DNA from: Monocercomonoides exilis PA203
Lineage: Eukaryota; Protista; Preaxostyla
Direction of reading: 5' to 3'
Length of the DNA: 64,000 nucleotides
Assembly: GCA_001643675.2 (NCBI GenBank)
Contig: LSRY02000008.1
Span: 310,001-374,000, forward strand
Shown: positions 1-64,000 of the stretch, piece by piece
Layout: each line of letters opens with the position of its first letter
Numbering within the stretch: position 1 is the first letter of the stretch
Program-made: the position numbers and the translations under genes
The notes under the pieces: generated by a model
Databases searched by the model: none
Told to the model about the DNA's origin: nothing
What the model saw: only the letters and a program-made list of their open reading frames with translations

Positions 1-1869
1 ATTATTTTTTTTTGAAAAATTAATTTCGTTTTTTTTTCAAATCAAATAAATAATTCGAATATTGAACAAATTTTCGTTCCCACTTTCAAAACCTAACCAA
101 AATGGAAGACCGAACTTGACAAAGCTATTATCCTCACTGCAGCGAAATATCTTGAACGAAAACAATTTTTTTTTCAAATTATGAATATTTTGTTTGTCTT
201 GAAAAATAAAACAAAAGCAATAATCATTGAAATGTGTCATAAAGGCCATTATAACTTCTGATATTCATTTGTCTGGTGCAGATACCTCTATTTGAATTCA
301 AATTCCATTCAAGAGAAAGTTTTAAATCACAATTTTGTGAGATATTCGTTGATCATATCCATTAAAAATTTTGGACATTAAAGGAAAAAGTGATACAACT
401 TTATGCATCGCAGCTGTGAGGGCGTGTGGATTTGATTGAGGTTTAAGATACATTTATAAATACTGTTGGAGAGGGATTGAGACATTTGTGGGTGAAACAG
501 GATTCTGGAGGAGAAAAAATGATCGAAGCTTGAAATGAATGAGAAGATTTTTCAACAAGAATTTTCTGAGGATGAAGGATGTGTAATGAATGAATGTGGA
601 TGAGAAAGGAGGTTTTCCTTTTTTGAATTTATCAGGAGTGAGGGGTGGGGGTTCTTGCTTATTATTGGAGAAATGGAATTTGATGTGGAGGAGATGGGAT
701 GAGATGGAGGAGAGGAAGGAGGAAGATGGGTGGAGCGAATAGAAAATGTTTTTATTGGAGGAAATGATAAAAGTTTGATGAAAAATGGAGATATATATGG
801 GAGGATATGGTTTTTATAAAATACACTGAGAGAGGAGGCACATGTGGAAGGTTAAGGGGGTTATTGTGAGAACATGAGCGGTTAGGGATGAAACTTCGGT
901 GGAAAATTGTGTGGAAGAGAGGAAGAAGAAAGTGAGGGAAGTTTTTGAACTTTCACATATTATTTGGAGGACTGTTAGGTTGCGCCTGGCGTTTGCAGCG
1001 CAAGGGATGGAGGCGGAGGCGGAGGAAGATGGGAAGAAGGAACATTAACGCTGACACTTTGCATTGATGAAGTGGAGGCAGATGTGCTGCGTGGATGGAG
1101 CGAGATGAGGAGCTGACCACAAGATGGCTTCGATCACTCGATACAGAAAAATGATGGGAGCATTTATTTTTTATAGGGAGAAGAGCGAAGGGGAATGGGG
1201 AGAATGAGAGTGAAGGAGAAAAGAATATTATCATTGCTTGCGGAGGAGATAAAGGATGTGAGGCAGATGTGCGTTTTTGCAATGAGGGAAAATGAAGAGA
1301 GAGAGAAAAAAAAGAAGGCGATGCAGCAACAAGGGATGGGAAGGGGTTCTTCTGATGGAACGAACACATTTTGATATTTCAATCGAACAGAGCTTGTGGA
1401 AGTTATTCCACATGATACAAATCCGAAGATTTGGGTTTTGGGTATTATTTTTAGGAGCAGAGGTGGAAAAGAAGAGGAGACGAGACAGATGGAATCTGCA
1501 GGCAGAAAGGGACGATATTTTGCGAAGAAGAAGAAGAAGAAAGAAGAAAGTCTGTGAAGATTATTTGCATCAAAGTTATAGGTTTGCATTTTTATTCAAT
1601 GATTTTTATCATCTTTTGTTATTTTTCATGAAATTAGGTTTATTTTGCAAGAATGATGAATGGCAATGGATGAACAAGGAATGAGGAAAGAGAACATGTT
1701 GGGTGCATCTGAAGAGACAAGGACATGACAAATGAAGGGGAGCATGGAGGAATAAGATGGATGGAATAAGAAGGAAAAGAGAAGAAGACATTCTTTTTTT
1801 TTTATTTTTTTTGAAGGTTTTAGAAGGCACATAGGGCGAATCTTGTCAAAAGCCGAAGGAAAGAGAGAG

Positions 1870-1903
<34 letters not shown>

Positions 1904-2961
1904 GGAAAAGAGGAACTTTTCTGTGGTGACTTCTTCTTCTTCTTTTTCTTCTTCTTCTGCAGCAGAGACGACACAAATTGAACAGACAACTGCCTCTTTT
2001 GAAAAGACACTGGGAATGTTTTGTTGTCAAGCTCATGTGCTTCGAATTCTGTCAGCATTGCACAAACACCTGTGCCTATGCAAATGCTGTGGCTGAGTGT
2101 TATGTGGATGCAGATGAAGAAGAAGAAGAAGAAGAAGAAGAAGAAGAAGAAGAAGAAGAAGAGGAAGAGGAAGAGGAAGAAGAAGAAGAAGATCCAAAAA
2201 AAAGAGAAAAATTCTGATAACATAATTTGCATTCATGCTTTATCTCCATCTCTTCCTCATCGCTCTCCTTTTTTCTCTCTTCCATTTTCAACAACCTCAT
2301 CAACAGCATCATCAACTTTTTCTTCTCCCTCATACATTTTGTTCACAAATTTCTGATATATTGTTGCAATTGGCAGAATTTTCGTTTCGGTTGTTGTATT
2401 TTTCTCATTCTTTTTCTGCGTTTTCTCTTTCTCTCTGATTATTTTTATCGGTTGTCATAAATAATATTTTGTTACCAATATTAAGCATCTGCGTCACATG
2501 CCTTTTGACGCGAACATTTTTGAAGTGACGTGACGTGACTGAAAAAAATCACATTCACTTATAAAAAAATTTTTATAAAAAAATAAAAAACAAGACATAC
2601 AAAGAAAAATTGATATTTTTTGTAATTTGTCTTTCAAAATTGAGAGGGTTTTTATATTTTTTTCATTTTTTTAAATGTTCATTTTCGTTTTTTATATGAG
2701 CAATGGGTTGTGTCGTGATCATTTTTTGTGGTATAAATACCAAGGCACTCACGTCACTGCTGGTCACTGACGTGTTTTTAGATAATAAAGCATTTAAAAA
2801 TTTTTATTTATTTGTTATTCATGGATGCATCACATGTGTTTGCTTCTTCATTAGAAAATCCAGAAATCGTTTGAGGAAAATTTTTTAATTTTTTTTATTT
2901 TAAACAATTGTTTTTATATATATATTTTGATCAAAATAGTTTCAACTATTTAAAAAAACAG

Positions 2962-5842
2962 AGGAGATATTTAAATCACACAGATGTGAATGGATCAAAC
3001 TCGAAAAAATAGAAAACGGTGAATACGCAAACTGTTTTTATATTAAATTTTTTGTTGAAATTAATCTGTTTTAAACGCAATGTTTTTTCACAGGTTATTT
3101 TCATCCAAATCAAAAAGAATTGGTTATTTCCAAACCGACTCTCGACATCGTAAATCGCAAATTGTTTATTGCATTTGTTCCTTTGTATAAAGACAGAACT
3201 TCGAAAAAGGATTTGCACAGACTTTTCATGTGTCCATGTGAGAAAGATGGTGTTGCTTGTGGAGTGACGGGTCGAAAGGACTACTCAATGATTTGTAATC
3301 ACAAATGTGATTTAATTCAGAATAATCAGATATCATTGTTCTTTTCACAGAAGTCCAATTTATCAACACGGTCGGTTTATTCGAAGTTAAACAATACCTC
3401 TTCTGAAACAACATTGAAAGGAGAGCTCGCTGAATCTTTCATCAATATCGTTGCCCATAGTAATATTTCTTTTCTTTCTGTAGCAACAAACGAATTTAAC
3501 GATTTTGTGACTGCATTAATAAAATCATCACAAGAGAATCCGCACATGCACCGGGAAGATATTTTTCCTTTCCTAACAGAGAGAAATGTCACCAAACTGC
3601 TTCATGAAGCAAATTTAAAGAAAATTGAAAAAGCAATTTCAATTATTTCCAACAATCCCCTAGGAGTAGTAATTGATGGAGGAGTTGTTGGGGGAGTTGG
3701 CTACACTGCAGTGGGCTTGATAACGATGGATCAATCGTCAAAACCTATCTTTTGGAAATTGTATAAAAGTTGTCGATCAGAATCCGATTATTTCAATTTA
3801 GGATTGGAAATAATGACCGAGTTAAGTGCTTATGGATGTTCCGTTAGAGCTTGGTGCTCGGATGGACTAAAACCGCAAGTTTTGGCATTGAATAGAATAT
3901 CGACAAATGATTGTACGGAATTGTGTGGTTCATCACGTGCATATAATTATCCAAGGCCAATTTTTGTTCGATGTCTTAATCATTTAATCAATTTAGTTGT
4001 CAGTCACGCTTTTTCAGAAAATGCAAAACTGAAGCAAATGAAGGAATTGATTATTAAATTCAGTCAGCAAGCACATTTATCAATTTTCAGAAACAGTTTG
4101 AAAAAAAGATGCCCAACATTTATTGCTACAAGATGGCTGTGTTTATATAACATTTGTTTCTTTATCAGGCAGAATCAATCAATAATAAGCAAAACCAGAA
4201 TGCTTTCAGACAACGAAATATTTGAAATTGCACTCACTGAATTGTTGTTGTATCCACTTTATTCGATGCATCTAATTTTTGAAAAAGAATCGACAAAACT
4301 TGGAGATGCTTTTCCTGTTATAATTCAAGCAATGAATTTGTTTTATTCTTTTTCAACAAATGTGTATTTCGCAGATGGAGAATGGCATAACTCATTGACA
4401 GATATTGTCATTTTGTTATATAATTACACACTTTGTGATTTTTCTGGACAACTCATTGCAACATCTTACGCACTAACACCGATTGGATCACATAAGCATA
4501 GAACTCATAAATTCACTTGCGACCCAAGGGAACGTTTGTATTTCAAAGAAAAATATATGTTTTTTAAAAACAATAATAATTTATCTTTTTTCTTGATGAT
4601 ATATTTTTTAAAGTTTCCAAAACCATTTTTAATGATGCGGAAAAACCAAGCGAATCTCTATCTCATTATTGCGGGGAAGATTCATCTGGATCAATGTGTC
4701 AGAATCAAAACTTATCTATTCATTCTTCTTCTTCGTCGTCATCATCATCATCGTCATCGTCATCGTCTTCTTCTTCCCCATCCTCCACAAATATTTCATC
4801 ATTCCCCACATTTTCCATTTTCCATGATTCAACACCATATATGTCAATTCATAATCCTTATATCAAAACTTTATCGGATCAACTTTCTCAAGACGTTACA
4901 TTTCTTTCCACAGAAAAACTGCAAAAGGCATTTGAAAACTCCGAAAAAGAGGATGAAGAATTAAGAGAGACCGGAACCGTATCAGTTTTCACTGCTTCTG
5001 ATACAACAAACTGCACAAAAACTCAAAATGTTGAGTTTTCAATTACAAAGCTTCAAGAATTATATTGTTTCATATCAACGCTTTGTTCAAATTTACAGGA
5101 AAAAGCAAAAGGAGTTGATGAACATTATGAAACTGATGATTTTGAAGAGCAAGATTTGTTTGGGTTGATTTTGGCGGAGGAGGAAGAAAAGAATGATGAA
5201 TTTCTGCATGAATGCAATCAAACAAATCTTATCAATTTCTACAGAACAAGAAAAACTACCAAACGTTTTGAAAAATCGGACAGTTTTCCAGAAGACATAT
5301 CAGAAAGAGCACAAATTATTAAAGAAAATACAACAAATCAAAAAGAACGAACGAAAAATGAAGAAACAATCGAAAGCGAAAGCGAAAGCGAAAGCGATGT
5401 GGATTTTATATGCAAATTTTCTCGTTTCAGAAGAATTGAAGTGAGCAATATTGATATAGAAAACAAAACATTGAAGACTATTTGGGATTACACATTTTCT
5501 GATTGGTTTGGCAGGATCGTTGCATGTTTTAGAGCTATGTTGGATCATATGTTGAATGAAAATCATCACAAAATAAAGGCTCAGTGTTTAAGATTACTCA
5601 AAGAACTTTTGCTTAAAAAAGATAAGGATGACGTCGTTGAGGAAGATGGTTACATTTTCTACCAGGATTTTTGTTCCTATAGCGAAATGCATATGATATT
5701 CTCCAACATAGCTTTCTGCATAACAACTTCTCCTTGTAGTGAATCATTTTGTGAAAGAATATTTTCAAAAGCTCGTAGAATAATTGGAGATCGTCGTCAC
5801 AAATTGTCTGACAGAACGCTTAATGCCCTTCTTCGTCTCTGA
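2962..5842 (+). CDS. hAT transposase, intron-containing, apparently intact (N-terminus uncertain, upstream exon near 2703-2868)
   Basis: hAT motifs VVIDG, WCSDG, RCLNHLINL (CxxH), PTFIATRW and C-terminal dimerization motif TSPCSESFCERIFSKARRIIGDRRHKLS. Introns 3019-3093 and 4534-4613 (GTTTGT...AAG). The second joins ORF 3120 to ORF 4694-5842 in frame. Ends in TGA. Confidence 0.88.
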
Positions 5843-6069
5843 TGTCTGGTGGAAAATGTCAATATTTATATACACACACACACACAAATTAATCATTTCT
5901 TGTTATTTGTTAAATTTTATTTTTTTCTATTTTTGCCAGTTTTTTTAACTTTTACAAAAAACCGAAACACAGCTCGAGAATTCAATTTATTTTTATTTTG
6001 AAAGAAAATAGAAGTTTATTCGCTGGATTATGAGTGAGCAAAAATAGAAAGAAAAAGGTGAAATATGTG

Positions 6070-6770
6070 ATTTGAGAAGAATAGAATCTAACCTGTTTGG
6101 AGATGGAGCAGAGAATGCGCTTATGGTGGAAGGCGGGGCGCTGGATTTGAAGGATAATCAAGTTGTGTTTTTGCAGTCTGGAGGCAGAGGTGGAAGCAGA
6201 TGCATGCGATGCGGAAGAGTTTCAACTGGTGCATTGCACAGGCTTAAAACTGCTGGTGAGGAACACGAGCATCGTGTTGGAGTATGTGGGGAGTGTGTCT
6301 GAGGAGGCTGTGATGGAGGTGGTATGGATGGTGTGCGAGTTTGTGGGGGTGAATATGTCGAACATCGGAGCGCCAGAGAGCGGAGAAGGCGGAGCGCTGG
6401 CTGTGGATGTTGGGGCAGCGAAGTTACTGAAGCAAAAACAATCAAGCAGTATCAGGAGGAACAACTTCAGTGTGCTTGTGTTCGGAGTTCAGTGGGCGAC
6501 GCGAGTTTTTGCATGCGAGGAGAGCTCGGTGAGTACGGATGTGGAGGTGAAGCCGTTGGGGTTCAGCAAGAACGAGGCGCGGTGGGGGAAGAATACGTAT
6601 GCGCAGGAAGAAGATCTGGGGGCAGTGGTGAAAAAGGAGCAGATACGGTTTGGGTGGGAGATGTGGATGGGAGACGAGGATTCTGAGGAAGAAGAAGAAG
6701 AAAAAATATTTGCTGTTGATTGCGTTTTGTTAAACATAGGAACTGAATTTGATCTGCCTCTGCATTTTTG
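6070..6770 (+). pseudogene. Frameshifted fragment of a GGA(L/V)-motif beta-helix (pectin-lyase/Pmp-like) host family gene, inside hAT element
   Basis: GGALDL, GEGGALAVDVG and FSKNEARWGKNTY motifs split over two frames. No complete gene structure. Confidence 0.5.
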
Positions 6771-8500
6771 ATTGGAATAGCTGAGCTGAGAGTCTTCAAT
6801 GTCGGTTTCTGAATGTTTGACTGAATGCTTTGTTATGCGTTGTGTTTTTAAGATTCTCTTCAAAAGACCAAATGAATCTGTGTTTAAAGAAGAAGCCAAT
6901 GAACTTGATGAAGACAAAAGGTTTGCATCTGAAGAAGACAACTGGATTTTCCAGAGGACTAGCGAATTGCATATGATTTGTGTGGTATATGGCACATGCT
7001 TCCCATCCACCAATGCTATCACACGCAACAGAAACGGGTCAAACGGAAGGACAGTCTCATACAGAAGCTGAATTCTGCAGCTGGACACTTCTCTCAGAAA
7101 CATTGAGGATGTGAACGACTCTGCCCGCTTCTTCAGAGAGAATATCGTTGACTGTGTGGTATTCTGTGTATGTGTCTGTGTTTTCATCAGTGTCTGTGAT
7201 TGCGAATGAGAATGTGTTTGTCCCTCTGCTTTGCCTAGTGAAACAAACAATCTTTCTGTGCTCGCTTTTGTAAGCATTGCCAAGTGCTTTGAGAAAGTAG
7301 AAGAAGGCAGAAGGCAATCGAGTCTGGCTGTGCTTCCATCTTCATCTGCAAAAAGAGGATAATCTGTGATTCTATCACTTCTATCACTTCTGCTTCTTCC
7401 ATCGCTGCTGTTGCTGTTACTGTTGTTGCTGCTGTTGTCTTCGCCAAGCAAAGAAAGCGAAGAAAGAGCAGCCTGCATAAACCAGAGGAGCGATGTCACT
7501 CCTCTCAGCACTTCCACCTCATCTGACGGCAGACGCACATAAAGCGACGCAACCAGCTGACGCGACGACTGCAGAACAAGAGTTCTTTCAAAGAGCATTG
7601 AACGTCTTTTGGATGATGATGAAGAAGAAGAATTGCTGATGAAGCGAAGGAAAAAGGATGTTGAATGGGATTGCGGCTCGTCAAAGTGAAGGGAGGACTT
7701 GAGAGAGGAAGGCTGGTATGTGCTTTGTTGGGTGTAGGGGTGCTGAGAAGGATGTGAAGATTGTGAAGAAGAAGAAACAGAAGAAGAAACAGAAGGACGA
7801 GAATTAATCACATCGCTCTTTGTTCTTCCATAGGCAGCCTTCACAGGCACAGCTGAAGGGGACGACAAGAACATCGACTAATAAGAAACGAAGGATGTGG
7901 ATGAATGGAGCTGATTGTTAGAGAAAGGAAGCATTCTATTTGTTTCCTTTGAGGAGTGTTTTTGAACGGTTTCTTTGCTTCTCAGCAGCAAACTGCCTGT
8001 GGAGTCAGCTTTTGCAATGGAAGAGTGAGGGTCATGTGGTGATAGATATGACTGATATGATTGATATGAATTTAATGATTGAATTGATTGAATAGATTGA
8101 ATTGGTTGAGATGGCTGAGGTGATTGAGGTGTTTGCAATGGAATAGGAGAAGAAGGAGGAGAAGAGGCAGAAGGTGAGGCAGAAGGTGAGGCGGAAGACG
8201 GAGAGTTGTCTGATGTGAGTGAAGGGGAAGAAGAAGAAGAAGTGAATGTTGATGAAGATAAAAATGTGGAAGAGGATAAAGAAGAAGGCTACATTGAAAG
8301 TGAAGGCGAAGCAGCACGCTGTTCTGTTGAAGAAGAAGAAGAAAAAGAAGATAAGAGGAGGAGGAGGAGGAAGAAGAGGAAGAAGAGGAAGAAGGGAAGA
8401 GAGATGATGTGAGAGAAGAGAAAAGAGAAGGCAGAGAAGAGAAGACGACAGAAGAGAGTGTGGAGAAGATGAGATAGCTGTAGTGTCTGAGGGCAAGCGA
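6771..8500 (-). pseudogene. Fragment of an unidentified Ser-rich host gene, inside hAT element
   Basis: Same-frame ORFs 7878-8138 and 6489-7874 are separated by one stop. Globular-looking segments alternate with poly-Ser. No recognisable domain. Confidence 0.45.
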
Positions 8501-10655
8501 CACAGCAGACTCAGTGATTGTCTTCCCAACAGAAGCAGAAGAAGAAGGAGAATGAGAAGAAGAAGGTGAGCGAATGGAAGAATTTTTAATGGATGAGTTA
8601 GAAGGAGATGTGGAAGAAGAAGAAGAAGAAGAATCTGAAGAAGAAGAAGAAGAATCTGAAGAAGAAGAAGAAGAAGAAGAAGAAGGTGAAGGTGATACAT
8701 TTGATATGTTTTCTGATAGAAGCTGGCTGTGTTGATCGAAGAAAAGGAGGTTTTTGACTGTTGGTGAAATGAATTAGCTCAGAAAGAGAATTTTCAATGA
8801 AAATTTTCTTTTCCTTTTTATTCTCATTCTCTCCCCCTTCTCGTTCCTCTTCCCTCTTCTTCCCACATATATTCCCCCTCCCTCTATTTCTATTCTCTTC
8901 CTCTTCTCCTTCTTCTTCTGTTTCTTCTCCAAATCTCCATTCCCAAACTCAACTCCTCCTCCTCCTCCTCCTCTTCTTCTTCTTCCTCTTCTTCCTCCTT
9001 CTTCGCTCTCTCTCTTCAACTTCTTCCCTTTCCCTTTCCCTTTCCCTCTCTCCTCTTTCCTCTATCCATGGTCTGTCCGTGAAGGATTCGAAGGAACAAA
9101 ATTACGAGGCGGAAGATGAGGCGGAGAAGGAACGTAATTCACACAAGAAACAGGAGGAGCAGCGTTGTTGGAGAGGCGGAGAGGGCGGAGGGTAGTGGGA
9201 ATGCGCTGGGTATAGTTGGAAATGAGAAGAAAAAGAATGAAAAGATGAAGATGAAGATGAAGATGAAGAGGAAGAGGAAAAGGAGATGAAAAAGATAGAG
9301 AAGAGAAGATAGAGAAGAGAACAGAAGAAGAGAGAAGAGAGAAGATGAGAAAAGAAATAGAAATATGGGAGAAAATATTATAATAGAGAAGAGAAATCAA
9401 CAAATAATTGCTAAGAAAAGCGTTATGCATTGAAGCTGATTTGAATAAATAAACTCGCATACACTTTGTTCTGAATTGACACAAATGCAAAGAAATGGAA
9501 ATCAAATTGGTAAAAGAGAGAGAAAGATCATATATATATCTATAGAAAGAGAAAGAGAGAAGGAGAAAATAAATATGACATAGAAGAGTTAAAAAAGAAA
9601 TAAAGAAAGACAATTTATTTGAAACAAACATGTTGCTGTTGCTTTCTCGACAGCAGCCTTTGTTGAGCAGCAGATACACTTTGCTCCATCTTTCATGGCT
9701 CAGCTGTCAGCTCTTCTAATTCTTTTGATGAACTTTTATGCAATATTTTCCAAATGCTGGAGGTGAAAGAAGAAGAAGAAGAAGAAGAGAGTAAAAAGAA
9801 AGTCATGCAAATAATTTGATGGAAGAAGAAGAAAAGAAGAATTTTTAAGAAGTATTTGAAATCAGTTGATGGAAGATGAATAATTGGATGAAGTTATATC
9901 GATACAAGGAGAAGGAGAAGAAAGAGAAGAAGAGAAAGAAAATACAGATAAAGATAAAGATAAAGTTAAATAAAAATAAAAAAGGGTTTGAAGAAAATCA
10001 AAAAGGTAAATAAAAATCGCTGTGATGCTTACTAACTTTTCATTTGTACAAAGTTAAAACAATCACAAAGGATCAGAGCAACAATTAAATGAAAAATAAA
10101 AATAAAATTTATAAGAGACTTAAATTGAAGTGGACTATCTATTCTAATCTGATTGTTTGAAAGTATTTTCATAACAATGAATTTTTTTTTCATATTCATG
10201 AATAATTATTATCTCATGTCATTTTTTTTCCGAACAACATATGAAATAAATTTTTTTGTAAAAATAAACAATTGTTAAATAAAAAGGAATAAATTGTCTT
10301 TTGCTAATAGCAAAAAAGCAATACAAAAATCATGATTATTATGTCTTTCGAAATAAAAACTTGTTGCACATAAAAATATAATCAACTTTTATTCTTTTCA
10401 AAAAATTTTTATTAATGAAAATGAAAAACTGATAACAATTCTTGGAAAATATTATCGAATAATTGAAGAATTATGTTGTGCATTCATCGCGAAGTTGTGA
10501 ACTCTCTAGAGCTATAAAAAAAGAATTGAAATAATAAATATTTAATTAAGGTTTATTGATTGAAATTGTGATGAAATTTTTGTTTAGTAAATTTTGAATT
10601 ATTGGAAAGTGTTTTATCCTTTTCTAAGCATAATTTAAAAAAATAGTTTGTTTCT

Positions 10656-10658
<3 letters not shown>

Positions 10659-10696
<38 letters not shown>
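10659..10696 (+). repeat. 38-nt poly(A) tract just inside the right hAT TIR
   Basis: Uninterrupted A run. Confidence 0.9.
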
Positions 10697-10697
<1 letters not shown>

Positions 10698-10903
10698 AAA
10701 CGGATACTGACTGACGAGAGCCCACCTATTTCAAGGTGACGCAGATGTTTAACCAATATTGTGAAATATGTTTGTCATATTTTGAAAAAACGCTATTTAA
10801 AATATTTTTCGCCCTTTACAAATTATTTCATTTTTTTGATCTTTTCTTTTTCGATTGAAAAACAAACAGCACTTCATTGTATCCGCTCAAAAACACAGAC
10901 AGA

Positions 10904-12205
10904 ATGGGAAACGAAGCGGGCTCTTTAAACCCAAAGATAGATGAATGTGGAATGACAAGAGCAATGAATTGGATTGTGGAGAACAAAACAGAGCCACCAA
11001 AATATATGAGACATGATATTTCGATAAGGAATATGCGGGGAAGGACAATGGCAATGCTGTGGATTCAGTTTGTTAAGAACGAGCCACCAGAATGGATGAG
11101 ACATGACAATGAAGTTGCAGACAAGGATGGATGGACAATGGCCATGACCTGGGTCATTCATGTCAAGGCAGAACCACCAGAATGGATGAGACACGATATT
11201 ACAATAAAAGGAGGTATTTGGGAACAAACAATGGCTATGCTATGGATTGAATATGTGAAGACAGAACCACCTGAATGGATGAGACACGATATCACATTAA
11301 AAGATCATTTTGGATCAACAATGGCTATGTGGTGGATTCAATCTGTTCAAACCGATCCACCGGATTGGATGAGACATGATATAACGCGTGCAGATAAAGA
11401 TGGAAAAACAATGGCTATGAAGTGGATTTTCTGGGTTAAAACAGACCCGCCAGAATGGATGAGACACAACAACACACTTACCGATAAGTTTGGGCGAACA
11501 ATGGCAATGCATTGGTTAAAGGAAGTTAAGACAGAACCTCCTTTATGGATGATAATGGATAACACACAAAGCAAGAAGGATGGGAGGACATTGTCAATGA
11601 AGTGGATTGAGGAGAAAAAAACAGAGCCACTGGAATGGATGAGGCATAGCATAACACTTGTGGATGATAACGGAATGACGATGGCAATGCACTGGATCCA
11701 ATCTGTAAAATCAGAGCCACCAGAATGGATGAGACACAATATTACACTTGCCGATAGCTGTGGTAAAACAATGGCTATGTGGTGGATTCAAGACATCAAA
11801 ACAGAACCTCCAGAATGGATGAGACACGATGTAACACTTAACGATAAGAGAGGAAATACGATGGCAGATCATTGGAGAAGTCTTATTAAGAGTGAACCAC
11901 CAGAATGGATGGAAAATGGCATTATACAGGTTGACAACGAGGGGAAAACAATGGCTATGTTGTGGATTGAACGAGTGAAAACAGAACCGCCTGTCGAAAT
12001 TCGACATGATGCTTCAATTTCCGATAAGGATGGAAAAACAATGGCTATGTTGTGGATCAAAAATGTGAAGACAGAGCCACCAGAGTGGATGAGACACAAC
12101 ATTATGCAAGCTGATTCTGATGGAAGGATTTTGGCTGAATTTTGGGAAATCTATGTGAGAAGTGATCCACCGATATGGATGATATACCAGCCATCCGAAC
12201 ACTGA
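10904..12205 (+). CDS. 30-aa Met/Trp-rich ankyrin-like repeat protein, copy 1 (14 units)
   Basis: Open ORF, ATG at 10904 (MGNEAGS). Consensus unit DxxGxTMAMxWIxxVKTEPPEWMRHDITLx, 90-bp period with one codon insertion. Confidence 0.88.
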   Translation: MGNEAGSLNPKIDECGMTRAMNWIVENKTEPPKYMRHDISIRNMRGRTMAMLWIQFVKNEPPEWMRHDNEVADKDGWTMAMTWVIHVKAEPPEWMRHDITIKGGIWEQTMAMLWIEYVKTEPPEWMRHDITLKDHFGSTMAMWWIQSVQTDPPDWMRHDITRADKDGKTMAMKWIFWVKTDPPEWMRHNNTLTDKFGRTMAMHWLKEVKTEPPLWMIMDNTQSKKDGRTLSMKWIEEKKTEPLEWMRHSITLVDDNGMTMAMHWIQSVKSEPPEWMRHNITLADSCGKTMAMWWIQDIKTEPPEWMRHDVTLNDKRGNTMADHWRSLIKSEPPEWMENGIIQVDNEGKTMAMLWIERVKTEPPVEIRHDASISDKDGKTMAMLWIKNVKTEPPEWMRHNIMQADSDGRILAEFWEIYVRSDPPIWMIYQPSEH

Positions 12206-12462
12206 TACAGATTGAAGAATTGAGGGAACGCATTTCATTATTTAGAATAAAGCCGGAACATCATTAGGAATAATGCAATATGTTTAACAAAGTCATTATT
12301 TTTTATCCTTATCACCATGTGCTGAATCAAATATATCTTGATCAAACTTTAAAGATTGATGGGAGGAGGCATTGAAATCGATGATGTTGATGGGAATAAA
12401 ACGGCTAATTGCAGAGAAAATCGTGTTGAAACAAAGCCATTTCTTTAAAAGATAAATTGAAT

Positions 12463-13010
12463 TTTTCATATCAAATGTTTATTTTATGGATCCGAAGATT
12501 TCTTGTAGTTTTATTTGTGCCAACAGGCACACAAATATCTGGGCAGCAGCTTTGCATCATTTCAACGATTTTAATGATATTTGCTGAACTTTTATCTTTT
12601 TGCTTGGTCTTTTTATTTTTCTTTTTTTGTATTTTTGATATTCTTCAAAGAATATTCATTTCAATCCATTTTCTTTTTATTCTCACTTGTTTGTATAACT
12701 CCGCGAATTGTTGAAAGGATTTCTGTCAATTTTAATAGTTTTTTTAAAATTCAAAGCGAGCAATTATTATTTGAGAAAATAATTTTTGCTGACTTTTATT
12801 TTACTCTTTGAGAGCATCTCCATTCACTCTATTGGTTTGAATGATGTGCGTGTTTTTATTCATCCAGTTCAACAGTTTTGTCAATCCATTACAAATATTA
12901 TTTTTATTTTCATAAAGAGAATAATTTCTCTTTGTTTTTGAGAATTTTGACAACTTCTTTTTCTTCATTTCGAAAACATTTCTATTCGCCTAATATTCTG
13001 ATTTTTTTTT
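12463..13010 (+). repeat. Duplicated ~550-bp non-coding 3' flank, also at 48692-49230
   Basis: Collinear near-identity, e.g. TTTGCATCATTTCAACGATTTTA and TTTCATAAAGAGAATAATTTCTCTTTGTTTTTGAGAATTTTGACAACTTC in both copies. Confidence 0.9.
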
Positions 13011-14803
13011 TTCAATTTTTATTAAAAAAACTGTGTAATTCTTTTTGAAAAGTCGTGATTAATTGAAATTTTGTCCCATCGCAGTTAATTATTTTTCATT
13101 CCGTTGCCATTATTCTCATGAAAAATTTCAACGTTCACTATGAAGTTTGCTTCTTCATTACAAACCTCTTTGGAAGAAAAAGACAATTTGAAATAAAAAT
13201 AATATTTCTATTTTTTGACCAAAATAAAAATTGAGAATTAATGATGAACATGTGATGTAATTTTTCGGTTTATCTTGTAATTGCTGATTCATGAAATTTT
13301 CATGGAATATTTCGATTCTTTACTGACAATTAGCAAGAGTTCTGATTATTGCTAAAGCTTAAATTTAGATAGAATATGAAAATGCTCAAAATGATAATCA
13401 ACAATTTGTGAAATCAAATATGGATCACACAAGTTCAAATGAACAAAATAATAATCAAAACCGATGGTTTGCAACTTGTTTTTTCCTTTTATATTTATAT
13501 TTATTGTGGATTTTTCATATTCACATTTTCAGCACTCTTTTCCAAACACAAAAGTCCGCACATTGATAAACGGGCTTCACTGCAGCGCTCACACCTCTGC
13601 TTTTGTCACTGGCTTCTTTATGCACACAATCAACAGTACCCAATCACTCTGTCTAACAATTTCTTCTCCTCCTTCCGAAACAATATCATTGAAAATTTAA
13701 CTCTGCTCGATGCAGATTCTCCTTCTCCAGAAACCTCAGCAACACTATTTTCTCTGCCTCCTGCGACATATTCGCTAAATCTCTTCGCTCTGGCTGTTCA
13801 GCAGCGTGCTCTACCACAAGTATCTAATGTCCTCCTTCTCGGATGCAGAAAATACAATGCCCTCGCATTGCTGCCTTCTCCCTCCACAATGCACACAAAC
13901 AGATACAGCTCAAAATCCAGATGGAAATGGCTCCGCTCAATTGGATCAGTTTGAAAAGAAGCAACGTGAAGATATAATTTCCTCTTCTCCTCCTTCGAAT
14001 GTTCCACCTGCAGTAACTTCGCAATTGGTGCTGTCTCTTCTTCTTCCTCAACACCACATTCACAACCATCTGCAAAAGAGCCACAAGAAGCAGAAGCAAA
14101 GCTAATGCTCATTTTCTGCTTCCATATTCAACAATTTCTTTGAACTGATCTGAACATCCACTGTTAAAGAGTTGTCAATCTGAAATGCTCTTCGAGGCAT
14201 AGCCCAAGCATTGCCCATCCTCTGTATTGCATTCGATTGCATCAACGTTCTCAGCATCAGCACTGCCAATGCACCTGCTCCTGCCGTCTCAACCATCCAC
14301 ATTGCCATTCTCCTACCCAACATCACCTCTCTTTCATCTGCTTCGTTTGCCTCATCTGCCATTTTGCTTATATTACACACACAAGATGACATGGCATCAG
14401 CCTAAGCTAGTCGTTGTTCCGGATATTGCATCCTCCTATTGCGCGCATGTCACTCAGCGGTACGACGTTGAAGACAATCTTCTGCATATCAAACAGAATC
14501 CCTTCTATTTTTTTTGAACAAGCTCCTTCAGCTTAACCGTCGTTGTCTCCTTCGTAACGCAAACTCAAATCACCTTCACTTCCATCGTTCTGATTCGAAT
14601 TTTCATCTTGTGACAAATCCCCTTCTTCGATGAATGCTTGCTCTAATACTGCTTTCCCCTTCCTCTTCCTTCTCCTCTCTTTTTTCTTCTTCCTCAAACA
14701 ACCCCTCAACATCCAATCCCGATTGATGTCCTGTCTCAGATACCTTCTTCTCTTCTTTCTTGTCTCTCGCTTGCGACTTCAGCTTCTCTTTCTGTCCTTT
14801 CTC

Positions 14804-14870
14804 CTCCTTCTCCTTCTCCTTCTCCTTCTCCTTCTCCTTCTCCTTCTCCTTCTCCTTCTCCTTCTCCTTC
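14804..14870. repeat. (TCCTTC)n microsatellite
   Basis: Perfect hexamer tandem array. Confidence 0.9.
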
Positions 14871-17306
14871 TCTTCCTCTTCCTCCTCTCCATCTCCATAC
14901 GACCCATATCCAATCAACGACGCACAGACACCACAAAGTGTCCTATTGAAAACTCACTTGGCTGCATCATTAGTGAATGTTGCATTTGATTCGCTCTGAA
15001 GACGCATGTTGAAACAAAATCCATTCGAACATCTCGTTCTGTTAACTACCGCGTATGTGAAGGATTATCTGAGTCATCTGCAGGGTCGTTTGCTTCGTCG
15101 TTTTCTTCGTCTTTTTCATCGTTTTCATCGTTTTCTTCAACTTCGCTCACTTCGCAGAAAGAATATGGAGAAGCAGATCGATGATGAAGGATATGAGAAG
15201 AAATCGAAGAAAAACGTGAAAAAGAAGAAGTATTAAATTGCTCAACTTTTAATTGAGGAAGAGCAGGCAAACCAGGCAAAGAAGAAGAAGAGGAGGAGGA
15301 GGAAGAAGAAGAAGAAGAAGAAGAAGAAGATTCAGATGCGTTTCTGTGAAAGTGACCTGTCTCTCTTTTCGGTTGGGCTGATTTTCTTGTCTTCTCTGTG
15401 TAACTATTTTCATTCTTTTGCCATCTTCTCCTTGTTTCATTCATCTGTGTTGGGTAAAAGGTTATTAACATTTTCCAATAAAAAAATCGCCAAAAGCGAT
15501 GTCTTTTCGAGCAATGCTCAAAAAGAGTGGATTTTGTTCAGATTCACTCAATTTTCGCTCATTCCGCATCCTGAAGAAGGCAGAAGATGAAGATAACGTA
15601 GAAGAAGATAATCAAATACAGCTATCAGCAATAAAATATGAAGAAGAAGAAGAGCAGATGTAGTGAATAAAATTCTTCTCTCTCTTTCTCTCTCTGTTGG
15701 CGTGGCTTGTGGTGAATTTGAACCAAATAAGAAGAAGTCAGCAGCATTTCCAGCAGAATATTCGGCAAAGTTAGAATCACCCAAATTAACAGCGCTTTCA
15801 GTAAAAACATTTTGTGTGTTGAATGAAACATCCATTGGCCATTGAAATGTTTCTGATGCAACTGGAGCACTAACAGATGGAATGACGTTGATGCAGATAA
15901 ATCTTCCTCAGATGGATTTTTCCTCATTAATTCCTGTTGAATTAGTTGAATGTGGAAATGTCGGTCGTTTCTTTGTCTTCTTCTATTTATTTTTAAACAA
16001 AAAAGTCTTCTTTGTCTGTTTGATTAGGACTCACAAATGAAAAAAATGAAAAACCATCTTAGAAAAGTTGATCATGTGACATCCAAATCGAAGTTCGAAG
16101 AAATGGTGTATCGCTGTTGCTGTTGTAGAAATTTTATTTTTCCTTTTTCTTCTTTAAAGCCCTCCAATCCCTGGTTCTTTCAACAGCCTGAATGAAAAAA
16201 TAATAATAACTTCAAAAATAAAAATGCATAAAAAAACCTTAAAAACATTTTTATAGGCAATTTTCTGTCTAATATTGAATTGGCAACTGTTCTCTTCAAT
16301 TCAATTTTTTTATTCCTTCCATTTTCAAGTGTTTCATCACCTGATTCGCTAATCGTCCTTTCCAGAAGTCATTTCTTCATCAAGTGCATCGATTTCAAGC
16401 TCTTTTGAAAAATGTGAGATTCATGCATTTTGCTCAAATTCCATCTTTCTCATTGAAAAATGTCCTGTTTTTCGTCTGAAAATATCATCTCCAATTCCCT
16501 TCCCAATCCCTTCATCCTGGGCACTTTCCATATGAATTCGCTGGCTCAACTCGATAGCCACCATGCACAACGAGATATCCCGCTTTCATTCATTTTCATT
16601 CATTTCCGCCTCCTGCCCTGAAAGAAACACAAAATACATCAATAGACAGATATTCATATATTGAAAAATTAATAAACAACAAACTGTTCTTCTTTTCTTT
16701 TTTGTTAACACACTCATTTCCATCATAAAAGGCATCAACAAAATCTCTTCAAGACATCAAAGGATTCATAATAACTTGTATTAACTCAAGTGGTTGCATT
16801 TATCATTGAATCAAAACATTTTCGAAATGGAAATGAATAAACCACTTTCAGAATGCAATAAAAAGCAAAAACCACTTTCTCAACTGCTTATGGGGATTAT
16901 TGAAATAATAAATAAGTGTTTGGCAACCGTTAAGGTCTTATGAAGCTTGGCTATCATCAAGTTCGGTAAAAATCACAAAAAATCGGAAAAAAGGTAGAAT
17001 ATATCAAAAGTTTGAAGCATTCAAGAAGATATTCTAATAATAATTATGGACAAACACAAACAATAAAAAAAGAGCAATAAACCCAAAGAAAAACTTCGTT
17101 TGCTGAATTTGGAATAATTATTGCGAGAAGAAAAACAATGCAATTGCTATATTGGGACAAACATCCGAATTTTCTCTCTGATATAATAATCCTCATTTTA
17201 ACCACAAATATTAGAAAAATTGTATTGCTGAATGATCAAGTTTTTCATTCCATAATTTATTTTTTGTTTTATTATTTTTTGGATCAAACTTAAAAAGCCA
17301 AGCAAA

Positions 17307-19760
17307 ATGGGCAATAACGCGGAAACAATGAATAAACAAAATATTAGATGCATATTCACAAGTGCGATGCGATGGATTATGGAGTTCAAAACCGAACCAC
17401 CTGAGAAAATAAGACATAAAAATACGATTGCTGATTGGTTTGGAAATACGATGGCTATGTTGTGGATTCAATTTGTTCAAACAGAACCACCAGAATGGAT
17501 GAGACACGACATTGCACTTGGAAATAAGAAAGGAGAGACAATGGTCATGATATGGATTCAAGATGTCAAGACAGAACCTCCAGAATGGATGAGACATAGA
17601 ATTGCGCTTGCTGATAAGAATGGATATACAATGGCCATGTGGTGGATTAAATCTGTGAAGACAGAACCTCCAGAGTGGATGCGACATAGCATTCCATTGC
17701 ACACCATTTATGGCGAAACAATGGCTATGCTATGGATTCGGTTTGTTCAAACCGATCCACCGAAATGGATGAGACACGATATTTCACTTGCTGATAAAGA
17801 TGGAATGACAATGGCAATGTATTGGATTCAGTTTATTGAAAAGGAGCCACCAGAATGGATGAGGCATGACATTACACTTGACAATAAGGACGGATTCACA
17901 ATGGCTATGCATTGGATTCACTTTGTCGAGACAGAGCCACCAGAATGGATGAGACACGATGCAACACTTAAAGATTCTGATGGATGGACAATGGCCATGC
18001 TGTGGATTCGGTTTGTCCATTCAGAACCGCCAGAATGGATGAGACATGACATTACACTTAGTAACAATTTTGGTGAAACAATGGCGATGAGGTGGATTAA
18101 TAATGTCAAGACAGAGCCACCAGAATGGATGAGACATGACAAGGAGCTTGCAGACATTGATGAATGTACAATGGCCATGTGGTGGATTCAGTTTGTTCGA
18201 ACAGAACCTCCAGAATGGATGAGGCATGACAAGGAGCTTACAGACATTGATGAATGTACAATGGCCATGTGGTGGATAAGGGAAGTCAAGACAGAACCAC
18301 CGGGATGGATGAGGCATCGCAATTCTCTTGAAGACAAGGAAGGAAATACGATGGCAATGAAGTGGATTCAATTTGTGAAGAAAGATCCACCAATGTGGAT
18401 GAGACACGATATTACACTTGGTGATAAGAAAGGAGAAACAATGGCTATGATATGGATTCAAATTGTTCAAACCGATCCACCGAAATGGATGAGGCATTGC
18501 AATTCACTTGAAGACGAGAACGGAAGGACAATGGCAGATTATTGGAAAATATATGTTAAAACTGAATTACCGAAATGGATGACATTTGATGATACATTGA
18601 AAGATGAAAATGGACAAACAGCGGGAATGAGATGGATCATTGAGAACAAGACAGAACCACCGGGATGGATGAGACACGACAACACGCTTGCCGATAAGTT
18701 TGGACGAACAATGGCCATGCTGTGGATTAAATATGTGAAGACAGAGCCACCAGTCTGGATGAGGCACGACATTGCGCTTCGCAATAGCGGAGGAGAGACA
18801 ATATCAATGCTATGGATTATGGAGACAAAATCTGAACCACCAGAATGGATGAGACATGACAAGGTGCTTGCAGACATGGACGGGTGGACAATGGCCATGA
18901 CGTGGATCATTCACGTCGGAAAAGAGCCACCTGATTGGATGAGGCACGATGCAGAGCTTTCTGATAAGAGTGGAAGGACAATGGCAATGCATTGGATAAG
19001 ACATGCAAAGACAGAACCGCCAGAACGGATCAGACATAACATTACGCTTTGTAATAAAGAAGGATTAACAATAGCCATGTACTGGATTTGGTGCGTGAAA
19101 ACAGAACCACCAGAATGGATGAGACACGATATTAAACTTGCCAATAAGAATGAATGGACGATGGCAATGAAATGGATTCAAGAAGTCAAAACAGAGCCAC
19201 CTGAGTGGATGAGACATGATGCAACATTAGGGAATATCAATGGAAATACGATGGCCATGTTGTGGATTCAGGTTGTGAAGACAGAACCACCAGTCTGGAT
19301 GAGGCACGACATCATACTCTGTGACAAATATGGATCAACAATGTCCATGTACTGGATTGAATATGTCAAAACAGAACCGCCGGAATGGATGAGACATGAA
19401 ATAACGCGCAAAGATAACGATGGTGAAACAATGGCGATGCTGTGGATTAAATATGCGAAGACAGATCCTCCGGAATGGATGAGGCATGAAGCTTCATTTG
19501 CTGATAAAGAAGGATTAACAATGGTAATGCATTGGATTAAAAACATCAAAGCAGAGCCGCCAGAATATATGAGACATAGAATTGCGCTTGCTGACAGGGA
19601 TGGAAGGACAATGGCGATGTGGTGGATAAGGGAAGTCAAGACAGAGCCACCGGAGTGGATGAGACATTACAATTCACTTAAAGACAAGAGTGGAATGACA
19701 ATGTCAGATCTCTGGAAATATTTCATTGAGACTGAGCCACCACTTTGGATGAAAGGTTGA
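17307..19760 (+). CDS. 30-aa Met/Trp-rich ankyrin-like repeat protein, copy 2 (27 units, 817 aa)
   Basis: Intronless open ORF starting MGNNAET. Exact 90-bp period from 17361 to 19701 with no indels. Confidence 0.92.
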   Translation: MGNNAETMNKQNIRCIFTSAMRWIMEFKTEPPEKIRHKNTIADWFGNTMAMLWIQFVQTEPPEWMRHDIALGNKKGETMVMIWIQDVKTEPPEWMRHRIALADKNGYTMAMWWIKSVKTEPPEWMRHSIPLHTIYGETMAMLWIRFVQTDPPKWMRHDISLADKDGMTMAMYWIQFIEKEPPEWMRHDITLDNKDGFTMAMHWIHFVETEPPEWMRHDATLKDSDGWTMAMLWIRFVHSEPPEWMRHDITLSNNFGETMAMRWINNVKTEPPEWMRHDKELADIDECTMAMWWIQFVRTEPPEWMRHDKELTDIDECTMAMWWIREVKTEPPGWMRHRNSLEDKEGNTMAMKWIQFVKKDPPMWMRHDITLGDKKGETMAMIWIQIVQTDPPKWMRHCNSLEDENGRTMADYWKIYVKTELPKWMTFDDTLKDENGQTAGMRWIIENKTEPPGWMRHDNTLADKFGRTMAMLWIKYVKTEPPVWMRHDIALRNSGGETISMLWIMETKSEPPEWMRHDKVLADMDGWTMAMTWIIHVGKEPPDWMRHDAELSDKSGRTMAMHWIRHAKTEPPERIRHNITLCNKEGLTIAMYWIWCVKTEPPEWMRHDIKLANKNEWTMAMKWIQEVKTEPPEWMRHDATLGNINGNTMAMLWIQVVKTEPPVWMRHDIILCDKYGSTMSMYWIEYVKTEPPEWMRHEITRKDNDGETMAMLWIKYAKTDPPEWMRHEASFADKEGLTMVMHWIKNIKAEPPEYMRHRIALADRDGRTMAMWWIREVKTEPPEWMRHYNSLKDKSGMTMSDLWKYFIETEPPLWMKG

Positions 19761-21250
19761 ATTTATCAATTCATGTGTTAGTTTTAGGATATTGAAAACA
19801 TTTTCGATGTTTGTTCGAATAAACATTTGATCAAATCATCGAACTTAAGTTCCGTTGCAATTACACAGAATCCATGTTGCATTTCATGTTCCTCTCTCTT
19901 CTCATTTTTGTATCTTCATATGCATCGATATGAGATCGGACTCACTTCAATGTATTTCCATTTCAATCTCTTTCCTCTTATCCACATTTGTCTTATCATC
20001 TCATTCAACAATAAATGATTCACACTTCAATCTTTTAATAATTATTTTTATAATAATAATTACTATTATTTTATTCGTTGTTGTTGTATTTATTGATGCT
20101 GCTGTTTGTTTATCAAAATTAATACACCAAAAATTATTCAATTTCAATATTAATATTTCAACTTCGAATAAAATTTTAATTTCACAGTATTTTTCAGCTT
20201 TTTTTGTTGATGAATATAATAAAAATACAAGCTATCGTTCAATTAATGACACACTGTCACCATAATAATAATTATTATTTGGTAGAAAAAAATAACTTTT
20301 CTATTATTTGAAGATATTATTAATTACAATTATCGACAATCTGATGACATATTAAAAATGAATATTTCATTCTTTTTGAATAACCTCATGATAAAAACTT
20401 TTCGTTGAAGAACACAAAAAGGAAAAAAAGTGAAAGAAGTCTTTGTGTATCATTAATAATTGTTGTTACTTATATCAATATCATTTATTATCACATTTTT
20501 TCCTGAAAATGAGTTTCATTCATTTTTGGATTTTCTTTATTCAAAAATTACGAAAACTACAAAATCGATCATTTTTCTTCAATAAAATGCATGAGATAGA
20601 AAATTTTGAAACAAAGTCTTTTGTTGATATAATGGTGATTATTTTTGGAAAAAAATTTTATTTCTTAAATTTTTTTCAAATGGTGAGAAATATGGTCTTT
20701 CAAGCTTTTTATGAACAAAGTATGAAAATATTATTTAACTTATAACATTTTGAAACTTAACCAGATTTCAAAATGAATTTAATTTTCTTATCTGGGGTTA
20801 AAAATTTTGCTTCATGCTTTTTCATTGAAAAAATTGCTCTTTTTATTGACTTTTTGTGATAAAAAAGTCTCAATAAAAATGTGTCCATTTTTTGACATTC
20901 GTGAAATGTTGGAAAACTTAATGTTTTGATTACAACGATGCCTGTTTTCAAATTTGAAAACCAAATTTCTTTAGAAATCTGAGAAAGAAAAATAAAGTTA
21001 TGAGTGAAGCAATTTTTTCTTGCTTTGTGCATAAAAAGCTTGAAAGTCCGTATTTTCCCCCATCTGCAAATAAACATCATTGATATTATATCATTATGTT
21101 TTGTGACATGCAAAGTATTTTAAAATATTAACCCATTTATTTCAAATTTTTTGATCACAAAAAGTTCATCTGAGATGCATAATTTTTCAATGAAAATGCC
21201 TGAAGTCAAATTATTTGTCCCAAATGTAATATTTCTTTGGAGACGAATTG

Positions 21251-21821
21251 GGACAGAATTCTTGCATTTGTGAAAAAATAAATGATTTGTTCCAAACTTT
21301 TTCTACAATCGTATTATTACACTTCTGACATTCTCGTGCAAAAAAAAATATATAAAATTTAAAAAGTTGAAAATAGTCTTTGAAAGAACTGTGTGGAACT
21401 ATATTCACAAAGAAATAAATTTTGTCCCATATGGCTGATCCTTTTTGAAATCACACTTTCGTTCGAGTTTTGATCAAAAATTTAATCTCAATGGTATTTT
21501 GAAAAAATGAACTTAAACTGTTTATACATGTTGTTCATGATGTTGTTATCGCAGAAACAAATTTTTTTTCAAAAATCCAATTGAGATAAAAATTTTGATC
21601 AAAACTCGAACAAAAGTTTGATTTCAAAAAGGGTCAGCCATATGGGACAAAATTTATTTCTTTGTGAATATAGTTCCACACAGTTCTTTCAAAGACTATT
21701 TTCAACTTTTTAAATTTTATATATTTTTTTTTGCACGAGAATGTCAGAAGTGTAATAATACGATTGTAGAAAAAGTTTGGAACAAATCATTTATTTTTTC
21801 ATATATGCAAGAATTCTGTCC
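21251..21821. repeat. Long near-perfect palindrome (arms ~255 bp, spacer ~55 bp), foldback/MITE-like
   Basis: 21251-21507 is the reverse complement of ~21563-21821. The ORF track gives nearly the same 65-aa peptide on both strands. Ends GGACAG...CTGTCC. No clear TSD. Confidence 0.9.
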
Positions 21822-22329
21822 TGCACATAAAAAAAGATCAAAAATTGAAAAAATAAAATAAAATGAGGTTTTTATTGATCAGTGAACAAGTACTGATTTT
21901 TCATGAGTATTTAGTTCGTATTGACGAGACATTTATTTGTTTTATTTATTTATGAAAAAAAGCATAACTTTATAATGTTTCAAGTTAAAAAGAATTTTTT
22001 GATCAAGTTTTTTAAAAAAAAAATTGAAAAATCTATCTTTAAAATAAAAATTGAAGTTTCCAGACCTGCAAAACAATTCCAATAATTGGAAAATAAAATA
22101 TTGAAAAGAAAAAAAATTATGAAGAAGAACAAAGAAGAAGAAAAGAAAACAAAATTTTTGAAACCAATTTATCAATAATAGTTATTTATCTTTTTTCCCC
22201 TCACCTTTGTATAGCCAACAAATCTCCATTCCTTTTATTCGATTCATCGGATTCATCAAACGTTAAACGAAATCGTGGAACATTTGATAAAGCCAAGTTC
22301 AACAGCTAACTTTCCCTCATTGCCCAGAA

Positions 22330-22525
22330 CAAAATCGTTGCCAGCAATGGAACTGATGCCGATGCCTGTGGCAGACACCAACAGACCCCATGTGCCACCA
22401 TCGAGTATGCCCTCAACGGATTCATTTCCCTCCTCCAAGACGCCTCTTTCACCATCCTTTCCTCAACATTTGATCCAACTCAAACACTCACTTTCAGCGT
22501 AGCTGAATCAAAAATCACTGGAAAT
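22330..22525 (+). pseudogene. Fragment of beta-helix surface-protein-like family (G.D...CG....PC.TI.YA motif)
   Basis: Translates as VASNGTDADACGRHQQTPCATIEYALNG. Upstream in-frame stop, isolated fragment. Confidence 0.5.
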
Positions 22526-23320
22526 GATATACTTTCTCATAATTTTCACAACTATTTCTTCCAATTCTGATAATTTTCCATATCATGTATATATTCATGA
22601 ACTTTCATATCACTTTCAACTGAAGCACATATCATTGCTTGTTTTTCAAAAATCCTTAACGTCAGCTCAAATAAAAACACTTCTTATTCATTTCTTCATT
22701 TATTTTCTCTTCTGAATCAAATGCAAATTACGTTCGTTGCTTTGAGGAATCATATGTTTTCCTTTTTTTCAAAATGAATTTATGCAAATTAGAAGGCTTT
22801 TCTTAAATGTCTGTTTCCTCATCTTTCCATTTCAATTTGTCTATCTGCCATTCGCTCCATTTTTTATGGAATAGCACTTCAAATATTGATTTTCCATAAA
22901 TAGGTTTATCTCCTCACTATTTCATCTTCCGCAACTTTTTGAAGGTGCACGATGTTGTGAAATCTCTCGAAAACAATCCCTGCAACTGTTTGTTCAAAGA
23001 AAAAATTTCCCGCCTTGTTTTTTCTGTTTCCTGAAATTCTTTCAATCTCAAAATGAAAAAGTCAGAATCGATATTCTTGTTGATTTCGTGCCTTCTGATC
23101 AGCTTTTCTTGGTTTTATATAGTTCTCTCTATTTCATATAACTTCAGCTGGCATTCTATGTTAGAAGAAATGATTATCTTTGCTTCTGAATAGGAATGAA
23201 AGACGAGACCTGATGATGAATTCGAGGGGAATTGAATGAAAGAGAAGGAGACGAAGACAGAGTAGGAAGTTAGAGTGGAGGAAGAGAGCCAGGAGCAGCA
23301 GGACAAGCAGAAGATAGAAG

Positions 23321-26306
<2,986 letters not shown>

Positions 26307-26359
26307 TCCATTTCCATTCGCCGAATTCTCTTCTTTCGATTAGCTGCATCAAATCATCT

Positions 26360-28785
26360 TGCTTTTTCTTATACAATCCTCAGAGACATTTATTGTCCAC
26401 TCTCCCTCTTGCTCCACATCACACAATTCTCTTATCCGCCCGATCTTCCCAACAACAAAGAACAACGACAAAAGCTGGCTGTACAAGTTCCTCCCTGCCG
26501 AAACAGCAGAATGTGACATCTACAGCACCATCAGCAGAAAATACGTGTTTCTCCCCGCAGCTTTCAAGACAACCGCAGTCAGATAAGTCAACAGCTCAAG
26601 CACATCATAATACCAGCTGGAGATGTTTGCAACCAGAGCGCGTACACTTTCCCTGTAAAACTCCACATCGCACTGACTTCTGCACAGCTCCCTTTGCCTC
26701 TCCTCCACCGCCTCCTGCACTCCAAACACCGTGATCGTTGCCGCTCCTTCCACACACTACTTGAAAAAGTACCCTGATCCGCTTCGGGCAGCAACCAACG
26801 ATCGGTAAATGCGGCGCTTTGCGATGGACGTTGAATGGCTGATCAGTGCCATCGCACTCGTTGCCAGCACAACAGGCAGCAGAAGAGCCGGCATCGCTGA
26901 ATGTATCTCCACCAGTGCCGAGGGCAGCTTCGCGAGGGAGGAGGCAGTGGCAGTGAAGGAGTGGAGCACGCTGTAGCTGATGGGGTTCACTCCATTCAGT
27001 TTTTTGTTCAACATTCTGGAGGATGTGGTGTCGAAGAAGCTCATCTTTGCGTGGAAGAGCTTTGTGTACATGTCTGTTTTGATAGCATGGGCAGACTGCT
27101 GCTGAAAGTGGTTGCTCAGCAGACGCACCGTAATCTTGCTGAACGAGGAGAAGAGACTCGTTGTGATGAAGAGGAAGAACAAGATATCTGATGAAAGATT
27201 GAAACGGCTCAGAAATGAGAACAGAAACATTTGCTTCTTCTGCTTCTGCTTTTTGCGTTTGAAGGCGTTTTTCTGAGGTGAATGTTTGGATGCTCTTGCT
27301 TTGGAATTATCTCCATTTTTGGATCTAATTTCTTTAGATGATGATGATGATATCATTGAATCATTCAATGAAGATTCATTCAATGTATCTTTTAAATTCC
27401 TTCCTCTTTCCTTCTCCTCCCACCCTCTCTTTTCTCCTCCAAGTCCATTGAGTGTCCTGTTCATCTGCTCCATCTGTGCATCTTTCGCAGTCCACATGTT
27501 GAGAACAGCGCACTGCCCATTCTGAGCAACGTTGCTCAGCACAATCTCCAGCAGCTCCAAGAACAGCAGAAAAAACGATGCATGCTTGAAATACCACAAA
27601 ACAGAGGTGAGAGATACAGAATCAGCCTCCATGTCAATGGACTCCTTCAGATGCCCCAGTTCAGAGGGAGAAGGAGAAGGAGAGGAGGAAGAGGAAGAGG
27701 AAGAGGAAGAGGAAGAGGAAGAGGAAGAAGAGGATGGAGAAGGAGAAAGAGAAACAGGAGTTTGAATGATTGAAGAAGAAGAAGAAGATAAATGTGAAGG
27801 TGAATGTGAAATGGGTGAAATGGGTGGAGACGGTGAAGTGTTTGAGTGAGTCAAGTTGAATGGAGAAGAAGAAGAAGATGATGATGATGGAGAAGGAATG
27901 TCATTTGCATCTTTAATCTTCTTCTCACAATTGTTTTCGAAATTATCTCCCAATATTTCTCTTTCTTTTCACTTCTTCCTCTTCTTCCTCTTCTCCTCCT
28001 CCTTTCCTTCCTTCCTTCTTTTCCTTCACCATCACCACCATCTCCTTCACAGTCCCCTTAAACTCCTCCGCCACGCCTATCTTTCTGATCCTCCCGTCCT
28101 CTTCCATCGCGATGGCTGTGTCAAAATTAGCCAAATATTTCGTGTGATGTGTCGCTAACAAGACGGTCTTCCCCTTCAGCATCTGGTTGATGCATTTGAT
28201 AAACAGCGTCAACTTAACATTGCTCGTTAAACTCTTGCCAAAATGTCATCAAACACAAACATCTCAGCCGATGAATAGACTGCCCTCGCCAGAGCTATCC
28301 TCATTCGCTACCTACCCAACAGGTTGTATCCTCTTTTGCCCACTTCTGCTTCGTATCCGCCAGGAAGAATGGCCAAGTTTTGTTCCAGACAACATGCTTG
28401 AATGACACGAGTGTAGCGGACGGGGTCGAAGGAAGTGTGGAAGAGAATGTTGGATTTGATGGTATCTTTGAAGATGAAGGGAATCTGTGATTGAAATGAT
28501 GGACGAACAGATTTGTGATGTATATTAGAAGGAGAATAAAAAACTTAAATATAATCAGAAAAAGAAATGATAAATATAATGTTTATAAGAGATAAAGTTA
28601 TTAAAATAATAATAATAAATCATTTATTTTCATTTTTATTCATCTTAACTTACTCACATGAGGCACATAAGCCACCGTCCCCTTCAAATAACCTTTCCCT
28701 TCCAAACAGATAGTCTATCCCAGAATCAACACAGGCAGTACTGATTTGCCACAGCCAAAATGATCGAAGATAATTGTATGTAAAC
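26360..28785 (-). pseudogene. Truncated ABCC/MRP-type ABC transporter pseudogene (NBD1 + TMD2 only)
   Basis: FGCGKS (degenerate Walker A), GTVAYVPH followed by an intron, TIKSNILF, ACCLEQNLAILPGG, EVGKRGYNLLGR*RMRIALARAVY, FVFDD, KGKTVLLATH, AKMSFFDTT. In-frame stops and a frameshift. TMD1 and NBD2 not found. Confidence 0.85.
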
Positions 28786-29858
28786 ATCATGGGAGGGAGA
28801 GGAGGAAGGAAGTGGAATAGATGAAAAAACAGACGAAATATGTTTATTTTCGAACAAATTGAGAAAATATTTTCTTCTGTTGCTTCTTACGAGAAGAGGC
28901 GAAAAGAGAGAACAACATTATTTGTGTCAAATGGAAGAGAAGTGAATTGGGCATATTTTTTGTAGAATCTAACAGAAAAAGAAAAATTAAATTAAGAATT
29001 GAATTATGCATAAACCGATTTCCTCAATAAACGAAGTTTTCTTTAAGATAATCAAATATTATATTTCATGCTATAAACCCATTTCAAATTTCGAATTTTT
29101 TGTTGATCTGCAATTTACAGAAATGATAATTTTTTGACTGTGAATGGTACAAATGTTATAAAGAAGTGATTAATAAACATTGAAACGATTTCTGCAAATT
29201 TCTAAGTAATTTAAATCTTTTATTGATCGAAAAGATCAAATTGAACGATTTTCAGAAAGAATATTTTTGAAACATTTTTTTGAAAAAAAATTTTTCATTT
29301 TTTAATTTCTATCGATGAAATATATTTTTGTACTTTATTATTTTTCGCAATTGAAAAATGAACTTTTTGTTAAAATTAATAACTAATCTTAAATAAAATT
29401 GTTTTAAAATTCCAATTTATTCATTTGTTGTGACATTAATATTCTCAAATAAAATATTTATTTTATATAAAACTTTTATTGCGATAGAGATGCTCATTTT
29501 TTGTAACTAAATATTTATTATCATTTTTCAAAATGATAATTATTTTGTTGTTTGATGTTATATTTTTTTCTGATGATATGGAAAAGGAGATAAAATTCAT
29601 GTCAGTTTTGAACTTTCGGAAATTTTCCGAAGGACAGTAATAAATATGAATTATTTATTTTTGGAAGATCTTTTATTATTCGATTTGTCAATTTTTTTTT
29701 GGGGTCAATTCAAAGCCCTAACATTATTAAAGAATAAAAAAATAAGTATTATTAAATCAAACAACTGCTTATGAATCTCTAATATCATCAAACCATTATA
29801 AAAACACTTTCAAAATAAAAAAGTCTTTTTCAAAACCTCAATCAACTCTTTATTCTCG

Positions 29859-32800
29859 ATGCAAAGTTATTTGGAATGAAATTAAGCGCATCGGCGGAGA
29901 TGACGTGGATTCGTTGCTTGCCTATTTGTTTTACACTTACAGGCAATCATCTTCAGTAATTAACGATTTGCTGAAGTCTTTGAATGGTTTGGCTTTAATT
30001 ATTTGGATTGAGTGAAACATGTCATTTCAACTCTCTGTTATTTTTTTCTATTTGATTTGTTATTTATTTATTTTTTTTGAAACAGAATATCACATTTAGC
30101 TGCTGGAAGACCTGTCAGTGGTGTACAACAACGCTCCATTGCACACTCAGACAACAATGCTGCAGGCGTTGTCTCGAAACACATCATTGTCCGATCTACA
30201 CGACTATGGATATGATGTGACAGAAGGCAAATTTATTAACGCGAAGCAAACACTCAAAAAGAACCAAGAATTAATCATTCCGCCTCAAAAACCTCACCTT
30301 CCGTCTTGCAAAAGTGGTTTGTGTTCATTTTATTTTTTTTGCATAATTTTCTCTGTTTATTTTAGGCTTAAATGAACAGGACTGGGAAAAGGGCAACAAC
30401 TGGGTGTTGGCCCATTCGACTGAAGCCTCAACTTCGCTTCAATCTGCAAAAAAAAAGCAGCGAGCTGAGCTAGACTATGAGAGATTTATTGACAAAGCAG
30501 CTTGTGTGAAGAAATTATCACAGAAAATTCTTCTTCATATTAAAAACAATCTTCTTCATCTTCAACACCAACTCAACAAAATGGAAATTCAAATTCCATT
30601 TCAAAAAAAAATTCTTCTTCAACAAATTCTTCTCCATCTCAAGCTGTTGATGCTCCAATCAGTACTCCAATTAGGAGAGAAAGGGGTTCAACAAAAAGAA
30701 AAACAAATAAATCATATCAAAAACGTCATTCGTCTTTTTCACCCATTTCAATTCACAAATTCTTCAAAACAAAGCAATCGTCATCCACTTCCTCCTCTTC
30801 CTCCTCCTCTTCTTCTTCTTCCTCTTCCTCCTCTTCTTCCTCTTCTTCTTCTTTTTCTTCTTTCCCCTTCTCTCTTTCTCTTCTTCCTTCCCTTTCTCTC
30901 TTTCTCTCTCTCTTTTCCTGTCTGAATTCACTTTCTATTCTTATTCTCATCATTTTCATTTCCTTCATCATTCCTTCCCTTTCAGCCACACACAAAATTC
31001 TTCTTCTTCTTCTTCTTCTTCTTCTTCTTTTCCCTCTTCTTCCTCTTCTTCCTTATCTTCCTTTTCTTCCTCTTCTTCCTCATCTTCCTCATCTTTTTCA
31101 TCCTCCTCATCCTCCACATCTTTCAAAAAGAAAGAAAAAGAAAATATAAATTCTTTTTCTATTGAAGAATCTTCAACTTCCTTTTTCAACGATGATGTGT
31201 GTGTTAGTGATCAATTAATTGAATATTCCACTTCACCGACTCTTATTCCTCCACAAGCATTTCAGAATCTTTTTTCATCATTTTCAAAAGAGAACAACAC
31301 TTATTCTTCTCAACATAACACACCATCCGATGAGAATGTTATTTCACATCATGATAATACTGCATGGATCACGATGAATAACAATCAAACAGATTTTCCT
31401 CATTCAAATTCTTCTCCTTCTTCATCAACCTCTTCAAAAATTATATCATCACATTCTTCTTCATCAACATCAATAAAAGGATTAATCAATTTTGGAAACA
31501 CATTCTATCTTGCATCTCTTCTTCAATGCATGTCTTCTATCATCACACAAAAGCCATCTTTTTACAAAAAACAAACAGCTTTAAAAAACACATCTTCGCA
31601 TGTTATTAGTGTTTGCCAACAACTGGCAAAAGATGGAATGAAAGTGCGTTCATGGGTCCCTTCTCTTATTGACAAATGGGAGGATTTCTGCAACTATGGT
31701 AGCAGACAGCAGCAAAACGTGGCTGAGGCATTTGACAATCTTCACCAACTTCTTCAAAAAGATGAGTTGATAAATAAGGACACCTTCAATCCTGTTTTAA
31801 TCACTCATTTCAAATGCCAAAAATGCCAAAAAATATCAAACCGTTTCGATGAAATGTGAAACAATATCGTTATCAATTCTTCTTCTCCTCACAACTGTCT
31901 ATCATCTCTTTTTGCGACTGAAGTTTTAAATGGAAAGAATAGTGTTTATTGTGATGCACGCAAGGATAAATGCTGTTCTGCGAGATGGGAGGAAATGGCT
32001 GCATTTCCAGAGGTGTTGGCCCTCTGTCATGAATGCACTGATTCTGCTTGTTCTGCATCTTCGATAACGCTTCTGATTGAAACTGATTGTGTTAACCAGC
32101 GCACTTTCTGCAAAGGGTTATCAACAGAAAACATTCAACTTTTTCAAAAAGATAATCAGGAAACGATCATTTATCAACTTTCTGGACAAATACTATTCAA
32201 ACGTTTGGATCAACAAAACGGACATCACATCGCAGTTGTGAAAAGGAAGACAAGAAGTGATGTATTGTGGAATATTTGCAATGATGAAAGTGTTTCGGAA
32301 TTTGATAAAGATAATTGGAATTCATCATGGAAAGATCTTTTCTCCCAGGGTTACACACCTTCACTTTCATTCTATATCAAAGAAAAAACAAAGCCAACAC
32401 TGTCTTCTTTTCAATTTGGTGGTTCCTCCTCTTCTTCAGAAACATCAAATAACAACACTTTAAATAACACATCAACAACAACAACATCATCATCATCGTC
32501 TCCATTCATCACTCCACCTCATCGTTCAACTTCCATTCCTCCACTTTCTTCGTCAATTTCAACAAGTTATGGATTGGAAGCACTTTAGGAAAGAAGAAAG
32601 AAAACGGGTATCTTTTCTCCCAATGAAAAGAGATTAATCTTCAAGCCCAAGACAAAATTATGGAAATAGTTTTCCGAAGAAACAAATATCAAAGTTTCAT
32701 TGCTCCACATCTACAAACTCACTACCAACTTTTCGAAAGCGAAAAGACGTACAGATCTTTGTGGAATGTTTGAGAAGTTGGACTATCTTGTAAACAAATA

Positions 32801-33869
32801 AAAGTCATCTTAAAACAAAAATGGACTGTCTGAAGCAGAGTTTCACACACTCAAACTTCTTCGTCAACATCGTCTTGTTGCAGAAATGCAACGAAAACAT
32901 TATCAATGAACAGTTGATAATCTAAAAGAGGGAGAGGCAGTCTTCGTTTTCGACCTCAAAGAGAAGTGGAAACTGCCAATCCGAAAGAACCAACTTCAAC
33001 AAGAGTTCTTTAACTATCAACAAGTCTCCCAATTCACAATCATCTCACTTCAAAAAAGAAATAATCAACAAATAAAAAAAACTTTCAACTTCTTCTCCGA
33101 CTGCCTCTCAAATGATCACAGATTTGTTATTGAGTGTCTGGAATCTGTGATCAAAAGACACTTCTTCACAGACACTCACACTTTTATGTTCTTCTGCGAT
33201 TCGGGTCCACACAACCGAAATCGCTTCCTTCTTCACTTCATCCTCTCCAAACAATCCATACTTCTCAAAAAGGGAAATACACAACTCAATTTCTTCACTG
33301 AGCACCATGGAAAGAATATCTGTGATAGTGAATTTGGTTCATTAGTTAATGCAATTGACAACAATCTTTCAACTGAACACATCACAGCACTTCATTACTT
33401 GATCAACTTCTTCGAAAACAACATGAACACTTCAACATCAGCTTCTTCAACTTCTCAATCAAACATTTTCTCAACATCATCATCAAACACTTCACAATCT
33501 TCAACATCTGTCAATAACTTTGAGCATGAGAGGTTCTTTGAAGAGTATGTACCATCTCAGCAAATTTCATGGCCATCGCTGTCAGTCCCTCACATGAAGG
33601 ACTTCTTGTATTTTGAGCGCAAGGGCTCATTTGTCTGTGCTTCAGCTGTTGGATATCTTCCTCAACGCTTTCTGTTTGCCCTCGAATCTTCAACAATGAA
33701 AGAAAAAGTTCAACGATCAAGACAGACCTTCAACTCTGATATCACATCATCTAACTCTTCTCTTATTTCTCAATCTTCTCAAGATCTTCTTTCAAAGAGA
33801 TTTGAGCTTCTTCTTAACTCTTCATCTTTCAATGAATCTCAAAATTGTATTAATGGTGTCCCTTATTAA
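29859..33869 (+). pseudogene. Sola-like (Sola2-type) DDD transposase with inserted USP/peptidase C19 domain, inactivated
   Basis: Transposase motifs KRRTDLCG, VFVFDLKE (D~32952), FFCDSGPHNRN, FFTEHHGKNICDSEFG. USP motifs GLINFGNTFYLASLLQC, QQQNVAEAF, GHHIAVVK, WNICNDESV (31479-32390). Two short introns near 29987-30086 and 30317-30365. Multiple stops and frameshifts. Confidence 0.72.
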
Positions 33870-33924
33870 GAAACTAGTTATTGTGTATGCTTAGCTGGCA
33901 CTCTATCGGAAGTGTGCTGGACAT

Positions 33925-34000
33925 GACTGTTCGTATTAGATATTGCAGCATTCGGGCTGCTTTATCCGGACCTGGATACGACGAACAGCCTCCCAGGTGC
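33925..34000 (-). ncRNA. Candidate HDV-like (delta-like) ribozyme or pseudoknot, P3/L3 truncated
   Basis: Minus strand reads P1 GCACCUG/CAGGUCC (6 of 7 pairs), P2 GGCUGUUCGU/ACGAACAGUC (10 bp incl. one GU), GG linker, P4 AUA-GCAGC/GCUGC-UAU and J4/2 CUAAU, in canonical HDV order. Confidence 0.5.
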
Positions 34001-35459
34001 ACAACAGTTAGAATCCGATTGTTTTCTTGTGGTTTTTGTCCCTATAATGTCCCTATAATTAAATTGGTTATTGTCCCGCTTATATATGTATTTATCGAGA
34101 ATCATTAATAGAGAGAGGTGTGAGGGAATTCATTGATCTTTGGGTGAGGTTTTTGGAAGTGAGAGTTGTTGAGAGTGTGAAATGTTGTTTTATCATTGTG
34201 TCTGTCTTTTTTCTTTGTTGGATTTGATCTTTTTGAGTCAAAGTTAGAGAAATATCAGAAAGTGGAGAGTGGATGGAAAATAGAGGGAAAATGGACAAGC
34301 TAGTTTTTGAACTTTAATGTGAGTTTTCCTAAATGTTAGAAATTGTCTTTGATACCATGAATTTGTTGTTATTGTATTGTTATTTCTAATATCATTTATT
34401 GTTCAAAATTGTTGACATTTTGTCGATATTTGGTGAATGTTTTATGATTATGTAATAAAACTTTGTTTAATTGAAAGTTGATGAATCTGATTAGAAAATT
34501 TCTGCCTGTTTTCAATTTTTTCAATGATCAACATCATGAAGTACTTTTTGTTTTTTTATATCATTTTGGCTAATGAATGATCGTTATTTTTTTAACGCAA
34601 TTTTTTTTCATTTCACTGATATTTTATCCATTCGAAAAAAACTCAAATTCGAATATACAAGCATTTTCTCCTTGAAATCATTTTTATTTCTTCCATATTG
34701 CAATGCCATATATAGAAAACAAACACACTCAAAAAAAATTCTTCATGAATTTTTTCTCACAGATCAACAAAAAACTTTTAACTTAAAAATGATCTCTATG
34801 AACATAGAAAATTTTCATTTCTTTGGAATTTGCAGAAATCGTTATAAACCTAATGAAACACTTCAACATTATATAGGAATTATCATGATATATCTAATGA
34901 GCATTTCTGCAAATTCCTGATCAACAAAAAAATGATATTTGTAATGGGATTTCAACGAAGAAAAAGGTTTGAAATTATGTGTTTGATTATCTATTTTTGC
35001 TTATTTTTTGCAACTTATGAAAAATTCTATAATTAAATTTCGAATGCTTTTTCTCTTTTCCTCTTCGAAATTCTTTCACTATTATCCAACTGAATCCTGA
35101 ATAGGATTTTGCTGTTTCCAGTTTCCAATGGAGTGAAAGCAAATTATTCTATGTTTGTCCTTCAAGGTGTTTTATTTATTTTTATTTTTAAATTTTATTT
35201 TCGGGTCTTTTATTTTCGTCTTCTTCTGCTTCGTCAAATGCTGGTTTTCCAGCTTCCTCTTTCCCGATTTCAGGAATTCATACAAAGAATTCTTCATTAC
35301 CTTTATCTTCTGTTTTATTGTTGAGTGTGCCAACAACCACACTTGGCAGAACACTCAAACGAAGCAGAGGGAGAAAAGAGCTTGCTGCCTTCAAGCGGAC
35401 GATCTGTAATAAAAAGAACATGCAGAATCAAGGATAGCTCCACCAGAATTTAAATCAGA

Positions 35460-38400
35460 AGTGCTGGGGCTGACAAACAAGATGGGAGGAAGCGGAAATA
35501 ACATTAATAATAATAATTATTCTAGCAGGAAGAGGAAGAAGCTATTACGTGTGGTGATGAAACAAGTTCCGCTGTGTATCCCACGCAGAAGGACACTGAA
35601 GATGAAGAGGAAGCGAATGATGACTGCAATGAGATTGAGTCAGCAGAGGAAGAAGAGCGAAGGAGGAGCAAGTGCAAATGTGACTGTTCAGAATGCGAGG
35701 AGTTTAGAGTCAACTGTTGTAACATTGAAGAGTTAGAGGAAGCTTGGGAACAAAGAGAAATAAAAGATGAGGAGAAATGAGAAAGGAGAAAGATAAGGAA
35801 AGAATTATTTCTGTGTTTGATGAGTTTCCATCAGATGAATTGGAGTGTGGCAGGCAAAAAGGTGAAAAGCGGAGAGGATAAGCGAGAGTGAAAGGGAAGA
35901 AAAAGCGAAAGGAAGAGCATTTCAATCAAAGACAAGTTCGACGATGAGTTCGTATGATGTGCTGAGTGAGCTGCTTTCGAGAGAGCTGGAGCTGCTGCAT
36001 ATGGAAGATGACAGCATTACATTTGACTCTTCTGAGTCTGACACGAGTGAGACAAGTGGAAGAAGTGAATGAAACACTGATGGGAATGAATATGAAGAGG
36101 AAGTGGATGATAAGGAGGAGGAAGAAGAAGAAGAAGACGTGGAGTTAAACAGGATTCTCAGTGCAAAGATATCCATGACAAGCACACGAGCAAATCGGCA
36201 GACACCGAAAAAGATCAGATTAATTTTGAATATGGCACCTCTACCACATTCAACTCAGCAAAAAACAAGAGAAAACAGCTCAATCGAAGCAACATTTATA
36301 ACAACTGAGATGAAGGACAGGGAGAAAAGAGATTCACTTACGAAATTGATGAAGAACACACTGAAGCAGATACATGGAAGGATCATTCCAACAATCAATC
36401 CAACCGATATTGGACTTTATGCAAATCTCGTTCAGGAAGAGAAAAGCAAGGCAAAGAAGCAAAAAAGAAAGATGTGGAAGAAAGTGAAAGGGAAGAACAT
36501 GAACTATTTGATTCGAAATGAAGAGAGGAAAGAGTGAGTGAACGGAGCAGGTGCAACAGACAGTGAAGAAGCAAAAGAAGACAGCGAAGACAAAGACCTT
36601 GAAGATAGCGATGATAGTTACGTTAGCGGTGATGACGATTGTTTCGATATAACATGATCTGCTGACACGTCAAATGCCTATTAAAACAGACAAGGCAGCA
36701 GAAAGAAAAGAAGACTCAAACACATTCCCTGCTATGAGTTTCACTCCCAAGCAGCGAAAGACGCTTTCATCAACATCCCAAAAGAGCAATCATAAGAAGT
36801 CGCATGTCAATTTCTCACACACTCTGACCATCGTCTGCGGAGAGCTCAATCCGACTTATCTGCAGTTTTCCTTCACTTCAGCCAAGTCCACAAAGGAAAA
36901 CAATGCGAAAGAAGAAGATGAGAATGCAATTGGATCAGAATGAGGCAGAGAAGCGCTGCAGAGCCCGCGCAGAAGACGCAGCAATTACAGTTTGGCTGCT
37001 GTTTCTGTGTCACGAAGACATCTTGTCTTATCTGCCATCAGAGCAGAACTCTGCAGATCAACGCAGACATACCTCAGAACAACTTCAGCGAACGGGTTTG
37101 CCACGGCTTGTTTATTAGCGAGTTTGTCTATCCAGACAGGATATGCAAATGTCAATGCAAGAAGGAGGAGGATGAGGAGCAGATGACTTTGGGAATGCTT
37201 CTGTGTTTGGGAGAAAAGGCAGAAAGATGATAGAGCTGAAGAAGCTGTATGTGCGGTCGATGCAGCAGATTTAGAAAAAAGAAGGAGCTGCTTTGCTTTA
37301 TTCACTCGGAAAGGTGCTATCCCATCTTTTCAACCAGCTTTGGTCACCTCAGCTTCCGAAACCCATTACGATTCCTTCATCTAACGCTTGGGCAACGGGG
37401 GAAGTTTTGGAGAATGCTGCGAACTCGTTTATTACCCTGCTGTGTGGAATGAGGCTGTTTCGTTTGGGAGGAGAAGATGCAGCGAGAGATTCATAAATGA
37501 TTATGAATATAAGAAAGGAGATGAATGTGTGGAGAGGAGAAAGAAGGGCAGCTGTTGAAGGAGGGGACGAGGCAAGAGACAGTTGAGCTGTTCTGTGAAG
37601 AGAGAAAAACATTTGGCACTGTGTCTGATGTGCAGAACAAGATCAATTGAAAGAATGATGGCAATAACTTCTCTTTGGATGCAATGGAAAGAGAGTTATA
37701 TGCAATCAATGCGAATATTCTGCTTGACCCACTTTTGTTTGCTTCGTCTGTCTTTTTTGAAGATGAGCAAATTCAGCTTTCTGCCTTCGAAAATGCCATT
37801 TTCGTTCTTCCTTAAATAACAGCGTGTGTCCCATCCATCGGAGAAATTCTACTCGAACTGACAAATCCATCTTTTCAGTTTGCTCCGCCGCTCATTGAAC
37901 ATCCACAGAAAAAAGAGAAGCATTCAATTCTGCCTTCTTCTCTAAAGTTTTCATGAGTGCTTTTTATCAATGCGTGCCCTCTCATGCTTTTTCATCCACT
38001 CACTTCCATCGTCCACACTCTTCTTTCAAAAATGCTTTCAGTATCTTTCACTTCATCTTCGTGTTCTCCATCCCTTCTCTATTCACCTCATGCGTCACTT
38101 CTTTTTCTGATTCTCAGTCCATGTCATCCTCCAGCACAACACCTTCCATCATCTCGTTCTCCATGCAACACCTCGGCCCTTCTGCAGCTTAGTCCAATCG
38201 CCTGCTGCTTCGTACACTGGCCGCACGCACTGCACTCAACGCTGTTGCAACCGCTCTTCGCAAGCTGATGGTGAAGAAGACCTTGTTCCACGAAATATCA
38301 GCCATTCTCGAGACACACCATAACCAGAAACCTTCTTCTTCTCCTTCGATGTTCATTTCTGCTTCTCTCATTCAGCTGTTGAAGGCTGTTGGTGCTTCAT

Positions 38401-39200
38401 TCACACAACAAGCCACACCTTCCGCTTTTGCTTCCGTTCAGCAAACATCTAAGCCTCAGTCTTCTTCATTGGTATCGAATGTTGCAACAAACGCACAGGA
38501 TATGAATGGATCTTCAAACGCTGCTGCTGATGGAGCTAATACAACTTCAGTTGGCAATGCGATAAATGCATCAGGAACAGTAAGAGGAGGAGTAGAACAT
38601 CCCTGTCAGATAAAGATAGACCAATTCTCAACTACACTTCCACATAAGCTGCAGACAAGCATCACCTCCTCTCAGTAACATCTCTTTTAACTTTCGCAAT
38701 CTCCTTTTCCTTCTCCCTCTTCTCCGTCATTCACATCAAATTATTCTCCATCTTCAATTTATATTCCTTTTCCTTCGACTCATTCTCTTCCACTTCAGCA
38801 TCGTCAACAAACATTTCCTTCATTTTCTTCTCAATTTGATCTTTTTCTTCTTTTTTTCTACCAGCCATCTGAAGTAATTCCTAAGAATTCTGCGATGCGG
38901 AGTCTTTTTTCTTTGTAGACTTCCTCATTTAAAAAAGGATGCTCTATCATCTTTTCCTGCAACTTTCGTCCCTGCTCTGCTTATGTCAATGCCGCAATCT
39001 TCTTCTTCCTCTTCCTCTTCCTCTTTTCTTTCTGTTTCACTTCTCACCTTTCCTATATTCCTCTCATCCAATCCCAAAAACTCTTAAACAAAGACATGAA
39101 ATTCTCCGAATCCGTGAGAAATACGATGAACTCAATACTTATTAATTCGTCTTCTCCGCTTCTGCCTTCTGCGAAATCTCATAATCCTTCTTTTTCTTCT
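35460..39200 (+). pseudogene. Degraded acidic/Ser-rich host gene fragment(s), unidentified
   Basis: Coding-like composition broken into many short same-strand ORFs by stops and frameshifts. Confidence 0.3.
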
Positions 39201-40559
39201 TCGTTCTCTTCCTCTTCTTCCTCTTCTTCTTCGACATTTTTTATTATTTTTCTTCTCCACCGACTTTTTCTGATTTTTGGGCTTCTTCTTCCTGTTCATT
39301 TCAAACTTCTTCATAATAACCAAAAACATCATTTCACACTCTTTTACCATCATCGCTCACTTCATTTGATTGGATTTCTTCATTTTTGGCATCTGTATAA
39401 GATATTTTTTGAGAATATAAAAGGGCATTATCCAAAAAAAGAAACACGTTGAAAATGAGAAGAAGATTGATAAGATGACGAAGAGAGTGAATATATAGAG
39501 AAAAAAGAACATTTTCAGACAGAATACGATGAATGGAAATTGGATGGAAAATAAATTGAAGAGATTTTTAAAGAAAAAAAGAAAATATGGAAAAGATGAA
39601 AAGTTTGAAGAGATAACGATGATGAACCAAAACAGAAAGTGACAACAAAGTTTGAAGCAGTTCGTTGAATATCTGAATCATCCTATATGTAACCACTCAT
39701 TCATGACAGCCCTAAAGCACAGATACGAAGAGCGAGGAAGGGCACTGAGAGTTGGTGCTCAGGAGAACTCATTCGTTGTTGAAAATCCACTTATTGAAAC
39801 CAGGGAACGTTCATTTTTCTTTCCAAAGCAATGAAATGTTGAGTACGGCTGCATCTGAGCAGATGAGGTTGCTGAGCATGGAGTGGTTATTCTGCATAGC
39901 GCTGCTATTGTTGGTGAGTTGAATGATGAAGACGTGAACACAACATTTAATCTTGCCTTACAAGGGAGAGGTGAAGACGGAGTCATCATACTGAAGAAGC
40001 TTTTTGGCTGATTTGATTTTCAAGGAGAAGAAGAAGGGGGATTGGCCAGAGGATTGAGAAGAACAACGCTGCCCGCAACAACGGCAAGATCTGTTGCAAT
40101 GAGATGCTCGAGGGAGCAGCTGGAGCCATCGTTAAACAGGAACACAGGCTGGAAAAACGGATAGCAGATGTGTTGATGCTTGGGAGAAAGAGAGGGAGTT
40201 AGCGGGAAGTGCGCGAAGATCAAAGCAGGTGATGTGGAGGGAATGGACAGATATGTTGGAGATGCAAAGGGTACTTCGGGAAGCACAAAGGTTAGGGTTA
40301 GGTTAGGCGGACAGGCTGGTCGTCTGCGGAAAAGAGGGAGGAGGACACATCAAGGTATCAATCGAAGAAGTCGAAGACTGTGGCGCAGGTGGATATGAAA
40401 GTGGAATGGAAGAAGTGGAAGCTGGAGCGCATGCAAGTGATGAGAAAGGTGACAACAGCAGAGTGGTCGTGTTGCAAAAAAGGAGACAGATCAGAAGAAA
40501 TGGCGATGGGTGTGGCGAAGTGAACAGGGACAAGACTCCACGCAACGGATTTGACGTGC

Positions 40560-41130
40560 TTTTCAGCAAGAGAGGTCGGGGCTTCGATGGAGGAGGAGGA
40601 GGAGATCAAGAGGATGTTGCCGATGGAAAGGGCGATGCGGAGGTTGAGGATGGAGAGGTGGATGGGAGTGGCGCCAGCAGGGCAGGAGCAGTCGAGGAAG
40701 AGGTCTCCACCCCTGCCTGCTGTGCGGGAGCAGATGCACTGTGTTAGGATGCACGCCGACACACTCAGCTGCGACTTGTCGCAGTCAAGGCACATTATTG
40801 CGGCTCCGCACTCGGCCGACTCTTCGCTCACGCAGCTGGTGAGCACACACGCCTCAGCAGCATAGTCGATGGCATATCCCCTCTCTGCATACACCACAGC
40901 TGGCCCATTGCCTGTGCGCACGATGTTGGTGATGTTGGCAGGGTCTAGAGCGATGGCTGTCCTGGGGTCTGGGATAGCCAAGCCAGTCGAAGCAGCCAGA
41001 GCAGGTGGGCAGACGGTCACGAGGGGAGTGCCAGTGAGCAAAGAGGAGAAGATTAAGAGTGGTGTGAATGTCGCAGAAGTAGATAAAGCAGCGATGAAGA
41101 GAAAAGGGCGCGACAAGGATACGGAGGCGA
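40560..41130 (-). pseudogene. Beta-helix family gene fragment
   Basis: ANITNI...CGAAIMCLDC...GRGGDLFLDC within ORF 40358-41365. Homologous to 43400-43760 on the + strand. Confidence 0.55.
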
Positions 41131-42029
41131 GGGCACAGTGGTCGAGGGACATATTCCCTTCTGGTATAAGCACGATAACAAATGCAAGTGGCGTTTGTGG
41201 AGTTAGCATGGAAAACAAGAAGCCAGACAACAGCAGAGCATCTGAGGAGGAAGACATCCAAATGTATAAAAAAGACGAGGAAGAGGATAGAAGACAGAGA
41301 GAGAGAAAGATGAAAAAAAGCATGTGAAGAATTTTGTTTGATGGAAGCATTTTTTGTGCGAACAATGAAAATTCACAAATTGGATTGTTTTATTTTTTAA
41401 AACAATGTTTTTTTTATTTTCATCTGTCACTTCTTTTAACGAATAAATCTTTTAAAGTTCTTTTTTGAATTATTTGTTATTAAATCGAAGGAAACTGCAA
41501 ACTGTTGGTCACCTGTGAAATATCTTGCATAACTATCATATTTGTGTTTTTGTATTTTTGTTAATTGTTTTTTTTCAACATATTTTTTTGGATCTTCAAC
41601 GTCAATTTTGAACTTTCTTTTCTATAACATTATTTGACATTCTTCATTTAAAAAATTGATTTATTGAGCATTGAAACAATTATTATCTTGCTTTTCAAGC
41701 AAGATAACTTATGTTTTGCAATGTTTATTGAAATTTCGATATTTTTTTCGGAAATTATTTTTATATCAAGATATTTGTTATGAAAACAACTTGTGATGAT
41801 TAAAAAACAACTTTTAAATAACAACAACAATATATTAAACTATATTTTCGCACAATTTTACAAATATTTTATCGATTCAACCCCACCATTTATGAAAAAA
41901 ATTTATGATCAAACTTCGTAATTTTTTATGATATCAAAAAAAATCACCCAACTTGTCTTTTTTAACTCATTTAACATTCAAAACTTTTCCATTCAAACCA
42001 ATTGAATATTATGAAAAACAATTTTGAAT

Positions 42030-42430
42030 ATATTATAGAAATACAATTTGTGCATAAAATCCCGGACAAGATCGATTTCTCAATAACCGCAAGAGGGATA
42101 ATTCTGACTATTTTCTTCAAAACACATCTCATCAATACAAACTCATTTGAAATACAAAACTTTCAAAATAGCTTCATTTATGCACAGAAGAAATTTATTT
42201 TTGAAAAAAACCAGAGAAATAGGATTTTGAGTTTCTCCGATTTTTCATTAATAATTTTTTCTGAGCACAAATGAAGCTGAAGTGAAGTCTTGTTTTTCAA
42301 ATGAGTTAGTATTGATGAGGTGTATTTTGAGGAAAATTGTCAGAATTATTCCTCTTGCGGTTATTGAGATCTCGACTTGTCCGGTATTTTTAGCGATGTC
42401 CGGTATTTTATGCACAAACTGTATGATATT
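42030..42430. repeat. Diverged inverted repeat (arms ~165-180 bp), with a third partial copy near 42540-42610
   Basis: TGCATAAAAT...CTCAATAACCGCAAGAGG...GCTTCATTT is mirrored at 42269-42414. Confidence 0.85.
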
Positions 42431-43399
42431 TTGTATCTCCGAATATTTCCTATTTTTTTGTTGTTGTTTCATTCAATCAACACGAAAATGAAACTCTCAT
42501 ATTTTTAAAGAGTTTTCATTGATAATATTTATTTCGAGTATAATTATCAGAATTTTTCCTTTTGCAGTCATTGAGAAACCGATATTGTCCTGTATTCTTT
42601 GCATAATTCATTCAATAAAGCATTAATTCCGATTCTTTTGTTGAAAAACGGTTTTTGAAGAATTCCATGTGATTGGGAAAGAATTTTTGTTAATTTTTTA
42701 TCAATAAAAATTATTACTGCAAAAAAATATTAAGTAAATAATAATACAAAAATTCTTTTGCATGATTTTCATTTTAGATTCCGGTTTTTTTCATTTTGTT
42801 CATTTATTGGTATTTGTCACATAATAATTAAATATTTATGTTTATAATATTCTTATTCAAAAACAACATTTAATGTTTAAATGAAAAAAAAAAAAATAAT
42901 TTCTGTTGGACAAAAATATCAAAATAAAAAAAGAAAATAAATAAAGAAACAACAATTCGAAATCATTGTTAACTGTTTGTTGCACAAACAATTATTTTAT
43001 TTGTTTATATATTATTGGACAGAAAAATAAATTAAATAAAAATCGTTATTCAATTGATTTGTTGATCAAGTCAAATTATAAAAATGTGATTGAAAATGTT
43101 TTTGAAAAAACTGAATATTTCATGAAGTTACACCTTTTCTTCTAAAATATCATCCTACGCACCAATAAACACGATTCTCCTTACGAATCTTCAAAGCATT
43201 GCTTCTCCTCTGGTTTTCTTTTTCTTTTCCTCATCATTTATCATTGATTTAGGCATCTACCCTTTTGACTTCGCTGCTTTTGTCTTGTTGTTCGAATTCC
43301 GCACAGACTCAGTTTATGCTCGTTGCTCATGCAATGGTTAATAAAACAGAAGGGTGCATGTATCTCAAAAGCTGAACCATCGTCCACGTATCCTCATCA

Positions 43400-43760
43400 T
43401 TTTCTTTTTTCCACATCGTTTTTGCATCCCCTTCAATAAAACTTGTATTTCTCCGCTCACTTTCTCTTTGCTTGTTGGGCCTGCCTCTCGTGTTGCCATC
43501 TGCCCGTTTGTTCTGGTTAACTCCGCTGATTCGGGGCTGCCTGCCCCAGACACCATAATAGTCATCGTTCTGGAATCCGCAAACATCACCAACATCTTTC
43601 ACACACACAAAAAAATTGGCTCTGTTTTTGTGTGCATGCAATGAGGAGATACGCAGTCAACTGCCTGACCGAGTCATCTGAATTCACAGGCTGTGTTAGC
43701 GAAGAGCAGGTCTGAGGGGGGGCTGCAATAGCGTGCCTCGACTGCAATCCGCCTGCAAAC
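43400..43760 (+). pseudogene. Beta-helix family gene fragment (paralog of 40560-41130)
   Basis: ESANITNI...GGAAIACLDC with stops and a frameshift. Confidence 0.55.
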
Positions 43761-46276
43761 GCTTCTTCCATCTGTTTCTGCATCCTCAACCTCTTCTTCG
43801 CCTTGAACGAAGTCTTTCTCCGGTGCTCTTGCATCTTCTATCAAGTCAGTATATTCCTCTTTTTCCCCAACTTCACAAGGCCTTCTCTAACCACAAAAGC
43901 CACCATTTACTGCTCCAGCATCTACCATCCCTGCTGAGCTCCAACCTCATGTCGATCTTCTTCCCTTCATTGCCTTCTTCCTCGCCCAACAGATTTTAGT
44001 TAGCCAGTTCACAGGTTCCTCCTCTTGACTCCTATGCTTCCCTCTCTGCAGCAGTCCTTCACATCGACAGCTTGAGTTGCCTCACCAATATACGAGTCGG
44101 GTCTGTCTTGAAAAGTCTTGTTTCTGCTCGCTTCGCCTTCTTCAGCTCTCTGTTGTTGTGTTTCTCAACACCTGCATCCTCACTTTCTGCCCCTTCTCCT
44201 TCCACTCCTCCTTCGAATCAGTCCACTCTTCACTCTTCTGCCTTCTCGATAGATCACTCACTGCTTCCACTTGGATCTTTTCTCCATCAGACAAGCATAT
44301 CCATCTTAGCTACACGCTGCTTTGAGCTCTCCCCAATTCCTGCCTCTTTCTCTTCCACATCAACCTCTTCGCTCTCAAGGCAGCTTCAACAACGTTCGTG
44401 TTCGACGATGGAATAAGTCGCTTTGAAAAACATCTTTTTGCAACAGTTCTCGCAATTATTAGCAAAAGCGATGTTCTTCTTCATTTTTCTAAAACAAATC
44501 TGTCAGAAAGCTCCTTCAGAATAACATTCTCTTCCTTCACATCCATCTCGTTCAATCAGCTTTGCCACAACATATAAGAGCGAAACAGCTGCACAACTGC
44601 AGTCAATCTCCCCAACTGTTCTATTGATCTGAACGTGTCTTCCTCATCTCTTGCCAGCTCATCCGTATTCCTTCATTGCTCTTCAGTGGAACTTGAGGCA
44701 TCTTTGACAATTGGGTTCACTTAGCAGCCACCACAAGGCTTCATTGGGATACCTCTCAGACAAGAATTAAGCTTCCGATGCATTTAACGCTCCAGAGGAA
44801 CCGGAAGGACAAGATTCACAAAAAGTATTAAAGACACAAGAGAGAGAGAGAGCGTGTGTGTGTGTATGTGTGTGTGAATGGAATGCTTTTCTGTTCCATT
44901 AAACGAGCGCAACAACTGATATCAAAGATACGAGCATCTCTGGTGCACAGTTTGATAAAATCTCCACCAATGGCAGGAAGTGAGTGTGAGCGTGGATGCC
45001 TCAATTGCTTATTGTTCTCCTTCAGCACTCCCAACATCCAAAATAACTATTTCTCTTCCTGGACCAACTTCATCTGCTCCAATTCCTGTGCGCTCTGCAT
45101 TGACTCGCTCAAAGGAGGAGGCTATTGTGTGCGACGTCGAACCTTCTTGTTGCTCCTCAACCGCTGATTGGGCACTCCACAGCTTTTCCTCTCAATTTCT
45201 CTCTTTTTATTTTTATTTTTATTTTTATTGTTATTTTTAATCCCCACAACCTATTTCACCTATTTATTTAAAATATGTTAAACTTTTTCTCCTTTTTGTT
45301 GTAACCACAAAATACATTATCAGCAATTGAGGTATCAAAATTGAAAGATCTTATAAATATGCATTCAAAGAAGAAGAAGAAGAAAAGGAAGAAGAAGAAG
45401 AAAATTATTCTATTCATCATCATCATCACCATCATCATCTTCTTCTTCTTCTTCTTATCCTCCTCCTCCTTTTTCTCCTTTTCCTTTTCCTTCTCCTTTC
45501 TCATTTTCACAATTAATTTTTCTTCTCTCACTTCTCATTCTGAATGATGTTGCGTGTCAGATTCTTTTCCTGTCCATCTGCTCTGAACATTCCCATTTTC
45601 CATTCAAACATCCCTTTTCTCTCTTTTCTCTCTTTTCTCTCTTTTCTCTCTTTTCTCTTTTCTCTCTTTGGCTTTTGTCTTTTCATTCAGCCATTTCTAT
45701 TCCAAAGGCAGCATTTCAGCCTCTCTTCAGAATGTGCATGTTCTCCATCAGAGTGAATGGCATTCATCTTTCCCTTCTCTTCTGCCACACACACACTCAC
45801 TCACTCAACTCTTGTTGTGGCTGATACAAATGAATGCATCCCTGAAGAGATTTGAAATGTGAATGAAAAAATAAAAAATAAAATAGAAATGAATTGGTGA
45901 AAATTCATCTTATGTTTCTGAGAGTTTTGGCGCAAAAGCAAAAGAGCAGAAAATATAAGACTCATCATTAATTCGCAGGTTTGCTATTTTTCACAACTTG
46001 GCTTTTCATTTTCATTCACTTACAACTTGTTAAACGAACGTCAAAAGAAATAAAAATAAAAATAATTAATATTAAATTTTTTTCTGTTTTGAAAAAAATG
46101 TTTGAATAACATAATGCAACACTGCCAAAAATCATGCAATCACTTTGTGCTCATTTTCTTATTTATTAAAAGATGATAAACAGTTTTTAAAAAAATATTC
46201 AAATATGATCATATATATAATAATTATTTCAAATTATAGATTTTAACGATTGACATTTTTTCTGCTTATATTGCAG

Positions 46277-48689
46277 GACGAGCAGCGAAACCGAAGCTTT
46301 GAGCGGTAAAATAAGATATACAACAGATATGCAAAAATTGAAAAGTGATCCATTGAAAAGGGACAAGGATGGAAGAACAGAAGCAATGCGATGGATTATT
46401 GAAAAGAAGTCAGAACCTCCGTTGGAAATGAGACATGATATAACACTTAAAGATTCTTATGGATGGACAATGGCTATATTATGGATTCAAGATGTCAAAA
46501 CAGAACCACCAGAATGGATGAGACATGAAACAACACTTAAAGATTCAGATGGATGGACAATGGCCATGCTGTGGATTGGATATGTTCAGACAGATCCACC
46601 GAAATGGATGAGGCATGACATCACACTTCGCAACAATAACGGAGTAACAATGGCCATGATATGGGTTGCAAATGCTAAGACAGACCCACCAGAGTGGATG
46701 AGACATAACAACGAAGTTGCAGACAAGGAAGGAAATACAATGGTCATGCATTGGATAAAGGAAATCAAGACAGAGCCACCAGTCTGGATGAGACATGATG
46801 CTACACTTGTTGATAATAACGGATGGACAATGGCCATGCTGTGGATAAAGCTAGTTAAAACAGATGTTCTGAAGTGGATGAGACATGATATAAAACTTAC
46901 TAATAAGAACAGAGAAACAATGGCGATGATATGGATTAATCATGTGAAGACGGAACCACCACATTGGATGAGACACAACATTACACTTGCCGATAAGAAA
47001 GGAAGGACAATGGCCATGTTCTGGATCGAATCTATTGAAAAGGAGCCACCAGAATGGATGAGACATTGCAATTCATTGAAAGACAAGAAAGGACGGGCAA
47101 TGGCTGATTATTGGAAGTTATTTGTTAAAACTAAATTACCGAAATGGATGACATTTGATGAAACATTGAAAGACAAAAATGGACAAACAGCGGGAATGAG
47201 ATGGATTATTGAGAAAAAGACACAACCACCAAATTGGATGAGACACGACAACACACTTGCCGATAAGTTTGGACGAACAATGGCAATGTTGTGGATCAAA
47301 AATGTGAAGACAGAGCCACCAATGTGGATGAGGAACGACATCACACTTCGCGATAGCGGTGGAGAGACAATGGCTATGTTCTGGATTCAGTTTGTTCAAA
47401 CAGAACCCCCAGAATGGATGAGACACGATATTACACTTGCTGATAAAAACGGATGGACAATGTCCATGCTTTGGATTCAAGAGATCAAAACAGAACCTCC
47501 AGAATGGATGAGACATGACATAGAACGAATCGATGTCCTGAGAAATACAATGGCGATGAAGTGGATCAAATATGTTCAGACAGAACCACCAGAATGGATG
47601 AGGCACGATGCTGCACTTTGCGACAAGAACGGAAGGACGATGGCCATGTGGTGGATTGAATGTGCTAAATCAGATCCACCAGAATGGATGAGACACAACA
47701 ACACGCTTGCTGATAAGATTGGACGAACAGTGGCGATCCTGTGGATCAAAAGTGTCAAAACAGAGCCACCACATTGGATGAGACACAACAACACACTTGC
47801 TGATAATAACGGATTTACAATGGCTATGTATTGGATTCAATTTGTTCAAACAGAACCACCAGAGTGGATGAGGCATGACATCGCACTTCGCAACAATAAC
47901 GGAGCAACAATGGCTATGATATGGATTTCAAGTATCAAAACAGAACCACCGAAATGGATGCGACATGAGAATGAAATTGCAGACAAGGAAGGATGGACTA
48001 TGGCGATGTGGTGGATAAGGGAAGTCAAGACAGAGCCTCCGAAGTGGATGACAATGGATAACGCGCAAGGCAAGAAGGAAGGGAGGACATTATCGATGAA
48101 GTGGATTATGGAGAAAAAAACAGAACCTCCTGAGTGGATGAGACATGACAATACGATTGCAGATAAATTCGGACGGACAATGTCTATGATATGGATCGTA
48201 TATGTGAAAACAGAACCCCCAGAATGGATGAGACATGACAAGGTGCTTGCAGACATGGATGGATGGACAATGGCCATGAAGTGGATCGTTCATGTCAGAA
48301 AAGAGCCACCTGAATGGATGAGACATGATGCAGCACTTTCTGATAAGAGTGGAAGGACAATGGCAATGAATTGGATTTTCTGGATTAAAACAGACCCGCC
48401 AGAATGGATGAGGCACAGAAACGCTCTTGAAGATAAAGACGGGGAAACGATGGCCATGGGATGGATTAAATATGTGAAAACAGAGCCACCAGAATGGATG
48501 AGACATAGAATTGCGCTTTCTGACAGGGATGGAAGGACAATGGCGATGTGGTGGATAAGGGAAGTCAAGACAGAGCCACCGGAGTGGATGAGGCATTACA
48601 ATTCACTTAAAGACAAGAGTGGAATGACAATGTCAGATCTCTGGAAATATTACGTTGAGACTGAACCACCAATTTGGATGAAAGAATGA
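46277..48689 (+). CDS. 30-aa Met/Trp-rich ankyrin-like repeat protein, copy 3 (26 units); 5' exon/start uncertain
   Basis: Open ORF 46299-48689 with exact 90-bp period 46381-48631. Likely acceptor TTGCAG ending 46276, or start at ATG 46329. Confidence 0.9.
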
Positions 48690-49542
48690 TTGTTTTCATT
48701 TCATATGTTTATTTTAAGGTGCTGAAGATTGATTGTGTTTTCATTTGTGCCAACCTGCACACAAATATCTGAGCAGCATCTTTGCATCATTTCAACGATT
48801 TTATTGATATTTGCTTCACTTTTTACTTTTTGCTTGGCCTTTTTGTTTTTCTTTTTTGTATTTTTGATGTTCTTCAAAGAATATTCATTTCAATCCATTT
48901 TCTTCTTATTCCCACTTGTTTGCATAACTCCCCGAATTGTTGAAAGGATTTCTGTCTATTTTAATAGTTTTTTTCTTTTAGAAATCGAGCAATAATTATT
49001 TGACAAAACGATTCTTTCCGACTTTTTTCTCCCATTTGAGAGAATCCCATTCACTCTGATGTTTTGAATGGTATGTGTTTTTTATTCATCCTGTTCAACA
49101 GTTTTGTCAATCTACGTCAAATTTTAATTTCATAAAGAGAATAATTTCTCTTTGTTTTTGAGAATTTTGACAACTTCATTTTTTCATTTCAAAAGCATTT
49201 CCATTCACCTGATATTCTGTATTTTTTTTTCTCCATTTCATGAAAAATATGAAAATAAAACAGTAATACAAAATATTGTCATTTTAAAAACATCATTATG
49301 AAAAAACAAATTCATCAAAAGTTGGAGAAGAAGCAGAAGTGAAAGAAAAAGAATAAGGAAATCGAAACAATTGGGATATATGAAAAACATTTACGTACTC
49401 TTTTCCTTTCTTAACTTCTCTTATCTTATCTTTTGTTTTGTTTTGTCTTCCTCTTATTTTTTCTTTCCATATTTTCTTTTTTTGCTTTGATTGTGCTTCG
49501 ACATTGATTTGTTTGGATTTAAAAAAAAACCACTTCATAATA

Positions 49543-52119
49543 CCATGAGTGCTTTACCCGCCCCCTGGTGCCAAACCCGCACCCACAAATTGAATTAAAA
49601 GTTCACATTTTGTCATATAAACACCATTCATTTTCAATCGTTGAGCTTTGAAAAAAATAGGACAAGTACATCACATTATTGGAAAGCTTCATTGTTTGGT
49701 GTTTGAGATAAAAAGGTTTCGAAGTTTTTTTTAAAAATTCTTCAACTTAATCAGTTTGCGGAAATACAAAAACAAAAATAACCAAATGGGGTACTCACTC
49801 GTTCTTCTTTATCAATAATCACTTTCAGCAGATGCAAACCTTTCAATGTGAAAAAAACAAACAAACAAACTACGATGACAACGAAGAATAATACTTTTCG
49901 CGACATTCAATTTCTTTTCTGCTGAAAGATGGTGAAACTGCTCTTTGAATTGGCTTCTCCTTTTCCGGTTTTCTTCTTTCATCAATGAAGCTTTCTCCAC
50001 TTGTATCATCGTTGATTATTTCGTAAATTATCATTTTCTTTTTCTTTTTATGTTTTATTTCTCTTTTATCTTCATCTGCAGAAGAGCTTGACAAAAGAAT
50101 GTTGAATTCTTCACGAGAATGCTTGGTTTTTGATGTTGAAGGAGTCGAAGAAGTTTTCGCTTTTTCTATTTCTTTATATTTGGATCGAAGAAATGCAAGA
50201 TGCTTTTCTGCATCTTCAAGTTGTTTTTTCAATTCGAAGCTGTCCAAATCTTCTATAATTGTTGTTGAATTTAATTTGTGATCATCAGTCGGAGAAGAAC
50301 AGATCGGTATCGTCGATGAAGTTGATTTTGTTGAGTCTGCTTTTTCTGCGGAATAAATATCTGATTGTATTGATGAAGCTGAAACACTTTGCCTTTTTGG
50401 TGGAGAATAGCTTCCAAAAAGTTCTTCACGCCAATCTTGAGACGAAGAATGAAGATCTTCTTTCAATGGAGAGGCTCCAATAGGTGCTCCAGATACGCGA
50501 GAGAGAACGGGAGCTGCAGCAACAGGCCAGACTCCTGTCTTAATGAATGCTGCCTTCACTGTTGATGGAACACAAGCTGCAGCCAAGGCTTCGGGGAGAA
50601 TTTCTGCAAGTTGGGCTCGATAAGAAGGGAGAGAAAATGGAGAAGGAATAACAAATTTGTTTCTCAAAGTGGATTTTAGTCGAGAAAAAACACATGAGTC
50701 ACACGGCTGAAGCAAATGTGTCATATTAGGTGCGAATTTTTTCAGAATGATGAAATTTTTTTCAGCTGCTTCAATTACAGTTTCGTCATTGTGAGTTGAA
50801 TGATTATCCATTAATAAAAGTGCACGATGAGAACTTGTAGGTTTCACTTTCTCCACGATTAATGGAATCCAGTAATTAATCATAATGAACTTGAAGATAT
50901 CCTTAGTGATCCACCCGGAAGATGAAAAAATATATCTAATATCAAATGAAGAAAGTGTGCGAAACTCTTTCGGGAGTGTTTTCTTTGGCCATAGAAGAAA
51001 TCGCGGTAATGAGGATCCGTCAGCGCAGATACAAAGGCATATAGTTGCATTCGGGACTTTCGGAACGACGGGAACTTGTGGAGGAGTTTGGCTTTTTAGG
51101 CAAACAACCAGTTTGTTCGATGATTCCCCACATGAGATAGACGATTCATCAAAATTGAACATATCCGCAGCTGTGATATTGTATTCCGTAACAGTGCTTA
51201 ACAATTCTGAAAACCATCCTCTGATATTTTCTGGTGACTGCGCTGATATTTTTGCAACGTCCGTGTGCCTTGCGATTGCAGCCTTCAAAACATCACTTCG
51301 TTGAATTAATTTATATGCATATTTTTTGTTGATTGTTTTGAATTCTTGCTTCGGTTTTGATGATTTTTCTATTTGATCCACACACTTAGCAACATGAAAA
51401 TGTTACAAAAACAAATTAATAAATAATGCAAACCATGTTTTGAACATCGCGAATTCGAACTATTGTCTGATTTGATAAAACAACTAGCACCTGGTTCTCA
51501 ATTTCTTCCAATTGCTCGTTCGTAATTGCCTGAGGGTGCCCATTCCTTCCAGCTTCTCTGCCAGCTCTTTCCGCTCTTATACCTCTTTTCCATGAATCTT
51601 TTGACACAACCTTTGCTTTTATGGCAGTTGAATATTTCACTTCAAAACTTTTTCGAATTGCGAAAAGCTTTTTCGATGGGGATTTGAATGATCGATATTC
51701 CTTGGTTGCAAGAACTCTGTGCAACTGAGTTGATGATAATTCAGGTTTTTCAGTCATCTTTATTGGGTGTGATCAAGCATATCAAAATTTCTTTTGTTGT
51801 CATTTTGAATCAAAGATAACGTTAACAAATTTCGTTGTCTGACATACAAAGCGAATAATATTGAACTGGTTTATTATTTTCACTAGCTCTGAAAAAGTTG
51901 CGATAAATATAGTCTTTGGATTAAAGAAGAAACTGGCTTAATTTTGAAAGAACAAAAATTAACGGAGATTGAGCAAAAGCAAAACTTGGATTGTTGACAT
52001 CATTTTTAGCAGTTTTAAAATAGTTTTCAATAGTTAAATATCTAATTGTGTTTTGAAAGCTCATTCAAATATGAATAGGGTGCGGGTTTGGCACCAGGGG
52101 GCGGGTAAAGCACCCATGG
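49543..52119 (-). mobile_element. pogo/Fot1-like (Tc1/mariner superfamily) DNA transposon, 2577 bp, apparently intact
   Basis: 42-bp TIRs 49543-49584 and 52078-52119 (1 mismatch). TA TSD at 49541-49542 and 52120-52121. Internal DDE_1 transposase. Confidence 0.95.
49870..51757 (-). CDS. pogo/Fot1-like DD35D transposase (~612 aa, one 49-nt intron 51385-51433)
   Basis: FNFDES, ICADGS, SGWIT, LLMDNHSTH and THLLQPCD motifs, with 35 residues between the last two Asp. A GTTTGC...AAG intron joins exons 51434-51757 and 49870-51384 in frame. Confidence 0.92.
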
Positions 52120-54029
52120 TATCTATTTCAAAAAATGTGGAAATTATGTTTATTATTATTAATTTGAGCTAATTTGTATTTTCATCTTAATAAAACATTT
52201 AACATAAGCCTGGGTGACGGATCGAAAAATCGATGGTTACGTCAGTCAGCAGAATTTTTTCACGTCAGAATTTTTTTTTTTAAATCTTTATTTAAAAAGG
52301 CTTTTTAACATAGATATTTTTTCATAAAATTTATTCAGCTATTTTCAACTTTGACAAATGACTTTGTTATTGGTTCAGTTTCAAAAAAGTGAACCATTAT
52401 TCTTGTTATATTAATACTGAGAAATAATTTTATCCTTTCAATTATAAGCTCTCATTAAAGGAAAGTTGTTTGGTTTGCATTATTAAAAATTTGCCTATTG
52501 ATATGTTTATATTTTTTCAGGATAGGAGATGGAAATAAATGAAAGTTGGATATCTTGTTATGCAGGCTGACCATGGAATTGGGAGTGAATTTATATGGAA
52601 CGTGAACGTGATGAATGGATTTGGAAGTCAAATTGAAGAATCAACTGGATGAACACTAAAAAGGATAGGATAAAGAATTGAAGTTGAGAAAATAGTTGCA
52701 AATGGAATAAAATATTGAAATTGATTTCAAAAAAGGCACATTTTAGGTTTAAAATTTTTTTGCAGTAATTATTATTATTATGATTTATTAATACTGCTGA
52801 AGGAATCAGGTATTAGATGGCTTTGAAGAAGAAGAAAATCGGGGAAGAAAAATAAGACAGACAGATGAAATTCAAGATATATCGAAGATGCCTGACATTT
52901 GGTTTTGACAAAGAATTATTTTTGAGGAAAGATGATTTTTTGTGAAACAAGGGGAAGTGAAAAATTGAAAGAAATTGAATGAAAAAGAGATCGCTCAATA
53001 TTACACTTTTTTGTTGGAGAGGAGGGATGGTTGAGCTGAAAGTTAAAAGGATTGAGAGGTTTCTTTTCGGAAGAAGAAGACAAAATCCAGAAAAAGAGAA
53101 TTTCAATGAATTTCTCCGTTGGCATTAATCGGATCTCATCTTCTCAATTTTCAACAATTAATCAACCCGATCTGTCCATTCACCATTATCATCTTCTTCT
53201 TCTTCTTCAAATATATCAACAACATTTCACACAGCATCTCCTTCTTTATCTTCATTCACTTCATCTGATGAATTTCTTCACATTCTGCATCTGCATCAGA
53301 GATTAAGAGAGAAATGAAGAAAAGAGGAACAAGTGAAGACAATAAAGATGGAAAAAGAGGAAAGAAGATTTTTATGAAATGATTTTTCTTAAATAACTGA
53401 AATGAGACGACTGAAGAAATTATTGGATGAATAAAAAGAAATTGAAAAATTGAAGAGAAAGAAAGTAAAATTTGATGAGAATAGAAAGAAGAACAATGAA
53501 GAAAAGCAAAGAAATTTGGAATTGAAATTTTGTAAGAGAAAAGATCAAACGAAAAATAGAGAAATATAAAAAAGAAAAATTAAACAGAAAGGAAAGAAAG
53601 ATTTTGAGAAAAATCAATAACCAAAACACTTTTTTTGTTGATTTTTTTCATTTCTTCCAAAACATTTCTTGTCTGTTTAATATTATCTTTTTTTGGAGAT
53701 GAGAGTTATTGATATTTTGAATGTTTATCTTCAGGTTAAAGATAAAATTCAAACGTTTATTTTCTCTTTGAAGAAATTTCATTTGAATTTCCATTTTCAA
53801 ACATAAACATGGAATTGACGAAAAATGAAAAATATGAGCTATTTTTAAAGGCACAACTTGAACAATTGTTATTTTATATCGAATAATTAATAAATAGAAA
53901 TTTTTGAAATACTTGTGTAAATTAACAATTTTCAAATCCATCAATTATTTCTTTTTGCAAATGCGCAATTTTCCTTGTCGCTTTATTCAGATTGATTGTC
54001 AGTTCTTTCATTTCATAATTACTAAATTT

Positions 54030-55350
54030 CGTTCCTCGCATCATCTGAAACATCTCTTACTGTCTTCGTTTGTTTTCCAAATGCAGCAATGCCCCATCCG
54101 ATACTGAATACATATTTCCACCCCCTTGCTCCTTCGCCCGCTTCACACATGCCTCTTTCCTCCCTAGCAGCCTCTCCATTATTAACGTGATACTCATCGT
54201 CCCGTCCTGCTGTATCATCCCTTCTTCAACTGGCTTCCCAACAATCCGCTCCTGCTATGTACACTGCTCCACCAGCACCCCTGCCACCGTCATCGCCACC
54301 AGATAGTCCCGCCAGCTCCCTCTTGCACTCTCGTCAATACGAATCAAAAACCTCAAATGCAGCGATTCCACATCCAGAATTTACTCTTCTTCCTTCTCCA
54401 AATCAATCGAATTTCCCTCTCTTCCTTGCTTCTCATTCATCCCCAAATCATTCGTACACATTTCCACCTGTTCCACATCTTTCCACACTCCATCTGCACT
54501 TCCATCTGAAGTAATGCCCAAAGACCCATCTGCTGCTTCTTCTTCTGCTCTCCTGTTCTCCTGTTGGATACCATCAGATGGAGAAGAACTGCACACTTCA
54601 GGTTCTTCTGAATGCTGCTTGTCTGCACCAGCTTCTCCCTTCGCATTCACAAACCTCAGCCAAGCCAGACCAAGCGCCTCCACAACCAGCTGCGCCATCG
54701 CTTCCTCCAGCTTCCTGTGATTCTCTTTGATTCTCTCCACAAACCCTCTGTGCGCTGCCGGATACCCGCCTTTCTCCTCATTCCCATCATCTCCATCTCT
54801 CCTTCCATCTTCTCCCCTTTCTTCTCCCTTTTTGCCTCCCCTTTTGCCTCACTTTTCTCCTTCCTCTGCCTCTTCTCGCTCCTCCAGCACAGCCAGTGCA
54901 ATCGCTGCTGGAGACAGAACCGCATTCTCCATCCTCAGCCCCACCTCCGACAGCCCCTTCCCCACAATCTTTGCCATCCTTCACAGAACAACCTCTCGCC
55001 CAATCACTTTTTCGACAATCTTTACCACCATGCATCTCGACTGCTGCTGTCTCCATATCTGCTGCGACTGGTCAAACTGATCGTCGATTGACGGGAATGC
55101 ATTTTCATCTGCTTCAGCAAAGATTCGCTTGCTCCCAGACTTCTTTCCCAGTTACACCACAAGAAGCGGAAGAGGAGCAACCAACGGAACTGAAAGCATC
55201 TCCGATAGCGCCATATCGTTTGAACAAACAACGCCCCAATATAGCACCCCCCGCCACACCACAACATATCCCTTCAATGTTTGCAGCGCGCGTGATGACA
55301 GCAGCAGCAGAAGCGACAGTTGAATGTCAGGGACTGACACAGCAGCCACT
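54030..55350. pseudogene. GC-richer patchwork of host gene fragments inside the second hAT element
   Basis: Coding-like segments on both strands, including GRGAGGAVYI (minus, ~54255-54285). All are broken by stops. Confidence 0.45.
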
Positions 55351-56139
55351 CTTGATGGAAATATATTTAATTTTATCTAATTATCATCGATCTCAGCAAC
55401 AGATATGTCGAAAGAGGCAACCACAGATGCTTCTGTCGAACAGATTTCAGGAACAATGGATAATTTTTTTGACAAATGGAAAGGCTCATCTTTCAAATCA
55501 GTTGAATCATCGTATGTTTTCTGCATTAGCAAGGAAAACACAAAGCCAAAGCTGATCAAAATAACAGCTTACGATTAGTTGCATGAAGAAAAGGAAAAGA
55601 GAAGATAGACAAGAATGCAAAAAATGATTGGAAGAGATTGAATCAATCGAATTAATTCTTTGACTGTTTAGTAGATTCGAAGAATGTTATTCAAAGCTGA
55701 AAAAATTCAACATTCTTTGATAAGCCATTGAAAAAATGATAATTTTTTTTAAAAAAAAATTAGAACTTATCATTTTAGCTTTTCCAAAAAATATTCGATC
55801 GAATAAAGTTATTGCAATTTGTGACCTGTTTGTTTTATGAAGGAAGAAGAAATGAATAAAGATTTTTAAGAACGAGTGTCTATAAAGCAAGAAGTATAAA
55901 TACTCGGTGAAAAAATAAAACATTCTTGTATATTTTCAAATAATAATCGATATTCTGATATTTTGCCTCTTCACAGTTTAATTATTCAAAAGCAAGGAGA
56001 GAATGAATGTTCTTTGTTCCAATTCTTTAAAAAAAAAAATCGAAAGAGAAATAAACTTTGTTTTCATCATTCCTTTCAGACAAACAAATTTTGCGAATAT
56101 GAATACATGAAAAAGTTGATTGCAAAAAAAGAAACAAAC

Positions 56140-56370
56140 TTTCAGTTGCACTTCTAACGAATGCATGCTCAAAGGTTATCTCTTTTCTCCAATAATGTTT
56201 TTTATTTTTGAAATGGCTCTTTCGCAGCAAGCTTCGCTGCAAGGTGAAGTTATTAGCGCAAGACACAGCTCAGAAGATACAGTTTGCAGTTCTCCAAATG
56301 AAGAAAAAGCGAAATTAATATTTCTGTATCTTCTTCAACAACTTCAGAAAAGTTGCTTTTCGAAAGTTAT
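56140..56370 (-). pseudogene. hAT transposase C-terminal dimerization-domain remnant
   Basis: Translates as LCLALITSPCSEACCERAISKIKNIIGEKR*PLSMHSL, which aligns with IAFCITTSPCSESFCERIFSKARRIIGDRRHKLSDRTL of the first element. Confidence 0.85.
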
Positions 56371-56995
56371 CTGAAACATATTAAGAGTTTCCACATTTTT
56401 CCAGATAAACAAATTAGCAATACGCTTGTTTCAATAAAATCAACGTTTTTCAAACGTATCAGCTTTGAAATAAGTCATTTGTTATTGATCAGAATTAAAT
56501 AAAGAAGGTCAAACGATGGAGATATCTTTCAGGTTGTTTTCTGATTCTTCTTTAATTTTATTCTTTCTTCACCCATTGTTCATTTTCAGGTGACACTGCT
56601 TGCCACTGACTCCATTGACATTTTTTGATCAAAAATTTCCACCTTCGTCAGTTCCGTCAGTTCCCCTTAATTAAAAAATCGATTGAATAATTTGTGAAAA
56701 CTTCGACCAATCGTTTTCTTAAAAAAACATAATATTGTGAATTGATAAGCAAATTGAAAATATTCTGTAATTAAAAATATAACAAATATCGCATACAATT
56801 TTTCTTACGGGATTTTTTTCCATCGCGTCAGTCAAATATCGCTTTTTTCCAAGTCAAAGTCAGTTAGTCACCCAGGCTTAATTTAACACACATTTGTGAA
56901 TGCGTATGATACAAATTTTTAAAATTCCATCCATGGAAATTATTATGATTTTTACATAAAAAGGGTATGATCTAGCCGTTAATTATTTTCAAAAC

Positions 56996-59900
56996 ATGGA
57001 CGCTCGTCATAAATGGGTGATCCAACGAGTATCAGAACTTTTTCATTGCGAATCCTCAGTTATTGAGGGACTTGTTAACGATGAGGGATTAATACCTCAA
57101 ATGACAAAGTTTTTTAATGATCCTCAAGAAAAGAAAATGCTGTTTTACCAACAAGGCGAATCACCGTTTGAAAAGAGCTTTTTGACACTTAGTAAGATCT
57201 ATTATTGTTTTCAATTGATTTTTATATTAGAATGGCTTCATACTCTGCTCAAATTGGAGAAGAAAATGAAGGAGTTGAACCTTTGGTTGAAACAGGACTA
57301 TGCGTTTATGTACTTAGAACAGGAAAGAAAGCTATTCCACCTGCAAATTTTGAATTTGAGGTTTGCTTTCTTTTTCAAAAGAAAACTTTGCCTGAAATAT
57401 TAAATTTGAAAAAATTCTCAGATGCTGGTGGGATCTTTTCCTGCAAATTATCTTCTTTCATTTGTTGACGTTCTTAAAGAAGTTATGATCCCAGCTTTGG
57501 ATGCGCAAGATGCATGGGGAGAGGTTATTTTTTTGATGTTTAGTTGTGTAATTTCATTATATTTGTTTTTCAGACAAGCAAATCAGAAGTGGGATCAGTC
57601 TTTTTGTATGATGCTAATCGTTTCGCGACGAACATGCAAACCACTGCAAAAAGTTTGGATTGTGTGGTGATGCTAACTCCACCAGATTTGGAGAAGTATC
57701 CAATTACAATCGAACCAGCTTCAATTCTCGAAGCATCAAAGAATTTAGACATAATCCAATACTTTGAGAATCTAGTTCAAGAATGGTCGCGCACTGTAGA
57801 GAAAACATTGGTGGAAAGCGAGCAAGTTCGATCTGAAGGAGACGAAATTGGGCCTGATGCCGAGTTGGAACACTGGAAGGAGCGGATGGCGCGGTTCAAT
57901 ATGATAACGGATCAGCTGCGGCAGGAGCCGTACCGCATTGTGCTGCTTGTGCTGCAGCAGGCACAGTCGAAGATTGTGAAGCATTGGGCAACACTGGATG
58001 CTCGCGTGACAGATGCTGCTAATGAGGCGAAGGACAATGTTCGTTCGCTTTATACACTCGACCGTTTTATCCAGCCGCTGTACACAGACAACCCGGTGGA
58101 GCTGATGGATTCGGTGCCGAACATCATCAAGGCTATTAAGATGATGCACTCAGTTGCGAGGTACTACAACACTTCAGAGCAGATGACAGCACTGTTTGTG
58201 AAGATTGCAAACCAGATGATTCTGTGCTGCAAGAAGTACCTGACGGAAGGAGGAGACATTTGGAAGCAGGATAGGAAGACGTTCATTGGGCGATTGCACG
58301 CGTGCATTGATTTGCGGGACTCGTATAAAGAGCACTACCATCGGACAAAGATGGAGCTGCAGGTGACTCCACAGGCCAAGCAGTTTGACATGTCAGAAGC
58401 GTCGATCTTTGGCAATTTTGACCAGTTCTGCAAGCGTGTGCAGAAGATTGAAGATGTCATTCTCAGCATTGATGAATTCTCGTCATTCAAGAGAACGACA
58501 CTTGAGTCAATGCAGCCACTTTTACGTCGTCTGGATGAGATCGCAGAACTGTTCCAGAGAAAGAGCTATGATGTCTTGAACTACAGGAAGGATGCCTTTG
58601 ATGCGGACTATCTCGAGTTCTGCCGTGCTTCGCGCCGGTTGGAGGAGGACTTTCTACAGTACATCACACTGTGCTTTGACAACATCCACGAGACGCACAG
58701 CGCCATCCGCCTGCTGAAGCACTTCGAGGCCATCACAGCAAGGCAGACGCTGCGGGACGAGCTGAACAGACAGTGGGAGCGTGTCTTTGTGAACTTCGGA
58801 CACGATTTGGAGGAAGTGAAGGAGAGATTCGAAGCGCAGAGGGCAAATCCACCGATTGCGAGGAATATGCCACCGGTGACTGGAAACATTCAGTGGGCGA
58901 GGCAGCTTCTGAGGCACATTGAAGGGCCGATGTTGGAGTTCCGGTCGCGCCCTGGGCTATTGCAGCATTCAGAGGCGAAGCACATCATTCGACTGTACAA
59001 CAAACTGGCACAAGGTCTGCTGGAGTTTGAGACGAGGTGGCATCTGAAGTGGTTTGATTCTGTGGAGAATGCGCTGGCGGGGCTGAATGTGACGCTGCTG
59101 GTGAAGCACCCGAAGACAGGGAAGTTGTATGTGAATCTTGACCCATCTCTGTTGGAGCTGATTAGAGAAAGCAAGTTTCTGCACCGGATGCAGCTGGAGG
59201 TGGTGCCTGAGGGGCTTTTGGCTCTTCAGAGGGAAGACAAGCTGAAGTTCTACCAGAGCGCTCTGCAGAACTTGATCGAAAAAAGGACGAGTGTGATGAA
59301 GCTTATCTTGCCAATCTATCGGGACATTGTTATCCCGCACATCAACCTGATTGAGGAGAAGATCGCACCAGCCTTAAAGACAATCAACTGGAATTCACTC
59401 AGCATTGACTCGTACATCGTGGGTGTGGGCAACTCACTGGACAGCTTCGAGCAGCTGCTGAACAAGGCGAATGACATCATTCAGCACCGTATTGCGACAG
59501 CTCTGTGGGGCTTGGGGCATCTGGAGCTGATTGCCCTGCCACAAGACCAGTGCTCATTGCCTGAGTTCATGTTGGGTGTGGAGGAGTTCACAACAGCACA
59601 AGGAGAAGCATTGCAGGTGAGGAACAAAGAGACAGAATCAGCAGTGATCGATATGATTAGATTGATTCTTGCTTCTCTTCCACGTGAAAAGCAGCTGACA
59701 GTGAAGGAACCAGCACTGAAGATATACAACCACTTCCAGAGAGAGGCATTCAACATGCTTTTGAGGGCAGTTATTGCGTCATTGAATTCAGTGCGCGCGT
59801 GGACGAATGGCTCAGTTCCAGCGCTGTTTGAACTTACAATCACGCTTGACAACAACAACGTGACAATCACCCCGTCTTTGAGAGAAATCAAGCGCTCACT

Positions 59901-62900
59901 GGTAAATGTGAGCAAGATGATCATTGCCACCACAAAGAAAGTGTTTGCGTGGTCTGGTTTGACTGGCGGAGGAAGCGGAGGAGCGATGCCTGGGTCAGGA
60001 AGCACGAGCTCAGTGGGTGCTGGGAGCAGCCTGTCGCCTGGAATGACTGCCAGCACAGCCTATCTGCACGGTGTAAGCTCAGCTTCTGCTTCTTCCTCTG
60101 CGTCTGCATCAGCTTCTGCCTCTGGCTCGTCTGCTGGTGCGGATGAAGGTGCATACGCTGTGAAGTCAAGCTCACAGCTGTTTGATGTGATTGCATCTGG
60201 AAAGGAAGTGGCTTCGCTGTATCGACAGAACGCTGGCGGAACCAGCCGATCTTATGCTTCACCTGGTGGAATGACTCCAAGCGCAGCTGCTGGAGCAAAC
60301 TTTGGCTCTTCCTCTTCTTCCCTTTCGGCCTCTGCAGTTGCCTCCCCCGCATCATCGGCAGGCGAAACACCAATCACACCAGGCTCTTCTGCTCACATGT
60401 CGTCGAGCGGGAAGAATGCGGGTGTGTCGAATGCAGCGCTTGCAGGGCTGATTACGCCATTTGCACCAGGAGGTGATGGAAGCTATCTGATTCCCGAGCC
60501 CCTCTTTGAGCAAGTTGCATCGCATAAGGACATTATCAGAACTGTGCTTGTGTTGGCGCACGGAATCAAAATGTTCAGAAGAGAAGTGAAGCAATATTTG
60601 GAGATCTTTTCAGAGTTCAAGGAATTGTGGGAAGATGACATGGAAGAGAAGATTTCTGAGTTTGTGAAGACGAACCCAACTTTGGAAGAATATCAGCAGC
60701 AAGTCCTGAAATACGACGAGATTGCAGAGAAAGTGAATGACATTGCATCTCAGAAGGATATTGCAGTGTTTGTGGTGAATTCACAACCAATCAAGGAGAA
60801 GTTCATTGACTTGATCAATGAGTGGAAGACACATTATGCTCAACATCTTCACAGAGACGCACTGGCACAGCTGAGAGAAATGACAGAGTTTATGACAGAC
60901 AACCTGTCAAAACTGGGACGAGCAGTGAACGACATTGACGATATCAGAGATTTGGTGAAGACGATGGACGGAGTGAGGCAGATGAGTGAGAATTTTGATC
61001 TGAAGCTGATTCCTTTGGAAGAAAGATACTCGCTTCTGGGCAAGTTTGGCGTGGAGATCACAACAGAAGAGACAGATATGCTGGACAACTTGCGCTACCG
61101 CTGGAAGAAGCTGAAGACGAAGAACGACGAAGTGATGGGCTATTTGTGCTCTGTGCAGGACAAATACATGCAGGAGCTGAAGGAGCACGTGGCAGCATTC
61201 CGCATTGAAGTCGAGTCATTCCACGAGGAATACACAGAAAAGGGACCAATGGCACAGACAAACCCGAGGACGGCCATGGAGAAGCTGCGTGTGTACAAAG
61301 CAGTGTTTGACGACAGAGCGAGGAAGTATGTATCGTACAAAGAAGGAGAAGCGCTGTTTGGGCTGGAAGAAACGAAGTACCCGAAACTGGACCAGATTTC
61401 GAGAGAGCTGAAATTGCTGGATCTTTTGTACAGTTTGTATTCAGATGTGATCATGACAGTGAACAAGTACGATGACACACTCTGGGCCGACCTCAATTTG
61501 GAGGAAGTTGAGCAGCAAATGTCTGATTTCCAGTCGAAATGCCGTGCGATGCCGAAGACGATCCATCAGTGGGACTCGTACAAGGATCTGAAGAGGATGG
61601 TGGATGAGTTTTCGGATGTGATTGAGACGCTGAGGAATCTAAAGCAAGAGTTCATCAGAGAAAGACATTGGCAGTCGATTATGCAGGTGATTGGTACAAC
61701 ATTCAAGACAGACTCAGATGTGTTCAAATTGGGACATTTGAGAAACGCAGGGCTTGTGCAACACATAGAAGAAATTGATGAAATCGCATCTGGCTGCGCA
61801 AAGGAAGCAGAAATTGAAGCGAAATTGAACGATATCATTGCGGCGTGGGTGAACCAGGAGTTCACATTCATGCAGTTCAAGAACAGAGGAGAGCTTCTTC
61901 TGAAAGGTTCAGTCACTTCTGAGATGATCACAACAATGGAAGATTCCCAGATGGCATTGCAAGGTTTGCTCTCAAACAGGTTCAATGGTCCCTTCAAGGA
62001 CAGAATTGTTGACTGGAACACGAAGCTGCTGGTGTGCCACGAGACGATTGACCAGTGGCTGGCTGTGCAGGCGCTGTGGATCTACTTGGAAGCTGTGTTC
62101 AATGGAGGAGATATCGCTCAACAATTGCCACAAGCCGCCCGTCTGTTCCAGGGAATTGATAAGTCCTGGGTGAAGCTGATGGACTCGGCAAGAGACAGAA
62201 AGAACATCATTGCCATTTGCTGTGCCGACGACACACTGAAGACGCTGCTGCCCCATCTCACTGAGCAGCTGGAGTCTTGCCAGAAGTCACTTTCTGGTTA
62301 TCTTGAGACAAAACGTTCCTTGTTCCCTCGTTTCTACTTTGTGTCTGATCCCAATCTGTTGGAAATTCTGGGTCAAGCCACCGATCCGAATGCCATCCAG
62401 CCGCAACTGAAGAACATCTTCGATAACATCGCCCGTGTCGATTTCGACCGTTCGAAGAGAACACACATCATTGGAATGAACTCAAGTGAGAACGAACATG
62501 TGGATCTGGTGAAGCGTGTGGTGGCTGAGGGGCATATTGAGCACTGGCTACAGTCGCTTGTGGACGGAATGAGAGCGACACTGAGAAATGTGACGAAGGA
62601 CTCTGTTTTGGCGATGGATCAAATGGAGCTGGAGGACTTTGTGTGGAAATTCCCAGCACAGATTGCGTTGTTGGGCATCCAGCTGATGTGGACAAGAGAT
62701 TGTGATTTGGCTTTGAGAGCAGCGAGAACAGACAAGAATGCACTGAACAACTGCAACAAGAAGAATGCGAATGTTCTGAAGAGGCTTGTGGATATGACAA
62801 CGAAAGATTTGACATCACTGCAGAGAACGAAGATTGAGACGCTTGTGACAATCGATGTGCATCAGAGAGATATCTTCGATGAACTGGTGAAGCAGAAGAT

Positions 62901-64000
62901 CCGCTCGCCACACGAGTTCAACTGGCTGAAACAGACGCGTTTCTACTGGAAGTCAGATGAGCAGCTGGTGCAGATTCAGATCACAGATATCGACTTCAAC
63001 TACTGCTACGAGTATTTGGGATGCACAGAACGTCTTGTGGTTACTCCATTGACTGACAGATGCTACATCACACTGGCACAGGCACTGGGAATGTTCCTGG
63101 GAGGTGCTCCAGCAGGGCCAGCCGGAACAGGAAAGACTGAGACAGTTAAGGATATGGGCAAAGCACTGGGGAAATACGTGGTTGTGTTCAACTGCTCTGA
63201 TCAGATGGACTATAGAGGATTGGGAAAGATCTTCAAAGGACTGGCACAATCTGGGTCGTGGGGTGATTTTGATGAGTTCAATCGTATTGAACCAGCTGTG
63301 CTGTCTGTGGTTGCACAGCAAGTGTCGTGTATTTTGACTGCGCTGAGAGAGAGAAGGAACTCGTTTGTCTTCACTGATGGTACAACTGTGCCCTTGTTGC
63401 CTGAGTGCGGTTACTTCATCACAATGAATCCAGGTTATGCTGGTCGTGTGGAGCTGCCAGAGAACTTGAAGGCTGTCTTCCGTTCCGTCGCTATGATGGT
63501 GCCAGACAGGCAGATCATTCAGAGAGTGAAGCTGGCTGCGGCTGGTTTCCAGGAGAACATCATCCTCGCAAAGAAGTTCTACATTTTGTACCGTCTGTGC
63601 GAAGAGCAACTGTCACAGCAGAGACATTACGATTTCGGTCTGAGAAACATTCTGGCTGTGCTGAGAACATGCGGAGCAACAAAGAGAATGCGGCCGTCAG
63701 ATAACGAGTCTCAGATTCTTATGCGTGTGGTGCGTGATATGAACTTGTCAAAGCTGGTCGATGAAGATGGGCCTCTGTTCAATTCTTTGATTAACGATCT
63801 GTTCCCTGGGCTGGAAGTGAAAGCAGAGCCTTATCCAGACTTGGAGAAAGGTATTCAGGAAGAAGTTGAGAAAGCAGGCCTTATTATGCATCCTTCGTGG
63901 GTGCTGAAGATTATCCAGCTGCATGAGACAATCACAGTACGTCATGGTGTGTTCGTGATGGGTGTGGCTGGCTCAGGAAAGACAAAGTGCATTCAGATGC
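56996..64000 (+). CDS. Axonemal outer-arm dynein heavy chain, gamma type (DNAH5/DNAH8-like), 5' part, runs off the window
   Basis: Exons 56996-57165, 57231-57360, 57422-57523 and 57574 to end (no stop, hence absent from the ORF track). Motifs GPDAELEHWKERMARFN, FPRFYFVSD, YEYLGCTERLVVTPLTDRCY, AAA1 GPAGTGKTETVKD, FDEFNRI, ITMNPGYAGRVELPENLK, HYDFGLRN, AAA2 GVAGSGKT. Confidence 0.96.

Follow-up and report, generated by a model that had tools for sequence, protein, structure and literature searches.

The closest described system is the canonical ankyrin repeat (Pfam clan Ank: Ank, Ank_2 to Ank_5), a unit with a 33-residue period, a TPLH motif and a complete second helix. The proteins described here are encoded in a window of Monocercomonoides exilis DNA, the whole 64,000-nucleotide stretch that was analysed. 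They share with canonical ankyrins the D-x-x-G-x-T hairpin, the inner helix, curved solenoid stacking, specialised terminal caps and the same variable positions, with one unit per ankyrin repeat. The 'GxTALMxA' variant of the canonical repeat, represented by matched proteins P0097 and P0139, is especially close. Unlike canonical ankyrins, the M. exilis proteins carry TMAM-x-WI in place of TPLH-x-AA, keep a period of 30 residues, reduce helix 2 to a single PPEW turn spanning three residues, lack a Pfam Ank score and are rich in tryptophan (7%) and methionine (10%).

DARPins likewise combine a fixed framework with variable surface positions, and the original library of Binz et al. 2003 reportedly randomised ankyrin positions 2, 3, 5, 13, 14 and 33. 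In DARPins the core is closed off by an N-cap and a C-cap (PMC8683736). The M. exilis proteins, in contrast, are natural, vary at an extra column (column 10), run to 27 or more units and link several capped modules in one chain. Ankyrin ubiquitin-ligase adaptors, such as HACE1 and the ASB and FEM1 proteins, use the repeat domain as a target-recognition module, the role we consider below for the M. exilis family, and poxvirus ANK/PRANC proteins are also ankyrin-containing ubiquitin-ligase adaptors; the M. exilis proteins examined, however, are without RING, SOCS box, F-box or any other domain. Other metamonads and giant viruses possess similarly large, lineage-specific, repeat-only ankyrin expansions, but these consist of ordinary 33-residue repeats that Pfam recognises, and neither description fits the M. 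exilis family.

Gene anatomy, genomic setting and expression

Three intact ORFs on the + strand encode the repeat proteins (Table 1). Anchor spacing, Tandem Repeats Finder and column entropy all confirmed an earlier note on this DNA, which had counted 14, 27 and 26 units of 30 residues on a near-invariant scaffold. The E-P-P-x-W-M anchor recurs at intervals of exactly 30 residues throughout genes 1-3, apart from one interval of 31 in gene 1 and a single 90-residue gap in gene 3 that holds two units with degenerate anchors, and Tandem Repeats Finder placed 90-nt periods at 11169-11865, 17441-19483 and 46428-48596. The first ATG of gene 3 lies at 46329, and the TTG at 46299 chosen by the ORF tool is probably not the true start. 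A stop-interrupted copy nearly identical to gene 3 is located at C80:525 kb. The three proteins have pI values of 5.8, 6.0 and 8.9, and the MGN N-termini may be myristoylated.

Table 1. Features of the repeat genes, in window coordinates
Feature	Position	Strand	Description
Gene 1	10904..12205	+	433 aa; 14 units x 30 aa; N-terminus MGN; cap-like junctions inside at units 7/8 and 11/12
Upstream region of gene 2	16723..17306	+	Common only to MGN-class paralogues
Gene 2	17307..19760	+	817 aa; 27 units; two capped modules (units 1-14, 15-27); N-terminus MGN; single exon
Modelling query, seven regular gene 2 units	17973..18602	+	Used for AF2 model, Foldseek and VIA-align
Gene 2 module junction	18513..18692	+	C-cap-type unit (M9 to D, I12 to K), then N-cap-type unit (polar column 15)
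Probable 3' UTR of gene 2	19761..20029	+	~270 nt; RNA-seq contigs run through the stop codon
Gene 3	46329..48689	+	786 aa; 26 units; three modules; N-terminus MQKLKSDPLKR
Gene 3 homologous C-cap/N-cap junction	47082..47261	+	89% DNA identity to the gene 2 junction units

A search of the M. exilis ONT assembly (82,301,135 bp, 101 contigs) identified at least about 49 family loci, nearly all of them stop-free and about 23 on the window's contig, with frames of 600-1661 codons open in almost every copy. We found no description of the family in the M. exilis genome papers, and this large, undescribed family escapes standard domain searches. The genes are patchworks of units that also occur in paralogues, and the region directly upstream of gene 2 presumably comprises the promoter and 5' flank, duplicated together with the gene. 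Past the stop codon of members whose tails are acidic, only about 25 codons are conserved, and a search there for further exons or domains found none. The earlier note had set these intact ORFs against decayed host-like neighbours; the family is indeed intact, but the contrast is no more than a consequence of the surrounding region, which is rich in transposons and contains hAT and pogo remnants.

Expression, a point the earlier note had left to RNA-seq, was observed for gene 2. In one study and for this one gene, RNA-seq contigs cover 17304-20029 only, thus taking in the ORF and its 3' UTR with the flanks bare. These contigs match exactly, contain no GT..AG joints and extend past the stop codon as far as about 20029, and coverage at 20084-20600 is nil. 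For comparison, 3' UTRs of M. exilis average 312 bp (PMC8767320).

Ankyrin fold, register and capped modules

The AF2 model of the seven regular gene 2 units reached a pLDDT of 94.9 and a pTM of 0.88. Each modelled unit consists of a hairpin-like loop, a helix of nine residues (columns 7-15) and a second helix of a single turn (columns 21-23). With this model as query, the best 50 Foldseek matches were all ankyrin or DARPin structures, with E about 1e-5. The best 50 matches from exhaustive VIA-align were likewise all ankyrin (Z 14.7-10, 190-209 of 210 residues aligned), placing seven units on seven ankyrin repeats, and the top match was the DARPin 6moj_A with a Z of 14.7. HACE1, ASB9, ASB7 and FEM1B occur among the structural matches. 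Furthermore, the ESM Atlas model of the whole of gene 1 gave TM values of 0.68-0.79 against ankyrin clusters, and its structural neighbours include ankyrin clusters from Parabasalia.

Profile comparison led to the same fold. Alignment of the family by hhalign to canonical ankyrin repeats, the rows of which were picked among the family's own hits, afforded 98.2% probability and an E-value of 5.6e-14 over 199 columns. In the resulting register, unit columns 1-24 correspond to ankyrin positions 1-24 and columns 25-30 to positions 28-33, the ankyrin repeat being longer by three residues after WMRH. In hmmsearch, the family profile matched canonical ankyrin proteins with whole-library E-values of 2.5e-18 to 3.7e-11, and it also matched the Sel1-like repeat protein P0107, so that summed E-values on periodic proteins are inflated. 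Two intermediates, P0005 and P0030, exceed the Pfam Ank_2 gathering score. A Pfam search with the three proteins themselves returned no Ank family even at E up to 1; assignments to UBA_7, Pkinase, YycE-like_C and ASCH were discarded as noise, being short sub-threshold or spurious stretches. A PDB sequence-profile search returned nothing except a chance match to Titin (E 0.97). By the shared fold of the models and detectable profile homology, genes 1-3 belong to the ankyrin superfamily. The divergent ankyrin-type solenoid in DARPin-consensus register proposed in the earlier note is supported by the fold searches, which returned only ankyrins and DARPins, and by the hhalign probability. Its further suggestion that the second helix had been replaced holds in part: the model contains one helical turn around PPEW, but the helix-2 segment is still there, and the three-residue loss falls in the loop after WMRH.

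The C-cap/N-cap junction seen in genes 2 and 3 is kept across paralogues. An AF2 model across the gene 2 junction gave a pLDDT of 89.5, falling to 61 at the linker, and a pTM of 0.59, and these conserved module junctions are probably flexible hinges. Overall, the long proteins are two or three capped modules chained via conserved predicted hinges.

Variable columns and selection

Across 289 units, columns 3, 5, 10, 13, 14 and 30 are hypervariable, each with an entropy above 3 bits; column 2 has 2.5 bits, and values stay below 0.7 bits at T6, A8, M9, W11, I12, P19, P20, W22, M23, R24 and H25. The sites first noted as variable, namely the two residues after D, the one after G, the one before W and the two after WI, are columns 2-3, 5, 10 and 13-14, but column 30 had been overlooked. 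In the hhalign register, columns 2, 3, 5, 13, 14 and 30 fall on ankyrin and DARPin positions 2, 3, 5, 13, 14 and 33, a correspondence to be expected, since variation of this kind in natural ankyrin families was the basis of the DARPin design. A helical wheel places columns 10, 13 and 14 in a single stripe along one face of the helix. Register and helical wheel together predict that the six DARPin-equivalent columns coincide with the ankyrin target-binding surface.

Residue usage at the variable sites was assessed over 38 M. exilis family ORFs containing 845 units. These units display 649 different six-residue variable-site combinations and 117 residue pairs at columns 13-14. Trp accounts for 4.5% of residues at the pooled variable sites against a neutral expectation of 1.2%, an enrichment of roughly 4-fold, and reaches 17% at column 5. 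Trp, Tyr, Phe and His together make up 21%, compared with 15% by neutral codon expectation, and basic residues are in balance with acidic ones.

The scaffold is under purifying selection, with a dN/dS of ~0.17. For the variable columns, the least biased test, based on flank-defined pairs not conditioned on the tested unit and reported at the two looser flank thresholds, yielded a dN/dS of 0.55 (CI 0.32-0.78), and pairs picked by whole-unit identity yielded 0.60-0.75. Unit pairs picked by scaffold identity alone gave 1.5-1.6 at columns 3, 5, 10 and 30, a design that inflates the ratio, as it favours low scaffold dS and may match units that are not orthologous. Pairwise counting is conservative, which leaves room for episodic selection. 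With 0.55 from the least biased test, the data demonstrate neither diversifying selection nor a fast-evolving natural binder library, contrary to the earlier note, which had described the family as under diversification and had itself set a dN/dS at or below 1 against that description. In this respect the family again differs from DARPins, as selection for new binders is not evidenced.

Function of the family

Relatives outside M. exilis provide a clue regarding possible function. A C-terminal RING finger is present in 8 of the 46 outside (metagenomic) relatives; P0001-P0003, P0006 and P0009 join one to the same 29-30-aa repeat, and some outside relatives lie on virus-like metagenomic contigs. 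By analogy, the RING-fused proteins suggest target recognition. The 38 family ORFs examined from M. exilis contain neither a RING nor another effector domain. RING-fused members were also sought in the M. exilis genome, where the five RING matches proved to be unrelated proteins without the repeat, and a ubiquitin link for the M. exilis proteins would be purely one of analogy.

We favour, with a probability of roughly 0.7, the interpretation that these are protein-binding adaptors or scaffolds built only of a shortened ankyrin repeat, modular in construction and growing by duplication and unit exchange. Such proteins would be cytosolic solenoids with 30 rather than 33 residues per unit, in which the outer helix is cut to a Pro-Pro-x-Trp turn and the hairpin and inner helix are kept. 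Invariant Trp, Met, Ile and Pro would form the core, and six to seven variable side chains per unit would occupy positions of the ankyrin target-binding groove. Units would stack into capped modules of roughly 3-14, two or three of which, with a hinge, would make up a long protein. Each paralogue and module would thereby present a different surface, the variable face of which may bind proteins. Family growth would proceed by local segmental duplication, with blocks of units swapped between paralogues.

The family represents a compact, Pfam-invisible form of a very common protein-binding fold, from which a new family model could follow, and accounts for dozens of otherwise unannotated genes in a model amitochondriate eukaryote. 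A 30-residue ankyrin whose bulky Trp and Ile apparently offset the truncated outer helix is also a possible smaller binder scaffold for engineers, and its capped modules, hinges and block exchange offer a tractable system for studying repeat-family diversification.

Giardia 'protein 21.1', an ankyrin-only family, is the model for a structural alternative that we regard as unlikely, in which the M. exilis proteins are cytoskeletal scaffolds, serving as rigid spacers on the oxymonad microtubular apparatus with variable sites that are merely unconstrained. Repeat-only architecture is consistent with such a role, a variable-site dN/dS below 1 is compatible with relaxed constraint, and ankyrin proteins of axonemal doublets occur among the structural matches, as do the Parabasalia clusters among the Atlas neighbours. 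However, the axonemal ankyrins rank no higher than other structural matches, and the excess of Trp and of Trp, Tyr, Phe and His together at the variable sites argues against pure drift.

Concentration of variation at ankyrin binding positions, the great number of variable-site combinations, patchwork genes and a large clustered family in transposon-rich DNA are what would be expected of a diversifying recognition repertoire, an intracellular equivalent of lamprey VLRs or the repeat domains of plant NLRs in which positive selection and unit shuffling track changing targets, for example viruses, transposons, symbionts or host molecules. The dN/dS of 1.5-1.6 points the same way, but it comes from the upward-biased design, and the less biased designs fall below 1. 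Neither an effector or signalling domain nor a connection with any pathogen or transposable element was found, and nothing tested spoke in favour of the symbiont, virus or transposon sensing put forward in the earlier note. We consider a diversifying repertoire quite unlikely. Its fullest form is distinctly improbable, namely a true intracellular repertoire in which blocks of 1-4 units are swapped among ~50-170 clustered paralogues and multi-module chains are directed against shifting targets, for example viruses, transposon proteins or bacterial prey and symbionts; if true, protists would possess their own equivalent of combinatorial immune receptors made of repeats, here with a minimal ankyrin as the scaffold.

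Strict periodicity, many tandem units and few variable positions per unit also recall modular nucleic-acid readers that assign one base to each repeat, as in TALE, PPR and Pumilio (PUF) proteins. The likelihood of such a reader is very low: the diversity of combinations and of column 13-14 pairs far exceeds that of a small code, the proteins are not basic, charges are balanced at the variable sites, and the fold is that of ankyrin, a protein-binding one. The one-repeat-one-ligand code entertained in the earlier note is unlikely given the same diversity and pI range. Finally, selfish or non-functional repeat ORFs riding with transposable elements, as intronless, multicopy genes set among hAT, pogo and other repeats might suggest, have a negligible chance of being correct, since long frames are open in nearly all copies, the scaffold is constrained, RNA coverage resembles that of a normal mRNA, and the 0.6-1.2 kb flank is common to paralogues only, with high-copy repeats starting farther out, on which ground we reject a transposon-cargo origin.

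Repeat anatomy and fold

The three genes are long plus-strand open reading frames, all intact in the window, in which an E-P-P-x-W-M anchor recurs at 30-residue spacing throughout, the sole exception being one interval of 31 in gene 1; unit counts from this spacing are 14, 27 and 26 for genes 1, 2 and 3. Across 289 units from the window genes and ten paralogues, entropy exceeded 3 bits at columns 3, 5, 10, 13, 14 and 30 of the unit and was 2.5 bits at column 2, with almost no variation at T6, A8, M9, W11, I12, P19, P20, W22, M23, R24 and H25. Anchor spacing, intact frames and column entropy thus bear out the scaffold with variable sites that the earlier note had described in these genes; the variable sites it named stand, and column 30 was missing from its list. 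The 90-nt arrays share DNA identity of only 65-67% (Tandem Repeats Finder), which marks the units as old, diverged copies and not as the product of recent slippage. Adjacent units 10 and 11 of gene 2 both start DIDECTMAMWWI, which indicates that one unit was recently duplicated in tandem within the gene.

Pfam searches with the proteins of genes 1-3 gave no ankyrin match even at E up to 1, and a PDB search with a sequence profile found nothing. AlphaFold2, supplied with seven units and an in-register alignment of 25 paralogous fragments, returned a model (pLDDT 94.9, pTM 0.88) in which each unit is predicted to form a loop, a 9-residue helix (columns 7-15) and a one-turn helix (columns 21-23), with occasional bridges between neighbouring hairpins. 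Every one of the best 50 Foldseek matches in the PDB was an ankyrin or DARPin structure (E about 1e-5, TM 0.5-0.58), and exhaustive structure alignment against 48,161 representative chains recovered ankyrin proteins only (Z 14.7 down to 10), with seven ankyrin repeats spanned by the seven units. Similarly, the ESM Atlas model of full-length gene 1 matched ankyrin clusters, Parabasalia clusters among them, at TM 0.68-0.79.

Searched exhaustively with the family HMM, 1.84 billion proteins yielded 246 clusters at E <0.001, including canonical ankyrin proteins at E 2.5e-18 to 3.7e-11; such values are generous on periodic proteins, as the family profile sums to a significant score on a Sel1-like protein too, and the best single-domain E-value against an ankyrin protein was 1e-4. 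Two intermediate proteins, P0005 (29.8 bits) and P0030 (30.3 bits), exceed the Pfam Ank_2 gathering threshold of 27.3 and also score strongly with the family profile, which hhalign aligned to canonical ankyrin repeats at 98.2% probability. Two alignments agree on the register: columns 1-24 correspond to ankyrin 1-24 and columns 25-30 to ankyrin 28-33, the three additional ankyrin residues being placed after WMR of the unit. In contrast to the Ala-Ala of ankyrin at columns 11-12, the M. exilis family has Trp-Ile, together with Pro-Pro in the helix-2 segment, and the bulky pair may occupy space vacated by a collapsed outer helix. Overall, the agreement of AlphaFold2, Foldseek, exhaustive alignment, HMM and hhalign supports the proposed divergent ankyrin aligned with the DARPin consensus, and a 30-residue variant of the ankyrin repeat is the best description of the family.

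Family size and expression

A six-frame search of the assembly (82,301,135 bases, 101 contigs) with gene 2 as query matched 197 segments (55 scored of 171 candidates), which fall into at least about 49 distinct loci whose open frames span roughly 600-1661 codons; stop codons occur in only 3 of the 150 segments among those listed. Contig C80 (1.96 Mb), which carries the window at 310001-374000, holds about 23 of these loci in its first 1.05 Mb. Unit analyses rest on 38 family ORFs (845 units) from the subset of loci extracted, every one of which consists of repeats end to end, with a ~50-residue acidic tail added in one subgroup; none of the 38 has an intron inside the repeat region. In M. exilis, genes average 1.95 introns and 3' UTRs average 312 bp (PMC8767320). 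The family is not mentioned in the M. exilis genome papers, nor was it found by literature search.

In a single RNA-seq study, contigs from four runs are exact matches to gene 2 between position 17304, three bases 5' of the ATG, and about 20029, although contigs give no transcript ends or levels and repeats draw in paralogous ones. Exact contigs span the unique 5' end of the gene, and its stop codon into unique 3' sequence. No RNA contigs were found on the flanks (16600-17269 and 20084-20600) in any of the four runs, a silence that argues against DNA carry-over, and no GT..AG joints in gene 2 were present among the RNA contigs. The family is real, expressed, constrained and lineage-expanded, with RNA shown for gene 2.

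The acidic-tail proteins end in an acidic linker and a conserved amphipathic tail of ~30 residues (..LIKEMLQKH..SGK.IHL.IKIE); ~25 codons past the TAG/TAA stop are also conserved between paralogues, and this may reflect stop-codon readthrough or a stop that arose recently by mutation. At the other terminus, the conserved Gly2 of proteins starting Met-Gly-Asn (MGNNAE.., MGNEAGS.., MGNKAGS..) suggests possible N-myristoylation and membrane anchoring, although the sixth residue is frequently acidic. Proteins of a second class begin with MQKLKSDPLKR, and two paralogues carry an in-frame ATG ten codons farther upstream, where gene 3 has TTG.

Variable face and selection

In the alignment register, variable columns 2, 3, 5, 13, 14 and 30 fall on ankyrin 2, 3, 5, 13, 14 and 33, reportedly the same six positions that were randomised when DARPin libraries were first built. 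Arithmetic on the entropy and the model places variable columns 10, 13 and 14 on one 100-degree arc of the helix, with conserved columns 7, 8, 9, 11, 12 and 15 on the remainder of the wheel. In DARPins the paratope draws on defined positions of the concave surface, and the core is sealed by caps (PMC8683736, PMC8229355). Trp accounts for 4.5% of residues at variable sites versus 1.2% expected, and for 17% of column 5, while Trp, Tyr, Phe and His together reach 21% versus 15% expected; this composition is not neutral and fits a surface in use.

dN/dS was obtained from Nei-Gojobori counts on independent unit pairs under three pair-choice designs. Pairing by whole-unit identity, which disfavours differences at variable sites, gave 0.60-0.75 for variable columns and 0.16-0.22 for the scaffold. 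Pairing by scaffold identity only gave 1.5-1.6 for columns 3, 5, 10 and 30, and columns 2, 13 and 14 came out at about 1; these values are biased upwards because low synonymous divergence is selected and non-orthologous units can pair. The third design, taken as the fairest, set pairs by high identity of both flanking units only and left the tested unit unconditioned; its 67 pairs, 23 of them differing, gave 0.55 (CI 0.32-0.78) for variable columns and 0.17 (CI 0.12-0.25) for the scaffold. Purifying selection clearly acts on the scaffold. Variable sites in this design evolve ~3 times faster than the scaffold at the protein level, yet not above silent sites, so diversifying selection is not shown, although pairwise averages cannot exclude episodic selection. 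The earlier note's view of a family under diversification therefore fails the dN/dS comparison that it had itself proposed. These proteins are most likely modular protein-binding scaffolds, with binding predicted, and the suggested code of one repeat per ligand is unlikely.

Proposed modules, probable paralogue exchange and outside relatives

In the first unit of nearly every protein, column 13 is hydrophobic, column 14 is Glu and column 15 is polar instead of Val, and in the last unit of each protein M9 becomes Asp/Glu and I12 a charged residue; changes of this kind are what capping repeats should carry. Long proteins also have such a C-type unit internally, with an N-type unit after it, and the block formed by both and the next unit is kept across 14 paralogous junctions, otherwise variable columns included. 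For a fragment spanning the gene 2 junction, AlphaFold2 kept local confidence good (pLDDT 89.5, falling to 61 precisely in the linker), but pTM was just 0.59, versus 0.88 for the uniform fragment. We infer beads on a string, with the units of gene 2 divided 14+13 and those of gene 3 divided 9+10+7, an arrangement that would place a hinge between modules; as a counterpoint, the gene 1 model from the Atlas can be superposed over its whole length on long ankyrin solenoids.

Along gene 2 the best paralogue match switches after one to four units each time, with identities of 91-100%; units 10, 12 and 13 match units 14, 16 and 17 of the L019 paralogue at 97-100% identity, and for units 1-9 the best partner is not above 88%. 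Gene 3 has an almost identical, collinear counterpart at C80:525 kb (L005) that is interrupted by a stop, and this, together with the switching along gene 2, supports block exchange or gene conversion among paralogues. L005 probably represents either a pseudogene of recent origin or a variant, allelic or from assembly.

Shared flanks among paralogues, 81-94% identical, extend for about 0.6-1.2 kb on the upstream side and 0.5-1.2 kb on the downstream side; beyond them lie high-copy repeats without relation to the family. Neighbouring ORFs include hAT and pogo-type transposase remnants. Several copies of a 584-bp repeat found upstream of gene 2 occur as inverted pairs ~7-8 kb apart, which look like terminal repeats of a ~8-kb element.

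Coordinates of family features, surrounding repeats and virus-like contigs (window positions unless a contig is named)
Feature	Location	Remarks
Gene 1	10904..12205 (+)	433 aa
Gene 2	17307..19760 (+)	817 aa
Gene 3	46329..48689 (+)	786 aa
Gene 2 units 10-11	18117-18296	
Met-Gly-Asn starts	10904-10930; 17307-17340	also L003, L018, L020, L022, L023, L025-L027
Acidic tails	ORF 3' ends of L009, L011, L012, L016, L017, L028, L033, L034	
Gene 3 near-copy (L005)	C80:524165-528373	units 94-100% identical; in-frame TGA
hAT dimerisation domain (weak, E 9e-4) and pogo-type DDE_1 domain (E 1.4e-16)	3120-5842 and 49870-51381	flank family genes
584-bp repeat	16139-16722	dozens of genomic copies
Inverted pairs of 584-bp repeat	C35:253153-253737 and 260751-261335; C21:247839/255320; C58:1875119/1882396	
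~570-bp palindrome	21251-21821	downstream of gene 2; 89% match to own reverse complement
Second palindrome copy	C80:550516-551082	
Short tandem/inverted repeats	20670-21215	by the palindrome
Virus-like contig L041	ENA ERZ27247346 k141_514601	
Virus-like contig L036		groundwater metagenome contig

The nearest proteins outside M. exilis are metagenomic, at 34-45% identity. Several of them fuse the same repeat, 29-30 residues long, to a C-terminal RING finger, which was found in no M. exilis family member examined (38 ORFs; genome searched). P0005 lies on a eukaryote-like contig. P0007, P0022 and P0038 carry the ..WI..VKTEPPEWM.HD motif, and their contigs are compact and virus-like, with genes all in one direction and almost all without a Pfam match; L036 also encodes dNK and T5orf172 genes. 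This points to large viruses or phages as carriers of the short ankyrin type.
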